Assembly: GCA_023954375.1 (NCBI GenBank)
Contig: JAMLIC010000006.1
Span: forward strand, 18,972 to 82,971
From: Planctomycetota bacterium
GTDB lineage: Bacteria > Planctomycetota > J058
Reading direction: 5' to 3'
Length of the DNA: 64,000 nucleotides
Part shown: piece after piece, positions 1-64,000 of the stretch
Layout of the letters: every line of letters begins with the position of its first letter
Numbering within the stretch: the stretch's first letter is position 1
Notes under the pieces: model-generated
Database searches by the model: none
What the model saw: only the letters and a program-made list of their open reading frames with translations
What the model was told of the DNA's origin: nothing
Made by a program: the position numbers and the translations under genes

Positions 1-378
1 GTCCCGCACCAGCTCTCCGCGGGCGAGCGGCGCGCCGTGGCCCTGGCGGCCGTCCTCGCCATGCGGCCCGACCTGGTGCTCCTCGACGAGCCCACGAGCG
101 ACCTCGACCCGCGCGGGCGGCGCGCGCTGCTGGCGCTCCTGCGCGGGCTCGGCCGCCCCCTGCTCGTGGCCAGCCACGACCTCGAGCTGGTGCTGGCCCT
201 GTGCACGCGCGTGCTGGTGCTCGACGGCGGGCGGCTGGTCGCCGACGGCGAGCCCGCGCGCGTCCTCGGCGACGAGCCCCTGATGCTCGCGCACGGGCTC
301 GAGCGGCCGCACTCCCTCGCCCCGCACGCGCCGCCGGGCGATCACCGCCACCTGGGCGGCGCGCCGCTGCAGCCCTGA
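1..378 (+). CDS. ABC transporter ATP-binding protein, C-terminal part (5' end lies outside the window)
   Basis: Frame 1 reads ...LSAGERRAVALAAVLAMRPDLVLLDEPTSDLD...SHDLEL: ABC signature-like LSGGE motif, Walker B LLLDEPT, D-loop and H-loop (SHD). Stop at 376-378. No start codon within the window. Confidence 0.8.
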   Translation, partial: VPHQLSAGERRAVALAAVLAMRPDLVLLDEPTSDLDPRGRRALLALLRGLGRPLLVASHDLELVLALCTRVLVLDGGRLVADGEPARVLGDEPLMLAHGLERPHSLAPHAPPGDHRHLGGAPLQP

Positions 379-381
379 CGA

Positions 382-2334
382 TCAGGGCAGGTCGCGCTCG
401 TAGCGGCGCAGGACCGCGCCGTCGTCGAGGACCACCAGGCCGCGGCCGTCGGGGGTGACGTCGAGCGCCTCGATGACGACCCCCTCGAGCGAGAGCGGGG
501 GGCAGGCCTCGGCGAGGTCGCGCGGGTCGAGCGTGAGCACGACCCCGCCGCGGGACGCGACGAGCACCGCCCCGTCGTCCGCGGCGCGCAGGCTCCAGCC
601 GTCGCCGAGCGGGCGGGCCCCGAGCGCGAGGCCATCCAGGCCCCACAGGCGCAGGGCGCCGTCGGCGCCGAGGCTCGCGAAGCGCCCGCGGCCCGCGGGC
701 AGGAGGCGGCGCACGCCCTCGTGCGCGCGCCCGACGCGGTGGCGCCGGCTCCCCGGCTCGAAGAGGACGAGTCGGTCATCGGGGCCGTCCAGGACGGTCC
801 ACGGCTGCCCCTCGACCGTACGCGCGACCGTCATGGCGCTCCGCCCGGGCAGCGGCCCGCCGCCCTGGGCGAGGCGCAGGCCCGTCACCAGGTGGAGCTC
901 GCCCCGGTTCGGGGGGGCGGCGAGGTCCCACAGGGCCAGCGTGCCGACCGCGTCAGCGGTGATGATCCTCGACCCGTCGAGGGGATGGGCCGAGTGGATG
1001 CGGGTCGGATGGTCCGCGTTGCGGCGCGGCGGGCGCGAGAGGTCGTCGAGCGACCAGACGGTCAGCTCGTCATCGACCGCCGCGAACAGGTGACGACCAT
1101 CCGCGCTGCGTCCGAGGGCGTGGAGGGCGCCGCCGGGCAGCACGTCGAGGACCGCGAGCGCGTCATCGAGGCGCTCGATGCCGGCCCCTCGCGACACCCA
1201 CACGGTCCCGTCGTCCTCGGCGCGGACCTCCCGCAGGGTCGACAGGCCGGGCGGCGCGCCGGCGAGGGGCCGCTCGGCCACCAGCCGCCAGCCGGGGGCG
1301 CGCGTGGGCGGCGGCTCGGCCGGGGCCGGCTCGACCCGGGTCGGCGCCGCGTCCTGGGTCGGCTCGACGGGCGCCGGCGCGGCGACGTCGGGACCGGTCG
1401 CGGCGGGGCGCCCGCGACGGGCCGCGGCGACGAGCGCCCCGGCCACGCCGGCCGCGAGGACCAGCCCGAGCGCCGCGAGCAGGGGACCGCGCCCGCGGCG
1501 GCGCCGCCTCCGCTCGGGCCGACCGCGCCGCTGGCGCTCGAGCGCCGCCCGGAGGGCGTCGAGGGTGGGCCGCTCCTCGGGGCGCTTCGCCAGGCACGCC
1601 AGGACCAGCCCCTCGAGCCCGGGAGGCACCCCGGGCCGCAGCGACGAGGGCGGCGCCGGCGCGCGCTGCGCGGTGGCGACGACCACCTCGACGAAGCCCT
1701 CCCCCGTGATCGGCGGCTCCCCGGTCAGGGCGGCGTAGAGCGTCGCCCCCAGGCCGTAGACGTCGGTCGCCGGCGTGGTCTCCGCGCCGCGGGCCTGCTC
1801 CGGCGCCAGGAAGCCCGGGGTGCCGAGGACCATCCCCGTCATCGAGAGGCGCGACGCCTCGGCGACCTCGGCGTCCTTGACCAGCCCGAAGTCGGTGAGC
1901 AGGTAGCGACCGTCGCCGCCGCAGAGGACGTTGGCGGGCTTGAGGTCCCGGTGGAGCGCGCCCGCCGCGTGGACCGCCGCGAGCGCCTCGACCAGCTGCA
2001 GGCCGAGGTCGACGACCGCCGCCCACGGCAGGGGCCCCTCGCGCGCCAGGCGCTCGTCGAGCGAGCCCGCCGCCACGAGGGGCAGGGCCAGCCACGGCCG
2101 CCCCTCCACGTCGCCCGCGTCGAGGAGCCCGACCACGCCCGGATGCCGCAGGCGACGGAGCAGGCCCACCTCGCGCTCGAACCGCTGCCGACGGCGCGGG
2201 TCGCTGGTGACCTGGAGCACCTTCAGCGCCACGCGCTCGCCCGCGGGCCCGACCGCCGCGTGGACGTGGGCGAAGGCGCCGCGCCCGAGGCTCCCAGTGA
2301 GCGTGTAGGGCCCGATCGTCAGGCGCGGCGGCAT
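382..2334 (-). CDS. Serine/threonine protein kinase with transmembrane segment and C-terminal WD40-like repeat region
   Basis: 650-aa ORF. Hanks kinase motifs: GxGxxG-like GRGAFAHV, VALK, HRDLKPANVL, DFGL, APE. Hydrophobic helix PLLAALGLVLAAGVAGALVAAA. C-terminal repeats ending in WD/LW (LALWDLAAPP, LRLWGLDGL). Convergent with the ABC gene, 3-nt gap. Confidence 0.85.
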   Translation of the reverse strand: MPPRLTIGPYTLTGSLGRGAFAHVHAAVGPAGERVALKVLQVTSDPRRRQRFEREVGLLRRLRHPGVVGLLDAGDVEGRPWLALPLVAAGSLDERLAREGPLPWAAVVDLGLQLVEALAAVHAAGALHRDLKPANVLCGGDGRYLLTDFGLVKDAEVAEASRLSMTGMVLGTPGFLAPEQARGAETTPATDVYGLGATLYAALTGEPPITGEGFVEVVVATAQRAPAPPSSLRPGVPPGLEGLVLACLAKRPEERPTLDALRAALERQRRGRPERRRRRRGRGPLLAALGLVLAAGVAGALVAAARRGRPAATGPDVAAPAPVEPTQDAAPTRVEPAPAEPPPTRAPGWRLVAERPLAGAPPGLSTLREVRAEDDGTVWVSRGAGIERLDDALAVLDVLPGGALHALGRSADGRHLFAAVDDELTVWSLDDLSRPPRRNADHPTRIHSAHPLDGSRIITADAVGTLALWDLAAPPNRGELHLVTGLRLAQGGGPLPGRSAMTVARTVEGQPWTVLDGPDDRLVLFEPGSRRHRVGRAHEGVRRLLPAGRGRFASLGADGALRLWGLDGLALGARPLGDGWSLRAADDGAVLVASRGGVVLTLDPRDLAEACPPLSLEGVVIEALDVTPDGRGLVVLDDGAVLRRYERDLP

Positions 2335-2380
2335 CAGCCCGAGTATCGACGGCGCCGACGCCCCCGTTCAAGCGGTCGCG

Positions 2381-2638
2381 TCACCCCCGCGCGGCGCGGA
2401 GCGCGGCGAACGGGTCGGGGAGCCGCGGGCGCCGCGGCGCCTCGGGACGGGTGCGGCCGAGGATCGCCTCGCACTCGTCGACGAGGGTGAGCACGTCGTT
2501 CATGAGGCCGACGCGCTGCGCGTCGGTCATGGCGTTGACCCGCTCGCCCACGTCGCGCTCGCCCAGCTGCTCGCGCAGGCGCAGCGTCGTCGCCCGCAGC
2601 TCCTCGAGGGCGCGGGGGCTCAGCGTGAACCACTGCAT
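2381..2638 (-). CDS. hypothetical small alpha-helical protein (85 aa)
   Basis: ORF lies between two co-directional genes (197-aa ORF upstream, kinase downstream) with short gaps. Non-repetitive composition. No recognisable motif. Confidence 0.4.
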   Translation of the reverse strand: MQWFTLSPRALEELRATTLRLREQLGERDVGERVNAMTDAQRVGLMNDVLTLVDECEAILGRTRPEAPRRPRLPDPFAALRAARG

Positions 2639-2695
2639 GACCCGACCTCCTCCCGAACAGGGGACGCGGATCGTAGCGGGCCGCGAGCGGGTCGC

Positions 2696-3289
2696 CTACC
2701 CAGGACGCAGCAGCGGGAAGCGGGCCAGGTCGTCGCGCGTCCACACCGACAGCCCGGCGCGGCCGTCGATCATCTCGATCGCCACGACGCGGTCGGGGTC
2801 GTCGTAGCGGATGCTGGCCGGGGCGCCGCGCGCCGCGGCGGCCTCGAGCAGGGCCTGCCCGAGGAGGCGCTCGCGCGTCAGGCGCTCGAAGTCGCGCTTG
2901 AACCCGCGGCGGTGGATCCGCACGAAGAACGCCTGGCCGAGCAGCGCGTCGAGGTGGGCGAGGGCCGCCTCGCGCGCCCGCTCGTCGAACCCCGCCGGGT
3001 CCTGGAAGGCGAACGTCTCCTCGCAGGGGCCGACGCGCACGAGGAGGTCGGCGCGGGCCGGGTCGCGCTCGAGCTCGGCGGCGAGCGCCTCGAGGAAGGC
3101 GCGCGGCGGGTCGGCCGTGCGCAGCGCCAGCACGTTGAGGTAGGCCGTGCGCTGCACGGCGCCGAACGCCTGCAGGAAGCGCCGCGCCTCGCCGAAGCAG
3201 CGCTCGCCCGGGATCGCCACCGTGTTCCAGTCCACGCCCCGACCGTAGCACGAGTCACGGTCGCGTGAACGCGCCTGCCCGCCCGTCAC
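2696..3289 (-). CDS. hypothetical protein (start uncertain: GTG at 3289 or GTG at 3235)
   Basis: 197-aa ORF with balanced, non-low-complexity composition (…FFVRIHRRGFKRDFERLTRERL…). Co-directional with the small ORF and the kinase. No family recognised. Confidence 0.4.
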   Translation of the reverse strand: MTGGQARSRDRDSCYGRGVDWNTVAIPGERCFGEARRFLQAFGAVQRTAYLNVLALRTADPPRAFLEALAAELERDPARADLLVRVGPCEETFAFQDPAGFDERAREAALAHLDALLGQAFFVRIHRRGFKRDFERLTRERLLGQALLEAAAARGAPASIRYDDPDRVVAIEMIDGRAGLSVWTRDDLARFPLLRPG

Positions 3290-3385
3290 GGGCCGCGGAC
3301 GGCGGCCCCCCGAACCCTCGATCGGGCCGGGCCTCGCGGCCGGGCCCTTCGCTTGCGACGGTGGGCCGCAGAGGGAGGAGTCCCG

Positions 3386-4032
3386 TGAAGACGACGTGTC
3401 AGGAAGTCCCGGCCAAGGCCGCCGAGCTGCGGGTCGCGGTCGGCCCGGCCTTGCTGCCCGCGACGCTCCTCGCGCCGCGGCGGGCCCGCGGCCTCGTCCT
3501 GCTCGTCCAGGCAGAGGGCGGGCGCGGCCCGGCGCACGGCACGGCCGACCTCGCGTCCGCCCTGGCTGCCGACGGCTGGGGGATGCTCGCGATCGACCTC
3601 CTCACCCCGGCCGAGCGCGCGGCGCGCGCCGACGTGGCGCTGCTCGCCGCGCGGCTGGGGCAGGTGACCGCGTGGGTCGACCGGCAGGAGGAGATCGCCG
3701 GCGCGCCCGTCGTGTACGTCGGGGTCGGCCCGGCGGCGGCCGCCGCGCTCGTCGCCGCCGCCTTCCTGGGCGAGCGCGTGCGCGCGGTGATCACGCTCGA
3801 CGGCCGGCCCGACCTGGCGGGGCCGTTCCTCGGCCACGTGCGCGCCCCCACCCTGCTCCTCGTCGGGTCGGGCGCCGACGCGACGACGCGCCAGCTCCAC
3901 CGCCAGGCGGTGACCCTCCTGGGCGGACGGGTCGAGCTCGTGGCCCTCCCGGAGGTCGCGCCGGCGCAGGAGGTGGTCCGGAGGGCGACCGGGTGGCTGC
4001 GGGAGGTTCAAGTCACGGGCTCCCAAGCCTGA
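3386..4032 (+). CDS. alpha/beta hydrolase, dienelactone-hydrolase-like
   Basis: GTG start at 3386 preceded by GGAGG (3375-3381). The product has alpha/beta-fold hydrolase-like features (…VVYVGVGPAAAAALVAAAF…LLLVGSGAD…). The six-frame ORF extends upstream to 3265 but has no SD there. Confidence 0.55.
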
Positions 4033-4239
4033 CCGTTATTGGACATCCGGAGACCGTGTCCGAACTGCGACAGTCCTTTCGCCGAAAGCAGGAGAGGTGC
4101 CGCGCAGAATGCCATAAGTCATTAAATGACAACTGCATCTTGCGACGCAGTGTTCACAGGACGGTGACAATCCGTGGCGGTCGTGAGGCGATCCTCGTGA
4201 TGTCGGGAGCCCTCAGCCTTAGCCCAAGGAGACGGCCTC

Positions 4240-5157
4240 GTGAGCGCAGCCTCGCTTCGTCGCGCCTCGCTGCTCGCCCCCGCGCTGGTCCTGGCCCTGA
4301 CGGGCCTGGCCCAGGCGCAGACCTTCGCGGTGGAGGTCACGGCGGACGTCCTCAACGTCCGGGCGGCCGCCATGGGGACGGTCCTCGGGCAGGTCCGCCG
4401 CGGCGACCGGTTCGCCGCGAACACGCAGCAGAACGGTTGGCTGCGGATCGACTGGCAGGGCCGGTCGGCGTGGATCTCCGGGTCCTACGCGCGCCGGATC
4501 TCCGCCGACATGGTCCAGACCACCGCGAACGTGAACGTCCGCGCCGGGGCGAGCACCTCGCACCAGGTCCTCGGCGTGGCGGCCCGCGGCCAGACCTATG
4601 TCAAGGTCGGCGGGACGAGCGGCTGGCACCAGATCCAGTTCGACGCCCGGCGCGGCTACTGCGTCGACTGGGCGACGACCTCCCGCAGCGGCGCCTCGAC
4701 GACCTCGTCGCCGCCCGCGACCACCTCGACGCGCACGACGACCGCGACCCCGACCTCCGGCCGGCGCTACAACGCGACCGCCGCGGAGATCGAGATCATG
4801 GCGCGGATCATCAAGGGCGAGGCGCTCCAGTGCTCGTTCGAGGGCAAGGTCGCCGTCGGCGCCGTGATCCTCAACCGCGTGCGCGACCGCCGCTGGCCCA
4901 ACACGATCCGCGGCGTGGCCCACCAGCCCTACCAGTTCTCCTGCTACAACGCGAACGTGCGCAACCGCCTCTACTGGGGCCCGGTCCCGCAGTCGTGCTT
5001 CGACGCGGCGCGCGCGGCCCTCGCCGGGCAGGACCCGTCGCTCGGCGCGACGCACTACTTCAACCCCTACCTCGTGCGGCCGAGCTGGGCGCGGTCGCTC
5101 CGCTTCATCAAGCGGATCGGCACGAACCGCACCAACACGCACGACTTCTACCGCTAG
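4240..5157 (+). CDS. secreted cell-wall hydrolase: signal peptide + two SH3b-like domains + Thr/Ser-rich linker + SleB/Hydrolase_2 domain
   Basis: GTG start with AAGGAG 7 nt upstream. N-terminal signal peptide (LLAPALVLALTGLAQAQT). Two repeats of the VNVRAG…GW…I bacterial SH3 type. TTSTRTTTATPTS linker. C-terminal ARIIKGEALQCSFEGKVAVGAVILNRV…QPYQFSCY, typical of SleB/CwlJ-type hydrolases. Confidence 0.8.
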   Translation: MSAASLRRASLLAPALVLALTGLAQAQTFAVEVTADVLNVRAAAMGTVLGQVRRGDRFAANTQQNGWLRIDWQGRSAWISGSYARRISADMVQTTANVNVRAGASTSHQVLGVAARGQTYVKVGGTSGWHQIQFDARRGYCVDWATTSRSGASTTSSPPATTSTRTTTATPTSGRRYNATAAEIEIMARIIKGEALQCSFEGKVAVGAVILNRVRDRRWPNTIRGVAHQPYQFSCYNANVRNRLYWGPVPQSCFDAARAALAGQDPSLGATHYFNPYLVRPSWARSLRFIKRIGTNRTNTHDFYR

Positions 5158-5292
5158 CCTCGCCCGGGGTCACGCGCGCCCGGGGATGGGCGCGCCGGTC
5201 CCGGCCGGAGCGCCGCCTCGCGGCCCTCGCGCGTCTCCCCCTCCCGCTCGGCCGCGGCGCCGCGCTTGCTCCTTCGCCGAGCGGAGGAGCCA

Positions 5293-6203
5293 TGGTCGCG
5301 GTCGCCATCACCCGGGACGAGGCGTCGATCGAGCGCGCCATCGAGGAGGCGCTCGGCCACGTCCCGCTGGCCGAGGTCGTCCGGGGCAAGCGGGTCGCCG
5401 TCAAGCCGAACGAGACCTACGCCGACGAGCACGACGCGAGCGGCGTCACGCAGCCGGACACGCTGCGGGCGGTCCTCCGGGCCGTGAAGCGCCACGCCCC
5501 GCGGGAGCTCGTCGTGACCGGCGGCTCCGGCGCCGCGCCCACGACCAAGGTGCTCCGCGCGGCCGGGCTCGACCGGGTCCTCGATGACGAGGGGGTCGAG
5601 CTCGTCGACCACAACCAGCCGCCCTTCGTCGAGGTGTCGCTGGAGTACGGCCCCGACCCCGAGGTCCACGGCCCGCAGCGGCGAGTGATGATCAACCCGC
5701 GGGTGCTCGAGTACGAGGCGCTGATCGTCGTCAGCCAGCTCAAGCTGCACGAGACGGCGACCGTCACCCTGGCGCTCAAGAACGTCGCCATGTCGTTCCC
5801 GGCGGCCGGCTTCTACGGCTACCCGCGCTCGACGAAGGAGCACGACAACAGCTTCTTCGACGACATGCACTCGTTCATCGCGGCCATGCATCGGCGGTTC
5901 CCGATCCACCTCGCGGTCACGGTCGGGCACCCGGCCATGCTCGCCACGGGCCCGCTCGGCGGCCACACGGTCGAGACCGGCCTCGTGATCGCCAGCACCG
6001 ACGCGCTCGCGGCCGACGTCGTCGGGGCGCGGCTCCTGGGCTTCGAGGTCCAGGCGGTGCGGCACCTGTGGGAAGCCCAGAAGCTCGGCCTGGGCGAGAC
6101 CGACACCGACCGCATGGAGTTCCCGGCCATGGGCCTGAAGGATGCGATCAAGGCGTTCACCCGCGCGGCCTACGGGGTGGAGCTCACGTTCGAGCACGAG
6201 TGA
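5293..6203 (+). CDS. DUF362 domain-containing protein
   Basis: ATG at 5293 with GGAGGAG SD; 303 aa. RVAVKPNETY… and the overall pattern resemble DUF362 proteins. The remainder of the long six-frame ORF 3396..6203 upstream is Arg/Gly/Pro garbage overlapping other genes. Confidence 0.6.
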
Positions 6204-7349
6204 TCAGCGCACCCCCACCTCGCCGGCCACCGGCGGCAGGACCATGAGCGCCGTGCCGACCGCCGCGCCCTGGTCGTCGCCCTCGTCGCCGTTCAGGACG
6301 CGCCCGCCGGCCCAGAAGGTGGACGACGGCCCGCCGTCGAGGTTCACGGCGTCCGTGCAGCCGAGCGCCGCCAGGGCCCGGGCGAGGTCGACGAGCGACA
6401 GCCCGTGCCGCGGGAGCTGGTAGGTCGTGGCCAGGACGACGTGCGTGGGCGTGAGGCCGACGGCCGTGCGCGCCACGCGCGCCGTCCACCCGGTCGACTC
6501 GGGCGCCCCGAGGACGGCGGCCACCTCGCCCGCCTCGAGGAGCCGCGGGCCGGTGCCGAGGGCGAGCCACACCCGGTCGGCGTCGGCGCCGGTGCGCTGG
6601 AGGGTCAGCGTGGCGCCCGCGGGCGCGTCGTCGAGGAGGGCCGCGTCGAGCCCGCCGCGCCGCAGGAGCGCGGGCCCGCGGAGGTCGGTCGCGGGCGGGC
6701 CGGCGACCCGGAAGGCGGCCGGGCCCGTCCGCTCGAGCGGCAGGGCGGCGAACCCGTCGGCGCGCCAGGCGCCGACGGGCGGCCGCGTGATCAGCAGGTC
6801 GTCGCCAGTCTCCACGTCGACCTGCACCGGCAGCGTCCTCCCCGAGGGCAGGCGCAACGCCGCGCCGAGGTCGAAGCGGCCGATCCTGGGCGCGCCGTCG
6901 CGGTCGAGCCACAGGGCGCACGCGTAGCTGAAGGGCGCCCCGACCACGCGCGGCTCACCACCGTCGACGAGCGTGGAGAAGGGCGCCCCGAGGCAGAACG
7001 AGCCCGTGAGCCGGTGGTAGTCGCCGTTGATCGCCACGAGCGCGCCGGCGCGGCGCGCGGCGGGCCCGACGAGGTCGAGGTCGGCGCGGTCGGACGAGAG
7101 CAGGACGGCGCGCAGGCGCAGGCCCGCGCCGCGCGGCACGCGCGCCACGAGGAGCGTCACCGGCGGGGCGAGCGTGCTCACGCGCTCCACCACGACCCCG
7201 TGCGCGAGCTCCCACCGGCCCTCGAAGGGCGTGCGCCCGAGGACGGGCTCGAGGCGCTCCCACAGGGCGTAGCCGGCGACGCCGGCGAGCGCGGCGAGGA
7301 GGACCGCCAGGCGCGCCCGGCGTGTGCGCTCGAGGAGCGACGAGGTCAC
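6204..7349 (-). CDS. phosphodiester glycosidase family protein (DUF2233/NAGPA-like), N-terminal membrane anchor
   Basis: GTG start at 7349 overlaps the TGA stop of the upstream helicase gene (GTGA, translational coupling). N-terminal hydrophobic segment. C-terminal CTDAVNLDGGPSSTFW, characteristic of DUF2233 phosphodiester glycosidases. Confidence 0.6.
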   Translation of the reverse strand: MTSSLLERTRRARLAVLLAALAGVAGYALWERLEPVLGRTPFEGRWELAHGVVVERVSTLAPPVTLLVARVPRGAGLRLRAVLLSSDRADLDLVGPAARRAGALVAINGDYHRLTGSFCLGAPFSTLVDGGEPRVVGAPFSYACALWLDRDGAPRIGRFDLGAALRLPSGRTLPVQVDVETGDDLLITRPPVGAWRADGFAALPLERTGPAAFRVAGPPATDLRGPALLRRGGLDAALLDDAPAGATLTLQRTGADADRVWLALGTGPRLLEAGEVAAVLGAPESTGWTARVARTAVGLTPTHVVLATTYQLPRHGLSLVDLARALAALGCTDAVNLDGGPSSTFWAGGRVLNGDEGDDQGAAVGTALMVLPPVAGEVGVR

Positions 7350-9523
7350 GGCGCCGCCAGGGCGGCCTCGATGCGCGCCGCGAGGTGGCTGACGCGCTGC
7401 CGCGGCCGGTCGTTCTGCACGGCCATCTCCAGCGCGCGCCGCTGCCCGACGAGGATCGCCAGGCGCCGGGCGCGCGTGAGCGCGGTGTAGATCAGGTTGC
7501 GCTCGAGCATGACGAAGTGCTCGGTGAGCACGGGCACGACGACGGCCGGGTACTCCGACCCCTGCGCCTTGTGGATCGTGGCGCAGTAGGAGAGCGCCAG
7601 CCGCGCCGCCTCGCCGCGGGTGTAGCGCACCTCGCGGCCGTCGAAGGCCACGATCACCTCGCCCGTCTCCTCGCGGCGGACGACGCGGCCGATGTCGCCG
7701 TTGAACACGTCGTGCTCGTAGTCGTTGCGCAGCTGCATGACCTTGTCGCCCGCGTCGAGGCGCCCGAGGTCGGCCGGCTCCCCCTGGCGGCCGAGGAGCG
7801 CCGCGCGCAGGGCCGCGTTGAGGGCGTCGGTGCCGCAGGCGCCGCGGCGCATGGGCGAGAGCACCTGCACGGCCTCGAACGGGTCGAGGCCGAACTTGCC
7901 CGGGATCCGCTCGGTCACGAGCTTGACGATCGCCTTCTGCGCCTCGGCCGGGTCGTCGCGGGCGACGAAGAAGAAGTCGGTCTCCTCGGCCGGGTCGTGC
8001 TCGAGCGGCGGGACCTCGCCGCGGTTGATCGCGTGCGCGGCGCCGACGATCCGCGAGCGGGCGGCCTGGCGGAAGACCTCCGTGAGCCGCACGACGCGGG
8101 CGGCGCCGCTGGCGATCAGGTCCTTGAGCACCGACCCGGGCCCGACCGACGGGAGCTGGTCGACGTCGCCGGTGAGCACGAGCGTGGCCCCCGCCGGCAG
8201 GGCGCGGACGACGGCGTGGTAGAGGCGCACGTCGACCATGGAGGCCTCGTCGATCACCAGGAGGTCGACGTCGAGCGGGTCGTCCTGCCCGTGGACGAAG
8301 CCGCCCTCCTGCGGGTCCCAGCCGAGCAGCCGGTGGAGCGTCTGCGCCCGCGCGCCCGTGGCCTCCTCCATGCGCTTGGCGGCGCGCCCGGTCGGCGCGG
8401 CCAGGGCGAGCTTGGCCCGCTTGGCCTCGAGGACGCGCACGAGGGCGCGGAGGACCGTCGTCTTGCCCACGCCCGGACCGCCCGTGATCACCACGAGCGG
8501 CGCCTCGAGGCAGGCCTGCACGGCGTCGGCCTGCGCGTCGGTCAGGGCCAGGCCGTGCTCGCGCGCCAGCCACTCGACCGCCGCGCGCACGTCGCCCACG
8601 GGCGCGCGGCGGCGCTGCGGCTGGACGAGGCGCGCCGTGCGCTGCGCCGCGCCGCGCTCGGCGCGGAGGACCTGCGGCAGGTAGACCAGTTCGTCGCCCT
8701 CGGCGCCGGGCGGCCGGTCGAGCTCCAGGTCCAGCCCCTCGCGGGCCGCCCGCAGCCCCGCCTCGAGCGCCGCCGCGTCGAAGGCGTGCAGGAGCCGCCC
8801 GGCCTCCTCGAGGAGCGCCGGCGCCGCCACGGCCACGTGCCCCTGGCCGAGCGCCTCGTTCACGACGTGCAGGAGCCCCGCGCGCACGCGGCGCGGGTCG
8901 TCGGGCTTCATCCCGATCGCCCGCGCCAGGCGGTCGGCCGTGAGGAAGCCGACGCCGTCGACCTCGCGCGCGAGCTGGAAGGGGTCCTCCTCGAGCACGC
9001 CGCGCGTCGCCGCGCCGTACTTGGCGTGGATCTTCTCGGCCAGCGCCGGCCCGATCCCGTGCCCGCGCAGGAAGAGCATCACCTCGCGCGTCGAGCGCTG
9101 GGCCGCCCAGCCCGCCTCGATCTGCTTCAGGCGCTTCTTGCCGATCCCCTTCACCTCCCGCAGCCGGGCGGGGTCGTCGTCGAGGACGCGCAGGGTCTCC
9201 GCGCCGAAGCGCTCGACGATCCGCCGCGCCGTCTCGGGCCCCACGCCGTGGAGCGCGCCCGAGCCCAGGTAGCGCTCGATCGCCGCGACCGAGTCGGGCG
9301 GCGCGACCTTCGCTTCCCGGGCGCGGAACTGCCGGCCGAAGCGGGGGTCCATGACCCACTCGCCCTTGGCCTCGAGCACCTCGCCCGGGTGGGCCACGGG
9401 CAGGGGGCCGGTGACGCTCACGACGCCCGCGTCGCTCTCGAGCATGAGCACGGCGAACCCGCCGTCCTCACGGCGGAACACCTCGCCCCGCACGGTGCCC
9501 TGGAGCACGTCGTCCTGCGTCAT
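7346..9523 (-). CDS. recD2: RecD2-like ATP-dependent DNA helicase (RecD/TraA superfamily 1)
   Basis: 726 aa from ATG at 9523 (MTQDDVLQGTVRGEVF…). Walker A GGPGVGKTT. Helix-hairpin-helix-like N-terminal region. VLTGDVDQLPSVGPG (motif III) and C-terminal SF1 motifs. The longer 803-aa ORF extension upstream is Arg/Pro-rich and is not called. Confidence 0.85.
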   Translation of the reverse strand: MTQDDVLQGTVRGEVFRREDGGFAVLMLESDAGVVSVTGPLPVAHPGEVLEAKGEWVMDPRFGRQFRAREAKVAPPDSVAAIERYLGSGALHGVGPETARRIVERFGAETLRVLDDDPARLREVKGIGKKRLKQIEAGWAAQRSTREVMLFLRGHGIGPALAEKIHAKYGAATRGVLEEDPFQLAREVDGVGFLTADRLARAIGMKPDDPRRVRAGLLHVVNEALGQGHVAVAAPALLEEAGRLLHAFDAAALEAGLRAAREGLDLELDRPPGAEGDELVYLPQVLRAERGAAQRTARLVQPQRRRAPVGDVRAAVEWLAREHGLALTDAQADAVQACLEAPLVVITGGPGVGKTTVLRALVRVLEAKRAKLALAAPTGRAAKRMEEATGARAQTLHRLLGWDPQEGGFVHGQDDPLDVDLLVIDEASMVDVRLYHAVVRALPAGATLVLTGDVDQLPSVGPGSVLKDLIASGAARVVRLTEVFRQAARSRIVGAAHAINRGEVPPLEHDPAEETDFFFVARDDPAEAQKAIVKLVTERIPGKFGLDPFEAVQVLSPMRRGACGTDALNAALRAALLGRQGEPADLGRLDAGDKVMQLRNDYEHDVFNGDIGRVVRREETGEVIVAFDGREVRYTRGEAARLALSYCATIHKAQGSEYPAVVVPVLTEHFVMLERNLIYTALTRARRLAILVGQRRALEMAVQNDRPRQRVSHLAARIEAALAAP

Positions 9524-9534
9524 CGTCGACGAGT

Positions 9535-11307
9535 CTACCGCTCGCCGGCGACGGGCAGCGGCGCGGCCCACAGGCGGCCGGCGAAGCCGGCCGTGGCCGC
9601 CTCGACCGGCTGGCCGGCCCGGACCGCCTCGAACGCGGCCAGGGCGTCGTCGAGCGGGGGCAGGTCGTCGTCGAGCGGCCCCTCGCTCGTGAGGCGCACG
9701 AGCCGGCCGGGATGAGCGCGGGCGAGGTGGCAGGCCCAGCAGCCCGCCAGGAGGCACGGCTTCTGGAGCCCGGGGTCGATGAGGATCATGGACTCGAGCC
9801 GGCCCCGGTCGACGCGCAGGAGGAGGCGGTCGGAGCGCAGGCAGCGGATGGTCGTGCGGCCGTCGAGCGCGTCGCGGACGACGGGGTCGTCGCGGGTGCC
9901 GCCCCAGCCGGTGATGACGTCGAGGCCTTCGCTCACGACGACGACCTCGTCAGGCGGGGGGAGGACGGCGCCGTGCGGCAGGCCCTCGATCACCGTGCCG
10001 GGGCGAGCGACGAAGAACGGCTCGCCGAGGAGGCGGGTCGACCAGCGCACCTCGCCCGGCCCCACGTGGACCACGGTCGCGTGGCGGGGCACCTCGTGCT
10101 CACGCCCCCCTGCGCGCACCCGCCCGGCGCGCAGGTCGACCTCGATGCCGCCCGGCTCGCCGAAGGCGCGCGACAGCCAGCCGCCCGCCCGCAGCGAGAC
10201 GGGCTCCGCCGGCGGGTCGACGATGAGCAGGAGGCGCGGCGCGCGCCCGCGGTGCACCAGCCACGCCCGGAGGCCGTGGTGGTCCTCGAGCGTCCCCAGG
10301 CACCCCTCGCGCGTGAGGGTCCGCACCGGCCCCAGCCAGACGCCGGCGAGCGCGAGGGCCGCGGCGGCCGCCCGGAGCCGGCGGCGCCGCACCCGCGCCC
10401 ACGCGGGGACGCCCTCGCCCACGCGCTCGGCCGGCAGCCGCGCGCGGGCGACCTCGAGCAGCCGCCCCACGGCCTCGGCGCCCGGCCGCGCGACGCGGCG
10501 GCGGCCGGAGGCGAGCTCCAGGTAGAGCGCGCCGGCATCCCCGGACAGGCGGGCGACGTCGGACCAGGGCGCCCGGACGGCGCCCACCGCCAGGCCCGTC
10601 CGGCCGAAGTGGACCCGCAGGCGCCGCGGGAGCAGGAGGACGAGGCCGAGCAGGGCTCCGACGAAGAGGAGCGCGCCGCCCGCGACGGGGTCGCCCCCTC
10701 CCACATCGACCAGCACGAGGGAGACGCCGACGACGATGCCGAGCCCGCAGGCGACGACGAGGAGGAGGCCCGCCGTGAGGCCCCGCCCGCCGCTGGCCGT
10801 CCGCCGGTCGCCGTCGAGTCCCACCAGGACCGCGTCGAGGAGGGCGTGGATGCGGGCGCGCTCGGCCGCATCCCGGGCCGGCACCAGCGGCGGGAAGAGC
10901 AGGCGCGAGAGGCGGTCGTAGGTCGCCGGCGCGTCGAGGAGCACGCCCGCCGGCGAGTCCGCGCGCCCGACGATGTCGTCGACGGCGATGACCACCGCGC
11001 CGCGGCGGACGAGCCCGAGCAGCTCGATCACGACCTGGTCGCGGAGCACGGTCGCCCGCGAGAAGCGCCGCGAGGCCCAGGCGAGCAGCGTCACGCTCAC
11101 CCCCAGGGGGGCGAGCCACAGGGCGAGATCGACGAGCTCGGAGACGACCGCCGGCGACGTGAACGCCAGCGCCTCCGCCACCCGCCCCGCGGCCGCGCTC
11201 ACGGGGGAGGCCATGAGCGGCCCGAGGCACGAGCTCAGGAGGAGCGCCGCGAGGGCGAGCCCGGTCGCGCGGTCCAGCCGTCGCTCGAACACCACCCCCT
11301 CGGCCAT
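9535..11307 (-). CDS. hypothetical polytopic membrane protein, first gene of the membrane-protein/recD2/DUF2233 operon
   Basis: 590-aa ORF. Several hydrophobic helices in the N-terminal half, then a soluble region. Stop 11 nt upstream of the recD2 start on the same strand. Confidence 0.5.
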   Translation of the reverse strand: MAEGVVFERRLDRATGLALAALLLSSCLGPLMASPVSAAAGRVAEALAFTSPAVVSELVDLALWLAPLGVSVTLLAWASRRFSRATVLRDQVVIELLGLVRRGAVVIAVDDIVGRADSPAGVLLDAPATYDRLSRLLFPPLVPARDAAERARIHALLDAVLVGLDGDRRTASGGRGLTAGLLLVVACGLGIVVGVSLVLVDVGGGDPVAGGALLFVGALLGLVLLLPRRLRVHFGRTGLAVGAVRAPWSDVARLSGDAGALYLELASGRRRVARPGAEAVGRLLEVARARLPAERVGEGVPAWARVRRRRLRAAAAALALAGVWLGPVRTLTREGCLGTLEDHHGLRAWLVHRGRAPRLLLIVDPPAEPVSLRAGGWLSRAFGEPGGIEVDLRAGRVRAGGREHEVPRHATVVHVGPGEVRWSTRLLGEPFFVARPGTVIEGLPHGAVLPPPDEVVVVSEGLDVITGWGGTRDDPVVRDALDGRTTIRCLRSDRLLLRVDRGRLESMILIDPGLQKPCLLAGCWACHLARAHPGRLVRLTSEGPLDDDLPPLDDALAAFEAVRAGQPVEAATAGFAGRLWAAPLPVAGER

Positions 11308-11492
11308 GCACGGAGCGTAGCGGGCCCGGGCGCGCGCCGCCGGGTCGCCGCGGCGCCCTCGCCCGGCTGCGGCCTCAAGGCGATCGGTCCGGCGCGGCTC
11401 CCGGCCGCTCGCAGGCTGCGTGCGCGCCCGGACGGGATGGCGGAGGATAGGGGGCGCGCCGCGGGCGCGCCGGGCGCGGGCGAGGGGAGCGG

Positions 11493-14236
11493 ATGGCGCG
11501 GCGGGTCGGACCCTACGAGCTCGAGCGCCGCCTGGGCCGGGGCGGCATGGGCGAGGTGTGGGCGGCCGCCCACGTCGAGACCGGCGCGCGGCACGCCCTC
11601 AAGCTGATCGCCCTGTCCGACGCCGACGCGGCGCTGCGCGCCGCGCGCGAGGCCGAGGCGCTGGCCCGCCTCGACGGCCATCCCGGGGTCCTGCGCGTGC
11701 ACAGCGCCTTCGTCGACGGGCCGCGCGTGGTGCTGGCGATGGAGCTGGTCGAGGGGGGCGAGGACCTGCAGGCCCGTCTCGCGCGCGAGGGGCCGCTCGC
11801 GCCGGAGGCGGCCGCGCGCCTGGTGCGCGACGTGGCGCTGGCGGTGCAGCACGCCCACGACCGCGGCGTCCTCCACCGCGACCTCAAGCCGGGCAACGTG
11901 CTCCTCGACCCCGCCGGCGCGGCGCGCCTGATCGACCTCGGGTTGGCGCGGCTGCTCGACGGGCGCTCGCTGACGCGGACGGGCGACGTCCTGGGGACCC
12001 CGGCCTTCATGGCCCCCGAGCAGGCGCTCGGGCGCCCCTGCAATGCGCGGACCGACGTGTTCGGCCTCGGGGCGGTCCTCTTCGCCGCGCTCACGGGGCG
12101 CGCGCCGCGGCAGGGCGCGCGCACGCCGCTCGAGGCCCTGGCCCGGGCGGCCGAGGAGCCGCCGCCGCGGGCGGACGTCGTCCGACCGGGGGTGCCGCCC
12201 GCCCTGGCGGAGGTCGTCGCGCGGGCCACGGCCCTCGACCCGGCGCGCCGGCACGCCTCGGCCGGCGACCTGGCGCGTGACCTGGACGGCTGGCTCCGCG
12301 CGCCCTCGCTCAGCGGCCGGCGCCTGCGGCCCGGGACGGGGCTCGTCGTCCTCGCCGCGGCCGCGGTGACCCTCGCCGGCGCCGCCGCAGGGCTCGCCGT
12401 CCGACGGGTGGCCGGCGCGCGGGACGCCGCCGCGCGGGACGTCGCCGCCGCGGCCGCCTTCGAGCGCGATGTCGTCGCGCCCTGGGAGCTGGGCCTCCGC
12501 GGCCCGCCGCCCGCCCCGGCGGCGCTCCCCGCCCACGTGGCGGCCGCCGCGCGCGGCGCCGCCGCGCTGACGGCCGGAGAGGGGGCGTCGACGCGCGCGC
12601 TGGCGGGCCGGCTGCGGGCGCTCGCGCCGCTCGTCGGGGGCGCGGCGCCGGACGGCCCGGTCGACCCGCCGCTCGCGGCCCTCGTCGAGGCCGTCCTGGC
12701 CGCGGAGCGGGAGGGGGACGCGACCGGCGCGCGGGCCGCGGCGGTCCTGGCGGCGGGCGCCGCCGGCCCCGACGCGGGCGGCGGCGCTGCGCGTGGCGCT
12801 CGCCGCGCTCCGGCGCGCCGGCGACGCGCCGGGGCGGCGGGCGGCGGGCGCCGCGCTGACCCGGCTCCTCGACTCCCTCCCGTCCGGCGACCCGCTCCGC
12901 CCGGAGCGTCGTGGCGGCCGCGGCCGCCGACGGCTGCCAGCTCGCGGGGTCCATCCGCGACAACATCCGGATCGGTCGTCCCGACGCCACCGACGACGAG
13001 GTCGCCGCCGCCCTGGCCCTCGATGCCGTGGCCGCCGCCCTCGGGGACGTGGCCGTCGAGGCGGTCGCGACGGGCCGCGAGGCGGCGCTCACGACGAACG
13101 CGGCGGTCGCGGCGGGGCGGCTGGTCGCCGCCGCGGGCCGCGCCGGCGCGCCCGACGAGGTGCTGGAGCTGGCGCGCGCGCTCGCCGCCGCTGGCCTGGG
13201 TCCCCTCGGCCGCCCCCCGCCCGCCCTGCAGGAGGCCGCGGAGGCCGCCGCCGCCGCGCTGACGCCGGTCGAGGTCCCGAGGCTGCTCAGGCTCGATGTG
13301 GCGTGGAGCCTCGTCCTCGGCGGGGCGCCGCTCGCGGCGCTCGCGCCCCACACCGGCGCTTCGGTCCCGCCCCAGGCGGACCCGACGGTCGACACGCTCA
13401 GGCACCTCGCCCTCACGCGTCGTATGGGCCTCGCCGACCTGCCCGTCGTCGGCGTCAGCACGCTGGAGCGGAGCGCGGCGATGCCGGCGACCCTGCGCCG
13501 ACCGCCCGTGCGCAGCCGGCTCCTGGCGAGCGTCATCCTGACCCAGCACGCGTGGGCCCTCGCGGACGACGAGGCCCTGGACCTCGCCCGGGTCGCGCTC
13601 GGGGAGGCGGCGGGCGCCCACGACGACCTGAGCGCGAGCGACGACGGGGCCGCGCGCCTCGGCGCCGACGGCGAGGTCTCCGCCCGCGTCCTCCAGGCCC
13701 TCGCCCGGCGCGCGCCGCGCGCGCAGGGCCCGCCGGACCTCGCCCGGGCCGTGCTCGCGCGCTGGGAGCGTCCCGATGCAGGGCTCGCGGCGCCGGTCGT
13801 GGGGGCCGCCCTGAACCTCCTGCGGGACCGGGGAGAGGACGTGTGCGCGCGTCGCGCGCGCCTCATCGCCCGGCTGCACGCGGAGGAGGGCGCAAGACCG
13901 CCGGGGGTCCGTGACGACCTCGCGGCCAGCCAGGAGGCCGAGGCGGTGGAGGACCTGCGGGGCGCGGGGCGGCTGGCGGAGGCGATCGCGGCCGCGGAGG
14001 CCCTCCGTCCGAACGCGGCGCCGGAGCCGACCGCGCGCGCGCACGTGGCGGCGGCCGGCGCCTGCCTCGACCAGGGCGGCGCGGACGCGGTCGCGCGGGC
14101 GGAGGGGTGGCTCGAGCGGGCCCGGGCGGTCGGGCCGAGCGAGGGGCGCGGTCCGGAGGAGAACGAGGTGTGGCTCGAGGACGTGACGGGTGGGGCCTAC
14201 AAGCGCCTCGAGCGCCGGCTCGAGGAGGCGCGCTGA
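11493..14236 (+). pseudogene. Ser/Thr protein kinase, paralog A, with C-terminal helical-repeat domain; reading frame disrupted (~12785 and ~12895), so either a pseudogene or sequence errors
   Basis: N-terminal Hanks kinase in frame 0 (11493..~12780: GRGGMGEVW, HRDLKPGNVLL, DLGLA, APE), then a TM helix. Protein similarity to paralog B continues in frame +1 (12793..) and then frame +2 (12911..14236). No single ORF spans the gene. The C-terminal 440 aa align to the paralog B C-terminus. Confidence 0.55.
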
Positions 14237-14275
14237 CCTCGGGAGGTGACCCTCCGCCTCGATGAGGCCGCGCGG

Positions 14276-17206
14276 TCAGCCCCTCCGCCGTCGCCCCTTG
14301 CCGCTCTTCGCCGGCCCACCCGCCCCCGCGAGCGCCGGCTCGGGCGGCGACCAGGCCTCCTCGGGCAGCGGCTCCAGCCCCAGCAGCGGGGCCAGGAACC
14401 GCCCGGTGTGCGAGCCCGGCGTGCGGGCCACGTCCTCGGGCGTGCCGGCGACGAGGAGCTTGCCGCCGCGCTCGCCGCCCTCGGGGCCGAGGTCCACGAC
14501 CCAGTCGGCGGTCTTCACGATGTCCAGGTTGTGCTCGATCACGACGACGGTGTTGCCGGCGTCGACGAGGCGCGAGAGCACGCCCAGGAGCTTCTTGATG
14601 TCGTCGAAGTGGAGCCCGGTCGACGGCTCGTCGAGCACGTAGAGCGTGCGCCCCGTCGAGCGCTTGCCCAGCTCGCGCGCGAGCTTCACCCGCTGCGCCT
14701 CGCCGCCCGAGAGCGTCGGGCTGGGCTGGCCGAGCGGCATGTAGCCCAGGCCCACGTCGACGAGCGTCTCCAGCAGCCGCGCGATCTTCGGGTGGTTCCG
14801 GAACAGCTCGAGCCCCTCGGCCACCGTCATGTCGAGGACCTGCGCGATCGACTTGCCGCGGTAGGTCACGCGCAGGGTGGCGTCGTTGAAGCGCTTGCCG
14901 TCGCACTCCGAGCACGTCACGTAGACGTCGGCCAGGAAGTGCATCTCGATCTTCTTCACCCCCGAGCCCTCGCAGCCCTCGCAGCGGCCGCCCTTCACGT
15001 TGAAGGAGAAGCGGCCCGGCTTGAAGCCGAACGCGAGCGCCTCCGGCAGCCCGGCGTAGAAGTCGCGGACCTCGTCGAAGACCTTCACGTAGGTGGCCGG
15101 GTTGCTGCGCGGCGTGCGCCCGATCGGCTGCTGGTCGATCGCGATCACGCGGTCGATGTGCTCGACGCCGTCGAGCCGGTCGTGCGCGGCCACGTGGACG
15201 GCCTTGTCGGTGAGCTGGCGCTCGAGGCCGGGCAGGAGGATCTGGTTGACGAGCGTCGACTTCCCCGCGCCCGAGCAGCCCGTGACGCACAGGAACACGC
15301 CCAGCGGGAAGGCCGCGTCGACGCCCTGCAGGTTGTTGGCGCGCGCGCCGACGATCCGGAGCTCGCGCCGGGGGTCGACCGGGCGGCGCCGCGGCGGGGT
15401 CGCGATCTCCAGGTCGCCCGACAGGTACCTGCCCGTGAGCGAGCGCGGGTCGGCCTGGAGCTGCGTCGGCGTGCCGGCGGCCATGACCTGCCCGCCGTCG
15501 CGGCCGGCGCCGGGGCCGAAGTCGATGATCCAGTCCGCGCGCTCGATCGTCTCGCGGTCGTGCTCGACGACGATGATCGTGTTGCCCTTGTCGCGCAGGT
15601 GCTCGAGCGTGTTGATCAGCCGCGACGCGTCGCGCGCGTGGAGCCCGATCGACGGCTCGTCGAGCACGTAGACGACGCCCGACAGCTCCGAGCCGATCTG
15701 CGAGGCGAGCTGGATGCGCTGCGACTCGCCGCCCGAGAGCGACGGCCCCGGCCGCGAGAGCGACAGGTAGTCGAGGCCCACGTCCTCGAGGAAGCGCAGG
15801 CGCGCGCGGATCTCCTTGATGAGCTCGGCCGCGATCTGCCGCTGCTCCTTGCCCAGCCCGTCGTGCAGCCCCTCGACCCAGCGAGACGCGTCGCGCACGC
15901 ACATCTCGCAGATCGCGCCCATGGTCTGCCCGCCCAGGCGCACGGCCGCGCTCTCCGGCCGAAGGCGGCTGCCGCCGCAGGCCCCGCAGGGGCGGTAGCT
16001 GTGGAACGAGGCGTAGTACTTCTGCGCGTCCTCGGACTTGGTCTCGAGCAGCCGGCGCTTGAGCTGCGCCAGCACGCCCTCCCACTTCATGCGGTAGGGG
16101 CGCGAGCCGTTCCAGTGGACGCTGATCGACTGCCTGCCCGCGCCGTGGAGGATCACCTCCTGCGCGCGCGCGGGCAGCTTGCGCCACGGCGCGTCGAGGT
16201 CGATCGAGAACTCCTTCGCGATCGCCGCCACGAGCTTCCCGGTCCAGGTGCCGTCGGCCTCGAGCGACTCCCGCGGCCACACGGCCACGGCGCCCTCGCG
16301 GATCGACTTGCTCGCGTCGGGCACGACGAGCGCCGGGTCCATGTCGAGGCTGTGGCCCAGGCCGTTGCACGAGACGCACATGCCCTGCGGCGAGTTGAAC
16401 GAGAACGACTGCGGCGTCAGGTCGGGGAACGACAGCCCGCAGGCGTCGCACGCCATGCGCTCGGAGTGGATCGCCTCGGTCTTCTGGTCGACGTCGACGA
16501 GGATCAGCCGCCCCTGGCCCAGGCGCAGGGCGGTCTCGACGGAGTCGACGATGCGGTTGCGCAGGCTGTCCTTGACGACGAGGCGGTCGACGACCGCCTC
16601 GAGCGTGTGCTTCTCCTTCTTGTTCAGCGCCGCGAGGCCCTCGAGCTCCTTCACCTCGCCGTCGACGCGCACGCGCACGATGCCCTCGCGGCGCAGGACG
16701 GCCAGCTCCTCCCTGTGCTCGCCCTTCCTGTTCTCGATGCGCGGGGCGAGGACGATGAGCTTCTTGCCGGCCGGCAGCGAGGCGATGCGCCGGCTGATCT
16801 GCTGCGCGCTCTGCGACTCGACGAGCTTGCCGCAGGTCGGGCAGTGCTGGACGCCGACGCGCGCGAAGAGCACGCGCAGGTAGTCGTGGATCTCGGTGAT
16901 CGTGCCCACGGTCGAGCGCGGGTTGACCGACGCCGCCTTCTGCTCGACGGCGATGCTCGGCGAGAGCCCCTGGATCTTGTCGTACTTCGGCTTCTCCTTC
17001 TGGCCCAGGAACTGCCGGGCGTAAGCGGAGAGGCTCTCGACGAAGCGGCGGCGGCCCTCGGCGTAGATCGTGTCGATCGCGAGCGTGGACTTGCCCGAGC
17101 CCGACGGCCCGGTGAAGACCACCAGCTTCTTCTTGGGGATCGAGACGTCGATCCCCTTGAGGTTGTGCTCCCTCGCCCCGAGGACGAGGATCTCCTGCGG
17201 CTCCAC
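14276..17206 (-). CDS. uvrA: excinuclease ABC subunit A (UvrA)
   Basis: 976-aa ORF. Two ABC ATPase modules (GPSGSGKSTL, GCSGAGKSTL; LSGGESQR and LSGGEAQR signatures; DEPSIGLH, DEPSTGLH). Zinc-finger cysteines CPTCGK, CDACG, CEGCEG, CSECDG. Convergent with kinase A (39-bp gap containing a GGAGG-TGAC-CCTCC palindrome). Divergent from kinase B (101 bp). Confidence 0.95.
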   Translation of the reverse strand: MEPQEILVLGAREHNLKGIDVSIPKKKLVVFTGPSGSGKSTLAIDTIYAEGRRRFVESLSAYARQFLGQKEKPKYDKIQGLSPSIAVEQKAASVNPRSTVGTITEIHDYLRVLFARVGVQHCPTCGKLVESQSAQQISRRIASLPAGKKLIVLAPRIENRKGEHREELAVLRREGIVRVRVDGEVKELEGLAALNKKEKHTLEAVVDRLVVKDSLRNRIVDSVETALRLGQGRLILVDVDQKTEAIHSERMACDACGLSFPDLTPQSFSFNSPQGMCVSCNGLGHSLDMDPALVVPDASKSIREGAVAVWPRESLEADGTWTGKLVAAIAKEFSIDLDAPWRKLPARAQEVILHGAGRQSISVHWNGSRPYRMKWEGVLAQLKRRLLETKSEDAQKYYASFHSYRPCGACGGSRLRPESAAVRLGGQTMGAICEMCVRDASRWVEGLHDGLGKEQRQIAAELIKEIRARLRFLEDVGLDYLSLSRPGPSLSGGESQRIQLASQIGSELSGVVYVLDEPSIGLHARDASRLINTLEHLRDKGNTIIVVEHDRETIERADWIIDFGPGAGRDGGQVMAAGTPTQLQADPRSLTGRYLSGDLEIATPPRRRPVDPRRELRIVGARANNLQGVDAAFPLGVFLCVTGCSGAGKSTLVNQILLPGLERQLTDKAVHVAAHDRLDGVEHIDRVIAIDQQPIGRTPRSNPATYVKVFDEVRDFYAGLPEALAFGFKPGRFSFNVKGGRCEGCEGSGVKKIEMHFLADVYVTCSECDGKRFNDATLRVTYRGKSIAQVLDMTVAEGLELFRNHPKIARLLETLVDVGLGYMPLGQPSPTLSGGEAQRVKLARELGKRSTGRTLYVLDEPSTGLHFDDIKKLLGVLSRLVDAGNTVVVIEHNLDIVKTADWVVDLGPEGGERGGKLLVAGTPEDVARTPGSHTGRFLAPLLGLEPLPEEAWSPPEPALAGAGGPAKSGKGRRRRG

Positions 17207-17307
17207 GCCGACCCCCTGCTGTGCGGCTCGATCTCGGCGGCGCGGCCGGCCGAGATGGCGGAAGATAGCACGGGCCGTCGCGAGCGCGACGGGCGCGGAC
17301 GGGGCGG

Positions 17308-20070
17308 ATGGCGCGGCGGGTCGGACCGTACGAGCTCGAGCGCCGCCTGGGCAAGGGCGGCATGGGCGAGGTGTGGGCGGCCGCCCACGTCGAGACCGGC
17401 GCGCGGCACGCCCTCAAGCTGATCGCCCTCACCGACGCCGCCGCGGCGCTGCGCGCCGCGCGCGAGGCCGAGGCGCTGGCGCGCCTCGACGGCCACCCGG
17501 GGGTCCTACGCGTGTTCAGCGCCTTCGTCGACGGGCCGCGCATGGTCCTGGCGATGGAGCTGGTCGAGGGCGGCGAGGACCTCGAGGCGCGCCTGGCGCG
17601 CGAGGGCCCGCTCGAGCCGGCGGCCGCCGCGCGCCTCGTCCGCGACGTGGCGCTCGCGGTGCAGCACGCGCACGACCGCGGCGTCCTCCATCGCGACCTC
17701 AAGCCGGGCAACGTGCTCCTCGACGCCGCCGGCGCGCCGCGCCTCGTCGACCTGGGCCTGGCGCGGCTGCTCGACGGGCGCTCGCTGACGCGGACCGGCG
17801 ACGTCCTGGGCACGCCCGCGTTCCTCGCGCCCGAGCAGGCGCTCGGGCGCGCGAGCGACGCGCGGACCGACGTCTTCGGGCTCGGGGCGCTCCTGTTCGC
17901 CGCGCTCACCGGGCGCGCGCCGCGGCAGGGCGCGCTGCTCGAGGCGCTCGCCCGCGCGGCCGACCAGCCGCTGCCCCGGACGGACGTCGTCCGACCGGGG
18001 CGTGCCCGCGGCGCTCGCCGACGTCGTCGCCCGGGCGACGGCGCTCGAGCCGGCGCGCACGCCACGGCCGGCGACCTGGCGCGCGACCTCGAGGCCTGGC
18101 TGGCCGGCGCCGGCCTGCCCGGGCGGGCGGTGGCGCGGCGCGGCCCTCGGGGTCGGGACGCTGCTCGCGCTGGCCGCGGCCGGCGGCGCGGCCTGGATCG
18201 CCGTCGCCCGCCGCGAGGCGGCGCGCGGCCGCCGCCGCCGCGACCTTCGAGCTCGAGGTCGTGGCGCCGTGGGCCCGGGCTCGGCGAGCCGGCCGCCCCG
18301 AGGCGCTCGCCGCGCACACGGCGGCGGCGGCGCGCGCGGCCGCCGCCCTCGCCGGTGAGGAGCGCGCCAGGCCCGCGCCGTCGCCGCGCGCCTGGCCGCG
18401 CTCGGGCCGCTTCGTCGGCGCGGCCGCGCCGGCCGTGGCGCCCGACCCGGCGGTCGGCGCGCTGGTCGAGGCGGTCCTCGCCGCGGAGCGGGGCGGCGAC
18501 CCCGACGGCGCCCACGCGGGCCGGGTCGCCGCCGCGGTCGAGGCGGGCGCGCCGCCCGCGCTCGCCCGGGCGGCCGCGGCGCGCGTGGACTTCGCGGCGC
18601 TGCGCGCGGCTCCCGACCGCGCGGCGCTCGCGCGCGGCCGCGGCGCTGACCCGCCACCTCCGCGCCCTCGCGGCCGACGGGCGCCCCCTCCCGGGCCTCG
18701 AGGCGGCGGCCACCCGGGAGCTGCTCGCGGCCGCCCGGGCCGACGTCGCCCGCCTGGTCGGCCTCCAGCCGCACGCCCGCGCGAGCGGGGCCGACGCCGA
18801 GGTCGCCGCGGCGCAGGCGCTCGACGCCCTCGCCGGCGCGCTCGGGCCGGCCGCCGTCGCGGCGGTGGGCTCGACCCGGCTGGCCGCGCTCGCGGACCAC
18901 GCGGAGGAGGCCGCGCGGCTGCTGGTCGAGCGGACGCGCCGCGGCGGGCGGCACGAGGCGCTGGAGCACACGCGCGCGCTCTCGGCCGCGGCCCTCGGCC
19001 CGACCGCTCGCCCGCCGCCAGCCATGCGCAAGGCCCTGGAGCGCGCCGCCGCCTCGCTGGCAGGGGCCGGGCCCGACCGGCGCCCGACCGAGCTGGCGGC
19101 GCTGCTGACGCTCGACGCCGCCTGGTGCCTGGTGCTCGGCGGCGAGCGGCTGGAGGCGCTCGAGCACCACTTCGAGGCGGGCGGCTGGCGCCTCCCGGGT
19201 CAGGACGACGAGGAGCTCGAGGCCCTCCGCCACCTCTCCCTGGCCCACCGGTTCGGCCACACCGACCTGGCGCTCGTCGACTGGGAGGCGTCGCCCGCGC
19301 TGCGCCGGTCGGCGGCCATGCCGGCCTCCATGCGACGCCCGCCGCTCCGCAGCCGGCTCGTGGCGGTCGCGCTCGTCCTCAACCCGCCGGGCGACCTGAG
19401 CGACGCCGAGCTGGACCTGGCGCGCGTCGCCCTGGGGCTGGCGCCCGGGGCCCGCGACGACTTCCTCGTGACGGTCAACGAGGCGACGCGGCTCGCCGCC
19501 GACGGCGAGCTCTGCGCGCACGTCCTGCGCGCCCTCCGGGCGCGCGCGGCGGGGTCCTCGGCGGTCGCGGAGGCCCTGCCCGACCTGGCCCGGGCGGTCC
19601 TCGCCCGCTGGGAGGAGGGCCGGGACGCCGGCCTGGCGGCGCCGGTCGTCGGGTTCGCCCTGAACCTCCTGCGCGAGCGCGGCGAGGACGTGGCCGCGCG
19701 CCGCGAGCGGCTGATCGCGCGGCTCGTCGCCGAGGAGAGCGAGCGGCCGTCGGGGCTCCGCCAGGACATGGCGACGATCCAGCGGGCCGAGCGTGTCGAC
19801 GACCTGCGCCGCGCCGGCCCTGGCAGCGAGGCGCTCGAGCGGCCCGACGCGCTGCCCGAGGACATGGCCGCGCGCGCGTTCGTGGCGGCCGGGCACGCGT
19901 CCCTGAACCTCGGCGGCCGGGGCGCGGCCGACCGGGCGCGCGCGTGGGCGGAGCGCGCCGAGGAGCTGGCGCGGGCGGTCGGCGATGGGGACTGGACGGT
20001 GTGGCTCGAGCACGCGTCCAGGCGGGCGTACGGCCGCCTCACGCGTCGGCTGAAGGAGGCGGCGCGCTGA
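17308..20070 (+). CDS. Ser/Thr protein kinase, paralog B, with C-terminal helical-repeat domain (single 920-aa ORF, but the central ~650 nt appears frame-shifted relative to the homologous segments)
   Basis: Kinase domain ~90% nucleotide-identical to paralog A. Segments homologous to A's TM helix and linker are encoded in the other two frames between ~18000 and ~18650 (ORFs 18002..18358 and part of 17070..20102). The called frame there is Arg/Pro/Ser-rich and lacks the TM helix. The C-terminal 470 aa are in frame and homologous to A. Confidence 0.6.
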   Translation: MARRVGPYELERRLGKGGMGEVWAAAHVETGARHALKLIALTDAAAALRAAREAEALARLDGHPGVLRVFSAFVDGPRMVLAMELVEGGEDLEARLAREGPLEPAAAARLVRDVALAVQHAHDRGVLHRDLKPGNVLLDAAGAPRLVDLGLARLLDGRSLTRTGDVLGTPAFLAPEQALGRASDARTDVFGLGALLFAALTGRAPRQGALLEALARAADQPLPRTDVVRPGRARGARRRRRPGDGARAGAHATAGDLARDLEAWLAGAGLPGRAVARRGPRGRDAARAGRGRRRGLDRRRPPRGGARPPPPRPSSSRSWRRGPGLGEPAAPRRSPRTRRRRRARPPPSPVRSAPGPRRRRAPGRARAASSARPRRPWRPTRRSARWSRRSSPRSGAATPTAPTRAGSPPRSRRARRPRSPGRPRRAWTSRRCARLPTARRSRAAAALTRHLRALAADGRPLPGLEAAATRELLAAARADVARLVGLQPHARASGADAEVAAAQALDALAGALGPAAVAAVGSTRLAALADHAEEAARLLVERTRRGGRHEALEHTRALSAAALGPTARPPPAMRKALERAAASLAGAGPDRRPTELAALLTLDAAWCLVLGGERLEALEHHFEAGGWRLPGQDDEELEALRHLSLAHRFGHTDLALVDWEASPALRRSAAMPASMRRPPLRSRLVAVALVLNPPGDLSDAELDLARVALGLAPGARDDFLVTVNEATRLAADGELCAHVLRALRARAAGSSAVAEALPDLARAVLARWEEGRDAGLAAPVVGFALNLLRERGEDVAARRERLIARLVAEESERPSGLRQDMATIQRAERVDDLRRAGPGSEALERPDALPEDMAARAFVAAGHASLNLGGRGAADRARAWAERAEELARAVGDGDWTVWLEHASRRAYGRLTRRLKEAAR

Positions 20071-20806
20071 CCGGGCGGCGCGCCGGGCGCGGCGCCCGGT
20101 AGCGCCGGTGCGCCTTCGCGACCAGCCGGCGGTCGGCGCCGAGGAGCGCGCGCGCGATCGCCGGGCGCAGCCCGGCCGCCTCGAGGTGGCGCAGGACCGC
20201 CTCGCGCTCGCGGACCTTGGCGGCGAGCTGCGTCAGGCGCAGCGTCTCGGGCGACGGCGCCAGCGACGTGAAGCCGGCCCGGTCGAGGCGCGCCCCCCAG
20301 CCGTCCAGCCACGGCTCGAGGCCAAGGACGAGCGCCTGGTCGAGGTCCTCGCGGTCGCGCAGGTCGGCGCGCCCGCGGCCGCGGACGGCCTCCTGGGCGA
20401 CCATGGCCGCGACGGTGGTGATGGCCTTCGCCAGGGCGTCGACCTCCACCAGCGCCTTGATCGGGTCCTGGATCGTGTAGACGACGTTCACGTCGAGGTC
20501 GTAGACGAACCCGTCGGCGGTGGTCGCCCGCTGCTTCGGCACGTCGATCGTGTGGCTGCGGGTGTGGACCTTCTTCACCTGGTGGATGTAGGGGATCAGC
20601 GGGTGGAACCCCGGCTCCAGCACGCGCCGCACGCGCCCCAGCCGGAAGAGCACGCCCCGGTGGCCGGAGTCGATCACCACGCCCATGAGGCCGACGAAGG
20701 CGGCGACGATGATGATCGCCTCCTTCGGGTTCTCCTTCGCCCACGCCCACAGGACGCCCCCCACGGCGCGGCCGGTGTCGAGGGCCGACTGGAGCCACGC
20801 GTCCAC
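20039..20806 (-). CDS. SPFH/band-7 domain protein (HflK/HflC-like), membrane-anchored
   Basis: N-terminal TM helix (AIIIVAAFVGLMGVVI), then a band-7 core (…VYDLDVNVVYTIQDP…). ATG overlaps the stop of the upstream SPFH gene (ATGA). 3' end overlaps kinase B convergently by ~30 nt. Confidence 0.7.
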   Translation of the reverse strand: MDAWLQSALDTGRAVGGVLWAWAKENPKEAIIIVAAFVGLMGVVIDSGHRGVLFRLGRVRRVLEPGFHPLIPYIHQVKKVHTRSHTIDVPKQRATTADGFVYDLDVNVVYTIQDPIKALVEVDALAKAITTVAAMVAQEAVRGRGRADLRDREDLDQALVLGLEPWLDGWGARLDRAGFTSLAPSPETLRLTQLAAKVREREAVLRHLEAAGLRPAIARALLGADRRLVAKAHRRYRAPRPARRPVSAPPPSADA

Positions 20807-21504
20807 TAGGCCACCGGCGCCAGCTCGGCGTCACCGACCTCGGGCGGCGCCGACGGCGGGGGCGGGGCGGGGCGCTCGCGCGGCTCGCGCTCGCCCTCGC
20901 GCACGGCCATGACCGCGCCCGAGATGAGCGCCACGGCGGCGTCCTCCGACAGCCCCTCGCCGCGCGTGAAGCGGTGGTAGAGGCCCAGCTTCTCCTCGGC
21001 CAGGAGGCGGAGCTGCGTGATCTCGAGCGTCGGCGGCGTGGGCGAGAGGTTCGAGAAGCCGAACTCGCGGATGCGGATCCCCCACTGCTCCTCGACGGGC
21101 TTCAGCTCCTCCTTCACGGCCGCGATCATGGCCGGGAGGTCGCGGATCGACTCGCGCGTCTGCGCCTTGACCACGCGCTGCACGGCCAGCGTCAGGCGGT
21201 TCTTCAGGCCCTCGACCAGGTCGTCGACCTCGATGAGCGCCTTGCGCAGGTCGACCACCTGGTAGACGACCTTCGCGCCGACGTCGTAGACCAGGTCGTC
21301 CTGGAGCTGGATCACCTGCGGCTCGAGGTCGAGCGTGGTGTGCTTCGTGTCCTGCACCCGGAAGCGCTGGACGACCGGCCACTTGAAGTGGATCCCCGGG
21401 CCCACGACCAGGCGGGCCCGCCCGAGCGTGTACTTGAGGGCGTGCTGGCCGTCGTAGACGACCACGAAGATGCCCGTGAACACCTGGAGGATCTCGAGGA
21501 GCAT
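20806..21504 (-). CDS. SPFH/band-7 domain protein (HflK/HflC-like), membrane-anchored
   Basis: Start chosen at the internal ATG (21504; MLLEILQVFTGIFVVVYDG…), which gives an N-terminal TM helix directly followed by the band-7 core. The longer ORF starting at 21594 is also possible. Pro-rich C-terminal tail. Confidence 0.65.
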   Translation of the reverse strand: MLLEILQVFTGIFVVVYDGQHALKYTLGRARLVVGPGIHFKWPVVQRFRVQDTKHTTLDLEPQVIQLQDDLVYDVGAKVVYQVVDLRKALIEVDDLVEGLKNRLTLAVQRVVKAQTRESIRDLPAMIAAVKEELKPVEEQWGIRIREFGFSNLSPTPPTLEITQLRLLAEEKLGLYHRFTRGEGLSEDAAVALISGAVMAVREGEREPRERPAPPPPSAPPEVGDAELAPVA

Positions 21505-21592
21505 GGGGGCGCCATTCTGCCGCACGGATGGCGCCCCTGCACACCGGAGGTGTGTGGCCGGCATCGCGCCCTGGCGTGGCATAGTCCTGCCC

Positions 21593-22003
21593 ATGGCGCG
21601 GCGTGACAGGCTCGGGCTCGGGGTGCTGGTGGCCGCGGCGCTGGGCGGGGCGGCCGTCGGCGGCGACGCCGCGCTCTCGCTGGCGCTCCAGGGCGGGCGC
21701 TGGCGCAGGGGGCTCGCCGGGGTCGACCTCGTGTCGCTCGCCGACGAGGAGATGGCGCTCGCGCGCGCGCTGATCCCGCCCGACGCCGCGGTCGGCTACC
21801 TGGGCAGCCCCGACGTGGCCGCCCCCGGCGACCACGCCCGCTTCTCGCTCCTGCGCTACACGCTCGCCCCGCGGCAGGTGCTGCTGGACGCGGCCGACGC
21901 GCCCTACGTGATCCTCGCGGGCCCCGCCCCGCCGGGGCTGGGCGCCCGCCACCGGCCCCTGGCGCGGCTCGGCCCGTCCACCCTCCTCCTGGGCCCGAAG
22001 TGA
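21593..22003 (+). CDS. hypothetical secreted protein (136 aa)
   Basis: ATG at 21593 followed by a signal-peptide-like LGLGVLVAAALGGAAVGG. Stop overlaps the GTG start of the next gene (GTGA). Confidence 0.4.
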   Translation: MARRDRLGLGVLVAAALGGAAVGGDAALSLALQGGRWRRGLAGVDLVSLADEEMALARALIPPDAAVGYLGSPDVAAPGDHARFSLLRYTLAPRQVLLDAADAPYVILAGPAPPGLGARHRPLARLGPSTLLLGPK

Positions 22004-23367
22004 CCGCGCTCGCGTGGGTGGTCGCGCTGGGGCTGCCCGTGGCGCTCGCGTGGGCGCTCGTCCGCTGCCTCGACCCGGGCTGCCCGCGCTGGCTGGCGGT
22101 GGGCCTCGCGGCGGCCCTCGGGCCCGCCGCCGGCTCGCTCCTGCACGTCGGCTGGCTGGCGGCGTTCGGCGCCCCGGGCGCCGGGGCCCTGGCGGTCGAG
22201 GTGGCGCTCCTCGGCGGCGCGCTGGCCCTCGCCCGGCGGCGGAGCGCGCCCGGCGGCGACGACGACCAGGGCGCCCGGCCGGGCTGGAGCGCGCTCGACC
22301 GCGGCCTCGCGGCCGTCGTCGCGGCCGCGGCGCTCATGGCCGTCGTCCACCTCGCCGCCCTGACCGCCGCGGCGCCGCACGGCAACCGCGACGCCTGGGC
22401 GGTGTGGAACCAGCGCGCGCGGGCGCTCGCCCGCTCGGACGGCGACTGGGCGCGGGTGCTCGTCGGCCCGCCGCGCCCCGACCTGCACCTCGACTACCCG
22501 CTGGCCGTGCCCGGCGCCGTGGCGCGGGTGTGGTGGCTCACGGGCGAGTCGACGCTCGCCCCGGCGCTGCTCGCGCTGCAGGCCGCCCTGGCGGGCGCGG
22601 CGGTCGTGGGGCTCGGCCTGGCGAGCGCTCGCCCGCGCGCCGTCGGGCTGCTCGGGGCGGCGCTGGTGCTCTCCGCGCCCCTGTGGGCGCGCGAGGCGGC
22701 GAGCCAGTGCGCCGACGTGCCCCTCGCCGCGCTGCTCGGGGCGACCGCGGCGCTCCTGGTGCGGGTCGAGCGCGCGCCGCGGCCCGGGGCGTTCGCCGCG
22801 CTCGGAGCGGCGGCGGGCCTGGCCGCCTGGACGAAGAACGAGGGGCTCGTGGCGCTCGCCGGCGTCGTGCCCGCCGCCGCGCTGCTCGCCGGCGCGGGGG
22901 GGCGCGCGCGGGCCGCCGGGCTCGCGCTCCTGGGCGCCGCCCCGGCGCTCCTCGCCCTGGGGCTGCACAAGGCGGTGGCCCCGACCAACGACCTCGTGGG
23001 CGCGCAGGGGGCCGACACGCCGGCGCGCCTCCTCGACCCGGGGCGCTGGGGGGCCGTCGTGACCGGCCTCGGCGGCGCCGCGCTGCACCTGTGGCCCGCG
23101 GCGGCGCTCGTCGGGTGGGCGGCCCTGGTCGGCCTGCGCCCGCCGCCGCGCCCGCGCGCGGCGCGGGCGCTCGGCGCGCTCCTCGTCCTGCAGGTCGCGG
23201 CCTACGTCCTCGCCTACGTCACCACGCCCTGGGACCTGGCGTGGCACCTCCAGACCTCGCGCGCGCGCGTGCTGCTGCACCTCTGGCCGGCGGGCGTCCT
23301 CCTGGCGCTGCTCGCCGCCGGGGCGGCCGAGCGCGATGCGCCGCCCTCGCCCGCGGAGGCCCGGTAG
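22000..23367 (+). CDS. polytopic integral membrane protein, possibly a GT-C-fold (ArnT/PMT-like) glycosyltransferase
   Basis: 455 aa, about 10-12 hydrophobic helices with an Ala/Leu/Gly-rich composition. The GT-C assignment is only a guess from topology and size. Confidence 0.45.
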   Translation: MTALAWVVALGLPVALAWALVRCLDPGCPRWLAVGLAAALGPAAGSLLHVGWLAAFGAPGAGALAVEVALLGGALALARRRSAPGGDDDQGARPGWSALDRGLAAVVAAAALMAVVHLAALTAAAPHGNRDAWAVWNQRARALARSDGDWARVLVGPPRPDLHLDYPLAVPGAVARVWWLTGESTLAPALLALQAALAGAAVVGLGLASARPRAVGLLGAALVLSAPLWAREAASQCADVPLAALLGATAALLVRVERAPRPGAFAALGAAAGLAAWTKNEGLVALAGVVPAAALLAGAGGRARAAGLALLGAAPALLALGLHKAVAPTNDLVGAQGADTPARLLDPGRWGAVVTGLGGAALHLWPAAALVGWAALVGLRPPPRPRAARALGALLVLQVAAYVLAYVTTPWDLAWHLQTSRARVLLHLWPAGVLLALLAAGAAERDAPPSPAEAR

Positions 23368-23449
23368 CAGCTCACGCCCACGCGCCACGCCGCGCCGGGC
23401 GCGCGTACGATGATCCGGCGAGGGGGGCCCCGCCAGCGCGAGGTGCGCC

Positions 23450-24829
23450 TTGTCACGCGTCACCCGTCCACGCCGCCGCGCGCTCGCCTTGGCGCTCGTC
23501 GCCCTCGGAGGGGTCGGGCTCTCCCTCCGGGCCGTCCCGACGGCGGCGGCTGCGCCGGCCCCGCGCGGGGCCGTGGTCGTCCTCGAGGTCGAGGGGGTGA
23601 TCAACCCGATCACCGCCCGCTACCTCGAGCGCGAGCTCCGGGCGGCCGGCGACGCGGCGCTGGTCGTGGTGCGCCTCGACACGCCCGGCGGGCTCGACAC
23701 GGCCATGCGCGACATGATCCAGGCGATCCTCGGCGCCCCGGCGCCGGTGGCCGTGCACGTGGCCCCCCCGGGCGCGCGCGCCGCGTCGGCGGGCATGTTC
23801 GTGACGCTCGCCGGCCACGTGGCGGCCATGGCCCCCGAGACGGCGATCGGCGCGGCGCACCCGGTCGCGCTCGGCGGCGCCGCCGACGACGTCGCCATGA
23901 GCAAGGTCGTCAACGACGCGGCGGCCATGGCGCGCGCCCTCGCCGAGGCGCGCGGCCGCGACGCCGGGTGGGCGGAGCAGGCCGTGCGCGAGAGCCTGTC
24001 GCTCACCGCCGGCGAGGCGGCCGCCCGCGGGGTGGTCGACCTCGTGGCGCGCGACCTCGACGAGCTCCTCGACGCGGTCCACGGGCGCGTCGTCGAGACC
24101 GCCGCCGGCGCGCGCCGGATCCAGGTCGTGCGGGCGGAGGTGGTCGAGCGGCCCATGCCGCTGGTCGAGCGGGCGCTCCAGCGCCTCGCGCACCCCGACC
24201 TCGCGTTCCTGCTGCTCACGCTCGGCGCGCTCGGCCTCCTGGCCGAGCTGTTCAACCCGGGCGCGCTCGTTCCGGGCGTCGCCGGCGCGATCGCCCTCCT
24301 GGTCGGGTTCGTCGCCCTCGGCAACCTTCCGGTCGGCGGCGCGGGCCTCCTCCTCCTCGGCCTGGGCCTCCTCCTGATCGCGGGCGAGGCGCTGACGCCC
24401 GGGGTGGGCGTCCTGGCGGTCGGCGGCGGGGTCGCCTTCGTCCTCGGCGCGCTCCTCCTCTACCGGCCGCTCGGGCCGGTCTCGCCGGCGCTCCCCGACC
24501 TGCGCCCGAGCCCGTGGCTCGTCGGCCTCGGCGCCGGCGGGGTCGGCGCGTTCACGCTCCTCGTCGTCCGCGCCGCCCTGCGCTCGCGCCACGAGCCGGT
24601 GGCCACGGGGGTCGAGGCGCTGCTCGGGCGCCGCGGCGTGGCCACCACGGACCTCGCGCCGCACGGGACCGTGCGCATCGACCTCGAGGCCTGGCTGGGC
24701 GAGGCGGCGGGCGGGGGGACGATCTACGCTGGCGAGGACGTGGTCGTCGTCGCCGTGGAGGGGGTCACGGTCAAGGTGCAGCGGGCGCCGGCGCGCGTCG
24801 CGCTGGGCGGGGGGCCTCGGAGCGGATGA
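23450..24829 (+). CDS. NfeD family membrane-bound ClpP-class serine protease
   Basis: Signal/anchor, then a ClpP-like fold (…VRLDTPGG…SAGMFV…), then multiple TM helices and a C-terminal OB-like beta domain (…TVRIDLEAW…VVVVAVEG…). Stop overlaps the ATG of the stomatin-like gene (ATGATGA). Confidence 0.8.
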   Translation: MSRVTRPRRRALALALVALGGVGLSLRAVPTAAAAPAPRGAVVVLEVEGVINPITARYLERELRAAGDAALVVVRLDTPGGLDTAMRDMIQAILGAPAPVAVHVAPPGARAASAGMFVTLAGHVAAMAPETAIGAAHPVALGGAADDVAMSKVVNDAAAMARALAEARGRDAGWAEQAVRESLSLTAGEAAARGVVDLVARDLDELLDAVHGRVVETAAGARRIQVVRAEVVERPMPLVERALQRLAHPDLAFLLLTLGALGLLAELFNPGALVPGVAGAIALLVGFVALGNLPVGGAGLLLLGLGLLLIAGEALTPGVGVLAVGGGVAFVLGALLLYRPLGPVSPALPDLRPSPWLVGLGAGGVGAFTLLVVRAALRSRHEPVATGVEALLGRRGVATTDLAPHGTVRIDLEAWLGEAAGGGTIYAGEDVVVVAVEGVTVKVQRAPARVALGGGPRSG

Positions 24830-25782
24830 TGACGGAGTTCGGCGACCTCCTCGGCTGGCTGTTCCTCGTGGCCATCGTGGCCCTCGTGCTCGGGGTCCTG
24901 CTCTCGGCCCTGCGGATCGTCCCCGAGTACCAGCGGCTGGTCGTGCTCCGGCTCGGGCGGGTGATCGGCGCGCGCGGCCCCGGCCTGGTGATCCTGATCC
25001 CGATCATCGACCGCGGCGTGCGGGTCGACCTGCGCGAGCGCTACTTCGACATCCCGCCGCAGACGACGATCACGGCCGACAACGCCTACGTGTCGATCGA
25101 CCTCCTCGTCTACAGCAAGATCGTGGACGCGCTCCCCAGCGTGCTGAACGTCCAGGACCACCAGGGGGCGTCGCGCGGGATCGCGATCACCACCCTTCGC
25201 GCGATCGTCGGCAGCATGCTCCTCGACGACGTCCTCTCGAAGCGCGAGGACATCAACGAGGGGCTGCGCGGGAAGCTGGACGAGGTCACGAACCGCTGGG
25301 GCATCAAGGTCACGGCGGTCGAGATCCGCGAGATCTCGCCCCCGCGCGAGATCCTCGAGGCCATGGCCAAGCAGATGACCGCCGAGCGCACCCGCCGCGC
25401 CATCGTCCTCGAGGCCGACGGCCGGCGCGACGCCACGATCCGCGTGGCCGAGGGCGACAAGCGGGGTGCGATCCTCAAGGCCGAGGGCGCGCGCCAGGCG
25501 GCGGTCCTCGAGGCCGAGGGCTACGCGCTGGCGCTCGAGAAGATCCTGGCCGTGGCGCGGCACCTCGACAGCAAGACCATGTCGCTGCAGTACCTCGACG
25601 CGCTGAAGGTGCTGGGCGCCAGCCCCGCCACCAAGCTCCTCGTGCCCGCCGAGCTGACGGAGTTCCTGCGCCCGCTCACGGAGCACGCCCTGAGGGCGAC
25701 GAACGGCGGCGGCGGGCCGACGGAGCACCTCGTCGCCGAGCCGCTCCGGAGCGAGGGGCGAGGGGCCGAGCGGGCTGGTTGA
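24826..25782 (+). CDS. stomatin-like SPFH/band-7 protein (QmcA/YbbK-like), partner of NfeD
   Basis: N-terminal TM helix (LGWLFLVAIVALVLGVLLSAL). Stomatin core (…RVDLRERYFDIPPQTTITADNAYVSIDLLVYSKIVD…NRWGIKVTAVEIREISPP…). Classic nfeD-stomatin operon arrangement. Confidence 0.85.
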   Translation: MMTEFGDLLGWLFLVAIVALVLGVLLSALRIVPEYQRLVVLRLGRVIGARGPGLVILIPIIDRGVRVDLRERYFDIPPQTTITADNAYVSIDLLVYSKIVDALPSVLNVQDHQGASRGIAITTLRAIVGSMLLDDVLSKREDINEGLRGKLDEVTNRWGIKVTAVEIREISPPREILEAMAKQMTAERTRRAIVLEADGRRDATIRVAEGDKRGAILKAEGARQAAVLEAEGYALALEKILAVARHLDSKTMSLQYLDALKVLGASPATKLLVPAELTEFLRPLTEHALRATNGGGGPTEHLVAEPLRSEGRGAERAG

Positions 25783-25790
25783 CCCTGCCG

Positions 25791-25930
25791 TCAGTTCAAC
25801 GAGGCGACCTGCTCGATCGCCGCCAGCAGCGCGCGCGCGTCGGCGGACAGGGCGTGCTCGAGCGCGGCGGCGGTGTCGTGCTCGACGGCGGCGGCGTAAC
25901 GGAGCAGGTCGAGCAGCGCGGCGATCTCCA
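25791..25930 (-). CDS. hypothetical small protein (46 aa)
   Basis: ATG at 25930 with GGGAGG SD 5-6 nt upstream. Lies in the convergent gap after the stomatin gene and antisense to the ltaE upstream region. No similarity recognised. Confidence 0.3.
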
Positions 25931-26010
25931 TGGCGGTCCTCCCCCCGCCGGCGCGGTGCAGGCCGTGGGCCATCGGAAGTCGTTTCGGCGTCACGCGCGT
26001 CCGTCGCCCC

Positions 26011-26060
26011 CGCGGGCAGGACCTGCCCGTCGGGCCCGGCGCGGGCAGGTCCTGCCCACG
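26011..26060. promoter_or_regulatory. pair of 15-bp perfect palindromes (GGGCAGGACCTGCCC / GGGCAGGTCCTGCCC) upstream of the threonine aldolase gene, putative operator
   Basis: Two copies of CGCGGGCAGGWCCTGCCC spaced 29 bp centre to centre at 26014-26028 and 26043-26057, 65-110 bp upstream of the ltaE start. Typical geometry for a dimeric-regulator binding site. Confidence 0.35.
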
Positions 26061-26121
26061 AAGGGGCCCGGCGGCTTGCGCCACGGCGGGTCCTCCCCGA
26101 CCATCGGCGGCGGAGGCGCGC

Positions 26122-34655: not shown

Positions 34656-34800
34656 CGCTGTTCAGCTTTTAGCTGTTAGCTGTTAGCTTTTGGCTCTTGG
34701 CCTTTAGCTCTCATTGGCCTCTCCTACTCTCAGGAGGCATGCAGCCGTCAAAGGCCAAGAGCTAACAGCTAACAGCTAAAAGCTAACAGCTAAAAGCTAC
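34656..34800. repeat. low-GC composite palindrome: inverted arrays of ~7 heptamer repeats (AGCTGTT/AGCTTTT...) flanking a ~35-bp spacer that itself contains CTCCT..AGGAG
   Basis: Left array 34664-34710 (agctttt agctgtt agctgtt agctttt ggctctt ggccttt agctctc). Right array 34747-34800 is its approximate reverse complement (gctaaca gctaaca gctaaaa gctaaca gctaaaa gct). GC is about 45% against ~74% around it. Directly abuts the IS91-family element. Confidence 0.85.
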
Positions 34801-35174
34801 AAGCTCCCACAGCACTTCGCATCGCCCTAACCAAGAGGCGATTGAGAGTCGCTCGCGGCGAGCACGGCCTCGCCCGGCCGGGCGCCTGCCCCGCGAGCGG
34901 CGAGCAATCGACGGGTTGAACTATGCCGCTGCGCGGCGGCGGTCGTTCGCGTGAGCCGCCCGGCTATGTGCAGATTGGCGGTCAGCGGGAGGGGCGAGGC
35001 TGTCTTGGCACGGGTCGCGAGCGAGGATCTTCGACGAGTCGGCACGCGACGGGGAGCGGGGCGGCCGACGCAAGTCCTTGGGCGGAGGTGCCGAGGACGT
35101 GGACCGCCGAGACCGGCGGCCCGAGGAAGGACGCGGCGGGGGAGTGGGCGGGGTCGTGGCGAGGCGCTGCGTCG

Positions 35175-36395
35175 TCACGTGTCCGGCTCCGGAAGGGGCG
35201 CCGACGCGATCTCGCCGGTGGCGGCGTTGATGGCGAAGCGGCGCAGGAAGCCCACCTTGCACGCGGGACAGCGACGCGGGTCGGTGCCGGTGAGGCGCTC
35301 GAGGAGCTCGCGCACCGTCGAGGGCACGGGTTCGGGGTTGGTCGTCTCGCCCTCGGCTGCGAGGACGGCGCGAGCCTGTTCGAGCTTGGTGTTGACGTTG
35401 CTCGGGGCGTGCACCCCGTAGTGCCGGATCTTCACGAAGCGGGCCGGCAGGATGTGCTGGAGGAAGCGGCGGATGAACTCGACGCCGGAGATCGTCGCCG
35501 TCTCGCCGTTCTTGGTGCTGAAGGTGACGTCCTCGGCGTCCATTTCGAGCAGGCGGTGGTTGGACATGCCCACGCGGTGGGTGTAGAGGCCGAGGTAGCG
35601 GAAGACCTGCTTGGGGCCGGCGAAGGGGCGCTTGGCGTAGACGACCCACTTCTTGCGATGGAGGCGGTCCTTGAGCTCGGCGAAGGCGTGGCGCTCGACC
35701 TCGACGTCGTCGCCGAGGTCGAGCTGGCCGTCGTCGACGAGCTGCGTGAGCCTGGCGAGGAACTTGCCCCGGAAGAGCGCGGAGAGCACCTTCACGGGGA
35801 AGAGGAACCGGCTGCGGCCGCCCGCGCTCACCCAGCGCGAGCCGTCCGGCGAGAGGCCGCCGCCGGTCACGATGCAGTGGGCGTGGGGGTGGTAGCCGAG
35901 GTCGCGCCGCCAGGTGTGGAGCACGGCGGTGATGCCGGGCGTGGCGCCGAGCCACTTCGGATCGGCGGCGAGGTCGAGGAGCGTGCGCGAGGCCGTGTCG
36001 AAGAGGAGCTTGTAGAAGACCCGCTGGTTGCGCCGCGCGAGCTGCTGGAGCTCGCTCGGTAGGGTGAAGACGACGTGGAAGTAGGGGACCGGCAGGACGC
36101 GCCGCATGCGCTCGAGGACCCACTTCGCCTGCCGGAGGCTCTGGCACTTCATGCAGTGCCGGTCCAGGCACGAGTTGTAGGCGGGCACCTCGTGTCCGCA
36201 GTGGTCGCAGACATCGAGGTGCCCGCCCTTGGCCGCCGTGCGGCACGCCACGATGGCGTCGAACGCGCGCTGCTGGCCGAACGTGGGTACGTAGCGAGAG
36301 CGGTACGCCTCGCCGAAGGCGCGGAACACGTCCGCCACCTCGAAGCGAGGGCGTTGCCGTTCGAGCTCGAGGGTGCAGCGCGCGTCGCGCTGCAC
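35175..36395 (-). CDS. IS91 family transposase (HUH Y2 rolling-circle transposase)
   Basis: 406 aa. N-terminal zinc-binding cysteines (CDHCGHE…CLDRHCMKC). HUH motif VLHTWRRDLGYHPHAH. Paired catalytic tyrosines FRYLGLYTHRV (Y-x3-Y). C-terminal CPACK. Confidence 0.9.
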   Translation of the reverse strand: MQRDARCTLELERQRPRFEVADVFRAFGEAYRSRYVPTFGQQRAFDAIVACRTAAKGGHLDVCDHCGHEVPAYNSCLDRHCMKCQSLRQAKWVLERMRRVLPVPYFHVVFTLPSELQQLARRNQRVFYKLLFDTASRTLLDLAADPKWLGATPGITAVLHTWRRDLGYHPHAHCIVTGGGLSPDGSRWVSAGGRSRFLFPVKVLSALFRGKFLARLTQLVDDGQLDLGDDVEVERHAFAELKDRLHRKKWVVYAKRPFAGPKQVFRYLGLYTHRVGMSNHRLLEMDAEDVTFSTKNGETATISGVEFIRRFLQHILPARFVKIRHYGVHAPSNVNTKLEQARAVLAAEGETTNPEPVPSTVRELLERLTGTDPRRCPACKVGFLRRFAINAATGEIASAPLPEPDT

Positions 36396-36401
36396 CGAGC
36401 G

Positions 36402-37328
36402 CTACCCGAGGACTCCGCCGGCTGCCGTGCCGATCAGGTCGAGCGGGCTCTTGCTCGCAGCGATGTGGCGCGTGCTGACGTGCGTGTAGCGCACCGTCGT
36501 GCGGATCGACGCATGGCCGAGGACCGCCTGCACGGTGCGCAGGTCCGCGCCTGACTCAAGGAGATGCGTGGCGAAGGAGTGCCGCAGGACGTGGGGCGTG
36601 ACCCGCTTCGTGAGCCCGCACGCCTCCACCGCGCGCCGGAGCGCGTGGCGGACGGCGCCATAGCTCACGAACCCGTCCGCGCCGTCGCCGGGGAAGAGGC
36701 GCTCGCGCCCCGGCTTGGCCGCCTTCCAGTACTCGCGCAGGAGCAGCAGGAGCCGCTCGCTGAGCATGATGTAGCGGTCCTTCTTTCCCTTACCCTCGCG
36801 GACGCGGAGAACCATGCGCTTGCTGTCGAGGTCCGCGCACGTGAGGCGGCACGCCTCGCTGATCCGGAGGCCGCCGCCGTACGCCGTCGAGAGGATCGCG
36901 CGATGGCGGAGCGACTCGATGGCCGCGAGCAGCTGCTCCACTTCGGTGCCGCTGAGGACGACCGGGAGCGACTTGGGCACCCGTGGCCACGGAATCGTCT
37001 CCACGACCTCGGGGCGCTGGAGCGTCCGCGCGTAGAGGAACTTCAGCGCCGCCACGAACATCTTCAAGCTCTCGGGCCCCACCCCGCGAATCTTGTGCAG
37101 GTGGAGCAGGAAGCAACGGACCTCCGTCTCGCCCAACTCAGCGGGAACGCGCATGTAATGCGCCACGAACGTGTCGGCGCACCGCGTGTACTCCTTGATT
37201 GTCCTGGCCGAGTAGTTCGCGAGCTCGAGGTCCGATACCATGCGGGCGCGGGTCGACTCAGAAAGCATGAGGCACTCCTGGAGCCTCGGGGAGCGGATCT
37301 CCTCGGGACCCCAGGGGCCGACTCGCAC
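36402..37328 (-). CDS. tyrosine site-specific recombinase (phage-integrase/XerD-like) associated with the IS91-family element
   Basis: Catalytic residues in canonical order (R…, HVLRHSFATHLL, GHASIRTTVRYTHV with the nucleophilic Tyr). Start is GTG 37328 or ATG 37268. Six nt downstream of it is the transposase start. Confidence 0.85.
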   Translation of the reverse strand: MRVGPWGPEEIRSPRLQECLMLSESTRARMVSDLELANYSARTIKEYTRCADTFVAHYMRVPAELGETEVRCFLLHLHKIRGVGPESLKMFVAALKFLYARTLQRPEVVETIPWPRVPKSLPVVLSGTEVEQLLAAIESLRHRAILSTAYGGGLRISEACRLTCADLDSKRMVLRVREGKGKKDRYIMLSERLLLLLREYWKAAKPGRERLFPGDGADGFVSYGAVRHALRRAVEACGLTKRVTPHVLRHSFATHLLESGADLRTVQAVLGHASIRTTVRYTHVSTRHIAASKSPLDLIGTAAGGVLG

Positions 37329-37459
37329 TTACGGTCAGTGACCACCTCCTGCGGCCCCGGGGATAGCGCCCCCGGGGTCGCAGGAGCGTCTCCGCTCACC
37401 CCGCGCTGCGCGACAGGCCTTCGTGGGCCAGCCCGCCAGCTGCCGCGCAGCGGCTTAGT

Positions 37460-38599
37460 TCAACGCCCCAGGAACGCCTCGACCTGCCCGCGGACGTCCA
37501 TGCCGTCCTTGTAGCCCAGCTCGAGCAGGCGCGTCGTGTAGGTCTCCTCGAACGACAGGTAGCTGAGCACCTCGGACGCCTCCTCGGGGCTGCCCATGCC
37601 GCGCAGCAGGTAGCGCAGGACGCGCGGGAGGTGCCAGGCCTCGTCGCTGGCGATGTGCCCCAGGTCCTCCGAGGGCTGGATCGAGAGGAGCTCGATCGGC
37701 CGCGCCGGGGCGCCGGCCGGGACCATCCCGGTGACCTCGAGCATGCGGTTGACGCCGTTCAGGCGCTCGACGTCGTAGTCGACGGCGTCGAAGAACACGG
37801 CGTTGAGGAGCACGCCGAGGATCCGCGCGATCGTCGGCTGCACCGGCCAGGCCGCGTCGTCGTGCGGCCCCGGCCGGCGCCGCACGCCGACGACGATCAG
37901 CCGGTCCGCGCCCAGGTGGATCGCGGGCGAGAGCGGCGCCGTGTTGCGCAGGCAGCCGTCGCCGTAGAACGCGCCGTCCACCTCGACCGGCTCGAAGAAG
38001 ATCGGGATCGCCGACGACGCCATGACGTGCTCGACGCCGAGGGTCACCTCGCGGCTGAGCCGCCGCCGTCGCCGCCAGGGCCGGACCCGCCCGGCCGACT
38101 CGTAGAAGGTGGTCGTGTGGGCCGAGGCGTAGTCGGTCGCCGTCAGGGCCACCCCCGAGAGCACCCCCTGCTCGACGTTGCGCCGCAGGCTGGTGAACGG
38201 CACGGTCTCGGCGAGCAGCCGCCGCAGGGGGCGGGTGTCGAGGAGCGCCGTCGCCGGCGCGCCGCCGACGACCGGGCTCACGGTCAGCGTCCGCATCCAG
38301 CGCGCGCCGATGCGCCCGAGCGCGAGCGGGCTCGTGTCGTAGACCATCTCGGGCCGGAGCCGCCCCCACAGCTCGCACAGCCGGCGCGCCCCGCCGAGGA
38401 AGTCGTGGCCGAACGCGCCCAGGAAGGCGGCGTTGATCGCCCCCGCGCTCACCCCGGCGATCGCCCTGAACGGCGCCGCGATCCCCAGGTCGGCGGCGAT
38501 CTCGGCGAGCGCCCGCGCCACCCCCGCCTGGTACGCCCCCCGCGCGCCGCCGCCGGAGAGGACGAGGCCCATCGGCACGACCGACCGCGAGAGGACCAC
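37460..38599 (-). CDS. patatin-like phospholipase
   Basis: GGGxRG oxyanion motif (LSGGGARGAYQAG), nucleophile elbow GVSAG, catalytic DG (FYGDG). Likely start ATG 38572. Stop codon TAA lies inside the IS right inverted repeat. Confidence 0.85.
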   Translation of the reverse strand: MVLSRSVVPMGLVLSGGGARGAYQAGVARALAEIAADLGIAAPFRAIAGVSAGAINAAFLGAFGHDFLGGARRLCELWGRLRPEMVYDTSPLALGRIGARWMRTLTVSPVVGGAPATALLDTRPLRRLLAETVPFTSLRRNVEQGVLSGVALTATDYASAHTTTFYESAGRVRPWRRRRRLSREVTLGVEHVMASSAIPIFFEPVEVDGAFYGDGCLRNTAPLSPAIHLGADRLIVVGVRRRPGPHDDAAWPVQPTIARILGVLLNAVFFDAVDYDVERLNGVNRMLEVTGMVPAGAPARPIELLSIQPSEDLGHIASDEAWHLPRVLRYLLRGMGSPEEASEVLSYLSFEETYTTRLLELGYKDGMDVRGQVEAFLGR

Positions 38600-38696
38600 C
38601 CGGCGTCACCTCCGGGCTGGACCATAGCACGTCAGCTGTCCGAAGACGTAAGCGCTCCACCCGCCGCCGTCACGGTCGCCGTCCCGCCCCCGGTAG

Positions 38697-40079
38697 TCAC
38701 TGCGCCGACGGCGTCGACCTCGGTCCGGAGCGCTGCGCGCCTGACGATGGCGTGAGGCGAGGAGGGCGGTGCTCGATCCGAGCGCCGAGCTGGCGAGCGC
38801 GCCCATGGAGCCATGCGTCGAGGCTGCCGCCCATGTCGCCCTGCTGGGCCGCCGCGCGCAGGTGCTCGCGCTCTGACCGCTGGTCACGATGCGCGTCGGC
38901 CGCGAGCGCCAGGAGGGCGTGCGCCTCATGGAGCTGGACGGACCGATTGCGAGGACCCGCCGCGTCCTGGGCGCACCTCAGGAAGTCGTCGTCCGAGAGT
39001 CGCCCCAGCAGCCACGTGTACACGGCGCGCGCCCAGGGAGAGCTCGTGACCGGCGGCTCCGACGACGGGGGCCCGCCAAGGAGCGCGGCCCAGGTCCAGT
39101 CGAAGCCGTCGCCCGGTGCGACCTCGCCGAACGCCTGCCGCGCGCGTGCCCTGTCTCCGTCGAGCAGCGCCTGGAGGGCCTGCGCCAGACGCAGGCCGCC
39201 GTCTCGCTGGCCTGGCTCCCCGGCCAGACCGAGGTCATCGGCGGCGAGCGGATCTCCTCGGATCACGCGCGCGCCCCACCGCGCCACGAGCAGAGCGCTC
39301 GAGGCCTTCCTGTCCTTCGCCCTGGCGATGGCCTCCGTCAGCGACACGATCGCGCCCTCGAGCTCGCCTCGCTGACGCAGCAGCGTCGCGCGGAAGAGCG
39401 CCACCTCGGGTTCGTCCCCCGCCCCCTCGAGGGCGGTGAGCGCGCCGTCGACGTCCCATCGCTCGGCGAGCGCCTCGGCGTGCAGCACGTGGAGCACGTC
39501 GCCGCGCCGCCCCTGAGCGCGGACGATGTGCCCCACCTCCTCGAACGCGGCGTCCGCGGCGGGCTCATCGTCGATCGCGTCGGCGGTCTGACCCATCAGG
39601 AGCCACGCCCGCGCCCGCCACTCCGGAGCGCCGTAGCCGCTGCCGACTCGCTGCTCCCTCTCCGTGAGCTCCAGCACCTTGCAGGCATCCGAGTGCGCCT
39701 GCCGGCGCGCGCCACGCCGCTGGTGAGCGGACGCCCGCAGGTAGTAGGCGAACGCGTCGTCCGGGGCGCACGCGAGCGCATCGTCGGTCAGCGAGACGAC
39801 GGCCTCGAGATCCCCCGCCGCGAGACGGGCCGACGCACGCTCGAGGAGCTCCGGCGTCGGGTCCGGGATCCCGTCCCAGGTGAGGTTGAACACCCATCCC
39901 CAGCCCCAGGCGACGAACCGGCGCCACCACCCGAGCGACGGCGCGGCCGACTCGCAGCCGAGGGTCGGGCAGCGACGGGCCTGGTCCCAGCACGCGGCGT
40001 GGAGCCACGTTCGACATCGCGGACACGCGACCTCGGGCGCGCCATCGTGGCAGAAGGCGCAGCGCTGCGGGCCGTTCAT
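38697..40079 (-). CDS. hypothetical protein with N-terminal Cys-rich zinc-ribbon-like region and TPR-like helical body
   Basis: N-terminus CAFCHD…CPRCRTWLHAACW…CPTLGC. The remainder is Ala/Leu/Asp-rich helical repeats. Start is 7 nt downstream of the giant TPR gene stop, same strand. Confidence 0.55.
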   Translation of the reverse strand: MNGPQRCAFCHDGAPEVACPRCRTWLHAACWDQARRCPTLGCESAAPSLGWWRRFVAWGWGWVFNLTWDGIPDPTPELLERASARLAAGDLEAVVSLTDDALACAPDDAFAYYLRASAHQRRGARRQAHSDACKVLELTEREQRVGSGYGAPEWRARAWLLMGQTADAIDDEPAADAAFEEVGHIVRAQGRRGDVLHVLHAEALAERWDVDGALTALEGAGDEPEVALFRATLLRQRGELEGAIVSLTEAIARAKDRKASSALLVARWGARVIRGDPLAADDLGLAGEPGQRDGGLRLAQALQALLDGDRARARQAFGEVAPGDGFDWTWAALLGGPPSSEPPVTSSPWARAVYTWLLGRLSDDDFLRCAQDAAGPRNRSVQLHEAHALLALAADAHRDQRSEREHLRAAAQQGDMGGSLDAWLHGRARQLGARIEHRPPRLTPSSGAQRSGPRSTPSAQ

Positions 40080-40086
40080 GGTCTGG

Positions 40087-43000
40087 CTACCCCCGCGCCA
40101 GCTTCTTCCTCAGCTCCAGGTACCCCGGCGACACCGAGAACGCGAGCAGGTCGCGCAGCTCGGGGACGTCGCGGAACGCCTTGACCACGCCCTCGGTCTT
40201 CGTCGGCACGCGGCCGCGCAGCGACACGTTCGTGGCCAGGATCGCCTTCACGGCGGGCAGGGGGCCGCCGGCGGCGAGGAGGCCGGCGCGGCTGGCGGCG
40301 AGGAGGACGCCCTGGCGGAAGCCCTCGAGGTCGAGCTGGTCGCGCCCGCGCCAGAGCGCCTCGTGGACCGGCGCCAGCTCGCGCAGGACCTCGGAGGCCT
40401 TGCCCGCGGCCTTGACCATGGCGCGCACGGCCTTGTCGTCGTCGCCCTTGAACGCGCGCCCCGCCTCGCACGCCTTGAGGAGGCCCAGGAGGAGGCCGCG
40501 CACCTGCTCGAGCGGCAGGGCGCGGAAGACCTCGAGGCCGAGCTTGAGCGGGGCCACGGCGCGGGCGATCACGAAGGCCTTCTCGGGCTCGGAGAGCCCG
40601 GCGAACACCTCGGGGCAGAGGATGAGCGACGGCGTCTTCGAGTGGCCGAGGACCGGCTCGGGGCGGCGCCAGTCGGGCATCCAGTAGATGTCGAGCTGCG
40701 AGATGTCGAGCAGGTCGCACACCCGCTTGACCAGCCGGTGCTCGGGGAAGAGGTCGCCCTCGAGCGTGAGGCGCGCGCTCAGCCAGCCGATCCCGTGGCT
40801 CTTGAGGTCGTCGGGCACCTGCCGGAGGAGGAGCCCGCCGGCCGCGCGGACGAGGTCGCCGAGCGGCCCCTTGCAGGCGTCGGGCAGGAGCCGGGCGGCG
40901 AAGGCCTCGTCCTTCAGCCGCCCGCGCAGCGACGGGAGCTGACCGGCGGCGGCCGCGACCGCCCCCTCCTCCTCGGCCGTCGTCGCGCGCAGGACCGACA
41001 GCGCCTGCAAGGCCTGCCCCAGCGGGTCGGCCCTGCCGCCGGCGCGCCAGCCGTCGGCGAGGGCGCGGTAGGACTCGACCAGCAGCGGGTCCTCGGCCAG
41101 GAGCTCGCGCTGGACGCGCTCGATCCCGGCCACGTCCTTCAGCTCCAGGTAGAGCCGCGACAGCGCCGCCCGCGCGCCCGAGTGCCCGGGCTCGAGCTCG
41201 AGGACCCGCTCGTACTCCGCGGCCGCCTCGGGGGCGAGCCGCTGCTGGGCCAGGAGGTCCGCGCGGCGCAGGCGCAGCGCCGCCTCGTCGCCCTTGCCCC
41301 GCAGGGCGTCGGCCGCGACCCCGAGGGCGCGCGCCTGCGCCTCGAGGTCGCCCTCCGCCTCGAGCAGCCGCAGGAGCGAGTCGAGGGTGTGCCGCTCGCG
41401 CGGGTCGAGCACGAAGGCCTGGTGGAAGCAGCGGCGGGCGAGCTTGCGCTGCTTGAGGCGGTCGCGCACGACGCGCGCCAGGTTGGCGTAGAGCTCCGCG
41501 CGCTTGCGCCGGTCGGTCTCCAGCTCGATCGCCCGCGTCAGCTGCCGGACGGCGGCGCTCCAGCGCTCGGCGCGCCCGTGGATCTCTGCCAGGCGCCGCG
41601 CCGTGCGCGCCCGGTGCTCGCCGTCGATCGCGAGCGTCGCCTGGAGGTGCGCCGCGGCGGCGTCCGCGTCGCCGAGCGCGAGCTCGCAGACGTCGGCGAG
41701 CGCGAGCCGCGCCTGCACCTCGACCTGCGGCGGCGCCCCCGCGAGCGCGTACTCCAGGTGCCGCCGCGCCTCGCGCGGGTCCTTGCTCTCCAGCAGCTTG
41801 CCCAGCTCGAGCTGCGCCTGGGGGCTCCGCGGCGCCACGCGCAGGCCGCTCCGGTAGAGCTCGAGCGCCCGGTCGGTCTCCTTGAGCTTCGACAGCACGC
41901 GCGCGAGCACGAGCTGATGCTCGGCCCGGGCCACCGGCGGCCGCGTCTGGGCCACCAGCTCCTCGTAGACGCCGCGCGCCGCCGCCCAGCCGCCGCCCTG
42001 GACGCACAGCCGGCCCAGGTCCTCGAGCGCCGCGAGGTGGTCGGGGACGAGCTCGAGCGCCTGCCGATAGCTCTGGGCGGCCCCCTCGGCCCGGCCGGCG
42101 CGCTCGAGGAGCTGGCCCCGGGCCCACAGGAGCTCGGCCCCGCGCTGGGGGTCCTTCGGCAGCTCCGGCGAGCTGGCGACCCGCTCGAGGCAGGAGAGCG
42201 CGGCCGCCGCGTCGTCGGCGGCCCACGCCAGCTCGGCGAGCGCCGCGAGCGCCGGGAACAGGGTCGGCGAGCGCTGCAGCGCCTGCTCGTAGCGCTGGCG
42301 CGCGGCGGGGAACTGCCCGAGCGCCTCCCGCCGCACGTCGCCCGCGCGCACGAGCGCCTGCGCGGCGTCGCGCGGGTCCTGCTCGAGGTCGGCGACCTGG
42401 TCCTCGAGGCGCGCCAGCGCGTCCGCCGCCGACTCGTCGGCGCCGAGCGCGCCGGCGCCGCGGGCGTGCAGCGCGCGCGCCAGGCCCTTGAGCGCCGGCA
42501 GGTGCGTCGGCGCCAGGCCGATCGCCTCGCGGTAGCGCGCCTCCGCGCCCGCCACGTCGCCTCGCCGCTCGAGGAGCCCGGCGATCCTGGCGAGCAGGTC
42601 GCCGCGCTTGAACTCGGTCCGCGCGTGGGCGACGGCCTGCTCGTAGGTGCCGAGGAGGTCGTCCCACAGCCCGGCCGCCTCCTGCGCCGCCCCGAGCTGC
42701 GCGAGCGCCGCCTCGTGCGCCGGGTCGGCCTTGAAGGCCTCCGCCAGGGCCTCGAGCGCCTGCGCCTCCTTGCCCTTGCCCGGGCGGCGCCGCAGGACCT
42801 CGACCACCTCGACGAGGGCGTCCGCCCGCTCGGTCCCCTCGCGCAGCCCGGCGAGCCGCTTGAGCGCCCGGACCAGCGCCGCCTCGCCCTTGGCGTCGCG
42901 CGCCGTCCGCCGCAGGACCGTCACCGCGAGCAGCGCCGCCTCGATGCAGCGCGCGTCCTGCCCCAGCGCCTCCTCCGCGGCCTTCAGCGCCTCCTCCGGC

Positions 43001-46000
43001 CGGCCCAGCCGCTCGGCGTTGACCCGCGCCAGCTCGAGGCGCAGCCCGACCGTCTCCGGCCCGCGCGCCCGCGCCAGCCGCCGGTCGATGATCTGCGCCA
43101 GCTCGTCCCACTCGCCCAGGTCGCGCAGGAGGTCGGTGAGCGCCGCCAGCGCCTCCTCGTCCTGCGGCGCGAGCTCGAGCGCCGCGCGGTAGGCGGCCAG
43201 CGCGTCCTGCTTGCGGTAGAGCTTCGACGAGAAGACGGCGCCCAGGCGCTTGTGCAGGCGCACGGCCTCGCCGGCGTCGCCGCACAGCGGCAGGTCGCGC
43301 CGCAGCGTGTCGACGAGCCCCGACCAGTCGCCGCGCGCCTCCTGCACGCGCGCGAGGTCGCCCAGGAGGTTCCGGTCCTTCGGCGCGAGGTGGCTCGCCT
43401 CGCCGAAGAAGCGCGCGGCCGTGAGCAGGTCGCCCAGCTTCTCCTCGGCGAGGTGGCCGGCCCGGCGCAGGCGCGCCTCGCGCTGGCGCGTCCCCTTCAC
43501 CAGCCCGATCTCGAGGCGGAGCGTGTCGAGGAGCTCCGGCCAGCGCTCCGTCTTCTGGTACAGGTCGCGCAGGGCCTCGACCGCCTCCAGGCCGGCGGGG
43601 TTCAGCGTGACCGCGCGCTGGAGCGCCCGGGCCGCCTTCTCGGCGTCATCGAGGCGGTCGCGCAGGACCCGCCCGAGGAGCACGAGCGCGTCGTAGGCCC
43701 GCGGCCCGCGGCGCCCCGCCTGGCCCTCGTAGAAGGTCACCAGCTCGGCCCACCGCGCCTGCCCCGAGAGGAGGCGCTCGAGCTCCGAGGCCACCCGCGC
43801 GTCGTCGGGGACGAGCTGGTGCAGCCGCTGCAGGACCTCGATCGCCTGGTCGTGGCGCCCCAGCTTCTCCTCGAGCAGCGCGGCGCGCTCGAGGAGCAGG
43901 TCGCGCGCGTGCGGGGCGCGGCCGTCGGCCGCGCGCTGCTCGAGCACGTGCGCCAGCTCGGCGTGGCGCCCGGCGAGCCGGTAGGCCGCCTCGAGCGCCT
44001 CGAGCGCCTGCGCCAGGAGCGGGCCGCGCCCGAGCTCGCGGGCCGTGACGAAGGCGTCGATGGCCTCCGACAGCCGGCCGAGCTTCATCTGGTGCCGCCC
44101 GAGCTTGAGCGCGGCCTGGGCCCGCTGCGCGTCCTTGCGCGCCAGCGCCAGGAGCCGCTCGAGGACGACCAGCAGGAGGGCGTCGTCCTCGACCTCGGCG
44201 CACAGCGGCTCGAGCGCCTCCCAGGCCTCCTGGTCGGCCGGGTTCGTCGCCGCCGCCTCGCGGTAGGCGGCGATCGCGCCCGGCGCGTCGGCGAGGCGCA
44301 GGGCGCGGATCTTCGCCGCCCGCCGGAGCATCCAGCCGGCGCGCGCCGGGTCGTCGACGGCCCGGGCCAGGAGCACCGTCGCGTCGGCGAGCTCGCCCCA
44401 CTGGCTGAGCTTCTCGGCCACGCGCGCGTAGGTGCCCAGCGCGTCCGCGTCGGACGGCATGAGCTCGCACGCGGTGCGCGCCAGCCCCAGCGCCCGCTGG
44501 AGCGACGCCTGGCGCGCGTCGCCGGCCGCCTTCTCTGCCAGCGCCTCGCGCAGGCGCGCCGCCTCCAGCGCGAGCAGCCGTCGCCGCTCGGCCTCGGTGA
44601 CGAGCCCCAGCTCCTGCTCGAGCGTCTCGGCCAGCCCCTCGTCGTCGCCGAGCGCGCGCAGGCCCCGGGCCAGCCCGCGGACCGCCTCGAGGTCGTCGGG
44701 CGCGTCGGCCAGGACCTTGCGGAAGCAGGCCACCGCCCGGCGCAGGTCGGAGAGCGCCTCCTCGTACAGGTGCGCCAGCTCGCGGCGCGCCTCGAGGCGG
44801 TCGACCGGCGACGGGGTGTGCTCGGCCAGCGCCTCGAGCGCCTGCGCCAGGGCGCGGAAGTCGAGCAGCTCGCGGGCGACGTCGGCCATCCCGCGCAGGG
44901 CGACGAGCGACACGGCGTCGAGGTGCAGGGCCTCGCCGTAGGCCTTCGCCGCGCCCTCGAGGTCGCGCAGCTCGTGGCGGAGCTGGCCCACGTGGGTCTT
45001 CAGCCACACGAGCCGCCCGCGGTCGACCTTCGCCGTCGCCTCGAGCTCGCAGACGCGGACGACCTCGGCCAGGCGGCCGGCCTGCCGGTGGATCGCCGCG
45101 AGCGCCCGGGCCGCGGGCACGCTCTGCGGGTCGAGCGCGAGCGCCCGCTCGAACGCCCGCGCCGCCTCCTCCTCCTGGCGCAGCTCGCGCTGGAGCAGGT
45201 GCCCCAGCTCGGTCTCCGCCGCGGCGCGGTCGAGCGCGCCGAGGTCCTCGCGGCCGGCCAGCGCGGACAGCGCCTGCGCCAGGTCGGCGTGGCGCCCCGC
45301 CTGGCGGTAGAGGCGGACGAGCGCCCGCAGGACGCGCACGAGGAGCTCGCCCGGCACCCCGGCGCGCCCGGCCCGCTCGCGCGCGGCCTCGAGCCGGGCG
45401 GTCGCCGCATCGGGCGCGCCCTGCTCCTCGTGGACGGCGGCCTCCTCGGCGAGCGCCTGGACCGCCTCGAGCTCGGTCGTGGCCCGGGCCGCCCGCTCGG
45501 CGAGCAGCCGCGCCAGCTCGGGCAGTCGCCGCCCGGCGCGGTAGAGCGCCTCGAGCCCCGCCCGCGCGGCGTCGTCGCCCGCGTCCGCCTCGAGCGCCTC
45601 GAGCCAGCAGCCCTCGGCCGCCGCCGGGTCGCCGAGCGAGCCGCGGTGCAGCTCGGCCATGCGGTGGCGCAGGCGCTGCACCTCGGCCGCGGCGCCCTCC
45701 TTGCCCAGCCGGCGCGCCTCGCCCTCGAGGTAGCCGAGGAGCTCCCGGTGCCGGGCCTCGCGCAGGTAGAGCCCCTCGAGCGCCTGGCGCACGAGCCCGT
45801 CCTGCGGGTCGCGCCGGTGGAGCTCGGCGTAGACCTCGATCGCCCGCCCGGGCGTGTAGACCGGTCCGCTCGCCAGCTCGCCCACGCCCTTGAGGAGGAG
45901 CGCCTCGTCGCCCGGGTCGCGGGCGTGCTTCAGCGCGCGCTCGGTGGCGTCGAGGAGCGCCGACGCGTCGCCGGCCGCCTTGGCCAGGCGCATGAGCAGC

Positions 46001-49000
46001 CCGGCCAGGACGCGCGCCTCGTCGGGCTTGGTCCGCTCGACGAGCTCGAGCGCCGCGCGCACGCACACGGCCGCCGCCGCCGGCCGCCGCAGCTTCGTCT
46101 CCAGGATCCGCGCCTGCTCGAGGAGGAGGCGCGCCCGCTCGCCGTCGTCGGCGGTGACCTCGGCCAGCCGGCCGAGCACCTCCTGGTGCGCCGCGTGCTC
46201 GCCGAGCGCGCCGCGCAGGCGCGCCAGCTCGGCCAGCGTCTCGGGGTCGCGGGGCGCCTGCTGGAGGAGGAGCTCGAGCGTCGCCGCGGCCAGCGCCTGC
46301 TGGCCGAGCCGCTGCTCCTCGACCTGGGCGGCGCGGCGGAGGAACGCCGGCGCCTCCTCGCTCAGCGCCCGGGCCAGGCCGGCGCGGCGGTGCAGCGTGC
46401 GCGCCAGCTCCTGCCAGGCCTCGCGGCGGGCGTAGATCCGCTCGAGCGCGTCGAGCGGCCCCGCCCGCAGCGGGTCGCGGCGCGCCGCGCGCTCGTGGGC
46501 GCGCGCGGCCGCCTCGGGGTCGGCCTCCTCGAGCAGCGCCCCGGCGCGCTCGTAGAGGTCGGACGCGGCCCGGTCGTCCTCCTCGACGACGGCCAGCGAC
46601 TGGAGCACGTCGGCCAGCTTCGCCGCGGCGCCGGCAGCCTCGTACAGCTGCGCCAGCTGCCCGAGCGCCGCCTTGTCCTGCGGGGCCAGCGCGCGGGCGC
46701 GCTCGAGCTCCTCGGTCGCCGCGGCGGCGTCGCCCAGCCGGTCGCGCAGGACGGCCGCGCGCTCGAGGCGCCGCGCCAGCTGCGCGGCCCGCTCGCGGGC
46801 CACGTCGGCCTCCCGCGCGAGCAGGTCGGCCGCCTCCGCCCAGCGCTCCGCCTCGAGCAGGTAGCGGCGCAGGAGCGCCAGCACCGAGGCGTTGTCGGGC
46901 ACCTCCTCCAGCGCCTCGCGCAGGGCCTGGATCGCCTCGTCGCGCCGGCCCAGCCGCTCGTGCGCGTCGGCCACCTTGAGCGCCCACTGGGCGCGCTTGC
47001 GCGGGTCGACCTCCTGGTCGCGCAGGCGCTGGCGCACGCGCACGAGGTCGGTCCAGGCGCCGGCCGCCTGGTGGACGCGCTCGAGGCCGACGAGCGGGCG
47101 CGGGTCGTCGGGCGCCCGGGCGGCGGCCTCGGCGTAAGCCGTCGCCGCCTCGGCGCCGCGGCCGAGGTGCCGCTCGAGGACCTCGCCCAGCTCGACGTAC
47201 AGCGCGGCGAGCGCGCGGGCATCGGCCTCCCCCGATGCTGCGTGGCGCGCCGCCATCGCGGCGGCCTCCGCCCGGAGGACGCGCGCCAGCTCCTCCCACG
47301 CGTGGGCGGCGGCGTAGAGGCGGCGCAGCCCCTCGGTCGCGGCCGGGTCACCCGGGCGCAGGGCCAGGACCTGCTCCCAGTGGCCGCGCGCCTCCTGCGC
47401 GCTCTTCAGCTCGTCCTCGGCCAGGCGCGCCATGCGCTCGTGCAGGGCGGCGCGCTCGTCCGCCGAGGGGGCGTGCGCGGCGAAGCGGCGCAGGAGGTCG
47501 TAGAGCCGCGCCGGCTCGCCGGCCTGCACGAGCAGGCGCTCGAGGGCCTCGAAGGCCGGCCGGCAGCGCGGGTCGCGCGCCAGCGCCGCCTCGAGGAGCG
47601 CCTCGGCGCGCGGGCGCAGGTCGAGCGCGGCGTAGCGCTCGGCGCCGGCGAGGGCCCGGGCGACGAGGCGCTCGCCCGCCTGGGCGCCCTCCTCCTGCGC
47701 GAGGTGGTCGACCTCGCGCGCCAGCGCGTCGGCCAGGCGCCGGTCGTCCTTCACGCGCGCGCACAGCGCCTGGAGCGCCTCGAACGCGGCGGGGTCCGGG
47801 GCGGCGTCGAGCGCCCGCCCCCAGGCCTGGATCGCGTCGTCCGGGCGGCGAAGCCGCTCGTCGAGGGCGCGGGCGGCGCGCTGCAGGAGCGCGGCCTTCT
47901 CGCCCTTCGCGCGGGCGAAGGCGGCGCGCTCCTCGAGCGCCGGGACCAGCTCGTCCCACAGCTCCTCCTGCTCGTAGAGCTCGAGGAGCGGGTCGAGGAG
48001 CTCGGGGGAGGGCTTGCGCCGCAGGGCGGCGCGGTAGCTGTCGATCGCCTGGCGGGGCAGGCGGAGCTGCTCGCGCTCGACGCGCGCCCGCTCGTCGAGG
48101 AGGCGCGCCGCCTTGTGCGGGTCCTTGGTGAGGTCGGCCAGCGCCCCGAGCGCCGGCGCGAGCTCCTGCCACCACTCGCAGCGGCGGCAGAGCGAGGTCA
48201 GCCGCTCGAGGACGTCCGCGCGCCGCGGGGCGGCCTGCGCGGCCGCGCGCAGCTCGTCGGCCGCGGCCGGCAGGTCGCGCAGCTCCTCCTCGAGGAGCTT
48301 CGCCCGCTGCAGGCGCAGCTCGACCGCCTGGGCCTCGTCGGTCACCGCCCGGCGCTTGCGGTCGAGCGCCGCGGCCAGCCGGGGCCAGTCGCGCGCCGCC
48401 TCGTGCAGGGCGGCGAGCCCGTCGAGCGCCTCGAGGGCGTCCGGATCCTCCTCGAGCGCGGCCTCGAAGTGCTGCGCCGCCGCCTCGCCCTCGCCGCGCG
48501 CCGCCTTGCGCCGGGCCAGCTCGATGAGGCTCCGCGCCGCGCTGCGCGTCCGGGGCACGACCTCCCGCACCCGGAGGAGGAGCGCCTCGTAGGCCTGCTC
48601 GCGCTTCAGCTCGAGGAGGAGCTTGGGCAGCTCGCCCAGGGCGACGCACTGCGGGTCGCCGAGCGCGAGCACCTCCTGGTAGAGGTCGGCGGCGCGGGCG
48701 GCGTCGCGCAGGTGGTGATGGACGATCAGCGCCGCTTGCCGCAGGCGCTCCTCGCGCCGGGCGGGCTCCGCCGAGCGGCGCGCCTGGCACTCGTACGCGC
48801 CGGCGAGCGCCGCCCAGTCGCGCGCCTCGAGGTGCAGGTCGCGCAGGCGGCGCCAGGCGTCCTCGTCGTCGGGGGCCAGGCGCAGGACCTCCTCGAGCGC
48901 GGCGACGGCGCCGGCCGGGTCCCCCAGGCGCTCCTGCCGCAGGGCGGCGAGGTGCTTGCCCAGCGCCACGCGATGGTCGGCCGCGGGCGTCGCCTCGAGC

Positions 49001-52000
49001 TGGCGCGCGAGCGTCTCCACCAGCGCCGCCGCGTCGGTCTTCGGGTCGAGCGTGCGGGCGCGGCCGCGGAGCGCCCGCAGGTCGGCGGGCGCGAGCGCCA
49101 GGGCCGCGTCGAAGGCCTCCCGCGCCGCGGGGGGCTGCTTCAGGTGCTCGAGGCGCACCTCGCCCAGGGCCACGAGGCGCTCGACGCGCTGCCGCCGGTC
49201 GGCCTCGAGCTCGCCGAGCCGGGCGAGCGCCGCCGCCAGCTCCGCCCAGGCGCGCTGACCGCGGAGGAGCGGGGCCAGCCCGCGCAGGGCCTCAACGCTG
49301 TCGGGGTCGTGCTTCAGGGCCTGCTCGTAGGTGGCGCGGCCGCCGCCCTTGTCCTTGCGCTGCCCGGCGGCGAGGCGGACCAGCAGCGCGGCCTTCCGCT
49401 TCGGGTCCGGCTCGAGCTCGGCCTCGCGCGCGGTCCAGCGCGCCAGGGCGGCCCGGTCGTTGGCCTCGCGGGCGAGGGTCGCCAGCCAGCGCACGGCCTC
49501 GAGGCGCGCCGGGTCGGCCTCGAGGGCGCGCTCGAACAGCTGGCGGGCGCGCAGGGCGTCGTCCTCGCGCTGGCGCCGCACGCGCCCGGCCTCGACCAGG
49601 AGGTCCGCCCGGCGCGCGCCGTCCTGCTCGAGGCCGCCGGCGGCCTCGAGGTGGTCGGCGAGCGGCGCGCCCAGGCTCATGCGGCGCTCGATGCGGAGCA
49701 GGCAGCGCAGCGCCTCGCGCTCGTCCGGGCCCCAGGCGCTCGGCGCGCCGGCCCCCAGCGCCTCGAGCAGGAGGGCGCGGGCGGCCGGCAGGTCGCCGAG
49801 CTGGAGGCCGCGCAGCTCGGCCTCCTCGCGGAGGACGGCGAGGCGCTCCGGGCGGTCGAGCTCGGCCGGCTCGGCGCCGCGGCGGGCGGCCAGGGCGTCT
49901 GCGAGCGGCCCCGGGCGGTTGGCGGGCCGCAGGGCGCGGACGCGCGCCTCGCGGCACCGCGCCCAGCGCGGGCGCGCCGCCTCGGCCTGGTCGAACGCGG
50001 CCAGCGCATCGTCGAGGCGGCCGAGCCGGGCGAGCATCTCGCCGCGGCGCACGAGCAGCGCGGCCCGCTCGCCCTGCGGCAGGGCCTCCGCCGCCGCGGC
50101 GAGGGCCACCTCGAGGCGGTCGAGCCGCCCGAGGCGCGACAGGAGGGCGAGCAGGGCCTCGTGGCCGGGCGCGTGGGTCGGCGAGGCGGCGATCGCGGCG
50201 CGGTAGGCGTCCTCCGCGCTGGTCGGGTCGCCCGCCTGCTCCTGCACCTGCCCGCGCTCGACCTGGAGGGCGGCGGCGCCGGCGGCGTCGCCCTCGGCCG
50301 CCGCGGCCTCGGCCGCGTCGCCGAGGACGCCGAACGCGCGCGGGAGGGCGTCGGCGCGCACGAGCACGCGCCCGAGGCGCGTGAGCAGGTCGCGCGAGCG
50401 CGGCAGCACCGCCAGCGCCTCGTCGAGGGTCACGGCCGCCTCGACGGGCGCGCCGAGGTCGCGCTCCTGCACCTCGGCCGCCTCGACGAGCCGCTTCACC
50501 CGCACGGCCGGGGGGCCGCCCAGGGCGGCCGCCTGGCGCAGGACGCGCACCAGCTCGTCGTGGCGCCCGAGCCGGCGCTCGACCCCGGCGAGCTGCTCCC
50601 ACGCCGGGTCGTCCGGGTCGCGCAGCCCGGCGGTGAGCGCCTCGAGGGCGCGCCCGGCGCGCGGGAGGTCGTCGAGCTCCTCGTCGCACACGGCCGCGAG
50701 CTCGCGGCGGCAGCCCGCCGGGTCGAGGTCCGGCGCGGGGGGCGCGGGGAGGGCGGCCGCCTCCTCGAGGAGCCGCGCGAGGTCGCCCCAGCGCTGCGTG
50801 CGTCGGTAGAGGCGGCGGAGGCCCTGGAGGGCGGCCGCGTCGGTCGGGTCCTGGGCGAGGACGCGCTCGAGCGCGGCGACCGCCGCCGGCGGCAGGGCCA
50901 GCGGGCCCTCGGCGAGCGTCGCCTGGTGGCGCCACATGTCGGCGCGCAGGGCGGGGTCGGCCGCCTCCGCGGCGACCTGCTCGACCGCGTGCAGGAGCTC
51001 GCGCTGGGCCGGCAGGCCCGCCTCGGCGGCGAGGGCCGCGAGCCGCTCGAACGCCTCGCGGTGGTCGGGGACGGCGCGCAGCGCCCGGTGCCAGGCCGCG
51101 CGCGCGCGGGCGGGGTCCTGCAGCCGCGCCTCGCACAGCCGCGCCAGGTCGGCCGCGAGCGCGCCCGTGCGCGGGCGGTCGCCCTCGACGGCGACGAGCG
51201 CGGCGTCGAGCCGCTGCGCGGCGTCGGCCGCGCGGTCGGCGTCGAGCAGGAGCCGCACGGCCCCCTCCAGCGCGCCCGCGTCGGCCGGCTCCTCGGCGAG
51301 GACCTCCTCGTAGGCGGCCAGCGCGCCGGCCGCGTTGCCGCGCCGCTCCTCGAGGCCGGCCAGCTCGAAGCGGATCCGGCGCTGCGCGGTCGGCTCGGGC
51401 TCGAGGCGCGTCCAGGTCGCCAGCGCCTTCGCCAGGCCGGCGTCGTCGCCGAGGGCGCGGGCCGCGTCGACCCGCAGGCGGACGGCCTCGAGCGCGCCGT
51501 CGCCGTCGGGGACGAGGGCGAGCGCGGCGTCGAGCGCCTCGACCGCGGCCGGGGCCTGGTCGAGGCGCTCGAGGCGCACGGCGCCGAGCTGGCGCAGGGC
51601 GGCGGCCCGCGCCGCGGGGTCGCGCTCGAGCTCCGCCAGGCGCGAGAGCGCGTCGGCCAGCGGCTGCCAGCGCTCCTCGGCGCGCAGGAGCGGGGCGAGG
51701 TCGCGCAGGGCGGGCGTGGGGTCGGCGGGCCCGAGCGCGAGGAGCTGCTCGAGCGCCCGGGCGGCGGCGGGGCCGTCCTTCAGCTGGTCGCGGCGCACGA
51801 GGGCCAGCTCGCGCAGCCAGACCTTCTGGTTGTTGTCGCCGCGGGCGGCGCCGGCCACGCGCCGCTCGAGCACGCGGGCCACCTCGGCCCAGTCGCCCGC
51901 GCGGCGCGCGATCAGCTCGAGGCGCTCGAGCGCCTGGCCGTCCTTCGGGTCGAGCGCCACGACCTGCGCCAGCGCCTCGGCGGCGCGGGCGTCGTCCTTG

Positions 52001-53277
52001 AGCCGGAGCTCGAACACCTCCGCCAGGCGCTTGCCGAGCGCCACGGCGACCCGGCGCTCCTGCTCCGAGCGCCGCGGGTCGACGATCAGCTCGCGCTCCA
52101 GCTCGAGCGCGCGCGCGTGCTCGGGCCAGTCGCCGAGCTTGCGCGTGATCGTCTCCATGAGCTTGAGGGCGCCCACGTGGCGCGGCCGCAGCTCGACCGC
52201 GCGCTTGACGGCTCGCAGGGCCGCGCGCCCCTCGCGCGCCCGGTCGCGCTGCTCGGCCGCGCGCTCCCAGCGCTCGGCCCGCTCGGCGTCCTTGAGCCCG
52301 GGCAGCTCCGCCTCGAGCTCGAGCGCGTGGGCCACCACCCGCGGGTCCTTGAGCTTCTCGCCGAGCCCCATGAGCTGCTTGACGGCGAGCGCGTCCTTCG
52401 GCTCGAGCTCGAGCGCCCGCTGCAGGTGCTTGACCGCCTGCTGCGGCGCGTTGAGCGAGGTGTCGTGGATCGTGGCCAGCCGCTTGAGGAGGCGCACGCG
52501 CTCCTTCGGGTCGTCCTGGGCCACCTCGAGGTGCTGGAAGAGGCCCCGCGCGGCCAGGGCCCACTCACCGCGGCGCTCGAAGAAGCGGGTGATCGTGCCG
52601 AGGATGCGCGCGTCCTTCGGGCCGGCGTCGAGGGCGGCGGCGAACGCCCGCGTCGCCTCCTCGGGGTCCTTGGCGCTCTCGTCGAGGATCGTCCCGGCGA
52701 GGAAGTGGTAGATCGCGGCCTGCTTGTCCTGCGCCGCGCCGGCGAGCGCCCGGTAGGCCTGCACGAGCGCGTCCCAGCGCTGGTGCTTCTTGGCCAGCTG
52801 CTCGAGGTCGTCGAGCGGCAGGCGGCTCTTCGGGTTGGCCTCGATCGCCTGCAGGAGGGCCGCGAGCGCCTCCTGCGGCTTGCCCTCCTCGCGCAGGAGC
52901 CGGCCGAGCTCGTGGTGGAGCTGCCCCAGGCGTCGCGCGTCCTTCGTGACCCCGACCTCGAGCGCCAGGACCCGCCGCGCCCCCGCGCGGTCCTTGCGGT
53001 CGAGGTGCATGGCCTTGAGCGCGCCGAGCGCCGGCAGGTAGGTGCGCCGCACCTCGAACGCGCGCAGGAAGAAGCCCTCGGCCTGCTCGGCGCGCGAGAG
53101 ATGGTCGAGCGAGACCTCGCCCGCGCGGTAGAGCATGCGCTCGCGGAGGCCGTCGTCGTCGACGGCGTCGGCGCGCGCCGCGTAGAGGGAGACCAGGTCG
53201 GCCCACCGCTGGGCGCCCTGGAGCCGCTGCTCCTCATCCTGGAAGAGCTTCGCGCTGCGGACGACGCTCTCGTTCAT
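40087..53277 (-). CDS. giant tetratricopeptide-repeat (TPR) protein, 4396 aa, with a distinct non-repeat C-terminal domain (~270 aa)
   Basis: Single 13.2-kb ORF. ATG at 53277. Continuous TPR-like periodicity (…AxxxYxxALxxxPxxxxAL…) over about 4100 aa. The last ~270 aa (…DIYWMPDWRRPEPVLGHSKTPSLILCPEVF…) are non-repetitive. The equally long antisense ORF 39880..54201 is R/G/E/A low-complexity and judged spurious. Confidence 0.8.
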   Translation of the reverse strand: MNESVVRSAKLFQDEEQRLQGAQRWADLVSLYAARADAVDDDGLRERMLYRAGEVSLDHLSRAEQAEGFFLRAFEVRRTYLPALGALKAMHLDRKDRAGARRVLALEVGVTKDARRLGQLHHELGRLLREEGKPQEALAALLQAIEANPKSRLPLDDLEQLAKKHQRWDALVQAYRALAGAAQDKQAAIYHFLAGTILDESAKDPEEATRAFAAALDAGPKDARILGTITRFFERRGEWALAARGLFQHLEVAQDDPKERVRLLKRLATIHDTSLNAPQQAVKHLQRALELEPKDALAVKQLMGLGEKLKDPRVVAHALELEAELPGLKDAERAERWERAAEQRDRAREGRAALRAVKRAVELRPRHVGALKLMETITRKLGDWPEHARALELERELIVDPRRSEQERRVAVALGKRLAEVFELRLKDDARAAEALAQVVALDPKDGQALERLELIARRAGDWAEVARVLERRVAGAARGDNNQKVWLRELALVRRDQLKDGPAAARALEQLLALGPADPTPALRDLAPLLRAEERWQPLADALSRLAELERDPAARAAALRQLGAVRLERLDQAPAAVEALDAALALVPDGDGALEAVRLRVDAARALGDDAGLAKALATWTRLEPEPTAQRRIRFELAGLEERRGNAAGALAAYEEVLAEEPADAGALEGAVRLLLDADRAADAAQRLDAALVAVEGDRPRTGALAADLARLCEARLQDPARARAAWHRALRAVPDHREAFERLAALAAEAGLPAQRELLHAVEQVAAEAADPALRADMWRHQATLAEGPLALPPAAVAALERVLAQDPTDAAALQGLRRLYRRTQRWGDLARLLEEAAALPAPPAPDLDPAGCRRELAAVCDEELDDLPRAGRALEALTAGLRDPDDPAWEQLAGVERRLGRHDELVRVLRQAAALGGPPAVRVKRLVEAAEVQERDLGAPVEAAVTLDEALAVLPRSRDLLTRLGRVLVRADALPRAFGVLGDAAEAAAAEGDAAGAAALQVERGQVQEQAGDPTSAEDAYRAAIAASPTHAPGHEALLALLSRLGRLDRLEVALAAAAEALPQGERAALLVRRGEMLARLGRLDDALAAFDQAEAARPRWARCREARVRALRPANRPGPLADALAARRGAEPAELDRPERLAVLREEAELRGLQLGDLPAARALLLEALGAGAPSAWGPDEREALRCLLRIERRMSLGAPLADHLEAAGGLEQDGARRADLLVEAGRVRRQREDDALRARQLFERALEADPARLEAVRWLATLAREANDRAALARWTAREAELEPDPKRKAALLVRLAAGQRKDKGGGRATYEQALKHDPDSVEALRGLAPLLRGQRAWAELAAALARLGELEADRRQRVERLVALGEVRLEHLKQPPAAREAFDAALALAPADLRALRGRARTLDPKTDAAALVETLARQLEATPAADHRVALGKHLAALRQERLGDPAGAVAALEEVLRLAPDDEDAWRRLRDLHLEARDWAALAGAYECQARRSAEPARREERLRQAALIVHHHLRDAARAADLYQEVLALGDPQCVALGELPKLLLELKREQAYEALLLRVREVVPRTRSAARSLIELARRKAARGEGEAAAQHFEAALEEDPDALEALDGLAALHEAARDWPRLAAALDRKRRAVTDEAQAVELRLQRAKLLEEELRDLPAAADELRAAAQAAPRRADVLERLTSLCRRCEWWQELAPALGALADLTKDPHKAARLLDERARVEREQLRLPRQAIDSYRAALRRKPSPELLDPLLELYEQEELWDELVPALEERAAFARAKGEKAALLQRAARALDERLRRPDDAIQAWGRALDAAPDPAAFEALQALCARVKDDRRLADALAREVDHLAQEEGAQAGERLVARALAGAERYAALDLRPRAEALLEAALARDPRCRPAFEALERLLVQAGEPARLYDLLRRFAAHAPSADERAALHERMARLAEDELKSAQEARGHWEQVLALRPGDPAATEGLRRLYAAAHAWEELARVLRAEAAAMAARHAASGEADARALAALYVELGEVLERHLGRGAEAATAYAEAAARAPDDPRPLVGLERVHQAAGAWTDLVRVRQRLRDQEVDPRKRAQWALKVADAHERLGRRDEAIQALREALEEVPDNASVLALLRRYLLEAERWAEAADLLAREADVARERAAQLARRLERAAVLRDRLGDAAAATEELERARALAPQDKAALGQLAQLYEAAGAAAKLADVLQSLAVVEEDDRAASDLYERAGALLEEADPEAAARAHERAARRDPLRAGPLDALERIYARREAWQELARTLHRRAGLARALSEEAPAFLRRAAQVEEQRLGQQALAAATLELLLQQAPRDPETLAELARLRGALGEHAAHQEVLGRLAEVTADDGERARLLLEQARILETKLRRPAAAAVCVRAALELVERTKPDEARVLAGLLMRLAKAAGDASALLDATERALKHARDPGDEALLLKGVGELASGPVYTPGRAIEVYAELHRRDPQDGLVRQALEGLYLREARHRELLGYLEGEARRLGKEGAAAEVQRLRHRMAELHRGSLGDPAAAEGCWLEALEADAGDDAARAGLEALYRAGRRLPELARLLAERAARATTELEAVQALAEEAAVHEEQGAPDAATARLEAARERAGRAGVPGELLVRVLRALVRLYRQAGRHADLAQALSALAGREDLGALDRAAAETELGHLLQRELRQEEEAARAFERALALDPQSVPAARALAAIHRQAGRLAEVVRVCELEATAKVDRGRLVWLKTHVGQLRHELRDLEGAAKAYGEALHLDAVSLVALRGMADVARELLDFRALAQALEALAEHTPSPVDRLEARRELAHLYEEALSDLRRAVACFRKVLADAPDDLEAVRGLARGLRALGDDEGLAETLEQELGLVTEAERRRLLALEAARLREALAEKAAGDARQASLQRALGLARTACELMPSDADALGTYARVAEKLSQWGELADATVLLARAVDDPARAGWMLRRAAKIRALRLADAPGAIAAYREAAATNPADQEAWEALEPLCAEVEDDALLLVVLERLLALARKDAQRAQAALKLGRHQMKLGRLSEAIDAFVTARELGRGPLLAQALEALEAAYRLAGRHAELAHVLEQRAADGRAPHARDLLLERAALLEEKLGRHDQAIEVLQRLHQLVPDDARVASELERLLSGQARWAELVTFYEGQAGRRGPRAYDALVLLGRVLRDRLDDAEKAARALQRAVTLNPAGLEAVEALRDLYQKTERWPELLDTLRLEIGLVKGTRQREARLRRAGHLAEEKLGDLLTAARFFGEASHLAPKDRNLLGDLARVQEARGDWSGLVDTLRRDLPLCGDAGEAVRLHKRLGAVFSSKLYRKQDALAAYRAALELAPQDEEALAALTDLLRDLGEWDELAQIIDRRLARARGPETVGLRLELARVNAERLGRPEEALKAAEEALGQDARCIEAALLAVTVLRRTARDAKGEAALVRALKRLAGLREGTERADALVEVVEVLRRRPGKGKEAQALEALAEAFKADPAHEAALAQLGAAQEAAGLWDDLLGTYEQAVAHARTEFKRGDLLARIAGLLERRGDVAGAEARYREAIGLAPTHLPALKGLARALHARGAGALGADESAADALARLEDQVADLEQDPRDAAQALVRAGDVRREALGQFPAARQRYEQALQRSPTLFPALAALAELAWAADDAAAALSCLERVASSPELPKDPQRGAELLWARGQLLERAGRAEGAAQSYRQALELVPDHLAALEDLGRLCVQGGGWAAARGVYEELVAQTRPPVARAEHQLVLARVLSKLKETDRALELYRSGLRVAPRSPQAQLELGKLLESKDPREARRHLEYALAGAPPQVEVQARLALADVCELALGDADAAAAHLQATLAIDGEHRARTARRLAEIHGRAERWSAAVRQLTRAIELETDRRKRAELYANLARVVRDRLKQRKLARRCFHQAFVLDPRERHTLDSLLRLLEAEGDLEAQARALGVAADALRGKGDEAALRLRRADLLAQQRLAPEAAAEYERVLELEPGHSGARAALSRLYLELKDVAGIERVQRELLAEDPLLVESYRALADGWRAGGRADPLGQALQALSVLRATTAEEEGAVAAAAGQLPSLRGRLKDEAFAARLLPDACKGPLGDLVRAAGGLLLRQVPDDLKSHGIGWLSARLTLEGDLFPEHRLVKRVCDLLDISQLDIYWMPDWRRPEPVLGHSKTPSLILCPEVFAGLSEPEKAFVIARAVAPLKLGLEVFRALPLEQVRGLLLGLLKACEAGRAFKGDDDKAVRAMVKAAGKASEVLRELAPVHEALWRGRDQLDLEGFRQGVLLAASRAGLLAAGGPLPAVKAILATNVSLRGRVPTKTEGVVKAFRDVPELRDLLAFSVSPGYLELRKKLARG

Positions 53278-53397
53278 GCCCCGCCTGTCGTTGTCGAGGA
53301 AGCGCCGCTAGTCGTAACTCTTGCGGAGGTAACAGCTAGGAGCGTCGACAGGCTAGCACCGCGGCCGAGGGCGGGCAACGCCGCCCGGACGGGGGGC

Positions 53398-54006
53398 TCA
53401 GACGGGGCCCTGGGATGGCCGCAGGGCCGCGAGCCGCCGGAGGTTGAGCCAGTTGATGAGGAAGTGGGCCACGATCGGGGCCAGGAGCGAGCCCGACCAG
53501 GCGGCCAGCAGGCCGAAGAGGAGCCCGGCCACGACGGCGAAGGCCGTCCACGGGCGCAGCTCGGGGACCAGCGGCACGTGGAGGAGGCCGAAGACGAGGC
53601 TCGCGGCGACGATCCCGGCCGCCGCGGCGGCGGGGCCCTCGCCCAGGGGGCCCGTGAACGCGCCGATGAGGACCGGCTGGAGCCACCCGCGGAAGAAGGC
53701 CTCCTCGCCGATGCTCGAGTAGACGGCCACGACGAGCGCCTTCTCCCGGTCGAGCGACGGACCCAGGAGGTCGGGGCTGGTGAGGACGTTGCGGAGGTAC
53801 TCGGCCATGCGGCGGTACCAGCCGACGCCCTCGAGGAGGCGGCCGGCCTGCACGACGCCGAGCGCCAGGGCCACGGCCGCGGCGAGCGGGCCCCACAGGA
53901 GGGCGGGCGTGTCGGGGGCGCGGAAGAGCGACGGCGCGCCGCTCACGCGCACGAGGACGGCCGCGACCACGAGCATGCCGGCGTAGATGAAGAGGAAGCG
54001 GTTCAT
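53398..54006 (-). CDS. CPBP family intramembrane glutamic endopeptidase (CAAX protease-like)
   Basis: Multi-TM 202-aa protein with motif 1 EEAFFRGWLQ, motif 2 FGLLH and motif 3 HFLINWLN. Confidence 0.8.
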   Translation of the reverse strand: MNRFLFIYAGMLVVAAVLVRVSGAPSLFRAPDTPALLWGPLAAAVALALGVVQAGRLLEGVGWYRRMAEYLRNVLTSPDLLGPSLDREKALVVAVYSSIGEEAFFRGWLQPVLIGAFTGPLGEGPAAAAAGIVAASLVFGLLHVPLVPELRPWTAFAVVAGLLFGLLAAWSGSLLAPIVAHFLINWLNLRRLAALRPSQGPV

Positions 54007-54049
54007 CGCGGGGGGGCCAGGGTAGCAGCCTCCGCGCCCCGGCCGGCGG

Positions 54050-54484
54050 TCATCGGGACAGCAGCGCCTCGAGGCGCGGCCGCGGGAGCGCGCCGCTCTC
54101 GACGGCGGCGAGCGCGCCGCCGCGGAACACGGCGAAGGTGGGGACGCCCCGCACGCCGACCTGCGCCGCGTGGCGCGTGTGGCGGTCGGTGTCGACCTTG
54201 ACCACGATCAGCCGACCGGCGTGGGCGCGCGCGAGGTCGGCGACGACGGGCGCGACCATCCGGCAGGGGCCGCACCAGGTGGCGTGGAAGTCGACGAGCA
54301 CCGGCACGGGCGCGCCGCGGATGAGGCGCTCGAGCGCGTCGTCATCGACGTCGACGGGGGTGCCCGCGAGGTCGAGCGCCGCGCGGCAGCGCCCGCACAC
54401 GGGTCGGTCCTCCGCCCGCTCGGCCGCGACGCGGTTGATCCCGCCGCAGGCGGGGCAGCGGTAGACCAGCGACGCCGTCGTCAT
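54050..54484 (-). CDS. trxC: thioredoxin with N-terminal zinc-finger extension (thioredoxin-2 type)
   Basis: N-terminal CPACG…CGRC zinc ribbon, then a thioredoxin fold with WCGPC active site. Confidence 0.85.
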   Translation of the reverse strand: MTTASLVYRCPACGGINRVAAERAEDRPVCGRCRAALDLAGTPVDVDDDALERLIRGAPVPVLVDFHATWCGPCRMVAPVVADLARAHAGRLIVVKVDTDRHTRHAAQVGVRGVPTFAVFRGGALAAVESGALPRPRLEALLSR

Positions 54485-54763
54485 GTCCGTGCTCTCGGCT
54501 CCGCGAGGTCCCCCGGTCGGGCCGCCGGGGCGAGCGGGAGGGCCGCGGACGCGGACCCACGCCCATCCACGCGCACCCCCATCGTCGCGCCGGCACGCGC
54601 CCTGTCGAGGTCCTCTCGGCGTGAGACGGATGAGCCGATCAGGATCCGGCGATACGTCTCACGCCTGCATCCGGGGGGAGAAGCCTCCAAGGAGCTCGCG
54701 CCACGCAATTTCAAGAGCTTGAGTCGTCCGCGATTCGGTCCGAGGTGTGCTTCGTCGCAGCAC

Positions 54764-55786
54764 GTGACTCGATCCCCCCTCCTGGGCGCGCTGCTCGGCC
54801 TCCTCCTCGTCGCCTCCGGCGCCCGGGCGGAGGGCGTCCGCTTCCGGATCGATGGCGCGGGCCCGGAGGGCCCTTGTGACGGGACGGCGCTCCTGGCTGC
54901 CGAGCCGGGCGGGGCGCTCGTCGTGACGCTGAAGACGGTGGGCCACGACGGCGCGGAGCGCCGCGGGCGCGCCGAGGTCGCCCGCGCCGGCGGGCTCCTG
55001 TCGTTCACCCTCCGGGCCGCGCGGGGCGTCGTCCTCGAGCCTGCGCTGTCTGCGCGCTGCCGCCGCCTCGAGTCCGGCGCGCTCGAGGTCGTCTACCGCG
55101 ACGAGCGCGGCGCGGTGGTCCGGCGCGAGACCTGGACCCGCGACGAGGAGGTCACGATCCCGGTGCTCGTGGTCGCCCTCACCGGCGAGCCGTTCCGCTT
55201 CCCCGACGTCACGCCCGAGGAGGCCCTGCAGGCACAGGCGAGCGCGCTGGCGCAGCTCAACCGCGTCTACGCGCCCGGCCGCCTGCGCTTCGTGGCGATC
55301 TCGGCGCCTGAGCTCATCGCCGGCGCGCCGTTCGACACGGACGGCGACGGCCGCCTCTCGCGCGACGAGGGGGCGGCCCTGCGGGCCGACCTCGAGGCGC
55401 GCGAGCTGAAGCGCCCCGGGCGGGTGGTGCTCGTGCTGACCGCGGCCCCGATCATCGGGCGCGGCTGCCGCGGCTGGACGCTGGGCGACGCCCGCGCCAC
55501 CCCGCACTCGCTCGGCGACGTGAACGACAACTTCTCGCTCGTGAGCCTGCGCTTCGTCGCCAACGGCCGCACCGTCCCCCACGAGGTCGGCCACCAGCTC
55601 GGCCTCGACGACCTGACCCCGCACAACCGCGACCTGCTCGACCGCCGCGACCGCGCCGACCATCTGATGGAGAGCGGCGGCGGGGGCGCGTTCCTCGACC
55701 CCGCGCTCATGCGCGTCCTGCGCCGGACGGTGCGCTGGCCCGACCACGGGCTCGAGGGGCGGCGGCCGCTCGAGGGGAAGAAGTAG
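54764..55786 (+). CDS. secreted putative zinc metalloprotease (HExxH) with DxDxDG calcium-binding-like loop
   Basis: GTG at 54764. Signal peptide LLGALLGLLLVASGARAEG. HEVGHQLGLDD zincin motif near the C-terminus. DTDGDGRLSRDE EF-hand-like loop. The upstream part of the 538-aa six-frame ORF overlaps trxC antisense and is not coding. Confidence 0.6.
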   Translation: MTRSPLLGALLGLLLVASGARAEGVRFRIDGAGPEGPCDGTALLAAEPGGALVVTLKTVGHDGAERRGRAEVARAGGLLSFTLRAARGVVLEPALSARCRRLESGALEVVYRDERGAVVRRETWTRDEEVTIPVLVVALTGEPFRFPDVTPEEALQAQASALAQLNRVYAPGRLRFVAISAPELIAGAPFDTDGDGRLSRDEGAALRADLEARELKRPGRVVLVLTAAPIIGRGCRGWTLGDARATPHSLGDVNDNFSLVSLRFVANGRTVPHEVGHQLGLDDLTPHNRDLLDRRDRADHLMESGGGGAFLDPALMRVLRRTVRWPDHGLEGRRPLEGKK

Positions 55787-55805
55787 GCGCTCTCAGCCAT
55801 CGATT

Positions 55806-55896
55806 GGACACGGAGGCAACGAAGGACCACGGAGGCCACGGAGGGGAGTAAGGACAGCCTCCGTGACCTCCGTGGTCCTTCGTCGCCTCCGTGTCC
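55806..55896. repeat. long near-perfect palindrome (~39-bp arms, 2 mismatches, 13-nt loop) built from CACGGAGG units; putative bidirectional terminator / REP-like element
   Basis: Arms 55806-55844 and 55858-55896. Lies in the 138-bp gap between the convergent metalloprotease and receiver-kinase genes. Shares the CCACGGAGG(A/C)CACGGAGG core with the hairpin at 30547-30593. Confidence 0.8.
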
Positions 55897-55924
55897 CATG
55901 TGAGCCCACACGGTCGGCCCTCGA

Positions 55925-57175
55925 TCACATCCCCAGCCGCAGCATCGCCTCCAGCTTCGACCCGAGGACGATCGGGTCCTGCGGGCGGCGGGCGGGTTCG
56001 GGGTCGAGCAGATCCGCGACGAGCCCCACCAGCTCCGGCGGGCAGTCGCGGCGGCGCTCGTCGACCCGCGGCGCGATCCAGTCGTTCAGGATGTTGTTGA
56101 AGATCTCGGTGGGGTTGCGGCCGGGCGTCGGGCGCTCGTCGGTGAGCAGCTCGTAGAGGGTCGCGCCGAGCGAGTAGAGGTCGCTCACCACGTCGGGCAC
56201 CTGCCCCTTCACCACCTCGGGGGCCATGTACTCGGCGGTGCCGAGGATCTCGCTCGTCGAGGTGAGCGCCTCCTCGGTGCGCGACTTCGCCAGGCCGAAG
56301 TCGATGAGCACCGCCCGGCGGTCGTCGCCGATCACGACGTTGCCGGGCTTGATGTCGCGGTGGACGAGCCCCTTCTCCAGCAGGGCGTCGATCGCCCGGC
56401 ACAGGTCGGCCCCGACCTGCAGGACGTCGGGCACACGCAGGGGGCCCTGGTCGCGGAGGAGCTGCAGGGCGGTGCGGCCGGGGACGAGCTCCATGCACAG
56501 GAAGTAGCGGCCGACGGAGAAGCCGGCGTCGACGATGCGCACCACGTGCGGGCACTCGACCCACGTGAGGGTGGCGATCTCGCGGAAGTAGCGGGCGAGC
56601 TGCACGCGGTCCTCGGCGAGCTCGACCGAGAGGAGCTTCAGGGCGACGCTCCGCGCCTCGCCGTCCTTCCTCGCCTCGTAGACGGCGCCCATGCCGCCCT
56701 CGCCGATGCGGCGCAGGAGGGTGTAGGCGTCGAAGCGCGCCGGGAAGCGGTCGACCCCGCCCCCGCCCCCGACAAGCGGGAGGGCCCCCTTCGCGCCTCC
56801 GGACGTGGGCCGCTCGTGCAGGAGCTGGGCCACCTTCGCCTGGAGGACGCTCGGCCGGAACGGCTTGACCAGGTACTCGTTCGCGCCGGCCTCGTAGCCG
56901 CGGAGGATGTCGTCCTCCTCGTCGAGCACGGAGCAGAGGATCAGCGGCAGCTCGGCCTTGTCGAAGCGCGCGCGGAGGCCGCGGCACAGCTCGATCCCGT
57001 CGAGCCGCGGCATCTTGACGTCGGAGATCACCAGGTCGAACCCGCCCCGGGTGACCACCTCGAGCGCCTCGGCGCCGTTGGAGAAGGCCACCACCTCGTG
57101 GCCACGGCGGCCGAGGGCAAGGGTGACCAGCTGGCGGAGATGCGGATCGTCCTCGGCGACGGCGATGCGCGGCAC
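55925..57175 (-). CDS. response-regulator receiver domain fused to a Ser/Thr protein kinase
   Basis: GTG 57175 (VPRIAVAEDDPHL…). Receiver with phospho-acceptor context DLVISDVKMPRLDG and LVKPF. Then kinase motifs (GEGGMGAVY, ALK, HRDIKPGNVVI, DFGLA, APE). The longer ORF reaching 57292 is possible. Confidence 0.8.
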   Translation of the reverse strand: MPRIAVAEDDPHLRQLVTLALGRRGHEVVAFSNGAEALEVVTRGGFDLVISDVKMPRLDGIELCRGLRARFDKAELPLILCSVLDEEDDILRGYEAGANEYLVKPFRPSVLQAKVAQLLHERPTSGGAKGALPLVGGGGGVDRFPARFDAYTLLRRIGEGGMGAVYEARKDGEARSVALKLLSVELAEDRVQLARYFREIATLTWVECPHVVRIVDAGFSVGRYFLCMELVPGRTALQLLRDQGPLRVPDVLQVGADLCRAIDALLEKGLVHRDIKPGNVVIGDDRRAVLIDFGLAKSRTEEALTSTSEILGTAEYMAPEVVKGQVPDVVSDLYSLGATLYELLTDERPTPGRNPTEIFNNILNDWIAPRVDERRRDCPPELVGLVADLLDPEPARRPQDPIVLGSKLEAMLRLGM

Positions 57176-57399
57176 GGGCTCACGACCTCGATGGCCGGGT
57201 GTTGCGCCGGACCGCCCCCCACCTTCGCGGAGGACGTTGCCACACGCAAGCGTTCCCTGCGTCGATCGGGAAGTCCTTGGTGAGTAACGCATTGGACGGC
57301 GAGGCGCACCGCTAGGTTGGGTGGTGCCTGGTTGAAAGATCGAAGCCCCCCCGGGGATGGCCTCTGCTTTGCATTCGGCGCCGGCGTCAGGGGCGACCC

Positions 57400-59109
57400 G
57401 TGGGAAGAGTGGCCGAACTGATCGCAGCGCTTCGAGGGCGTCTCGCCGCCGTGACCGGAGCTCGCGGCGACGAGACGCTGCCCGCGGAGGGCCTCGACGT
57501 GCTCGAGCTGCTCGTGGCCGAGCTGGAGGCGGTCGACGAGGATGCGGAGCGGGGGCGCGAGCTGCGGGCGCTGGAGGCCGCCTGCCGCGTCGCCCTCACC
57601 GCCTTCACGACCCTGGCCTCCGGAGCCGGGACCGAGGCCGTCCTGCGGGTCATCGCCGCGGGCGCGCGCGAGATCACGGGGGCGGACATGGCGGCCCTGG
57701 GCGTCGCGGTCTGCACCGAGACCCCGTTCACCCCCTGGGTGGCCGTCGGGGCGCTCCCGGAGGGGCTGTCCCCTCCGCGGCCGCGGGCCTCGCTCGCCCT
57801 CGGCGTCGGCGCCGAGCGGCCCGTGCGCCTCGAGGACGTCCGCGCGCACCGGGCCTTCCAGGGCTTCCCCGCCGGCCACCCGGCCCTCGGGCCGCTGCTC
57901 GCCGTGCCGGTGACCTTCGAGGGGCGGCGGCTGGCGACGTTGTTCCTCGGCAGGCGGCCCGGCGGCCTCGCCTTCGACGAGGCGGATGAGCGCACGGTCA
58001 CGCTGCTGGCCGAGCGCGCCGGCGTCGCGGTCGAGCTCGCTCAGGTGAGCGACGCCGCCGAGGGCGAGCGGTCCCTCCTGGAGGCGGTCGTGCAGCAGCT
58101 CCCGCTGGGCGTGGTGCTGCTCGACGGCGAGGCCCGGCCGCGGGCCGTGAACGAGGAGGCGCTCGCCCTCGCCGCGCACGACCGGGCCGCGGCCGACCCG
58201 CTCCACGGCTTCGCCCCGTGCTCCCCCGACGGGGAGCCGCTGGCCTCGGCGCGCCTGCCCCTGAGCCGAGCGCTCGTCGACGACGAGGTCGTCCGCAACG
58301 AGGCCCTCGACCTCCGCCGGGCCGACGGCGAGGTCGTGCCGGTGCTGGCGAGCGCCTCGCCGCTGCGCGGGGGCGGCGGCGCGCCCGCCGGGTTCGTGGC
58401 GACCTTCCAGGAGGTCGCGGCGCAGCGAGAGCGCGAGCGCCTGCGCGACGAGTGGGCGGCCGTCGTGGCGCACGACCTCCGCGCCGCCGCGGGCACGATC
58501 GCTCTCTCGGCCGAGGTCCTCGCCAGGACCTGCGCCGCCGCGACCCCGCAGGCGCGCGCGGTCGAGCTCATCGTGAGTGCCGCGCGCCGGCTCTGCCGGA
58601 TGATCGACGACCTCTCCGACGTGTCCCGCCTCGAGGCGCGCCGCATGGACGTGCGCCCGGCGCCGCTCGACCTCGCGCCCCTCGCGCGCGACGTGGCGGA
58701 GCGCGTGGTCGCGCTCACCCCGGGGCTGCGCGTCGAGGTCCGCGCGCCCGGGCCCGTGCTCGGCCTCGCCGACGCGCAGCGGCTGGAGCAGGTGCTGACG
58801 AACCTGCTCTCGAACGCGGCCAAGTACGGCGCCCGCGGCGAGCCCGTCCTCCTGGAGGCTGCGGCGGTCACGGGCGGCAATGCGCGGCTCTCCGTGACGA
58901 ACCGGGGGGGCGGCATCCCGGCCGACGAGCTGCCGCGAGTGTTCGATCGGTTCATGCGCGCGCGCGCGGCGACTGGCTCAGAGGGCCTCGGGCTCGGCCT
59001 CTACATCAGCAAGGGCCTCGTCGAGGCGCAGGGCGGGCGCATCTGGGTCGAGAGCGCGCCGGGCGAGGCGACGACCTTCCACGTGGAGGTCCCGAGCGCT
59101 GGCTCGTGA
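57400..59109 (+). CDS. sensor histidine kinase with GAF and PAS-like domains (cytoplasmic)
   Basis: GTG 57400. GAF-like region, then a PAS-like region. HisKA with H-box AVVAHDLRAAAG. HATPase_c N, G1 and G2 boxes (NLLSNAAKYG, GLGLGLYISKGL). No TM helices. Confidence 0.85.
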   Translation: MGRVAELIAALRGRLAAVTGARGDETLPAEGLDVLELLVAELEAVDEDAERGRELRALEAACRVALTAFTTLASGAGTEAVLRVIAAGAREITGADMAALGVAVCTETPFTPWVAVGALPEGLSPPRPRASLALGVGAERPVRLEDVRAHRAFQGFPAGHPALGPLLAVPVTFEGRRLATLFLGRRPGGLAFDEADERTVTLLAERAGVAVELAQVSDAAEGERSLLEAVVQQLPLGVVLLDGEARPRAVNEEALALAAHDRAAADPLHGFAPCSPDGEPLASARLPLSRALVDDEVVRNEALDLRRADGEVVPVLASASPLRGGGGAPAGFVATFQEVAAQRERERLRDEWAAVVAHDLRAAAGTIALSAEVLARTCAAATPQARAVELIVSAARRLCRMIDDLSDVSRLEARRMDVRPAPLDLAPLARDVAERVVALTPGLRVEVRAPGPVLGLADAQRLEQVLTNLLSNAAKYGARGEPVLLEAAAVTGGNARLSVTNRGGGIPADELPRVFDRFMRARAATGSEGLGLGLYISKGLVEAQGGRIWVESAPGEATTFHVEVPSAGS

Positions 59110-59144
59110 CCCGCGCCCCGGTCACGATCCGGACGAGGTGAGCG

Positions 59145-60287
59145 GTGGCGCAGCGCGAGCCGACGCGTCCGATGCGACCCACTCCGGGCGGCTGCGGCCA
59201 TCTCGTCGCCATCCACCTGCTCCTGGGCGCCTCGGTCGCCGCGTCGGTCCTGGCCGCGGTGACGGTCGTCTGCCTCCTCGCCCGGGCCTGGTCCCTCGCG
59301 GCCGCCTGCGCCCTCGGGCTGTCGGCGGCCGTCAGCGCCGGCGCGCTGGGCTGGTCCCTCGGCTGGCCCCTCCGCCCGGCGCGCCGCCGCGCCGCGCGGG
59401 TCGTCCTGGCCGTCTCGCTGGCGAGCGGCGCCGGCCTGGTCGGCCCGTGGCCCGTGGGCGCCCGCCCCGACGGTGGGTCGGCGCTGACCCGCTCGGTCGG
59501 CCTCGACGGGCGGGACACCGGCGCCCCCTGGTTCGGTGCGCTCCCGGAGCGGCACCTCGTCCGCCTCGGCGCCTGGCTCGACCTGAGGGGCGAGGAGCGG
59601 CGCTGGCTCGACCGGGGCCTGTTCGAGGCCGCCTACGACCGCGTCGCGGCGGGCGGCGCGGTCGACGCCACGCGCTCGCTCGTCCTCGACGCCTGGCTCC
59701 GCGATCGGGGCCATCTGTGGCTCGCGGTCCCCGACGTCCCTGGCCCCTGGCCGCTCGTCGTGTTCCTCCACGGCAACGGGGGGCCGTTCCAGCTCTATCC
59801 CGAGGTGCTCGCGCGGGCGGCGGTGTCGCGCGGGTTCGCCTTCGTCGCGCCGACGTGGGGCTTCGGCCACTGGGTCACGGGCGCCGGCCGCGCCCGGATC
59901 GCGGCGGCGGTCGAGGCCGTCGAGCGCCTCCACCCGGTCGATCGCCGGCGCGTGCTCCTCGTCGGGCTCTCCGCGGGCGGGATCGGCGCCGTGGAGGCCC
60001 TCGCCCGCGACCCCGGACGCTTCCGCGCCTGCGTCGCGCTCTCGGGCGCGCCGGCCGCGGTCTCCGGCGGTGACCCGGCGCTGGGCGGTCGCCCGCTGCT
60101 GCTCGTCCACGGGGCGCGGGACCCGCGCGTCCCGGTCGCCCACGCGCGCGCGCTCGCCGCGACCACGCGGGAGCGCGGGGGACGTGTGGCGCTGCACGAG
60201 GTCGAGGACGGCGACCACTTCATCCTGCTCTCGCACGAGGCGCAGGTCGTCCGGCTGCTGCTCGACTGGCTCTCCGCGCAGGGCTGA
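59145..60287 (+). CDS. membrane-anchored alpha/beta hydrolase (esterase/lipase-like)
   Basis: GTG with GAGGTGAG SD. Two N-terminal TM helices. VVFLHGNGG, nucleophile elbow GLSAGG and HGARDPRVP in canonical alpha/beta hydrolase order. 36 nt downstream of the histidine kinase. Confidence 0.75.
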   Translation: MAQREPTRPMRPTPGGCGHLVAIHLLLGASVAASVLAAVTVVCLLARAWSLAAACALGLSAAVSAGALGWSLGWPLRPARRRAARVVLAVSLASGAGLVGPWPVGARPDGGSALTRSVGLDGRDTGAPWFGALPERHLVRLGAWLDLRGEERRWLDRGLFEAAYDRVAAGGAVDATRSLVLDAWLRDRGHLWLAVPDVPGPWPLVVFLHGNGGPFQLYPEVLARAAVSRGFAFVAPTWGFGHWVTGAGRARIAAAVEAVERLHPVDRRRVLLVGLSAGGIGAVEALARDPGRFRACVALSGAPAAVSGGDPALGGRPLLLVHGARDPRVPVAHARALAATTRERGGRVALHEVEDGDHFILLSHEAQVVRLLLDWLSAQG

Positions 60288-60382
60288 GCGCGCGCGAGGG
60301 TGACGCCGGAAGGCGCTCCAACTGCGTCCGACGTCTGTTCATGCACGTCGATCCCTTCACGAGCCGACGGCCCCACGATTAG

Positions 60383-60832
60383 ATGAAGTCCATGGGTCCT
60401 CAATGCCCCCACTGCGGCGCGGTGTATGAGTGGACCTGCGGTGAGCTCGAGGAGCAGGTCACCGCGCCCAAGGTCTACTTCTGCCAGGAGTGCCGCGGCC
60501 TGTTCATCCTCGCGCCCGACGAGGTGGAGGCCCTGCAGGACCGGTTCCGCCCGGCGCTGGAGGAGGCCACCTCCACCGACGAGCCCGACCTCGGCGAGAT
60601 CGAGCTCGAGGACGCGCCCGAGCTGTCGCCGCAGCCCTCGCCCGTGCAGGCGCAGGCGCGCCCCATGGCCGAGGGGCCGCTGATGCTGCGTGACCGGGTG
60701 ATGGTCATGAGCGGCCCGCACCAGGGCGTCGTCGGCACGGTCGTGGTGATCGAGGGTGAGCGGGTGACCCTGCGCGTCGACGGCAGCAACGCGCGCGTGC
60801 GCGTCACCCTCTGCCAGCTGCAGCGGGTGTGA
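60383..60832 (+). CDS. small protein with N-terminal zinc ribbon and C-terminal KOW-like motif
   Basis: CPHCG…CQEC (4 Cys). Acidic linker. VMVMSGPHQGVVGTVVVIEGERVTLRVDG resembles the KOW motif of NusG/uL24. Preceded by an unusually low-GC leader (60290-60382). Confidence 0.5.
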   Translation: MKSMGPQCPHCGAVYEWTCGELEEQVTAPKVYFCQECRGLFILAPDEVEALQDRFRPALEEATSTDEPDLGEIELEDAPELSPQPSPVQAQARPMAEGPLMLRDRVMVMSGPHQGVVGTVVVIEGERVTLRVDGSNARVRVTLCQLQRV

Positions 60833-61745
60833 CGTCGGCCTCCTGCGGCGCGCGCCGCATGAGGCCGAGGCCGGTCCAGGCCAGGCCCACGCCGAGCGAC
60901 ATGACCGAGAGCGTGAGGGCGAACGTCGCCGGGCGCACCTTCCAGGGCCACGTCGTGGCCGGGAGCGCGGCGCCGTAGCTGGAGACGGCCACGGCCGTCA
61001 CGCCTGCGTAGTAGAGGAGCGCCAGGGCGCCGGCCGCCAGGCAGGCGCGGCGCAGGACGTCGACCGCCGGACGCCCGCGGCCCGCGCGGACGACGAGCGC
61101 CCCGACCACGCCGAGGACGCCCAGCACGAGCACGGGTCCGATCTCGTGCCACACCCACGCGTGGTACTTGACCGTCAGCGCCCCCACGTCGCCCCACCCG
61201 AGCGCGCCCGCGCGCACCTTGTCGACGAAGGCGGCCGTCGTGCGTCGGACCACGGGGAAGGTGCGCAGCGTCACGACGAGGTACGCCAGCACGCCGACGA
61301 TGCCCGGTCCGATGATGATTCGCCCGAGGTCCCACATGGCGCGGCCGCGCTCCGCCTGCGAGCCGGTCCCCAGCTTCGCGCGGAGCCCCCAGCCGAGGAG
61401 GACGAAGCCCAGCGCGGCCGTGCAGAGGACCACGTACTCCTGCAGGGTGTCGGGGACGAGCGCCAGCGCGGCGGCCTTCCAGGCGCCCACCTGCGCGCCC
61501 GCGCGCTCGAGGTCGTCGACGAGCTGCCCCTGGCCCGAGTCGCGCGCGATCCCGACCACGGCCTTGTGGACGTCCTCGCCGTGGGTGAAGTAGTCGAGCC
61601 CGCCCGCGAAGCACACGAGCGCCAGCCCGAGCGCCACGAGGCGCGTCGCCAGGACCGAGCGCACGCGCTCCTTGGTGACTGCCTGCGCGGCGATCGCCTT
61701 CAGCCGCTGCGATGCCGTGTGGCGCACCGACTCGTCCGACGACAC
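60804..61745 (-). CDS. hypothetical integral membrane protein
   Basis: GTG at 61745 with GGAGGGGAGAGG SD. 313 aa with about 7 hydrophobic helices. Overlaps the 3' end of the KOW protein gene convergently by 29 nt. The longer six-frame ORFs here (60475..62988, 60804..62225) are judged to be extensions. Confidence 0.5.
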   Translation of the reverse strand: MSSDESVRHTASQRLKAIAAQAVTKERVRSVLATRLVALGLALVCFAGGLDYFTHGEDVHKAVVGIARDSGQGQLVDDLERAGAQVGAWKAAALALVPDTLQEYVVLCTAALGFVLLGWGLRAKLGTGSQAERGRAMWDLGRIIIGPGIVGVLAYLVVTLRTFPVVRRTTAAFVDKVRAGALGWGDVGALTVKYHAWVWHEIGPVLVLGVLGVVGALVVRAGRGRPAVDVLRRACLAAGALALLYYAGVTAVAVSSYGAALPATTWPWKVRPATFALTLSVMSLGVGLAWTGLGLMRRAPQEADVTPAAAGRG

Positions 61746-61869
61746 GGCGCGACCTCTCCCCTCCGCCTCGCCGCAACGTAGCGGGGCCGACCGCTCCGGG
61801 CAAACCCGTTGGCGCCACCGGGGCCCGCCCCGTATCGTCTCTCCGGGCAGACCCGATACGGGAGGGCGC

Positions 61870-63465
61870 ATGGCCTCGGGCTGGAGCAAGCTGTTCAAGC
61901 GGGCCGACCTCACCGGCGGCGAGCCCGACCTGGTCGTGCGCCTGCTCGACGCCGTGGCGAGCATCCTCCAGGGCGCCCAGGAGGAGGAGACGTTCCGGGA
62001 GATCCGCGCGCAGATCAAGGAGGTCTTCGCCTGCGACGACGTGTCGCTGTTCTTCCTCAGCGACGAGAAGCCCTCGCCCGACGAGGGCGAGTGGGTCCTG
62101 CGCGTGCGCGCCGGCTTCGGCGAGGGCAACCGCGTCACGCAGGCCGACGCGCGGGCGGTCCCGGCGCTCGTCTCGGGGAAGCGCCTCGTGGCGAGCGACT
62201 TCCTCACCGAGAAGGCCGTCCTCAAGGCCGTGGCGCTGGCGTTCGACGAGGACTGCTTCTACGGCTGCGACATCGAGAACAAGAAGGTGGTGCTGCTCAA
62301 GAACCCGACCCCCGAGGACGACATGGGCTCGGGCGACCTGTCGGTGCTGGCGATCCCGCTGCGCCACCAGGCCAAGGTCGGGCGCGTCGTGGAGAAGACG
62401 CGCGTGGGCGTCCTCGTCCTCTACAAGACGCCCGTGCGGCGCGACCTCGCCGAGCTGGAGCGGCCGCTGCGCTCGGTGCTGGCCCACGCGGTGGTGTCGT
62501 CGCGCTGCCAGCTGCGCGACCCGGTGACGGGCCTGTTCACCGAGTCCTTCCTGAAGGAAGAGCTGGGGCGGCAGGTGAACCTGTTCGACCTCACGAGCGG
62601 CAAGCTCATGGGCGGGCTCGTCGTCGGGCACATCGACACGCTCCACCTCTACCGGCAGACGCTCGAGTCGGCGGCCAAGGTCGACCCGGCCGAGGTCTCG
62701 CAGCGCGTCTCCGACGTGCTCCGCGGCGTGAGCCTGTGCGTGCAGCGGCGCGCCAGCGACCACGCCCTCGGCGCGGGCGCGGACTACAAGTGCGGCTACG
62801 TGGGCCGGATCGGCCACGACGACTTCGGCGTGATCCTGCCCAGGCTGTCGGCCTTCGAGCTGTGCATGTGGGGCGGGCGCCTGGCCAAGGAGGTGATCGC
62901 CCATCCGTTCCAGGGCGAGGAGATGCTCCCGCAGGGGGAGGTGACGGTCACGCTGCGCGTGATCCCGTTCGGCGCGCACGGCGCGCACGCGCCCGAGGCG
63001 ATCTGGAAGCTGGGCAAGGACGCGCTGGAGGAGGTCGCGCGCGAGCAGAACCGGCTGCGCAACGACGCGGCCCAGCTGCGCACCGTCGTCAACACGCTCC
63101 TGGCGCTCGGCCCCGAGGGGCGCTGGGTCGCGCCGTCGGAGCTGTCGAAGGAGCAGGGCGCGCCGGCGGCGCCGGCCGCGCCGGCCGCGCCGGTGGTCAC
63201 GAAGGTCGCGGGGCTGGACCTGGTCGACGACGTCACCGCGGCCACGCCGCCGCCGCGCCCGCCGCGGAAGGGGCCGCCGTCAGGGGCGGGGCCTGTCCGC
63301 CCGCCTGCGCCGGGGCCGGGGGCCCGGCGGCCAGGGCCGGCGCCGACGGGGCCGACGAGGCGGCCTGCCGGGGCGCCACCTCCCGCAGGGCCGGGGCCGG
63401 CGTCGGGTCCGGTCAAGCGGCCCGGGCCGGGGCCGCGTCCGGGTCAGCCGCAGCGCAAGGGATGA
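61870..63465 (+). CDS. GAF domain + degenerate GGDEF (diguanylate-cyclase-like) domain protein with Pro-rich C-terminal tail
   Basis: ATG 61870 with GGAGGG SD. GAF-like N-terminal half. DPVTGLFTESFLKEELGRQ…GRIGHDDFGVILP matches the GGDEF fold with the GG(D/E)EF signature replaced by GHDDF, so likely inactive or a c-di-GMP receptor. The last ~120 aa are a PAPxP-type proline-rich tail. Confidence 0.75.
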   Translation: MASGWSKLFKRADLTGGEPDLVVRLLDAVASILQGAQEEETFREIRAQIKEVFACDDVSLFFLSDEKPSPDEGEWVLRVRAGFGEGNRVTQADARAVPALVSGKRLVASDFLTEKAVLKAVALAFDEDCFYGCDIENKKVVLLKNPTPEDDMGSGDLSVLAIPLRHQAKVGRVVEKTRVGVLVLYKTPVRRDLAELERPLRSVLAHAVVSSRCQLRDPVTGLFTESFLKEELGRQVNLFDLTSGKLMGGLVVGHIDTLHLYRQTLESAAKVDPAEVSQRVSDVLRGVSLCVQRRASDHALGAGADYKCGYVGRIGHDDFGVILPRLSAFELCMWGGRLAKEVIAHPFQGEEMLPQGEVTVTLRVIPFGAHGAHAPEAIWKLGKDALEEVAREQNRLRNDAAQLRTVVNTLLALGPEGRWVAPSELSKEQGAPAAPAAPAAPVVTKVAGLDLVDDVTAATPPPRPPRKGPPSGAGPVRPPAPGPGARRPGPAPTGPTRRPAGAPPPAGPGPASGPVKRPGPGPRPGQPQRKG

Positions 63466-63556
63466 CCGCCGCCGCGGCGCCGGCGCGGACCATCCGCGAC
63501 CTCCCGGTGCGACGCCGCGGCGGCGTGGCCCGGGCCGACGCAAGCGGCGGCCCGCG

Positions 63557-63985
63557 TCAGGGGCCCGCGGCGACCACGAGCATCCAGACGACGCCGAGCA
63601 GGCCGGACGCGAAGCCGGCCGCCGGCAGGAGGCGCTGCTCGGCGCGCCCGAGCCCGGGCGCGGGCGCGGCCCGGCGGACCGAGAGCCCGGCGATCACGGC
63701 GAAGGCGGCCAGGAAGATCGTCCCCGCGACCATCGCCCGCGCGTGGAGCGGGGTGACGTCGAACGGCACCAGGCCGTCGACGAGGTGCGTCACCCCGCCG
63801 CGGCCGAAGCTCAGGAGGAGGACGATCGTCGGCAGGGCGGAGAGGGTGAAGGCGTAGAGGGCCGAGACGACGAGGCGCAGGCGCAGGGCCTCGCCCTGGG
63901 GGGCCGCGGCGGGCTTGCGGCCGAAGCGCCAGCGCGGGCCGAGCGCGCGGACGACGCCGATCGGGCCGCCGAAGCCCAGGCCCAT
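63557..63985 (-). CDS. hypothetical membrane protein (may extend beyond the window edge)
   Basis: 142-aa ORF with 3-4 hydrophobic helices. The in-frame sequence continues to the window end, so the start is unresolved. Confidence 0.3.
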   Translation of the reverse strand: MGLGFGGPIGVVRALGPRWRFGRKPAAAPQGEALRLRLVVSALYAFTLSALPTIVLLLSFGRGGVTHLVDGLVPFDVTPLHARAMVAGTIFLAAFAVIAGLSVRRAAPAPGLGRAEQRLLPAAGFASGLLGVVWMLVVAAGP

Positions 63986-64000
63986 GACGCCGGCGCAGAT

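Follow-up and report, generated by a model that had tools for sequence, protein, structure and literature searches.

Two probably decaying receptor-type kinase paralogs flank uvrA in a high-GC planctomycete and carry signs of past gene conversion

Does a long direct repeat on either side of the repair gene uvrA form a mutator switch, as the initial annotation of this locus proposed, or is its history more ordinary? The window, a 64-kb stretch of DNA, comes from a planctomycete metagenome-assembled genome of approximately 77% GC. A literature search on the assembly and run accessions returned no papers. Self-BLASTN of the window aligned 11422-14238 with 17240-20072, in direct orientation on the same strand, at 73.4% identity (E=0). 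One HSP, 2933 columns long and interrupted by 65 gap openings, makes up the alignment and takes in the non-kinase two thirds of the gene. Collinear same-strand nucleotide similarity thus reaches past the conserved kinase motifs, confirming the reported segmental direct duplication of about 2.8 kb. The two copies bracket uvrA, as had been stated, and are the sole long repeat within the 64 kb; uvrA is intact and lies on the opposite strand. The features of this arrangement are:

11422-14238, forward strand: repeat copy 1, comprising about 70 nt of upstream sequence and the entire kinase paralog 1 (self-BLASTN and segment identities).
11440-11450, no strand assigned: GCGGAGGATAG, ahead of copy 1, a diverged version of the motif conserved upstream of uvrA (five-way upstream alignment).
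14276-17206, reverse strand: uvrA, intact, 976 aa, GTG start (Pfam UvrA_inter and UvrA_DNA-bind; identical to NCBI MCO5166398.1).
17240-20072, forward strand: repeat copy 2, comprising kinase paralog 2 and its leader, divergent from uvrA (self-BLASTN).
17258-17271, no strand assigned: the motif GCGGAAGATAGCAC, 52-65 nt upstream of the uvrA start and kept in kinase-less relatives.

Identity between the copies falls sharply along the repeat. In a per-100-nt profile it stays at 84-97% until approximately 12160 and is 57-79% afterwards. The kinase domains (11493-12191 and 17308-18000) are 90.1% identical at the nucleotide level (630/699), and the first 700 nt of the segments first reported are 88.7% identical. 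The middle part drops to 69.7% and the C-terminal part to 67.3%, the latter corresponding to 56% at the protein level, so the C-terminal domains are genuine paralogs, as claimed. The figure of about 90% given in the initial annotation therefore stands for the kinase domains but not for the 57 nt upstream of the genes, which are 74.6% identical (44/59). A mobile element carrying the kinase was rejected as the source of the repeat, as the boundaries of the repeat are those of the genes, and neither terminal repeats nor a transposase was seen. The TATCTT within GCGGAAGATAGCAC, read on the uvrA strand, could represent a -10-like hexamer of the form TAnnnT. A consensus promoter scan gave no match at 17258-17271, and promoter and terminator consensus scans of the locus yielded nothing useful.

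We compared synteny with close relatives, obtained by protein search together with cluster members. A scan of genome contigs with UvrA gave, among the matches listed, only relatives of at most 61% identity, which were not used for synteny. In L086, where uvrA is 95% identical at the nucleotide level, the start of copy 2 lies divergent from uvrA and a 411-nt spacer occupies the place of copy 1. In L084 (uvrA 94.7% identical) neither copy is present and both slots hold unrelated short ORFs; L082 and L085 likewise have neither kinase. The uvrA gene was kept at all five related loci, and its pN/pS between the window and L084 or L086 was 0.14-0.16. The kinase pair is thus lineage-specific and varies among close relatives. 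Since relatives exist that have lost or never carried one or both copies, the kinase genes are dispensable.

The near-identity of the 5' ends had been read as ongoing gene conversion. Synonymous divergence between the copies (pS) was 0.205 in the kinase domain versus 0.373 in the C-terminal domain (Fisher p=3e-5), and only 0.046 in the first 40 codons. Amongst codons for the same amino acid, 82% were identical in the kinase domain versus 65% in the C-terminal domain (Fisher p=6e-5). The homogenised tract also extends into non-coding DNA, and copy 1 upstream sequence (11422-11452) matches the uvrA-upstream sequence of the kinase-less L084 and L082. These results support past gene conversion between the copies. 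Its direction would have been from copy 2 to copy 1, because the flank of copy 1 holds DNA that in kinase-less relatives is native to the uvrA upstream region. Over the first 90 codons, the only ones available for this comparison, copy 1 and copy 2 differ at pS 0.114 and copy 2 of the window and that of L086 at pS 0.109. The last conversion would then date from around the time of the split from the L086 genome, so homogenisation of the 5' end is supported but its description as ongoing is not. A recent duplication in situ was rejected, as the two C-terminal domains are far more diverged from each other (pS 0.37) than the window is from relatives without the copies (uvrA pS 0.12). The pattern resembles paralog conversion in tuf genes and rRNA operons in its mosaic identity, with a near-identical 5' tract beside an older 3' part, and in a drop in divergence that is seen at synonymous sites and reaches the non-coding flank. 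It differs in that the genes here are dispensable and apparently decaying accessory genes, not conserved housekeeping genes that selection keeps identical.

Both copies pass the gathering score of the Pfam family PF00069 (Pkinase; 31.7 bits), copy 1 with 145.5 bits (E=2.6e-42) and copy 2 with 137.4 bits (E=7.3e-40). The motifs G(R/K)GGMG, HALK, HRDLKPGN, DLG and APE stand at equal positions in the two, the first reading GRGGMG in copy 1. The initial annotation had reported two paralogous kinase genes; the paralogy is clear, but neither gene is intact. The codon-position GC signal shows two frame changes in copy 1 and seven in copy 2, and at each of them the homologous protein sequence carries on in the paralog's other frame. 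As tblastn and tblastx gave mostly noise in these low-complexity frames, manual cross-frame matching and local alignments were used instead. All nine changes were called from consensus sequence. The genes are laid out as follows:

11493-12757, forward strand: copy 1, first part in the ancestral frame, with the Hanks-type kinase domain, membrane helix and start of the outer domain (Pfam, motifs, hydropathy, frame plot).
12757-12906, forward strand: copy 1, segment coding in the +1 frame (GC frame plot; cross-frame matches to copy 2 and the continuous frame of L081).
12905-14236, forward strand: copy 1, C-terminal all-alpha orphan domain, in the third frame (no Pfam match).
17308-18000, forward strand: copy 2, kinase catalytic core, in frame and with every catalytic motif kept (Pfam, motifs).
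18001-18637, forward strand: copy 2, cluster of seven frame changes (frame plot, cross-frame matches, comparison with L081).
18634-20070, forward strand: copy 2, C-terminal orphan domain, returned to the frame of the kinase domain (ortholog in L081).

Copy 1 is broken into two ORFs, 11493-13262 and 12911-14236, by changes at about 12757-12761 and about 12905-12906. Its kinase fold is complete in one frame, covering positions 2-248 of the 258 of the PK_Tyr_Ser-Thr profile with a Pfam match to residue 253, and hydropathy places a single hydrophobic helix, VVLAAAAVTLAGAAAGLAV, at about 12345-12401. NCBI annotates only the last 312 aa of its C-terminal domain, as hypothetical protein M9894_08535. 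In copy 2 the 920-aa ORF (17308-20070) is open, with about 640 nt of it (18001-18634) outside the ancestral frame. The changes are at 18001 (+1, C), 18056-18058 (-4), about 18127, about 18225-18229, 18361 (-1), 18411 (+1, T) and 18616 (-2). An Arg-rich stretch stands in the 920-aa ORF where the final helices of the kinase domain, the membrane helix and the linker are read out of frame. Copy 2 thus does not encode a complete kinase fold in one uninterrupted frame, its kinase match being cut off at profile position 208 by the excursion at 18001-18058.

We consider it most probable (roughly 0.6) that the locus holds an old, narrow-lineage pair of kinase paralogs in which the 5' end was converted from copy 2 to copy 1 and both members are frameshifted and decaying. 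Each ancestral gene would have encoded a single-pass, receptor-type Hanks Ser/Thr kinase made of a kinase domain, a membrane helix and an all-alpha outer region of about 600 aa that belongs to no known family. The copies occupy, in direct orientation, two variable intergenic slots either side of the conserved uvrA, and copy 2, divergent from uvrA, would be the resident. The 5' end of copy 1, starting some 70 nt ahead of the gene and running about 700 nt into it, may have been overwritten from the copy 2 locus, which would explain why 90% identity at the 5' end lies beside approximately 67% at the 3' end. Both copies would later have acquired frameshifting indels, and close relatives would have lost, or never had, one or both of them whilst all kept uvrA. 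On this evidence each copy is most likely a pseudogene and at best a crippled gene.

The main alternative is that both kinase genes are intact and functional and that the frameshifts are assembly or polishing errors in DNA of 84-91% GC. We regard this as unlikely, although several observations speak for it. All nine changes are located where the window is richest in GC, and of its twelve 100-nt bins at or above 0.88 GC, nine belong to the two frame-change stretches. Coverage and consensus quality are usually worst in such extreme-GC DNA, and the source is a metagenome-assembled genome. The shifted frames retain the codon-position GC signal and the similarity to the paralog in full, which means that the shifts, if real at all, must be very recent. 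The kinase domain also still looks to be under purifying selection (pN/pS 0.2-0.29).

Against error stands an independent assembly, L081 (Logan assembly of SRR12908314), a partial ortholog approximately 90% identical to 18316-23330 of the window. L081 keeps one continuous frame across the stretch matching 18316-18640, and by this comparison the indels at 18361, 18411 and 18616 are derived and private to the window. It carries a +1 change of its own at L081:1080, where the window is intact, and the two adjacent Band_7 genes show no indels between the two sequences. Among the indels are deletions of 4 nt and 2 nt and one-base insertions (C or T) that do not sit in long homopolymers, unlike the usual homopolymer pattern of sequencing error. 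In approximately 16 kb of other coding DNA checked, uvrA and a 13.2-kb ORF each hold one frame. The existence of relatives with only one copy or none also argues against two genes maintained intact. Both the 589-aa and the 920-aa kinase ORFs are absent from a protein collection that holds the NCBI proteins of this contig, in which UvrA and the 312-aa fragment of copy 1 have consecutive accessions (MCO5166398/97); this points indirectly to a /pseudo flag in the NCBI record. From these comparisons we infer that the indels are probably true mutations rather than consensus errors, and the genes non-functional.

An improbable variant accepts the indels but holds that the genes are diverging, not dying. 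Copy 2 would be a working 920-aa kinase with compensated frameshifts, in which an Arg-rich disordered stretch has taken the place of the membrane helix and linker and brings the C-terminal domain into the cytoplasm. Copy 1 would serve as a membrane kinase cut short, perhaps accompanied by a C-terminal protein of its own. Such a reading would account for the open 920-aa ORF in which the kinase core and C-terminal domain share a frame, for the catalytic motifs kept in both copies and for the 312-aa protein called by NCBI from the 3' part of copy 1. The changes in copy 2 sum to zero and include two tight compensating pairs (18001/18056 and 18361/18411), and the net-zero shift together with the open ORF could mean that the downstream frame is still under selection. 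However, a net-zero sum is expected by chance about one time in three, and DNA so rich in GC has few stop codons in any frame, open frames being expected by chance at 85% GC. The first excursion swaps 18-19 residues in the C-lobe of the kinase, and the match to Pfam ends at residue 207-209 in copy 2 versus 253 in copy 1. Comparison of the window with L081 gives the C-terminal domain a pN/pS of 0.66-0.77, versus 0.15-0.23 for the Band_7 genes, which suggests weak constraint, although an intact neighbouring 590-aa orphan gene has a pN/pS of 0.74, so high values are not specific to the kinase genes. The L081 ortholog also breaks the C-terminal domain itself.

Programmed frameshifting and transcriptional slippage were rejected, given nine sites of differing types with no slippery motifs. 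We think it highly improbable that the GC-extreme linker is a true indel hot spot that repeatedly toggles or remodels the kinases by frameshifts and their compensation, as contingency variation, and that, together with the repeats, could also yield uvrA-deleted, repair-deficient cells in natural populations.

Returning to the mutator switch, the proposal is that the direct repeats serve as a recombination substrate, deleting uvrA in part of the population to give a repair-deficient mutator subpopulation. The substrate has some merit. The repeats are direct, their 5' 700 nt are 90% identical, and the longest identical run is 75 nt, with further exact runs of 39, 37 and 33 nt; RecA-type recombination in E. 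coli needs roughly 25-30 nt of identity, which these runs exceed. The signs of past conversion also support earlier recombination between the copies. Deletion is thus possible in principle, but the inverted duplication also suggested is not, as direct repeats delete or tandemly duplicate what lies between them. By the same geometry, recombination would remove the 5.8-kb interval one-way, and a deletion that is irreversible cannot serve as a switch. A divergence of 10% cuts recombination by orders of magnitude. The uvrA gene is needed for nucleotide excision repair, not for viability, and it is not a classical strong mutator locus, its loss leading mainly to sensitivity to UV and adducts. No uvrA-less relative or recombinant junction was found among the five related loci, and two metagenome scans with the C-terminal domain returned pattern hits only, with no true relative. 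The arrangement is not conserved either, L086 having one copy and L084 none.

There is a likeness to recombination-driven mutator switches, such as the excision and integration of SpyCIM1 in the mutL operon of Streptococcus pyogenes or repeat-mediated changes in mismatch-repair genes, in that repeats flank or interrupt a repair gene and recombination could alter repair capacity. Known mutator switches are, however, reversible or site-specific and act on mismatch repair, whereas here we would have a one-way deletion of uvrA between repeats at least 10% diverged, with no recombinant seen. The switch is therefore barely credible. Were both the indels and uvrA-deleted junctions true, the locus would exemplify loss of excision repair through repeats in nature; none of the present results suggests this. 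Because both kinase genes are frameshifted and missing from close relatives, the locus looks like ordinary accessory-gene turnover. It offers a small, clean example, from the high-GC Planctomycetota, of accessory receptor-kinase genes turning over in the variable slots that border a conserved repair gene, with little significance beyond this genome. More generally, synonymous sites can be used to test a gradient of 5' identity between paralogs, and seemingly intact ORFs of very high GC can conceal multiple frame changes.

By architecture the pair belongs with bacterial Hanks-type receptor Ser/Thr kinases, such as the single-pass PknB type, and with the expanded kinase sets of Planctomycetota and Myxococcota. 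It has in common with them a Pkinase domain at the N-terminus with all catalytic motifs, a single membrane helix and, towards the C-terminus, a large region that is putatively a sensor. The nearest kinase domains come from Planctomycetota metagenome-assembled genomes at 43-57% identity, 57% being the best match to the kinase part, and two further kinase genes lie within the same 64 kb. In contrast to such kinases, both genes here are frameshifted, and the C-terminal domain of about 480 aa used in the searches matches no Pfam domain, be it PASTA, TPR, FGE-sulfatase or another. This domain is a true orphan: a search of 1.84 billion representative proteins gave just two relatives from outside this contig, each of them a fragment. 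An AlphaFold2 model of the copy 2 domain, built from a two-sequence alignment, consists entirely of helices but is weak (mean pLDDT 56.8, pTM 0.38).

Comparison of the window with itself by BLASTN, a check named beforehand, confirmed the direct duplication flanking uvrA that the initial annotation had described. The duplication is real: copy 1 matched copy 2 directly at 73.4% identity across 2933 alignment columns (65 gap openings), and self-comparison found no second repeat of comparable size in the 64-kb window, where GC content is about 77% throughout. An intact uvrA (Pfam UvrA_inter and UvrA_DNA-bind) lies between the copies on the opposite strand. Its product is identical to NCBI MCO5166398.1 ("MAG: Planctomycetes bacterium"), encoded on a contig of 272,689 nt, and the final 312 aa of copy 1 are MCO5166397.1, hypothetical protein M9894_08535.

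Features of the window
382-2334, minus strand: Ser/Thr kinase gene
7346-9757: RecD2-type helicase gene
9535-11307, minus strand: 590-aa predicted membrane protein without Pfam match
11422-14238: copy 1 of the repeat, kinase paralog 1
14276-17206, minus strand: uvrA, 976 aa
17240-20072: copy 2 of the repeat, kinase paralog 2
20039-20806 and 20806-21594, minus strand: tandem Band_7/SPFH genes
23450-24829, plus strand: NfeD gene
40087-53277, minus strand: one uninterrupted ORF of 4396 aa with abundant TPR repeats (matches to many TPR families of Pfam)
55803-55899: palindromic element of about 97 nt, 84% self-complementary
55925-57292, minus strand: Ser/Thr kinase gene, response-regulator receiver domain fused to the kinase domain

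Identity between the copies was uneven along the repeat. The kinase domains matched the roughly 90% claimed for them and the C-terminal domains are homologous as protein, as proposed, but the upstream 57 nt fell well short of the same 90%.

Identity between copy 1 and copy 2
57 nt upstream: 11436-11492 vs 17255-17307, 74.6%
Kinase domain: 11493-12191 vs 17308-18000, 90.1%
Middle part: 12192-12919 vs 18001-18702, 69.7%
C-terminal part: 12920-14236 vs 18703-20070, 67.3% (nucleotide), 56% (protein)

A Hanks-type kinase domain opens both copies (Pkinase E=2.6e-42 in copy 1 and 7.3e-40 in copy 2) and carries the full catalytic motif set: G(R/K)GGMG, HALK, HRDLKPGN, DLG and APE. In copy 1 a single strongly hydrophobic 19-mer, VVLAAAAVTLAGAAAGLAV, follows, and the ~600 aa after it are rich in Ala, Leu and Arg. 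Of these, the C-terminal ~480 aa gave no Pfam match. A profile built from both C-terminal domains and searched against 1.84 billion representative proteins matched the copy 1 fragment itself, a 221-aa ortholog fragment (P0002) and a 138-aa fragment (P0003); other matches were only weak TPR/ARM-type noise. The AlphaFold model of this domain was all-helical, at low confidence (pLDDT 56.8). The predicted architecture is thus that of a receptor kinase with a single membrane pass and a helical orphan domain.

Both copies are disrupted. Reading frame was tracked by the codon-position GC signal, which is very sharp at the window's GC content. The signal switched at ~12757 and then ~12905 in copy 1, and several times within 18000-18640 in copy 2. 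On all-frame translation, paralog-like sequence carried on in a shifted frame at every change point.

Frame changes
Copy 1, two (GC signal and cross-frame translation): 12757-12761; 12905-12906
Copy 2, seven: 18001 (+C); 18056-18058 (-4 nt); ~18127; ~18225-18229; 18361; 18411; 18616

Because of its two changes, copy 1 is split into ORFs 11493-13262 and 12911-14236. The shifts in copy 2 are net zero and leave a 920-aa ORF open, in which the last kinase helices, membrane helix and linker are out of frame and form an Arg-rich stretch; the Pfam kinase match ends at residue 207-209, compared with 253 in copy 1.

We put the probability that these changes are real decay at about 60%. Consensus error is an unlikely source of them, although the sequence derives from a MAG, all nine sites lie in the window's most GC-rich DNA, and the two frame-change stretches account for nine of the window's twelve 100-nt bins at or above 0.88 GC. 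Against it stands L081, a 5.1-kb Logan contig (SRR12908314) that encodes P0002, matches window 18316-23330 at ~90% identity and keeps its gene order (copy 2, Band_7, Band_7). Its equivalent of 18316-18640 runs in one unbroken frame, so the indels at 18361, 18411 and 18616 are private to the window. L081 carries a separate +1 at its position 1080, a site intact in the window. Both Band_7 genes are indel-free in the same alignment. The indels also include 2-nt and 4-nt deletions, plus insertions outside long homopolymers, and both uvrA and a distant ORF of 13.2 kb in the window are single-frame. The kinase ORFs of both copies were absent from the protein collection, where the best match to the kinase part was only 57% identical, whilst NCBI proteins from adjacent genes on this contig were present. 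This suggests that the kinase ORFs were classed as pseudogenes during pipeline annotation, which counts for real mutations.

Between the window and L081, pN/pS was 0.66-0.77 for the C-terminal domain and 0.15-0.23 for the Band_7 genes; uvrA gave 0.14-0.16 against the related loci L084 and L086. The C-terminal value fits relaxed constraint but is not decisive, because an intact 590-aa orphan neighbour reaches 0.74 (against L084) and the kinase domain remains at 0.2-0.29. This fast-evolving orphan adjoins the RecD2-type helicase gene and has a 36% identical ortholog in L082, another related locus.

Five related loci were reached through UvrA homologs, and all five keep uvrA.

Slots beside uvrA in related loci
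L086 (GCA_026184275.1; uvrA 95% nt): copy 2 slot, start of copy 2, divergent from uvrA; copy 1 slot, 411-nt spacer
L084 (GCA_019636275.1; uvrA 94.7% nt): copy 2 slot, 715 nt, and copy 1 slot, 484 nt, each with an unrelated short ORF and no kinase
L082 (JGI 3300048837; uvrA 89% nt): copy 2 slot without kinase; copy 1 slot also without kinase, 396-aa gene with weak Sel1 match
L085 (GCA_024711045.1; UvrA at least 90% aa, same 90% cluster): both slots without kinase
L083 (JGI 3300023218; UvrA 77% aa): both slots without a flanking kinase of this type

A synteny comparison of one kinase against two thus found every state from two copies (window) through copy 2 only (L086) to none (L084, L082 and L085). 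Homology between L084 and the window stops almost exactly at the repeat ends. uvrA pS puts L086 and L084 closer together (0.073) than to the window (0.12), but of the two L086 alone has copy 2; gain or loss of the kinases therefore happened repeatedly. The slots flanking uvrA are variable and the kinases dispensable, and both flanks are gene replacement hot spots in this lineage.

In the L084 slots (reverse complement 9511-9995 and 13017-13732), both ORFs carry CxxC Cys pairs suggestive of zinc ribbons, and the 193-aa ORF also has a hydrophobic stretch. In L082, the Band_7-uvrA spacer (9566-10000) contains ~60 G then ~60 C between the arms of an inverted repeat, TGTAGGGGC / GCCCCTACA. The run may be an extreme hairpin or else a poly-G artefact of sequencing and assembly, which makes L082 weaker evidence for absence of copy 2. 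The window's palindromic element has a 79% similar copy directly downstream of uvrA in L086 (reverse complement 483-619), a position taken up by copy 1 in the window; the L084 spacer downstream of uvrA contains a hairpin as well. The palindrome resembles a dispersed family of REP-like or terminator hairpins.

Gene conversion between the copies had been proposed as ongoing. Homogenisation of the 5' part is well supported, but the divergence values lend no support to a continuing process. By the Nei-Gojobori method, pS between copies was 0.205 in the kinase domain (pN 0.047) and 0.046 in its first 40 codons (pN 0.017), compared with 0.373 in the C-terminal domain (pN 0.293). Kinase and C-terminal domains differed in synonymous change (Fisher p=3e-5) and in identical codons among same-amino-acid codons (82% vs 65%, p=6e-5). 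Third positions are almost exclusively G or C, so the C-terminal third-position identity of 63% is near saturation; set against the uvrA pS of 0.12, this makes the 3' halves far older than the splits from copy-less relatives. The 5' tract is thus much younger than the 3' halves. Over the first 90 codons, pS was 0.114 between the copies and 0.109 between window copy 2 and its L086 ortholog, which suggests that the last homogenisation is of about the age of the window-L086 split.

Similarity extends ~70 nt upstream of copy 1, where GCGGAGGATAG (11440-11450) is a diverged version of the motif GCGGAAGATAGCAC (17258-17271). The latter is conserved upstream of uvrA also in kinase-less L084 and L082; the flank thus has its original home between copy 2 and uvrA, which argues for transfer from copy 2 to copy 1. 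In four genomes the motif is conserved whether or not the kinase is present. It lies 52-65 nt before the uvrA start and includes, on the uvrA strand, the -10-like hexamer TATCTT. It could be the uvrA promoter or a regulator site; a consensus promoter scan raised no flag at 17258-17271.

A mutator switch, whether designed or merely recurrent, in which the direct repeats delete uvrA is highly improbable: the repeats share exact runs of 75, 39, 37 and 33 nt, and RecA-type recombination could in principle remove uvrA and leave a hybrid kinase, but even the best tract is 10% diverged, a deletion could not be undone, relatives do not share the arrangement, and neither the five related loci nor metagenome scans with the C-terminal domain yielded a uvrA-less relative or junction. 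The suggested invert-duplication of uvrA also fails, since direct repeats do not invert the DNA between them. uvrA, which the initial annotation called essential, is not needed for viability, and its loss causes damage sensitivity, not a strong mutator state. The locus looks like an ordinary one: an old, lineage-restricted receptor-kinase paralog pair, both disrupted, in variable slots beside uvrA.

Copy 2 and the first Band_7 gene are convergent, their 3' ends overlapping by 32 nt, and the NfeD gene lies near the Band_7 pair. Two further Ser/Thr kinase genes occur in the same 64 kb, and the TPR ORF holds its coding signal in one frame for ~13-14 kb.

Follow-up and report, generated by a model that had tools for sequence, protein, structure and literature searches.

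Clustered frame breaks in two paralogous receptor kinase genes of a Planctomycetota contig coincide with GC maxima and are probably consensus errors

Two diverged paralogs of one membrane-anchored Ser/Thr kinase of about 915 amino acids, here called A and B, flank uvrA in the 64-kb stretch of Planctomycetota DNA that was analysed as a whole (the window), and both are broken in frame. Nine frame-breaking indels, of which A has two and B seven, are packed into about 770 nt, and every one of them lies where GC peaks in the window (87-93%). We regard these breaks as local consensus indel errors at extreme GC rather than as biology, with a probability of roughly 0.65.

Results

Both paralogs show the same layout: an N-terminal Hanks-type kinase is followed by one transmembrane (TM) helix, a linker rich in Ala and an all-alpha domain of about 480 amino acids that is specific to the lineage. 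The Pkinase family (PF00069) matched A with 144 bits (E=5e-42) and B with 137 bits, the gathering-score cutoff being 31.7, and the translations contain the kinase motifs GRGGMGEV as the Gly-rich loop, HALKLI with the VAIK-type Lys, HRDLKPGN as the catalytic loop, DLG, and MAPE or LAPE for the APE motif. A and B resemble the PknB-like bacterial Hanks-type receptor kinases, known for one TM helix and an extracytoplasmic sensor domain, in the GxGxxG loop (GRGGMGEV), HRDLKPGN and the APE motif of the Pkinase domain, and in the single hydrophobic helix (predicted from the translation of A to be GLVVLAAAAVTLAGAAAGLAV) that follows the kinase and precedes a large C-terminal domain. However, DLG stands in both as a variant of the usual Mg-binding DFG motif, and the C-terminal domain belongs neither to PASTA, TPR or WD40 nor to any other Pfam family. 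An exhaustive HMMER search for this domain among 1.84 billion representatives returned nothing but the fragment of A itself and a single Logan ortholog, and its AlphaFold2 model was all-alpha with a poor pLDDT of 57.7.

The frame path of A was followed in several ways. A hidden Markov model (HMM) of GC3 periodicity assigned A to frame 0 (coordinate modulo 3) over 11486-12773, to frame 1 over 12774-12906 and to frame 2 over 12907-14234. A tblastn comparison of the three-frame translations of B with A was uninformative because the Ala/Arg/Gly/Pro composition gave strong matches in every frame, and a custom protein-to-DNA alignment with frameshift states was therefore used instead, with the paralog B protein as the guide for A. 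This alignment placed exactly two frameshifts in A, each of one surplus base, at ~12756 and ~12904, positions that are uncertain by a few bases owing to neighbouring alignment gaps; their number and placement were unchanged at a frameshift penalty of -14 or -25. Finally, the three segments so delimited (Table 1) were scored in their assigned frames. Segments 1 and 3 exceeded shuffled controls against B with z=13.5 and z=7.0, respectively, in those frames only, and segment 2, scored against B and against the related contig L005 described below, gave z=8.8, a score reached by 0 of 1000 shuffles, with z<0 in its other frames. The remaining two frames of each segment scored against B at or below the shuffled mean. 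As a separate observation, the first break can equally be read as, for example, a change of -11 nt relative to B, and a DNA alignment has an 11-nt gap in A at this place.

The frame path from 0 to +1 to +2 (net +2) put forward in a preliminary description of this DNA is thus borne out by the GC3 model, by the segment scores and by the alignment with frameshift states. Its boundaries (~12780, 12793 to ~12895, and 12911) correspond to landmarks of ORFs and start codons but lie 7-37 nt off the alignment junctions, and the homopolymer-like runs in which it placed the breaks proved to be G/C runs, but short ones (GGG, CCCGG) and not long homopolymers. Past the break, the frame-0 ORF of A (11493-13262) goes on as Arg/Pro junk. 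The open stretch of frame 1 spans 12571-13914, whereas that of frame 2 begins no earlier than 12860, after a TGA at 12857-12859, and reaches the stop at 14236. The two breaks flank the most GC-rich 150-nt interval of the 64 kb (12707-12856, 92.7% GC).

Table 1. Coordinates of the kinase paralogs, their frame breaks and the intervening uvrA gene in the window
Feature	Position	Strand	Description
Paralog A, whole span	11493-14236	+	Two +1 frame changes needed for one protein
A segment 1	11493-12755	+	Frame 0 (coordinate modulo 3); Hanks-type Ser/Thr kinase domain, TM helix, first part of Ala-rich linker
A frame break 1	12750-12762	+	Surplus base at ~12756: GTCCTGGCGGCG[G]GCGCCGCC; GCGGCG[G]GCGCC
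A segment 2	12757-12903	+	Frame 1; 49 codons: APPAPTRAAALRVALAALRRAGDAPGRRAAGAALTRLLDSLPSGDPLRP
A frame break 2	12898-12910	+	Surplus base at ~12904: CCGCTCCGCCCG[G]AGCGTCG; context CGCCCG[G]AGCG
A segment 3	12905-14236	+	Frame 2; lineage-specific all-alpha C-terminal domain, stop at 14236
uvrA	14276-17206	-	Intact, 976 aa, between the kinase copies; Pfam UvrA_inter, UvrA_DNA-bind; MCO5166398.1
Paralog B	17308-20070	+	One open 920-aa ORF, identical to NCBI MCO5166399.1 (100% to P0001)
B frame-broken zone	17998-18618	+	Seven frame-breaking indels by frameshift-state alignment

Paralog B, to which the preliminary description had compared A, is not an intact reference, and the region 17990-18660 flagged there for inspection turned out to hold all seven of its indels: ~17998 (+1), 18053 (+2, i.e. 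-1), 18106 (+1), 18227 (+1), 18360 (+2), 18413 (+1) and 18618 (+1). Since these sum to 9, or 0 modulo 3, the ORF stays open and the breaks are hidden. The frame of B is nonetheless internally shifted relative to A and to its orthologs. Kinase subdomain XI, present in A, is absent from the annotated frame of B, which reads RARGARRRRRPGDGARAGA there, and is restored only after correcting the frameshifts at 17998 and 18053; the TM helix is likewise missing from the annotated frame. Both elements are common to A, to the intact homologs P0005-P0007 and to corrected B. The Pfam Pkinase match of corrected B was no longer than before and thus lends the correction no further support. The broken zone has 87.4% GC and includes two 90% intervals (18093-18242 and 18488-18637).

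Outside these zones the reading frames are regular. The remaining ~4.7 kb of A and B contains no frame-breaking indel, and no frame excursion was detected by the GC3 HMM in the other genes of the 64 kb, including a 13.2-kb ORF at 79% GC. Two stretches suspected of frame anomalies proved normal: a C-terminal tail rich in Pro and Gly accounts for 63271-63465, and a small gene of its own, in the same frame, for 2346-2696. The uvrA gene, taken as a local quality control, shows 95% nucleotide identity to two related contigs (L002 and L004) with its frame intact. The 150-nt intervals reaching 90% GC make up only 0.15% of the window. Three other intervals with 88-90% GC (10356-10505, 12497-12646 and 49837-49986) are free of frame breaks, which shows that a break need not follow from extreme GC alone. 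The tracts at the nine indel sites measure just 1-4 nt.

The coding signal persists in the shifted (ancestral) frames, where GC3 is 0.95-1.0, and correcting the frameshifts yields translations free of stop codons. Omega between A and B in the ancestral frame was 0.23 for the shifted subdomain XI of B, 0.50 for the TM helix and linker and 0.55 for the middle segment of A, against 0.64-0.88 for the in-frame C-terminal domain; between B and its ortholog in L005 it was 0.40 in the shifted zone against 0.65-0.78 in the in-frame C-terminal domain. Omega close to 1, stops and a lost codon-position composition, which would mark relaxed constraint, are all missing from the disabled stretches, a result with which a very recent pseudogenization may still be compatible. 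An open ORF is uninformative at 87% GC because stop codons are rare there in every frame.

For comparison we used three Illumina (Logan) contigs, L005, L006 and L008, which come from a related population at ~85-92% nucleotide identity (~92% locally) and not from the same genome. All three are single-frame through the equivalents of B positions 18360, 18413 and 18618 (three of the seven B sites are covered), where the window departs from them by -1, +1 and -2 nt, and their translations agree with corrected B. They are also single-frame at the positions homologous to both breaks of A, to which they are paralogous and not orthologous. Each of the five short-read contigs with a B ortholog breaks off somewhere from 18316 to 18935 of the window, within or beside the extreme-GC linker, which fits short-read dropout in the linker. 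L005 carries a private G-run insertion of its own in the kinase gene, which may be a real variant or an error, so indels in this gene are not confined to the assembly of the present metagenome-assembled genome (MAG); a second MAG of the lineage (L001) is broken in the same manner where kinase and TM helix meet, resulting in an annotated 1562-aa fusion.

A and B are accessory genes whose presence or absence is polymorphic among close relatives: where uvrA is 95% identical, L004 is without A, and L002 and L003 are without both A and B. The spacers that replace them hold no kinase remnants, so insertion and deletion of A and B are not distinguishable. Searches of genome and metagenome contigs and of proteins found no ortholog of A and no second assembly of this genome. 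In the contig searches the automatic patterns were low-complexity and a degenerate pattern built on the RSAAMPA..RRPP motif had 0 matches in the genome and metagenome collections. No contig was recorded as encoding P0001 or UvrA, and the protein searches returned nothing beyond the proteins of the window itself and a single Logan fragment.

Discussion

A local error is favoured by the clustering of the indels at GC maxima, by the clean rest of the window and by the continuous frames of independent B-ortholog contigs; confinement to hard-to-sequence GC in an otherwise clean contig is the pattern that an artefact would leave. As to technical cause and sequencing platform, we infer the following. 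The contig, metagenome-assembled (NCBI MAG 'Planctomycetes bacterium', locus tags M9894_), would retain residual errors of 1-2 nt; short reads would drop out at 87-93% GC and leave the consensus neither supported nor polished; and noisy or low-coverage data would then leave small indels in the extreme-GC stretch and nowhere else. Small-indel frameshifts that need short-read polishing are documented for long-read genome and metagenome assemblies (PMC9262707; bioRxiv 10.1101/2021.08.23.457338). The present breaks resemble the indels of long-read or low-coverage assemblies, at which short-read polishing and frameshift correctors such as proovframe are aimed, in that they measure 1-2 nt, split or fuse ORFs with codon structure intact, lie where polishing data are poor and are missing from the short-read contigs of relatives. 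Unlike the usual assembly errors, they do not occur at homopolymers genome-wide but in two zones (~150 and ~620 nt, 87-93% GC) of two paralogs.

The strongest competitor, unlikely in our judgement yet deserving real weight, is that A and B are genuine and very recent pseudogenes, with slippage indels in the GC-rich low-complexity linker of dispensable genes. Their accessory status and the fast evolution of the family (C-terminal omega 0.6-0.9) make relaxed selection and real decay plausible, and the polymorphic presence of the genes among close relatives, the weak purifying selection on the C-terminal domain (omega 0.64-0.88), the private G-run frameshift in the Illumina contig L005 and the break at the same junction in another MAG all speak for it. 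GC-rich Ala/Gly-coding repeats are, moreover, intrinsically indel-prone, as in the mycobacterial PE_PGRS genes, and this proneness would favour decay. Like the pseudogenes of bacterial duplicated genes, A and B are disrupted in frame by indels, and close relatives can dispense with them; unlike such pseudogenes, they lack a signature of relaxed selection, stops and any larger deletion, and have indels only at GC maxima. Decay would have to account for nine independent small indels that all lie within ~770 nt of extreme-GC zones and come without a single nonsense mutation or large deletion, for an undiminished codon-position GC signal and for an omega no higher in the shifted than in the in-frame stretches. 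After a first inactivating frameshift later ones would be expected over the whole gene length, whereas all seven B indels fall within 22% of the gene (probability ~3e-5 under a uniform distribution).

The preliminary description had named pseudogene and sequencing error as alternatives, and both still stand, but no longer as equally live: the GC clustering, the clean window and the continuous B-ortholog frames appear to favour error. Its suggestion that one copy decayed after duplication is disfavoured, since both copies are affected and only in the extreme-GC stretch, with no stops in the ancestral frames and with omega of 0.23-0.55 there versus 0.64-0.88 in the C-terminal domain.

It is highly improbable that the indels are real in another sense, the extreme-GC Ala/Gly/Arg-coding linker being an indel hotspot that time and again throws the sensor domain out of frame and brings it back in natural populations. 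If this were true, it would represent a frameshift-driven mechanism of on/off switching or diversification that needs no long repeat tract, and the breaks in L001 (the second MAG) and L005 (Illumina) would be further instances.

We give very little credence to the annotation being right, with A a split gene that works as a 589-aa kinase and a separate C-terminal-domain protein, and the linker of B a real 200-aa Arg/Pro-rich disordered region produced by frameshifts that compensate one another. Both readings are open ORFs called by PGAP, and the B indels, at 0 modulo 3, keep kinase and C-terminal domain in frame; but open ORFs carry no information at this GC content, a sum of 0 modulo 3 has a chance probability of 1/3, the annotated B lacks the subdomain XI and TM helix of A, P0005-P0007 and corrected B, and GC3 periodicity, omega and orthologs all follow the ancestral frames. 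The least credible reading is that the frames are decoded or switched biologically, whether by programmed ribosomal frameshifting, by slippage during transcription or by phase variation at simple repeats; the location of frame changes at short G/C runs speaks for it and nothing further. As read from the sequence, no slippery heptamer, stop or hungry codon lies at ~12756 or ~12904, the 1-4-nt tracts are far below the homopolymers of contingency loci and no long homopolymer or tandem repeat is present, seven events, some forward and some backward, would be required in B, the local DNA fold (12700-12950) is no more stable than shuffled DNA (z=-1.15), and the orthologs are single-frame at homologous positions, so that there is no conserved frameshift signal and biological decoding is, on this comparison, effectively refuted.

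Whatever their cause, the breaks have shaped the annotation. NCBI splits A into two coding sequences of 589 and 312 aa; the first (MCO5166396.1) ends in a junk tail of ~167 aa and the second (MCO5166397.1, hypothetical protein) covers only 13298-14236 and is a domain fragment. The B entry (MCO5166399.1, 920 aa) seems intact, yet its residues ~230-445 (~215) are out-of-frame Arg/Pro junk and its TM helix is gone, and MBX3470645.1 (1562 aa), which belongs to the related MAG, falsely joins two kinases. Entries of this kind pollute protein databases and distort domain-architecture statistics and the prediction of disordered linkers. The case is a worked example of extreme-GC MAG stretches carrying clustered and probably erroneous indels that annotation pipelines leave unflagged. 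Where genomic GC exceeds 75%, an open ORF does not prove that the frame is correct, and such frame errors can be detected cheaply from codon-position GC periodicity. As for the organism itself, A and B are most likely two ordinary paralogous receptor kinases, and their breaks of little biological importance.

Kinase paralogs and their coding sequences

The product of each copy is a Hanks-type Ser/Thr kinase (Pfam Pkinase, 144 bits for paralog A and 137 bits for paralog B) with the motifs GRGGMGEV, HRDLKPGN, DLG and APE, after which come a single hydrophobic helix, an Ala-rich linker and a ~480-aa domain. This C-terminal domain had no Pfam match, and its AlphaFold2 model, built on a two-sequence alignment, was all-helical with a pLDDT of only 57.7. 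When 1.84 billion cluster representatives were searched exhaustively with HMMER, the only significant matches were the fragment of A itself and one Logan ortholog, so the sensor-like domain is an orphan of this lineage. A and B are homologous over 11422-14238 and 17240-20072, an interval that opens about 70 nt before the ATG and closes with the stop codon. At the 5' end, these ~70 nt included, nucleotide identity reaches 97%; further on it drops to ~60-70%, while dS climbs from 0.18 to ~0.5 along the gene. This gradient suggests a 5' gene conversion of the promoter and the kinase-domain portion (11422-12300 vs 17240-18100) between otherwise old paralogs. Between recD2 and paralog A lies a 590-aa ORF (9535-11307, minus strand) without a Pfam match, which is kept beside recD2 in the related assembly L002 (592 aa) and missing from L003; it holds a 90% GC window (10356-10505) with its frame unbroken.

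The sequence comes from an NCBI metagenome-assembled genome (MAG; locus tags M9894_). Its mean GC of ~77% leaves long ORFs open in most frames of both strands, and for this reason codon-position GC periodicity (~0.97 GC at position 3, ~0.5 at position 2) was chosen as the main coding signal and cast as a 7-state HMM. For paralog A the HMM gave frame 0 (coordinate modulo 3) at 11486-12773, frame 1 at 12774-12906 and frame 2 at 12907-14234. A dynamic-programming aligner of protein to DNA, written for this purpose and treating frameshifts as explicit states, took a B-derived protein as guide and placed exactly two frameshifts in A, each of one surplus base; these were unaltered at frameshift penalties of -14 and -25. 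The upstream, middle (49 codons) and downstream segments matched B in their own frames only (z=13.5, 8.8 and 7.0); none of 1000 shuffles reached the score of the middle segment, and in their two other frames the segments scored at or below the shuffled mean. The frame-0 ORF extends to 13262 as junk rich in Arg and Pro, and a TGA at 12857-12859 closes frame 2 upstream. By HMM, frameshift alignment and segment z-scores, the path 0, +1, +2 traced through the linker of A in the preliminary description is thus correct, and its coordinates hold to within 7-37 nt.

The disruption reported there for A extends to paralog B, which was deposited as an intact kinase and is not intact. Seven frameshifts were needed to align the corrected A protein (translated after undoing its frameshifts) to B DNA, and the HMM recovered most of them independently at low switching penalty. 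They sum to 9 (0 mod 3), so that the C-terminal domain returns to the kinase frame and a single 920-aa ORF stays open. Residues ~230-445 of MCO5166399.1 are out-of-frame Arg/Pro junk. Kinase subdomain XI (PGVPAALADVVARATALEPA.HATAGDLARDLE in corrected B; PGVPPALAEVVARATALDPARRHASAGDLARDLD in A and similar in the intact homologs P0005-P0007) and the TM helix (GAALGVGTLLALAAAGGAAWIAVA) are both lost in the annotated B frame.

Coordinates and sequence context of annotated genes, frame breaks and indels
Feature	Position	Description
MCO5166396.1	11493-13262	Kinase, 589 aa; first of two CDS annotated for paralog A
MCO5166397.1	13298-14236	Hypothetical, 312 aa; second CDS annotated for paralog A
MCO5166398.1	14276-17206	uvrA, minus strand
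MCO5166399.1	17308-20070	Paralog B, 920 aa
A break 1	~12756	GCGGCG[G]GCGCC; frameshift-aware alignment
A break 2	~12904	CGCCCG[G]AGCG; frameshift-aware alignment
B frameshifts	17998 (+1), 18053 (+2), 18106 (+1), 18227 (+1), 18360 (+2), 18413 (+1), 18618 (+1)	Alignment of corrected A
Window indel, -1 nt		GGTGA-GGAG vs GGCGACGAGG (Logan contigs)
Window indel, +1 T		GCTTCG vs GC-TCG (Logan contigs)
Window indel, -2 nt		CGA--CCGCG vs CGACGCCGCC; three contigs concordant
MBX3470645.1, kinase 1	7991-8894 of L001	
MBX3470645.1, C-terminal domain of kinase 1	8895-10411 of L001	Other frame
MBX3470645.1, last part	10412-12682 of L001	Second kinase gene; the three parts together form the single annotated ORF

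Signs of decay are absent from the ancestral frames: the shifted frames keep a GC3 of 0.95-1.0, and the corrected translations are free of stop codons. Nei-Gojobori omega between A and B in the ancestral frame was 0.23 for B's shifted subdomain XI, 0.50 for the TM plus linker, 0.55 for A's middle segment and 0.64-0.88 for the in-frame C-terminal domain. Between B and its short-read ortholog L005 it was 0.40 in the shifted zone and 0.65-0.78 in the in-frame remainder.

GC context and internal controls

All nine indels fall within GC maxima of the window. The two breaks of A bracket its top 150-nt GC window (12707-12856, 92.7%), and the broken zone of B (17998-18618) averages 87.4% GC and includes 18093-18242 and 18488-18637, both at 90%. 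The frame is intact in some other windows with 88-90% GC, so extreme GC alone is not sufficient. Every other gene of the 64 kb kept to its frame, also when the HMM penalty was set permissively; 63271-63465 proved to be a Pro/Gly-rich tail and 2346-2696 a small gene in the same frame. The 13.2-kb ORF at 40087-53277 (79% GC), which served to gauge assembly quality within the window, is perfectly continuous. This 4396-aa product on the minus strand, MCO5166416.1, is deposited as a 'hypothetical protein' and has many TPR-family Pfam matches.

Comparison with related sequences

Related assemblies were reached by looking up the clusters of two neighbouring proteins, UvrA and SPFH. L002 (GCA_019636275.1) and L003 (GCA_024711045.1; uvrA 92-95% identical at the nucleotide level in both) carry neither kinase; L004 (GCA_026184275.1; uvrA 95%) lacks A and holds the start of B before its contig ends; L013 lacks both. 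No kinase remnants were found in the spacers that replace A or B, and at the place of B a 193-aa membrane protein is encoded in L002 and L013. A and B are therefore accessory genes, polymorphic for presence beside uvrA in this lineage (uvrA 92-95% identical across the four relatives). Within the spacer replacing A in L004, a ~130-nt stretch (3328-3465) is 79% identical to intergenic DNA at 55802-55931, with a second match of 49 nt (90%) nearby in opposite orientation; this may be a small dispersed repeat.

Logan short-read contigs (SRR129083xx runs, SRR17973841) carry SPFH and the 3' portion of an ortholog of B. All five B-ortholog contigs (L005-L010) end at the equivalent of 18316-18935, in or beside the extreme-GC linker, which fits a short-read coverage dropout at ~90% GC. 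By frameshift-aware alignment, L005, L006 and L008 keep a single continuous frame across the equivalents of 18360, 18413 and 18618 and likewise across the homologous positions of the two breaks in A; they agree with the corrected B translation, and their DNA (~92% identity) differs from the window there by three simple indels. One extra G is private to L005 (SRR12908314; ~1083, reverse complement; GGGG vs GGG in L006, L007, L008 and L010) and splits the ORF of the B ortholog in L005 alone, its sibling contigs being 98.6-99.9% identical. No ortholog of A was found by protein searches or by searches of genome and metagenome contigs.

A comparable case occurs in L001 (GCA_019636275.1, JAHBXY010000118.1; 8001-12689), where the annotated 1562-aa kinase MBX3470645.1 (P0003) spans more than one frame and is a false fusion. 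The break falls at the same kinase/TM junction, and the symptom is the same in this second MAG of the lineage. By eye, the 1342-aa JGI protein P0002 resembles a similar tandem-kinase read-through.

Origin of the indels

The indels are best explained by local consensus (assembly) errors, to which we assign a probability of roughly 0.65. This reading is favoured over decay by the nine small indels within ~770 nt with none in the other ~4.7 kb of both genes, the lack of nonsense mutations and larger deletions, the undiminished ancestral coding signal, the strict location at GC maxima in an otherwise clean contig, and the single-frame short-read orthologs. The contig could plausibly have been assembled from noisy or low-coverage data, and loss of short reads at 90% GC would have left this region without polishing. 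Frameshifts from such indels are well documented (PMC9262707; bioRxiv 10.1101/2021.08.23.457338). The main rival holds that two dispensable, fast-evolving genes were genuinely inactivated, very recently, at a GC-rich linker prone to indels; it is kept alive by the accessory status of A and B and by the private indel of L005, and we consider it unlikely, if a serious contender. A functional split gene or Arg/Pro linker was rejected as highly improbable. Programmed frameshifting or phase variation was rejected too, as marginally less probable still. No slippery site was found, the tracts are just 1-4 nt, seven events in both directions would be required in B, the orthologs are single-frame, and the DNA forms no special structure (z=-1.15).

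Pseudogene and sequencing error, which the preliminary description held equally live, both stand as candidates, but assembly error now carries more weight. Nothing biologically new emerges; the practical gain is that frame artefacts are recognised in deposited protein records, three of them for the window and one for a related MAG.

Follow-up and report, generated by a model that had tools for sequence, protein, structure and literature searches.

What is a palindrome built from arrays of heptamers, and of much lower GC than its surroundings, doing between two convergent genes, and why does it lie directly beside an insertion sequence (IS)? These are the questions raised by positions 34657-34805 of the window, by which is meant the whole 64-kb stretch of DNA that was analysed. 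An earlier note on this DNA had listed various ways in which the palindrome might belong to the IS, along with one in which it would have inserted independently. We hold it to be highly probable that the palindrome is independent of the IS and that its presence is an insertion polymorphism, and we consider as well, with less confidence, why the two came to be neighbors and what, if anything, the palindrome does.

Structure of the palindrome and its empty site

The palindrome consists of approximately seven AGCTKTT units, a 46-nt centre, and then approximately seven AGCTAAM units. The mirrored heptamer arrays that the earlier note described are thus real, as seen both in the sequence itself and with Tandem Repeats Finder, which reports a period of 7 in both arms (4.4 and 6.6 copies). 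The ‘T-type’ array (34664-34712, + strand) supplies the 5' arm of a hairpin. Its seven units are, in order, AGCTTTT, AGCTGTT, AGCTGTT, AGCTTTT, GGCTCTT, GGCCTTT, and AGCTCTC, i.e., AGCTKTT decaying over the last three. The ‘A-type’ array (34753-34805, + strand), with its approximately seven AGCTAAM units, supplies the 3' arm and reads GGCCAAG, AGCTAAC, AGCTAAC, AGCTAAA, AGCTAAC, AGCTAAA, AGCTACA, and a final AGCT; it includes CTAAC three times on the + strand. Complementarity between the arms is 85% over 48 nt, rising to 92% over 36 nt if the register is shifted by whole units, and as the arms match better in the shifted register they therefore differ mainly by insertions or deletions of units. 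Within the central spacer (34713-34752) there is, by sequence and by fold, a mini-hairpin, and the CTCCT and AGGAG that had been pointed out there are present at 34721-34725 and 34733-34737, respectively. The low GC noted earlier is borne out as well, with 47% for 34657-34805 versus 76.7% for the window. These heptamer arrays occur once within the 64 kb, and an 18-nt array pattern has 9 matches in the window versus 0 in 100 shuffles.

As RNA, the palindrome folds at -96.7 kcal/mol from the + strand and at -98.2 kcal/mol from the - strand, with shuffles at -60 and -68, respectively (z-scores of -9.7 and -7.4; 0 of 200 shuffles are as stable). The fold pairs in addition 34646-34663 with 34806-34827, that is, sequence which is outside of the heptamer arms, and either strand gives rise to a hairpin of approximately 60 imperfect base pairs. 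The heptamer unit has a stop codon on each strand, TAG and TAA, respectively. As seven is not a multiple of three, no reading frame on either strand crosses an arm.

Searches for a known element at this place were negative. Rfam 15 found nothing over the window at gathering threshold, and a permissive Rfam search returned generic hairpin matches only, of at most 28 bits versus cut-offs of 56-107. No T run follows either arm of the palindrome, and no promoter-like consensus was found at it. An intrinsic (Rho-independent) terminator can be ruled out, the hairpin being one without a U-tract and a scan of 34300-35300 having found 0 terminator-like sites. BLAST of the palindrome against plasmids yielded nothing beyond heptamer arrays of Pseudanabaena, Borreliella, and Mycetohabitans that are unrelated to it, and an 18-nt probe from the central spacer had 0 matches in viral contigs.

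To one side of the palindrome is an SBP gene (33612-34634, + strand; iron(III)-type, with a lipoprotein signal; Pfam SBP_bac_8/6/1/11), the product of which is identical to MCO5166411.1 of a Planctomycetota MAG. The arrays begin 22 nt past its stop at 34634, just as the earlier note had it. Convergent with the SBP gene, and found beyond the IS, is a gene for a patatin-like phospholipase (37460-38599, - strand; Pfam Patatin). Five relatives (L158 and L284-L287), the SBP of which is ~95% identical to that of the window, are syntenic with it, the patatin gene included. The comparison with these relatives, which is to say with the ‘empty’ site, was run, and in all five the insert is absent and the SBP and patatin stops touch as TGA|TCA, with 0 nt between the genes. 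The junction is ...CGCTGA|TCARCGG, reading ...AAGCGCTGA|TCAGCGGCCCAGG, or TCAACGG in L158, and 21 kb of L158 hold no AGCT-heptamer array. In the window, by comparison, the SBP stop is TAG versus the TGA of these five, and 192 nt (34635-34826), nearly all of them within one imperfect palindrome, are found between the two stop codons. With stops that abut in the relatives, and with ~192 extra bases plus two new TAG codons here, the palindrome is a lineage-specific insert between convergent genes. Judged by the sequences compared, 34635-34826 is a gain at the only position where an insertion spares both genes. More distantly, L282 has 12 nt between the two stops, and L159 and L160 have a different gene arrangement that lacks arrays. 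An 85% relative, L161, has approximately 45 nt past its SBP stop a short array that is of AGCT type but is built from another unit, (CAGCTCT)x3, and there its contig ends. An array following the same SBP gene points to what would be an independent gain at one gene end.

How the locus looked prior to arrival of the IS can be approached by removing the IS in silico at TAAC|. The window then reads ...AAGCGCTAG-[192 nt]-CTAACGCCCCAGG, and the patatin gene still ends in ...L G R stop. That is, joining 37465 onward to CTAAC restores ...CTG GGG CGT TAG, equivalent to the ...L G R stop of the relatives. We infer that the patatin gene formerly ended at CTA (34827-34829), read as TAG on the - strand. 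The gene now ends with a TGA that is supplied by the IS terminal motif (TCA, 37460-37462). Relative to the empty site, a central GATC has been swapped for AG plus the 192 nt plus CT, leaving both stops as TAG; the change from the relatives is not a clean insertion. A different history can be imagined as well, in which TCAAC at 37460-37464 is native and palindrome and IS arrived jointly by way of a 5-nt microhomology event. Even so, the IS would first have had to insert at CTAAC beside a heptamer palindrome.

An independent, MITE-like insertion had been among the earlier suggestions, and it is in keeping with the five empty sites. A MITE in the strict sense was rejected, as although the insert is palindromic it is unflanked by a target-site duplication, with GATC replaced by AG...CT. 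A MITE that was derived from the neighboring IS was rejected as well, the insert having no similarity to the IS ends.

The palindrome might, instead, have arisen in place, via slippage of heptamers along with a template switch at the short palindrome where the native stops meet, and be without function. In the relatives that junction, CGCTGA|TCAGCG, is indeed a perfect 12-nt palindrome, the arms do differ by gains and losses of whole units (with the 92% match in shifted register), and among the long simple repeats of prokaryotes heptanucleotides are reported, in work cited within PMC4679880, to be the most common. The relatives' junction nevertheless contains no AGCT seed, and neither the 47% GC nor the 46-nt centre nor the flanks of 21-29 nt can derive from slippage of local sequence of 77% GC. 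The same unit and the same polarity recur, furthermore, in distant phyla. We therefore view origin in place as improbable.

The neighboring IS and its TAAC targets

The IS encodes an IS91-family Y2 (HUH) transposase of 384 aa (35175-36329, - strand; Pfam Y2_Tnp and Zn_Tnp_IS91; gene call in the L002 contig) and, upstream of the transposase gene, a tyrosine recombinase of 288 aa (36402-37268, - strand; Pfam Phage_integrase and Phage_int_SAM_4). Two Logan contigs, L001 and L002, carry this IS at 100% identity, the exact tyrosine recombinase product included, and in both the identity stops at 34827. Where the IS ends on the transposase, or oriIS, side is indicated by these two contigs and by L234, the IS proteins of which are 68-77% identical in amino acids. 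An outer module (34832-34914, - strand), which is an imperfect palindrome starting CAAGAGGCGATTGAGAG, is 100% identical in L001 and L002 and is kept in L234 up to ...CTCTTGGTTA, with L234 diverging directly past ...CTTGGTTA. Sequence comparison places just inside of this module an inverted, internal copy of the IS terminal motif (GGTTGAACTATGCCGCTGCGCGGC; 34915-34940, + strand). On the integrase, or terIS, side the terminal motif itself, GCCGCGCAGCGGCTTAGTTCAAC, is at 37439-37464 (+ strand), as identified by a 20-mer scan of metagenomes.

That scan employed the terminal 20-mer GCGCAGCGGCWTAGTTCAAC as a metagenome probe and returned at least 120 loci. Among the matches listed that have enough sequence, the 20-mer is found 55-400 nt from a tyrosine recombinase gene, which in turn is followed by an IS91 transposase gene, and at the loci listed these proteins are 30-80% identical in amino acids to those of the window. 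As the 20-mer is kept beside proteins which are so diverged, it therefore marks an end that is under strong conservation throughout a large subfamily of the IS. In all of the loci listed (at least 120) the terIS end is ...GTTCAAC|, with flanks diverging directly after ...CAAC. In family members an inverted copy of the terminal motif is found at a distance of 2.4-2.6 kb, close to where the transposase gene has its 3' end, and past this inner copy the IS continues through a palindromic module of 75-95 nt. The flank at the oriIS end is YTAAC| in the window, in L234, and in L241, L174, and L212 (in L271, GTTAGG as read on the other strand); an automatic search for further oriIS junctions recovered few.

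With the IS sequence that is common to other copies reaching 34827/34832, and with YTAAC| flanks, the IS therefore is 34832-37464 and it adjoins TAAC, here as part of the CTAAC at 34827-34831 (+ strand) and in keeping with family flanks of YTAAC|IS. The exact cut is ambiguous by 3 nt (AAC), but either placement needs TAAC in the target. The 110 bp that was earlier given as the distance of the palindrome from the left IS end had been measured from the internal repeat at 34915, and so must be revised: the true IS end is 22-26 nt from the palindrome.

IS91-family elements generally have a target tetranucleotide that is similar to the tetranucleotide cleaved at terIS; they form circles, and they make no target duplication (PMC13181058). 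The neighboring IS is alike in that it encodes a Y2 transposase, leaves the target unduplicated, has subterminal palindromes at both of its ends, and takes circular forms, and in that the tetranucleotide of its flank, TAAC, resembles that of its terIS, CAAC. It differs in that its target is TAAC rather than GTTC, CTTG, or CTCG, and in that its subfamily has a tyrosine recombinase gene in place of orf121. Relative to IS91 ends, the heptamer palindrome is outside of this element and is not conserved with it.

Could the palindrome nonetheless be a functional part of the IS91/recombinase element, whether as an attachment site, as a surrogate terIS or oriIS, or as the origin of a captured module? 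The idea owes its appeal to the palindrome being only 22-26 nt from the IS end, to its units containing TAAC, which is the cleavage or target motif, and to the IS circle of L001 having two such units at its joint. That contig is a circular unitig, the first and last 30 nt of which are identical. As written on the + strand of the window, its IS closure runs ...TTAGTTCAAC|AGCTAACAGCTAAC|CAAGAGG..., and the joint, CAAC|AGCTAACAGCTAAC|CAAG, consists of exactly two AGCTAAC units. The palindrome proper is absent from the closure, as it is from the ends of the IS in L002 and in the relative L234. Nor are there AGCT arrays among the matches listed (at least 120 metagenome loci with the IS terminal motif), and, conversely, none of the 154 array-bearing loci listed (1.18 Mb; at least 120 from genomes and 34 viral) has an IS91 transposase; these loci include but two or three tyrosine recombinases. 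The array class, that is, occurs without IS91. One-ended IS91 transposition, furthermore, takes along DNA that is beyond terIS (PMC13181058), whereas the palindrome sits on the oriIS side, and a Rep gene is lacking. Membership of the palindrome in the IS is thus largely refuted, and we would give it very little chance of being correct.

A number of narrower proposals go the same way. The linkage to the IS that the earlier note had in mind fails on both of the points by which it was to be judged, as arrays are common without mobile elements and are absent from other copies of the IS. An att site for the recombinase, as a feature of the element, is left unsupported by that same absence, from other IS copies and from the family loci listed (at least 120). 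An origin of replication from a captured module finds no Rep gene nearby, units of 7 nt that are not iteron-sized, and a location that is the 3' junction of two genes. Iteron origins are direct repeats of approximately 17-22 bp that lie beside a rep gene and an AT-rich region. The units here are 7 nt and inverted, with genes for SBP, patatin, transposase, and recombinase as neighbors, and an iteron origin was rejected. Co-mobilization of the palindrome by one-ended IS91 transposition was rejected as well, given both the position on the oriIS side and a left junction without TAAC.

Adjacency instead may be a matter of target choice. The window contains TAAC 8 times on the + strand and 3 times on the - strand, i.e., 11 in total versus ~78 as expected from base composition, which is a roughly seven-fold local depletion. 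A 197-bp segment, 34640-34835, nonetheless holds 6 of those 11 TAAC and all 6 of the CTAAC within the window. The IS would adjoin the palindrome because so many of the window's rare TAAC targets fall in that segment, and we think that this targeting probably is the cause of their adjacency. If the IS picks among TAAC sites, then the segment is the expected landing place, at roughly even odds versus 0.3% by length. As AGCTAAC contains TAAC, and as the L001 circle is closed by two units, the arrays are probable targets or surrogate cleavage sites of the IS rather than parts of it. From the earlier idea of a terIS surrogate or recombinase site, then, belonging to the IS falls away, but in this altered form a link with cleavage may stand. 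The L001 joint shows the same IS, in a related genome, apparently in or against an (AGCTAAC)n array, and its two units therefore suggest that the IS enzyme can probably act on such arrays. To yield the joint, one TAAC site after another may have received an insertion, in tandem, or else a surrogate TAAC at a distance of one or two units may have been cleaved. A tyrosine-recombinase crossover, attP by attB, was rejected as the source of the joint, no consistent core having been found. The association of IS with array is not a general one, with no array among the IS-family loci listed (at least 120).

There is in this a concrete reason why low-GC repeats might attract insertion sequences in genomes of very high GC. 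The locus serves also as a warning against assigning to an IS any oddity that happens to be found beside it.

A wider class of palindromes and what they may do

The palindrome is, by its architecture, a member of a widespread intergenic class which can be written as (AGCTKTT)n - variable spacer - (AGCTAAM)n. Scanning for three AGCTAAM units followed by AGCT gave 34 viral loci and at least 120 genome loci. Those genome loci which are listed are from Acidobacteriota, Gemmatimonadota, Bacteroidota, Cyanobacteria, Desulfobacterota, Chloroflexota, Planctomycetota, CPR, and Gammaproteobacteria, with the full architecture seen in the first five of these as well as in phage contigs. Control cores of the same composition gave 2 (ACGT) and 8 (GACT) viral loci versus the 34 for AGCT. 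Of the 120 genome loci listed, 28 have an inverted partner array at a distance of no more than 120 nt, and in 26 of these 28 pairs it is the T array that comes first; of the 2 with reverse order, one involves a different heptamer. The viral contigs have 6 sites with the T-then-A pattern and 0 with its reverse. Since T-then-A order reads alike on both strands, this is therefore a true polarity. Spacer sequences are unrelated between genomes. In some phage contigs of ~58-60% GC, however, the centre is conserved, consisting of a GCGCGC-N4-GCGCGC hairpin plus AAGTAACTT. Numbers of units vary in these contigs, nearly every intergenic gap holds a copy, and the asymmetric centre is found in both orientations relative to genes. 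BLAST of the phage palindrome against annotated phages found nothing, and in the literature searched there was no description of AGCTAAC/AGCTGTT arrays nor of AGCT arrays that are inverted and fixed in polarity.

To assess which genes flank the arrays elsewhere, a crude, GC3-weighted ORF heuristic was used. By that measure, the 39 palindromes resolved are in co-directional (35), divergent (3), and convergent (1) contexts, such that the context seen in the window, between convergent genes, is atypical. The same heuristic has the upstream stop at approximately -19 to +7 nt from the outer edge of the T array, implying that the array often supplies the TAG, and it has the next start codon 3-40 nt past the A array. 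Polarity, positioning relative to stops and starts, and stops in all six frames together make for a simple rule, one that is open to test in any genome.

Sense and antisense strands of class members fold about equally well, with the sense strand more stable in 11 of 34 palindromes, and a role as RNA thus cannot be told apart from one as DNA by this test. As a separate observation, a sense strand that is the better folder in only those 11 does not favor a structure optimized as mRNA, which weighs against a hairpin barrier.

A DNA role could take the form of an array to which protein binds, with some small protein cooperatively occupying unspaced heptads of 7 bp so as to form an operator or insulator. 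Omega-type ribbon-helix-helix proteins, for example, bind heptad operators and centromeres. The strict 7-bp phase, an AGCT core that is conserved on both strands, and folding without strand bias would all suit such binding, and a Nostoc preprint speculates that heptamer repeats near promoters are bound by a protein (10.1101/2022.06.06.494920). The palindrome of the window, though, sits at two 3' ends without a promoter-like site, and nearby there is neither a candidate binder nor a partition or regulator gene, leaving this a quite improbable reading. HutP-like, UAG-N4 protein-binding RNA was considered as well and set aside as no more than a resemblance.

The main rival explanation is that the palindrome is purely selfish, i.e., REPIN- or MITE-like, without host function, and moved by an enzyme that is encoded elsewhere in the genome or by a phage. 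It would then persist solely at harmless places, such as at the neutral point between abutting stops. Much of what has been described fits this readily: presence versus absence among ~95% identical relatives, a foreign base composition, the second and different heptamer array past the same SBP gene in the 85% relative, and folding that is without sense-strand bias. The phage contigs fit as well, given copies with a conserved centre but variable unit number, nearly all intergenic gaps filled, and asymmetric centres that face either way relative to genes. Selfish movement has to contend, on the other hand, with there being no target-site duplication, no second copy within 64 kb, and no candidate mobilizing gene. 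Centres also differ completely between genomes, so that common descent is unproven, and the precision with which copies sit relative to stops and starts, in many genomes, is more suggestive of function or of strong filtering. On balance we consider a purely selfish palindrome to be unlikely, although it is one that must be taken seriously.

The explanation that we offer combines an origin, a role, and a sequel, and in its entirety we would give it an even chance of holding. The palindrome is a self-contained, non-coding insert of ~192 bp and not an IS end, IS cargo, or attachment site. The insert may have arrived as foreign or mobile DNA, as suggested by its 47% GC versus the 76.7% of the window, by its presence or absence among relatives, and by the multi-copy behavior of phage palindromes. 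It would then be transcribed as the common 3' end of the SBP and patatin genes, where it might act as a bidirectional hairpin barrier, i.e., one that limits read-through into the opposite gene while shielding 3' ends from exonucleases. Later, the IS would have landed at the CTAAC that is 22 nt from the right arm, the insert being the main cluster of a rare target. Its mobility is no more than putative, since the parts outside of the heptamers were found just once and a target-site duplication is not to be seen.

The two-way barrier, in the form of an RNA hairpin, is pure inference and is put forward only tentatively, as somewhat doubtful. As there is no spacer between the genes in the relatives, each transcript there has to extend into the gene opposite. 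The insert, by comparison, puts ~190 nt between the genes, along with a hairpin that is stable whichever strand is transcribed, though without a U-tract it does not qualify as a classical terminator. Genomes in which the SBP is ~95% identical, ones with touching stops versus one with a 192-bp palindrome, amount to a natural with/without pair, and since such genomes exist the effect on both transcripts is therefore directly measurable.

More speculative still, and rather unlikely, is that AGCT-heptamer palindromes make up a single, undescribed class of gene-boundary element in bacteria and phages alike, one of fixed polarity (T array at the stop, A array ahead of the next start) which is gained whole, and which serves also as tandem landing pads for the large family of IS91-plus-tyrosine-recombinase elements. 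The circular junction of the latter might then rebuild an attC-like hairpin (GTTCAAC...GTTGAAC).

Comparison with known systems

Bacteria have been known since about 1990 to contain contiguous heptanucleotide repeats. They include cyanobacterial STRR as well as the TAACTGA repeats that precede start codons in Beggiatoaceae, Cyanobacteria, and Bacteroidetes (PMC4679880). Nostoc heptamer repeats are found near start codons (10.1101/2022.06.06.494920). For heptanucleotide repeats generally, translational or post-transcriptional roles have been suggested, while both of these papers still call the role unresolved. The arrays described here are similar in being tandem 7-nt units which are unspaced, intergenic, oriented to the next start, and scattered across phyla, and TAACTGA shares its TAAC with TAACAGC, which is a permutation of AGCTAAC. 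As a heptanucleotide array, the locus has at least three unspaced 7-nt copies in non-coding DNA between two stops, of a unit which is found also at 34 viral loci and at at least 120 genome loci of many phyla. Previously described heptanucleotide repeats are almost wholly direct arrays, with BOGUAY having one inverted set among 170 such repeat sets (PMC4679880), whereas here there is an inverted pair of fixed polarity with a palindromic AGCT core. The inverted, polarity-paired AGCT array would seem to be what is different from heptanucleotide repeats as so far described, and the locus may be viewed as an example of an under-described class of repeat that lacks an accepted function.

Integron attC sites provide a second comparison, these reading RYYYAAC...GTTRRRY on both strands. 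The likeness is to an imperfect palindrome of 57-141 nt, with GTTAGCT matching GTTRRRY, and AGCTAAC matching RYYYAAC, at 6 of 7 positions each. The palindrome here nevertheless consists of arrays rather than of single R and L boxes. As an explanation attC was rejected on the basis of polarity, which is the opposite here, GTTAGCT...AGCTAAC; attC-like order is rare in the class (2 of the 28 pairs listed).

A third comparison, lastly, is with REPs and their BIME and REPIN arrangements, which likewise are extragenic, imperfect palindromes that form hairpins at gene ends and often within operons. These have been proposed to be stabilizers of mRNA or weak terminators, and they are preferred targets of some insertion sequences. 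REPs have units of 20-40 nt with a head, GTAG or CGTC, that is conserved; their copies number from tens to hundreds, and they are linked to a RAYT gene (PMC3733652). The arms here differ in being 7-nt arrays, and there is one copy in the 64-kb window. By analogy of function, REP/REPIN elements would appear to be the nearest counterpart to this palindrome.

Gene ends at the SBP–patatin junction

In five close relatives, whose SBP is about 95% identical to the window's, the convergent SBP and patatin genes terminate in a perfect 12-nt palindrome, CGCTGA|TCAGCG (around 6015-6035 in L284-L287 and around 11015-11035 in L158), which comes about because both proteins finish in Arg-stop. The window's 192-nt heptamer hairpin (34635-34826) is found at the symmetry centre of that same palindrome. 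A more distant relative, L161 (ERR4335697, 4160-4249; SBP 85% identical), carries a different AGCT-type array, CAGCTCT x3, approximately 45 nt past the SBP stop, with the contig stopping within this array. The 3' end of this gene has thus gained heptamers a second time, apparently independently of the window's insert. As for the surrounding genes, a 919-aa ORF on the minus strand (30621-33380) is syntenic with an L158 gene annotated with a major-vault-protein shoulder domain (PF11978), and a 4773-aa ORF lies downstream of the patatin gene on the plus strand (39880-54201).

Heptamer arrays in phages and other genomes

A heptamer palindrome is present as well in almost all intergenic gaps of phage contigs of 57-60% GC, these being L007, L020, L030 and L032 (IMGVR_UViG_3300021255_003533), L018, L035 and L288 (IMGVR_UViG_3300028833_000521), and L005, L015 and L010. 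Kept among these phage palindromes is a centre consisting of GCGCGC-N4-GCGCGC plus AAGTAACTT, which is asymmetric and which is seen in both orientations relative to genes. A BLAST search of one such phage palindrome against annotated phages gave no match. Genomes and phages with AGCT arrays often possess adjoining arrays of other heptamers, for example AGCCGAT, GCCGCCA, GAACTAA and CTCCTAA (L147 3199-3312; L024 1413-1657; L029 3866-4110; L005 about 4100-4155). The process which makes or spreads heptamer arrays, given this adjacency, is not confined to one unit.

IS termini, flanks and TAAC

The terminal motif of the IS, GCCGCGCAGCGGCTTAGTTCAAC, is found in the window at 37439-37464 and at 34915-34940, and every one of its bases is kept in more than 120 metagenome contigs (loci L162-L281). 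The recombinase and transposase proteins encoded at those same loci display just 30-80% identity to the window's. The subfamily of IS91 elements with tyrosine recombinases is therefore very large, with conservation of ends far above that of proteins.

Beyond the integrase-side end, that is, over the first 100 nt following ...GTTCAAC at these loci, an arrangement of AAGnCGnTGCAG...hairpin...GTTRRRY is common to many flanks (e.g., L188, L249, L252, L238 and L224), and the first eight flank positions are biased towards A A G n C G n T. IS copies with AAGnCGnTGCAG-type flanks may, on this sequence pattern, be located within palindromes resembling integron attC sites or within modules of their own kind. 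TAAC, the tetranucleotide beside which the IS family inserts, occurs 11 times in the window (both strands) versus approximately 78 expected by base composition, i.e., about seven-fold too few; outside of the palindrome region it is seen at 4035 (minus strand), 25897, 53315, 53330 and 57285.

The circular IS and integron attC sites

When the IS ends are joined as in a circle (37431-37464 plus 34832-34950), they are predicted to fold into a single unbroken hairpin of approximately 150 nt (-61.6 kcal/mol, DNA parameters) with GTTCAAC and GTTGAAC as its outer boxes. A circular unitig of the IS exists in L001 (SRR12157868_39448), and its joint (positions 560-680) holds exactly two AGCTAAC units; the unitig may represent the IS as a free circle or as a tandem dimer, or else an IS residing inside a heptamer array. 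The consensus of integron attC sites is RYYYAAC / GTTRRRY, which the outer boxes of the joined ends match. Folding thus into a hairpin with attC-consensus outer boxes, the circular form of the IS looks like a gene cassette that bears its own recombinase.

Follow-up and report, generated by a model that had tools for sequence, protein, structure and literature searches.

Positions 34832 to 37464 (minus strand) of the window, by which we mean the whole 64,000-nt stretch of Planctomycetota DNA analysed here, very probably (we would say roughly 85%) hold a single, intact insertion sequence of the IS91 family that belongs to the subgroup with a recombinase gene upstream and would move in the manner of IS91, IS801 and IS1294. 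The whole element has 2633 bp, with ends set from nine related copies, and its anatomy is the ordinary, canonical one of IS91, IS801 and IS1294. Its parts and immediate surroundings are as follows:

34829-34831, minus strand: GTT triplet, the presumed target, which abuts the oriIS-side end, reads GTTA together with 34828 and equals the first 3 nt of the element
34832-37464, minus strand: whole insertion sequence, in transposase sense 5'-GTTGAACTAAGCC...CAATCGCCTCTTG-3', delimited by related-copy homology
34832-34914, minus strand: oriIS-like terminal segment of 83 nt with a CAATCGCCT box (34836-34844) and an imperfect palindrome (34839-34858 / 34891-34910)
34915-34945, minus strand: internal inverted copy of the ter motif, 87% complementary to 37434-37464, the "left inverted end" of the preliminary description
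35175-36395, minus strand: tnpA, IS91-family HUH-Y2 rolling-circle transposase, 406 aa from the GTG at 36395
36402-37268, minus strand: int, Xer/integron-like "simple" tyrosine recombinase, 288 aa from the ATG at 37268, with the reading frame open to a GTG at 37328
37348-37384, minus strand: lineage-specific GC-rich hairpin with a stem of about 17 bp, some 80 nt upstream of int
37434-37464, minus strand: terIS-like end with the GTTG cleavage-site tetranucleotide (37461-37464), GAACTAA and a small hairpin (37442-37454)
37460-38599, minus strand: patatin-like phospholipase gene of the host, with its TGA stop (37460-37462) inside the element

Nine copies define the boundaries (L001, 99.96% identical; L002, 86%; L003 to L008, 80%; and L136): their homology begins precisely at 37464 and extends to 34829, and the flanks on both sides are unrelated. 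The ninth copy came from a metagenome scan with the 16-mer CAATCGCCTCTTGGTT, in which almost all of the matches listed were due to chance, and at least one was a real extra copy (L136), accompanied by two contig-end fragments. The preliminary description had instead proposed a classical element from 34911 to 37468, with imperfect inverted repeats of about 18 bp as its ends. The inverted repeat is real and even longer than described (34915-34945 / 37434-37464, 31 nt at 87%), and it is not random, as its 23-nt core occurs twice in the window, against 0.00 occurrences expected by chance. However, it does not bound the element. Its left copy lies 83 nt inside, because the homology in all related copies continues for 83-86 nt past it, to 34829-34832, and on the right the copies stop at 37464. 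The repeat is likewise internal in five further families, in which the left-end motif recurs in inverted form some 60-85 nt inward of the right end. Judged by this comparison, an element that terminates in the inverted repeats, to which we leave only a minute probability, is already refuted. We count the three nucleotides 34829-34831 as target and not as part of the element, by analogy with IS801 and IS1294 (PMC13181058) and in keeping with the patatin reading frame. The element then opens with GTTGAAC and closes with CTCTTG, next to the GTTA target, and there is no duplication longer than the shared triplet.

The low GC content that the preliminary description reported was confirmed (70.6% in the element versus 76.7% in the window), and GC3 differs in the same direction (92-95% in the element versus 99% in host genes). 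A non-coding stretch of about 230 nt separates tnpA from the inverted ter-motif copy (transposase sense). Scans of 34600-37600 for promoter and terminator consensus sequences found none, and Rfam gave sub-threshold chance matches only.

An IS91 transposase with HUH motif, YxxxY motif and zinc-binding N-terminus had been claimed from the start, and this claim is borne out by matches to Zn_Tnp_IS91 (PF14319, 2.1e-28) and Y2_Tnp (PF04986, 3.2e-53). Membership in the IS91 family is supported by a score of 402.7 bits against NF033538 "IS91 family transposase" (cutoff 125), with 354 of 356 model positions covered. The HUH histidines (H171/H173), the tyrosines of the Y2 motif (Y267-L-G-L-Y271-T-H-R) and the cysteine cluster do not vary in 14 homologues. 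Residues 15-25 likewise show no variation among homologues, which favours the long tnpA start, 6 nt past the recombinase stop. Transposases of ISCR elements have a single catalytic tyrosine (Y1) (PMC10288648); we rejected ISCR membership, since Y267 and Y271 are both present. An exact-sequence look-up of the window transposase in sequence collections (start codons as called) returned no match, and a scan of genome contigs revealed no identical copy. With a best full-length match of 68% amino-acid identity in the genome collection, the copy appears to represent a distinct lineage.

The recombinase gene is on the same strand as tnpA and stops 6 nt ahead of the longest transposase start, and the description of int as Xer-like also stands: Phage_integrase (PF00589, 4.6e-44) and SAM_4 match the product of 36402-37268 (or 37328). 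GLRISE, HVLRHSFATH and LGHASIRTTVRYTHV align with catalytic motifs of XerA, and the R...HxxR...H...Y pattern is visible. The closest solved structures are XerA (4a8e), IntI4 (2a3v) and XerD (1a0p). Nevertheless, the scores stay below the curated cutoffs for XerA (206.6 vs 220), XerC (187.9 vs 335) and XerD (178.8 vs 330), and the protein is Xer-like without being an orthologue of any of the three. We also rejected identity with IntI, because the protein is below the cutoffs of TIGR02249 (200.6 vs 265) and NF011946 (161 vs 435), and because the IntI models match in two stretches that skip the IntI insertion; the IntI4 structure likewise aligns in two stretches. Gene callers place a 288-aa int in each of L001 to L008.

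Recombinase and transposase genes travel together. In 74 of the 76 related loci with upstream sequence, from many phyla, the transposase is immediately preceded by a substantial match to the recombinase, and the other two (L037, L050) retain a recombinase remnant only, so that the term "composite" in the preliminary description is misleading. Order, strand and a spacing of 4-6 nt are kept in Myxococcota, Acidobacteriota, Desulfobacterota, Alphaproteobacteria and Bacteroidota, and RefSeq annotates the pair on pRL10 (Rhizobium johnstonii 3841) and pMSR-1 (Magnetospirillum gryphiswaldense), with gaps of 6 nt and 4 nt, respectively. Transposase identity to plasmid-borne family members is at most 46%. 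The pair moves as a unit of 2.5-2.7 kb, there are families with 2-5 copies, each of 2.4-2.7 kb, within one genome, and P0020 is a natural recombinase-transposase fusion protein. One might suppose that an integrase-type element and an IS91 element merely lie side by side by chance, since an "IS91 transposase" and a "XerD" figure as separate mobile elements in some genome papers (PMC11194056). This idea, whose probability we regard as practically nil, is contradicted already by the conservation of order, strand and spacing across these groups, by multi-copy families that hold both genes within common ends, and by the fusion protein, which joins both. The recombinase is a conserved, co-transcribed accessory.

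The two-gene recombinase-transposase element is a widespread and known kind, to which the present copy adds a new member. ISAzo26, ISMno23 and ISWz1 are presumably IS91-family members in ISfinder with an upstream "phage integrase" ORF. Tyrosine recombinases in IS91 elements have already been described (10.1101/542381; PMC11194056), and according to Smyshlyaev et al. (10.1101/542381) such recombinases are present in ISfinder. In Bacteroidota, the same pair adjoins the resistance genes tetX and catB (PMC11194056). Van Houdt et al. (2012) make no mention of IS91.

The assignment of the recombinase-side end as the terIS side proved correct. The layout NTT|GAAC(T/G)AA, with a stem of 4-6 bp behind it, keeps its offset in 22 of 23 families. 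In the window, this stem is the small hairpin 37442-37454 (GCCGC-TGC-GCGGC / GCCGC-GCA-GCGGC), which adjoins the element end. It is kept in 22 of the 23 families and shows compensatory changes, with covariation of the first stem pair (G:C, A:T, C:G). For the fold of the ter-side region (135 nt), z is -3.6 to -3.95. The hairpin that had originally been singled out as terIS-like, with a 15-bp stem at 37348-37384, is real and has a stem of about 17 bp, but the terIS hairpin found across families is the one at 37442-37454. The larger hairpin is confined to the closest relatives: it is present in L002, and the corresponding stretch of L003 to L008 is a different sequence. It has no T-run and no terminator call, and is a possible candidate for an insulator against read-through from the patatin gene.

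At the opposite end, the 83-nt oriIS-like tail is kept in every related copy, and the CAVPIX and CAVSPC families have a comparable box and palindrome at their right ends. Subterminal palindromes are thus found at both ends, although the ori-side one is not energetically distinctive (with z = -0.3 to -0.85, shuffled GC-rich sequence folds just as well). In each of the 8 close copies, CTCTTG is followed by GTT and then by a variable base (A/T/G). The presumed target is GTT+N, with a fourth base other than C, and the element starts with GTTG; the canonical target is GTTC/CTTG. GTTC within the repeat, taken for the target at first, does not have this role; by analogy with IS801 and IS1294, the target would be GTT(A) outside the oriIS end. 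The flanks of the 8 close copies and of 5 other families have in common only the 3-5 nt that also open the element. Six families are defined by copies whose flanks differ, and five of these families have several copies in a single genome; in all six, the left end opens with the same 3 nt that follow the right end. The pairs in other families are CAT/CAT, CTT/CTT and GTT/GTT, so that end and target covary. This identity of ter triplet and target triplet across families agrees with IS801 and IS1294, in which GTTC serves both as ter cleavage site and as target (PMC13181058). L033 is a head-to-tail tandem with one CTT common to both copies, as expected from failed termination. Among the fetched loci, an uninterrupted target of the OZ255713 family was not found. 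Separately, L023 and L027 have 2 kb of left flank in common; one-ended transposition was considered for this pair and rejected, since the flank is 97.0% and the element 99.9% identical, which better fits insertion into an older repeat.

The insertion is located at the very end of the patatin gene, where the junction splits the last codon (C|GT) and the protein ends in ...EAFLGR*. The element end does supply the patatin stop, as previously stated, but the stop is TGA (37460-37462), not TAA; the TAA at 37455-37457 closes a different, spurious frame. With a single GTT, the reconstructed end before insertion is CGT TAG, and the model predicts an empty site that would read ...GAGGCGTTCCTGGGGCGTTAGGGCGATGCGAAG.... 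As the element start GTTGA resembles the target GTTAG, insertion in the last codon would have restored arginine and a stop (CGT TAG to CGT TGA). All 12 of 12 patatin homologues end within one residue of the reconstructed stop position, so that the patatin protein is unchanged and does not have the altered C-terminus that had been suggested. No phenotype can be deduced from an insertion that neither truncates nor alters the protein. An uninterrupted locus is available in the relative L009, which is without the element and also without the 194-bp spacer, and therefore allows a comparison at the protein level only. A nucleotide-level empty site was not found in the closer patatin relatives P0123 and P0124, whose neighbours differ, and an exact-sequence look-up of the window patatin in sequence collections (start codons as called) gave no match.

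Homology to IS91, IS801 and IS1294 suggests a model for the movement of the element. The Y2 HUH transposase would nick the plus strand of the window at 34831|34832, where the element borders on the AAC derived from the target, and the nicked strand would be displaced through tnpA and then int. After a second cut behind ...GTTCAAC (37464|37465), a single-stranded circle would enter the DNA on the 5' side of a GTTN site, and the target would not be duplicated. The predicted circle or tandem junction is CGCCTCTTG|GTTGAACTAAGCC.

The crossover region of classical tyrosine recombinases comprises 6-8 bp with flanking inverted binding arms. It is conceivable that the recombinase integrates the element: the junction ...CTCTTG GTT GAAC... 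of a double-stranded circle would be attP-like and recombine with GTT sites, GTT...GTT would be the duplicated core, and the HUH protein would only serve to replicate the circle or to excise it. Retention of the recombinase is universal, a direct repeat of 3-5 nt flanks every family (GTT, CAT, CTT, GACTT), and such repeats, like the L033 tandem with its one CTT, are equally expected from site-specific integration. Yet no 6-8 bp core with inverted arms is visible at the ends, all catalytic residues of the transposase are kept, the repeat rule already holds for IS801 and IS1294, which are devoid of a recombinase, and the transposase of IS91 needs no partner to insert single-stranded circles (PMC13181058). 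We therefore consider integration by the recombinase decidedly improbable, and slightly more so than the idea of an immobile, decaying relic that became fixed in the lineage, which is unlikely too. A relic would fit the occurrence of one copy in 64 kb, but neither ORF is truncated and the catalytic motifs are intact, the element has yet to reach the GC and GC3 values of the host, the patatin locus of L009 is free of the element, and the 99.96% identical copy forms a 2.5-kb contig of its own in another sample, as repeats often assemble.

If transposition is left to the HUH transposase, what might the recombinase do? Our best guess, of low confidence, is that it may act at the paired ter-motif copies, where it would resolve tandem or multimeric rolling-circle products or aid termination, the part played by Orf121 in IS91. 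Folded single-stranded substrates are used by IntI (attC) and by XerCD (CTX phage). By analogy, a division of labour can be imagined, unlikely as we judge it to be: the transposase would make the single-stranded circle, the ter motif would pair with its inverted copy inside the element to give a hairpin of about 130 nt, and the integron-like recombinase would integrate or resolve this folded substrate. The junction of the predicted single-stranded circle has such a hairpin (about 130 nt, z = -4.7). If true, this would amount to a hybrid pathway of HUH and tyrosine-recombinase transposition.

With IS91, IS801 and IS1294 the element has in common the zinc-binding N-terminus and HUH-Y2 domain, terIS upstream and oriIS downstream of tnpA, subterminal palindromes, the lack of target duplication and, probably, oriented insertion by a short T-containing target, with a ter cleavage site that would resemble the target (GTTC/GTTC in IS801 and IS1294, GTTG/GTTN here). 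It differs from them by its presumed target (GTTN instead of GTTC/CTTG), by the inverted ter motif built into the ori region, and by a full tyrosine recombinase gene, the place of which is taken by orf121 in IS91 and is empty in IS801 and IS1294. The two-gene layout and a recombinase clade without the IntI-specific insertion are shared with IS91 elements that have an upstream "phage integrase" ORF. ISCR elements have related rolling-circle transposases and the same oriIS/terIS logic; in contrast to them, both tyrosines and two recognisable ends are present here. The recombinase belongs to the same Xer/integron-like "simple" group as Xer and IntI, and the predicted junction hairpin resembles the folded substrates of IntI (attC) and of XerCD (CTX phage) in form only. 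Unlike Xer and IntI, however, it scores below the curated cutoffs, lacks the extra domain of IntI and has no dif-like core site.

For the source genome, this is a routine insertion sequence. For the family, the corrected ends (34832-37464), together with the rule that ter and target have the same triplet, offer a way to delimit the recombinase-transposase subgroup, which is very common and whose gene pair annotation pipelines now report as two unrelated genes. The retention of the recombinase across phyla and the inverted ter motif in the ori region pose a testable question about the role of Xer-like recombinases in rolling-circle transposition.

The minus strand holds two head-to-tail open reading frames, a tyrosine recombinase (int) followed by an HUH-Y2 transposase (tnpA). 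The GC content of the element stretch is 70.6% versus 76.7% for the window, which bears out the low GC noted in the preliminary description, and the GC3 of int and tnpA is 92-95% versus 99% for neighbouring host genes. The features are:

37460-38599, minus strand, patatin gene (Patatin, 2.6e-27)
36402-37268, minus strand, int, with ATG start and frame open to GTG 37328 (Phage_integrase, 4.6e-44, and N-terminal SAM-like domain)
35175-36395, minus strand, tnpA (Zn_Tnp_IS91 and Y2_Tnp domains)
34839-34858 / 34891-34910, imperfect palindrome in the outer segment of the element

The IS91-type assignment of the transposase holds: against NCBIfam NF033538, "IS91 family transposase" (cutoff 125), tnpA reaches 402.7 bits with 354 of 356 model positions covered, and all 14 aligned homologues keep H171 and H173 (HPHAH), Y267 and Y271 (YLGLYTHR) and the N-terminal cysteines. 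Because residues 15-25 are likewise invariant in this alignment, the long start GTG 36395 is favoured over the shorter one picked by gene callers. It lies 6 nt past the recombinase stop, the spacing already proposed; the corresponding gaps in RefSeq are 6 nt in Rhizobium johnstonii pRL10 and 4 nt in Magnetospirillum pMSR-1. The recombinase scores under the curated cutoffs of XerA, IntI, XerC and XerD, and IntI models match it as two stretches, skipping the IntI-specific insertion. Among solved structures, XerA 4a8e, IntI4 and XerD come closest to it, with the RxxE, HxxR and H...Y motifs aligning.

An inverted repeat of 31 nt (87%) at 34915-34945 and 37434-37464 has a 23-nt core found at only these two sites in the window (shuffles expect 0.00). 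The repeat had been described as ~18-bp ends bounding an element at 34911-37468; it is real, but nine related copies show that it does not bound the element. Transposase homologues occur on many contigs of 2.4-2.9 kb, eight of which were fetched (L001-L008; identity to the element 99.96% for L001, 86% for L002 and 80% for L003-L008, with assorted flanks). By BLAST and direct inspection, homology starts exactly at 37464 (GTTGAACTAAGCC..., transposase sense) and ends at 34829 (...CAATCGCCTCTTGGTT), with unrelated flanks past there, and a ninth copy, L136, has the same ends. Since the shared sequence runs on to 34829, the repeat copy at 34915-34945 is, on this comparison, internal rather than a boundary. 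Outside it lie 83-86 nt more of the element, containing the palindrome and a CAATCGCCT box. The copies show no target duplication; no direct repeat flanks them beyond the final three conserved bases, GTT, which are identical to the opening three.

The IS91 anatomy set out in a 2026 study has terIS as the left end, before the genes, with its cleavage tetranucleotide inside it (GTTC for IS801 and IS1294, CTCG for IS91), and oriIS as the right end, adjoining an external target, CTTG or GTTC; there are subterminal palindromes and no target duplication, and the insertion intermediate is a bottom-strand single-stranded circle (PMC13181058). Placed on this anatomy, the element is 34832-37464 (2633 bp), with GTTG as the putative ter cleavage site and GTTA (34828-34831) as the putative external target, the latter different from the reference targets.

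The end of the element does supply the patatin stop, as the preliminary description held. However, this stop is TGA (37460-37462) and not TAA, since the TAA at 37455-37457 closes another, spurious frame. The junction lies inside the last sense codon, formed by host C (37465) and element GT, followed by the element's TGA. Without the element but with one GTT retained, the sequence reads ...CTG GGG CGT TAG, so that the protein is unchanged and its stop is TAG; with neither GTT, patatin would be ten residues longer. In the 12 closest homologues (identity 66-91%) the protein ends with ...EAFLG(R/A/G) or no more than one residue away, P0134 (66%) having a longer tail instead. These end positions favour one GTT in the empty site and show that the insertion left the patatin C-terminus unaltered, contrary to the suggested change in the phospholipase. 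In L009, the nearest relative with context (patatin 89-91% identical), there is no element, and the patatin TGA directly abuts the stop of a convergent substrate-binding-protein gene.

L009 also lacks a 194-bp spacer (34635-34828, core 34661-34805; GC 53%) that separates the substrate-binding-protein stop from the element in the window. The spacer forms a long hairpin, the only one of its kind in the window, in which ~7 tandem AGCT(G/T)TT heptamers make up one arm and their complements the other (arms ~48 nt, 85-92% complementary; DNA fold z = -7.9). It has no Rfam match and may act as a terminator in both directions or represent an inserted small palindromic element. The neighbouring 919-aa frame at 30621-33380 (minus strand) has a syntenic counterpart at L009 9649-12420 with Pfam matches to Vault_3 (weak) and MVP_shoulder, and is a major-vault-protein-like gene of a probably myxobacterial genome; the order of this gene, substrate-binding protein and patatin is common to both loci.

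The subterminal hairpin at 37348-37384 was confirmed (fold z of the region -3.6 to -3.95). Of the relatives only the closest shares it, the 80% relatives having different sequence there. It sits between the co-directional patatin gene and int, past the end of the former and ahead of the latter, and might curb transcriptional read-through, but a search for terminator signatures gave none.

A transposase scan with one genome per species gave 80 loci (38-86% identity) in Myxococcota, Acidobacteriota, Desulfobacterota, Alphaproteobacteria, Bacteroidota and others. Of the 76 loci with upstream sequence, 74 have a recombinase homologue immediately upstream of the transposase and on its strand; L037 and L050 keep only a remnant. 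Several long-read genomes have multiple near-identical copies (2-5 per genome) of 2.4-2.7 kb. Left ends read NTT or NAT, GAAC(T/G)AA, then a stem of 4-6 bp closing a loop of 3-4 nt; in 22 of 23 families this stem is perfect and its offset is the same (first pair G:C, A:T or C:G). Right ends have the inverted left-end motif ~60-85 nt inside, then a palindrome, and the three bases past them repeat the opening triplet of the left end (GTT/GTT, CAT/CAT, CTT/CTT), so that ter and target triplets match. L033 holds two head-to-tail tandem copies with a single CTT between them, which read-through of the termination site in rolling-circle replication would produce.

Several further observations concern these families. 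In most of them a box like (C)CCATAG(G/C)C, spotted by eye in the ends, precedes the internal inverted ter motif by ~20-35 nt; it reads CACATAGCC in the window (~34962-34972), with counterparts in L023, L019, L084, L046, L054, L033, L215 and L216. P0020, a JGI metagenome protein of 698 aa, joins Phage_int_SAM_4, Phage_integrase, Zn_Tnp_IS91 and Y2_Tnp in one frame, either as a natural fusion or as a frameshifted read-through of the pair. Independent same-family insertions (L084-L089 in OZ255713, L077-L080 in CAVRRR) repeatedly have the same ~8 nt next to either end (...gaaaagcc before the element, ctcggtac... after it), which suggests that target preference extends past the tetranucleotide or that insertion has recurred in a short dispersed repeat; the fetched loci yielded no uninterrupted copy. 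L023 and L027 (MAG CAVPIX) carry 99.9% identical elements with unrelated right flanks, and their left (ter-side) flanks match at 97.0% identity over at least 1977 nt. Possible causes are same-site insertion in an older repeat, and co-mobilisation of the ter-side flank with later homogenisation of the element.

By analogy with IS91, the plus strand of the window would be nicked between 34831 and 34832, the nicked strand displaced toward the ter end and cleaved again between 37464 and 37465, and the resulting single-stranded circle inserted 5' to GTTN. That the recombinase is universally retained and tightly spaced to the transposase points to a role inside the element. With low confidence, it may be an accessory factor at the paired ter motifs, in tandem-product resolution or in termination control, the latter being the role of Orf121 of IS91 (PMC13181058). 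In the predicted fold of the circle junction the two motif copies pair in a hairpin of ~130 nt (-64.5 kcal/mol, z = -4.7). Integron integrases use folded hairpin substrates of this kind, and we speculate that the junction is a candidate recombinase substrate.

The first description of the element is correct in substance but errs on one boundary and on the stop codon, and the effect it proposed for the phospholipase does not hold. Tyrosine recombinases in IS91 elements have been assigned to an integron-like subgroup without the IntI insertion (Smyshlyaev et al., 10.1101/542381), and IS91-XerD pairs have been reported beside tetX and catB in Chryseobacterium (PMC11194056). An IS91 element with a tyrosine recombinase is therefore of an already known kind, of which this copy is a new lineage.

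Follow-up and report, generated by a model that had tools for sequence, protein, structure and literature searches.

The window, a stretch of 64 kb, contains a gene of ~13.2 kb with an ATG start codon, which lies in a run of five co-directional genes (Table 1). Upstream of this giant gene are a trxC-like gene and a gene for a CPBP (Rce1-like) intramembrane glutamic protease; downstream are an ORF with an N-terminal Cys/His cluster, referred to here as the Zn-ribbon ORF, and a gene for a patatin-like phospholipase, next to which is an IS91-family element whose right terminal repeat overlaps the patatin stop codon. The gaps between the five genes are 43 nt (trxC to CPBP), 120 nt (CPBP to the giant gene), 7 nt (giant gene to Zn-ribbon ORF), and 97 nt (Zn-ribbon ORF to patatin). 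These positions and spacings agree with the original prediction, and the identities that it gave to the two upstream genes and to the phospholipase are confirmed by Pfam and NCBIfam matches.

Table 1. Features of the giant-gene locus (positions in the window)
Feature	Position	Strand	Description
IS91-family mobile element	34915..37464		2.55 kb; 31-nt terminal inverted repeats
IS91 terminal inverted repeats	34915-34945 and 37434-37464		Inverted repeat I6, 87% complementary
Y2 transposase of IS91 element	35175-36395	-	Y2_Tnp 3.2e-53; Zn_Tnp_IS91 2.1e-28
Tyrosine recombinase of IS91 element	36402-37328	-	Phage_integrase 4.6e-44
Patatin-like phospholipase	37460..38599	-	379 aa; Pfam Patatin 96.7 bits
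Zn-ribbon ORF	38697..40079	-	460 aa; N-terminal Cys/His cluster; probably lineage-specific, no detectable homologs
Antisense shadow ORF (non-gene)	39880..54201	+	4773 aa, longer than the giant gene
Giant gene	40087..53277	-	4396 aa, 479.8 kDa, pI 6.1; putative GltI/AgmK-superfamily TPR scaffold
C-terminal domain	40090..41022	-	Residues 4086-4396 (311 aa); zincin (M48-like) fold without catalytic residues
TPR array	41023..53277	-	Residues 1-4085; ~57 units of ~72 aa, each of two TPR-like hairpins
CPBP (Rce1-like) intramembrane glutamic protease	53398..54006	-	202 aa; Pfam Rce1-like 65.9 bits
Thioredoxin-2 type gene (trxC-like)	54050..54484	-	144 aa; Thioredoxin 83.3, Zn_ribbon_Thio2 34.5 bits

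The local DNA has a GC content of 76–80% and carries giant ORFs on both strands, and in one related locus (L014) the giant gene is broken in two by a frameshift, features that might point to an open frame arising by chance in GC-rich DNA or to a chimeric or collapsed repeat assembly. The frame is settled by the pattern of GC at the three codon positions, which is 0.88/0.50/0.993 in the minus-strand frame and its mirror image, 0.984/0.509/0.869, in the plus-strand ORF; the minus frame is therefore the true coding frame. The plus-strand ORF, whose translation is rich in Arg, Leu, Ala, and Gly and nearly devoid of Lys, Phe, Asn, and Met, is ruled out as a gene by this composition together with its codon-position GC. 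Comparison with a relative of 88% identity gives a dN/dS of 0.185, the frame staying open over 3622 aligned codons with just three in-frame gap events. Tandem repeats with a period of >27 bp, a possible source of mis-assembly, were looked for in the DNA of the giant gene and none was found, and the open frame is kept in independent assemblies, with full-length collinear orthologs in at least six. The probability of an artifact is accordingly negligible: the giant gene is real and conserved, its open frame extends far beyond chance, and the description of it as a single uninterrupted ORF for 4396 residues stands.

The division of the protein into ~4100 residues of TPR-like repeats and a distinct C-terminal domain was also borne out. 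TPR families alone match the protein above the Pfam gathering score (TPR_8, 102.3 bits; TPR_1, 87.8 bits; TPR_2, 84.3 bits; TPR_19, 65.9 bits), autocorrelation of the sequence has a peak at lag 72, and the internal repeats are 28–42% identical to one another. Neither a signal peptide nor a transmembrane segment is found in it (hydropathy maximum, 1.35). Orthologs are 4372–4563 aa in length and are collinear from end to end at identities ranging from 72 down to 27%: P0004 (72%), P0008 (52%), and P0007 (47%) align along the whole length, the first two in a single HSP spanning residues 1–4396, and P0012, P0015, and P0016 align in two HSPs at 27–31% identity. When seven orthologs are aligned, the longest indel is 36 aa, conservation is even along the array, and the 368 invariant residues are evenly distributed along the protein. 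The giants constitute an orthologous group in which both the length and the repeat-by-repeat order are conserved.

The C-terminal domain, within which the quoted peptide YWMPDWRRPEP was located at residue 4198, is recognizable by the signature motifs F-x-x-[GA]-[RK], R-x-G-L-L, and F-x-V-S-x-x-Y-x-x-L-R. An AF2 model of the domain (pLDDT 92.8) contains the mixed sheet and active-site helix of the zincin fold. The first motif falls in the helix after the three-stranded sheet, and its placement on the HExxH helix follows from the order of secondary structure elements rather than from a structural alignment; at the HExxH zinc-binding/catalytic position the giant protein carries EKAFVIARAVAPLKL. 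An array of TPRs that brings substrates to a C-terminal M48 protease, in the manner of BepA, would make the giant an active metalloprotease, but H[ED]xxH is present in the last 330 residues of 0 of 83 sequences, the domain has Arg, Ser, and Gly, and neither His nor Glu, as its invariant residues, and searches of the 311-residue domain against Pfam return no family even at E ≤ 10, Peptidase_M48 and other peptidases included. A profile of the domain likewise finds no sequence relative in the PDB. The giant differs from the M48 zinc metallopeptidases (BepA/YfgC, HtpX, Ste24/ZMPSTE24, and the Geobacter protein Q74D82, 3c37) in having neither HExxH nor the third ligand, with a conserved Arg or Lys in place of a ligand, in showing no sequence match to Peptidase_M48, and in being cytoplasmic rather than periplasmic or membrane-bound; also, its TPRs are N-terminal to the domain and ~100 times more numerous. 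An active protease is thus extremely unlikely, and the domain is a catalytically dead M48-like protease fold.

The same domain is found at the end of P0029, a TPR protein of 3558 aa encoded between gltG and gltJ in a gliding-motility cluster. The genes flanking P0029 match GltF/CglF (88 bits), GltG (336 bits), and GltJ (81 bits), and the AgmX/PglI tail matches in the GltG-like gene at 118 bits. In hhalign, the C terminus of P0029 aligns with the profile of the Planctomycete-type giants over 275 columns with a probability of 98.6% (E = 1e-15); identity between P0029 and the giant protein is ~25% and is limited to the last 1900 residues. Because its domain also ends this protein of the glt cluster, the giant gene can be assigned to the GltI/AgmK superfamily, of which its product is, as judged from sequence, a distant member. 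It should be noted that the link to GltI proper runs through this one positional orthologue, which comes from a metagenome and is the protein with which the comparison was made.

Features attributed to GltI/AgmK are binding to the FHA domain of GltG and the GYF domain of GltJ and recruitment to focal adhesions. In Myxococcus xanthus, the protein (GltI, AgmK, MXAN_4863) has a length of 3822 aa (PMC11761067) or, in an older annotation, 4132 aa (PMC3169522) and is proposed to be the scaffold of the cytoplasmic face of the Agl-Glt machinery, a role that itself comes from structure prediction (PMC11761067). The giant resembles this Agl-Glt component of focal adhesions in being very large, cytoplasmic, and nearly all TPR and in ending in a sizeable helical non-TPR domain, which is shared with P0029. 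This common architecture, together with the name "Adventurous gliding motility protein K" given by the submitter to a distant family member, is what might be expected if the giant were a true GltI/AgmK ortholog, working in a gliding or envelope-transducer machine of the Agl-Glt type with its partner genes elsewhere in the genome. However, the giant gene does not adjoin gltG (FHA/TonB-like) and gltJ, no gene of the window matches a Glt or Agl family, and the orthologs in L002–L005 and L007, like the others of 4.4–4.6 kaa that were examined, have no glt or agl neighbors either. In addition, gltI is reported only from the Myxococcales and Bdellovibrionales (PMC3169522), a range outside which lie the giant gene and its close relatives, which come from MAGs labeled Planctomycetes or Planctomycetota; DUF1570, a family of planctomycete type, is present in related loci. 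The modest and partial similarity to P0029 is a further difference, as are the length characteristic of the giants and their own recurring neighbors, and no protein of 3.8–4.1 kaa is present among the 82 phmmer matches to the C-terminal domain.

The family also has shorter members. Proteins of ~1.7–2.0 kaa from Myxococcota and other phyla (for example, MGC4113431.1 and HEY3449894.1) have the same arrangement of an array of TPRs followed by this domain, as does MCB0220608.1 from Chrysiogenetes (2660 aa), and in all eight distant members that were tested TPR families alone are found upstream of the domain. The proteins of 1.7–2.0 kaa stand alone in housekeeping neighborhoods. They differ from the giant in being less than half its length and in being collinear with it at the C-terminal end only, where their domains are 21–28% identical to that of the giant. 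Membership of such proteins in the family is another point against orthology with GltI in the strict sense, which we consider decidedly unlikely; a distant relationship within the superfamily is the interpretation adopted here.

The original prediction tied the giant protein to the phospholipase, in a functional operon running from trxC to patatin in which a scaffold assembles or regulates a lipolytic enzyme for predation, development, or defense. The five genes are indeed closely spaced on one strand with no convincing terminator between them, and the catalytic motifs of the patatin are intact (GGGARG16, GVSAG49, and DGA208/DGC214). However, the patatin and Zn-ribbon genes are present in the visible flanks of none of 11 related loci, that of the 88%-identical relative included (the downstream view being at least 0.8 kb in 10 of these and ~120 nt in L003), and in two close relatives, L002 and L014, the gene directly downstream of the giant gene is folD. 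In the 88%-identical relative, similarity ends 18 nt before the stop codon of the giant gene and is succeeded by a 70-bp tandem repeat. The comparison proposed earlier, of whether homologs of the giant gene lie beside patatin or Zn-ribbon genes in related genomes, therefore went against the linkage in the sample available, and the functional tie of the giant gene to either neighbor is unsupported.

Other properties of the downstream genes also count against the operon. The Zn-ribbon ORF, when compared with 5.8 billion proteins, matched only itself (P0095, [quoted passage not shown]), and its GC3 is 0.88 versus 0.99 in its neighbors. Of its description as a Cys-rich Zn-ribbon/TPR-like protein, the Cys/His cluster can be retained, but the family call is weak, all Pfam matches, including those to TPR, being below threshold (Prok-RING_1 reaches 16.5 bits where the cut-off is 29.1). 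The patatin adjoins an IS element; like CBASS CapV and its relatives it has a patatin fold with the Ser-Asp dyad intact, but it differs from them in having no cyclase or sensor partner and in scoring far below the cut-offs of the curated defense lipase models (CBASS_lipase, 33.6 bits versus 200; DS2_1, 21.5 versus 400). With PADLOC the patatin gene gave weak generic matches only, and, as no defense-system model was matched above its cut-off, a role in defense through the phospholipase finds no support. Taken together, these observations make the phospholipase operon very unlikely. The closeness of the patatin gene to the giant gene looks accidental, and the Zn-ribbon ORF, the patatin, and the IS91 element are probably lineage-specific neighbors that lie outside the system of the giant gene.

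The upstream flank is different in that one gene recurs. A CPBP homolog adjoins the giant gene in L002, where it is 63% identical and co-directional, and in L003, where it is 50% identical and divergent. CPBP is the only recurring neighbor: of the three close relatives with a visible upstream flank, two share it with the window. It was not found beside the more distant giants, where a GT5 glycosyltransferase and an ORF of 66–72 aa are upstream. The CPBP protein of the window has several hydrophobic segments and intact forms of the EExxxR, FxxxH, and HxxxN motifs (EEAFFR101, FGLLH139, and HFLIN181), as is characteristic of this family of multi-pass membrane proteins. The trxC-like protein contains the motifs WCGPC70, CPAC10, and CGRC30 and scores 116.8 bits with the NCBIfam TrxC model, against a cut-off of 125; trxC was not seen beside the giant gene in L003, the sole relative whose flank could be checked for it.

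On balance, the giant gene probably encodes a length-constrained cytoplasmic solenoid scaffold of ~480 kDa that belongs to the GltI superfamily and ends in a dead-protease domain, and is not part of a phospholipase operon. Of the large scaffold regulating a phospholipase that was originally envisaged, the scaffold is plausible, because the protein is homologous to one in the GltI position of a gliding cluster, but the phospholipase is not retained. The ~57 double-TPR units would form one continuous α-solenoid in a soluble protein, and such a solenoid could act as a long scaffold or ruler of ~0.1 μm with position-specific docking sites in large numbers. At its end, the dead-protease domain may be a module that binds peptides or proteins, and a candidate membrane partner is the intramembrane protease encoded by the adjacent CPBP gene. 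A more elaborate proposal, which as a whole we regard as unlikely, is that the Planctomycete giants form an ancient branch of their own within the GltI superfamily and function independently of gliding as a membrane-tethered ruler or cytoskeleton-like scaffold of this length, the dead M48-like domain docking on or regulating CPBP and the ~57 individually conserved units holding a set succession of partners in position along the envelope. If this were true, a Ste24-like fold and an Rce1-like enzyme would be paired in a bacterium, in the form of the giant protein and its neighbor.

The giant TPR gene lies in a window of 70-83% GC and is overlapped by a still longer ORF on the opposite strand (Table). 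In the giant ORF, the GC contents of the three codon positions are 0.88, 0.50, and 0.993, and the same pattern is present in each block of 300 codons; in the opposite-strand ORF the values are 0.984, 0.509, and 0.869, the mirror of the minus-strand frame, and the encoded composition is implausible. Codon-position GC and composition therefore reject the opposite-strand ORF as a real gene and indicate that it is an antisense shadow; it should be noted that this frame is a trap for longest-ORF gene callers in very high-GC DNA. No DNA tandem repeats with a period of more than 27 bp were found in the giant-gene region. A scan of genome contigs with a single protein, which gave at least one locus, identified L001 (JAHBXY010000001.1, a MAG contig with a Planctomycetota label), where DNA identity is 87-89% over the last 10.9 kb. 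The giant-gene frame stays open in L001, and comparison with the window gives three in-frame gap events and a dN/dS of 0.185 over 3622 aligned codons. The giant gene is under purifying selection and is real and old, and the uninterrupted frame of the original prediction is borne out by the codon-position GC, the open frame in L001, and the dN/dS ratio. The database entry for its product is a hypothetical protein. In L014, a metagenomic locus of 59-67% identity, the giant gene is broken into two frames at about 5650-6090, and the gap, which corresponds to window-protein residues ~2858-2954, may reflect a sequencing error or mark a pseudogene.

Table. Positions of the giant gene, its neighbors, and other features of the window
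Feature	Position	Strand	Remarks
Ser/Thr protein kinase	382-2334	-	
Low-complexity segment	11451-14275		83% GC
Ser/Thr protein kinase	17308-20070	+	
SPFH/Band-7 genes	20039-21594	-	Two adjoining genes
NfeD gene	23450-24829	+	
Protein beside vault-protein-like gene	28467-30260	-	597 aa
Vault-protein-like gene	30621-33380	-	~920-970 aa
AT-rich inverted repeat	34661-34805		7-nt units GCTAACA/TGTTAGC
IS91-family element	34915-37464		Tyrosine recombinase and Y2 transposase; directly after patatin
Patatin	37460-38599	-	97 nt beyond Zn-ribbon ORF; Pfam/NCBIfam support
Zn-ribbon ORF	38697-40079	-	Starts 7 nt past giant-gene stop
Opposite-strand ORF	39880-54201	+	4773 aa
Giant ORF	40087-53277	-	4396 aa, from ORF listing
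CPBP protease	53398-54006	-	Pfam/NCBIfam Rce1-like/CPBP
Thioredoxin-2-type gene (trxC)	54050-54484	-	Trx and Zn_ribbon_Thio2
Ser/Thr protein kinase	55925-57292	-	
GAF-PAS histidine kinase	57400-59109	+	

With the last 311 residues as the query, an exhaustive phmmer search retrieved 82 proteins, among which are full-length giants of 4398, 4372, 4398, 4487, 4563, and 4496 residues. A word-indexed protein search with the C-terminal domain, alone or as a profile, gave three or four short fragments; this type of search seems to miss very long proteins, and the family came from the phmmer search. The window protein is aligned in one HSP from residue 1 to 4396 with P0004 (72% identity) and P0008 (52%), from residue 9 to 4390 with P0007 (47%), and in two collinear HSPs with P0012, P0015, and P0016 (27-31%). 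The seven-way alignment contains 368 invariant residues, with even conservation from end to end, and no indel in it is longer than 36 residues, roughly the length of a single TPR. The giant protein has a mass of 479.8 kDa and a pI of 6.1, has no hydrophobic segment suggestive of a signal peptide or transmembrane helix, and matches only TPR families in Pfam. The autocorrelation of its sequence is maximal at 72 residues, and at this period the stretch from residue 1 to ~4085 comprises about 57 double-TPR units. On self-comparison the internal repeats are 28-42% identical with no regular higher-order offset, which rejects recent expansion of the repeats as well as a higher-order structure in them. 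The low internal identity and the even positional conservation together indicate that the array is ancient and that every unit has been kept in its own position. Repeat proteins rarely hold length and repeat order strictly over deep divergence, and their strict conservation here points to a function that is length-dependent or position-coded.

The distinct C-terminal domain that had been proposed is common to the 82 phmmer proteins; it ends within ~13 residues of the protein or fragment end in all of them, and in the eight distant members tested only TPR families lie upstream of it. Pfam gave no family for the last 311 residues even at E ≤ 10, a search of PDB sequences with the C-terminal profile matched designed proteins alone, and Foldseek found no significant match to the domain in the PDB. 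The AlphaFold2 model from a 22-sequence alignment (pLDDT 92.8, pTM 0.91) consists, in order, of helices, a three-stranded sheet (111-135), a long helix (145-162), and more helices. The helix following the sheet bears F-x-x-[GA]-[RK] (EKAFVIARAVAPLKL in the window protein) in place of H[ED]xxH, a motif absent from the last 330 residues of all 83 sequences searched; the order of secondary structure elements suggests that F-x-x-[GA]-[RK] takes the HExxH position. Our conclusion is that the domain is a pseudoprotease with a zincin fold. The giant protein, whose length and repeat order are conserved, is a cytoplasmic solenoid of TPRs that ends in a dead zincin.

One family member of 1687 residues carries the submitter's name "Adventurous gliding motility protein K," and its neighborhood is housekeeping. 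The decisive member is P0029 (3558 aa), directly flanked by genes whose products match GltF, GltG, and GltJ, components of the myxobacterial gliding machinery to which the giant TPR scaffold GltI/AgmK (MXAN_4863) belongs. A 103-aa protein matches CglF/GltF at 88.1 bits (cut-off 90), a 591-aa FHA protein matches GltG at 335.9 bits and the AgmX/PglI C-terminal domain at 118 bits (cut-off 40), and a 444-aa protein matches GltJ at 80.6 bits. The gene order around P0029 is that of the Myxococcus xanthus G1 cluster, gltF-gltG-...-gltI-gltJ (PMC3169522). A profile of eight Planctomycete-type C-terminal domains, from which P0029 was left out, aligns with the C terminus of P0029 over 275 columns (hhalign probability 98.6%, E 1e-15); a metagenome scan with this profile gave three loci. 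The profile match and the glt context of P0029 place the window protein in the GltI/AgmK superfamily. Assignment as a GltI orthologue is withheld because glt or agl genes were found neither in the 64-kb window nor adjoining any 4.4-4.6-kaa orthologue examined, the lineage label of the window is Planctomycetes, and no protein of the size of M. xanthus GltI is among the 82 phmmer matches.

The CPBP protease and thioredoxin-2 genes lie upstream of the giant gene and are co-directional with it, as originally predicted, and the CPBP catalytic motifs are intact. A CPBP gene also adjoins the giant gene in L002, where it is 63% identical and co-directional, and in L003, where it is 50% identical and divergent; none was found upstream at L004. 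Beyond the CPBP gene of L003 is a glycosyltransferase gene, not trxC. In L005, L007, and the P0016 contig, which encode distant giants of ~4.5 kaa, the upstream flank has in common an opposite-strand GT5/GT1 glycosyltransferase gene and an ORF of 66-72 residues.

On the downstream side, the positions, strands, and spacings predicted for the Zn-ribbon and patatin genes agree with the ORF listing, but the proposed tie of these genes to the giant gene is not supported: tblastn with both products gave no match adjoining the giant gene in any relative, the sole match being a 42-residue Cys-rich stretch in L007 that lies upstream of this gene at a distance of 8 kb. The patatin catalytic motifs are intact. 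The Zn-ribbon protein has only sub-threshold matches in Pfam and NCBIfam, its protein search returned only the self-match, and its ORF has a GC3 of 0.88 versus 0.99 in the neighbors. Similarity between the window and L001 ends 18 nt short of the giant-gene stop. From 64 nt past the stop, L001 has a 70-bp tandem repeat (12.6 copies, 91% match, 11000-11875), just past which the contig ends; a CRISPR array is rejected for this repeat, which is tandem, 91% identical, and without spacers, and no copy was found in the window. Directly after the giant gene is folD in L002 and L014, and different genes are downstream in L004, L005, L007, the P0016 contig, L008, L009, and L010; L003 says little on this point, because ~120 nt are visible. 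Both L005 and the P0016 contig have a Kelch-repeat gene downstream. The IS91-family element has inverted repeats of 31 nt (34915-34945 and 37434-37464), the right one of which overlaps the patatin stop codon. The most plausible view of the patatin, Zn-ribbon, and IS genes is that they are lineage-specific neighbors. The tyrosine-recombinase ORF is an additional ORF of the element, and the interval from the patatin stop to the recombinase start contains a strong GC hairpin (CTCCTGCGACCCCGGGG...CCCCGGGGCCGCAGGAG). The AT-rich inverted repeat, which differs sharply from its surroundings of 76% GC, borders the element closely on the left; its arms, of up to 48 nt, are 85-92% complementary.

Elsewhere in the window is a bacterial vault-protein-like gene, whose product has Major Vault Protein signatures (MVP_shoulder, 1.2e-19; Vault_3; Vault_4) and no NCBIfam or PADLOC family match; the 597-aa protein encoded beside it has no Pfam match, and the same window contains the two SPFH/Band-7 genes and the NfeD gene. 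One of the three Ser/Thr kinases carries a fused receiver domain, and its gene lies 1.4 kb upstream of trxC; Ser/Thr kinase genes are also near family members in L006 and L007. The low-complexity segment has long ORFs with a coding-like GC pattern on both strands, no family match, and ambiguous gene calls.

The GltI-type scaffold itself is already known; predictions for GltI give it six sites for binding GltG-FHA and two for GltJ-GYF, together with a role as scaffold for several motor units (PMC11761067). Homology with P0029 and the published GltI model suggest that the giant protein would be a long scaffold that offers numerous docking sites, each specific to its position. Scaled from GltI (about 1100 Å for 3822 aa; PMC11761067), its length would be of the order of 0.1 micrometre. 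By way of its former substrate cleft, the pseudoprotease domain may serve as a binding module; BepA and other zincins hold substrates on the edge strand (PMC8423444). A candidate partner in the membrane is the adjoining CPBP intramembrane protease.

In the literature searched, no prior description was found of a Planctomycete gene for a giant TPR protein, a combination of TPRs with an M48 pseudoprotease, the zincin-pseudoprotease assignment of the C-terminal domain, a Planctomycete subfamily of conserved length outside glt clusters, or a recurrent CPBP neighbor of the giant gene. The zincin pseudoprotease is the first fold assignment found for the C-terminal domain of the family, and its former substrate cleft and conserved Arg residues provide a handle for finding partners of GltI-like proteins. 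The locus also calls for caution, in that short same-strand gaps hinted at a phospholipase operon that comparative genomics does not support. A giant TPR scaffold of the GltI/AgmK type is now seen outside gliding clusters and apparently outside the Myxococcota, and this spread suggests that the role of the family is more general than motility.
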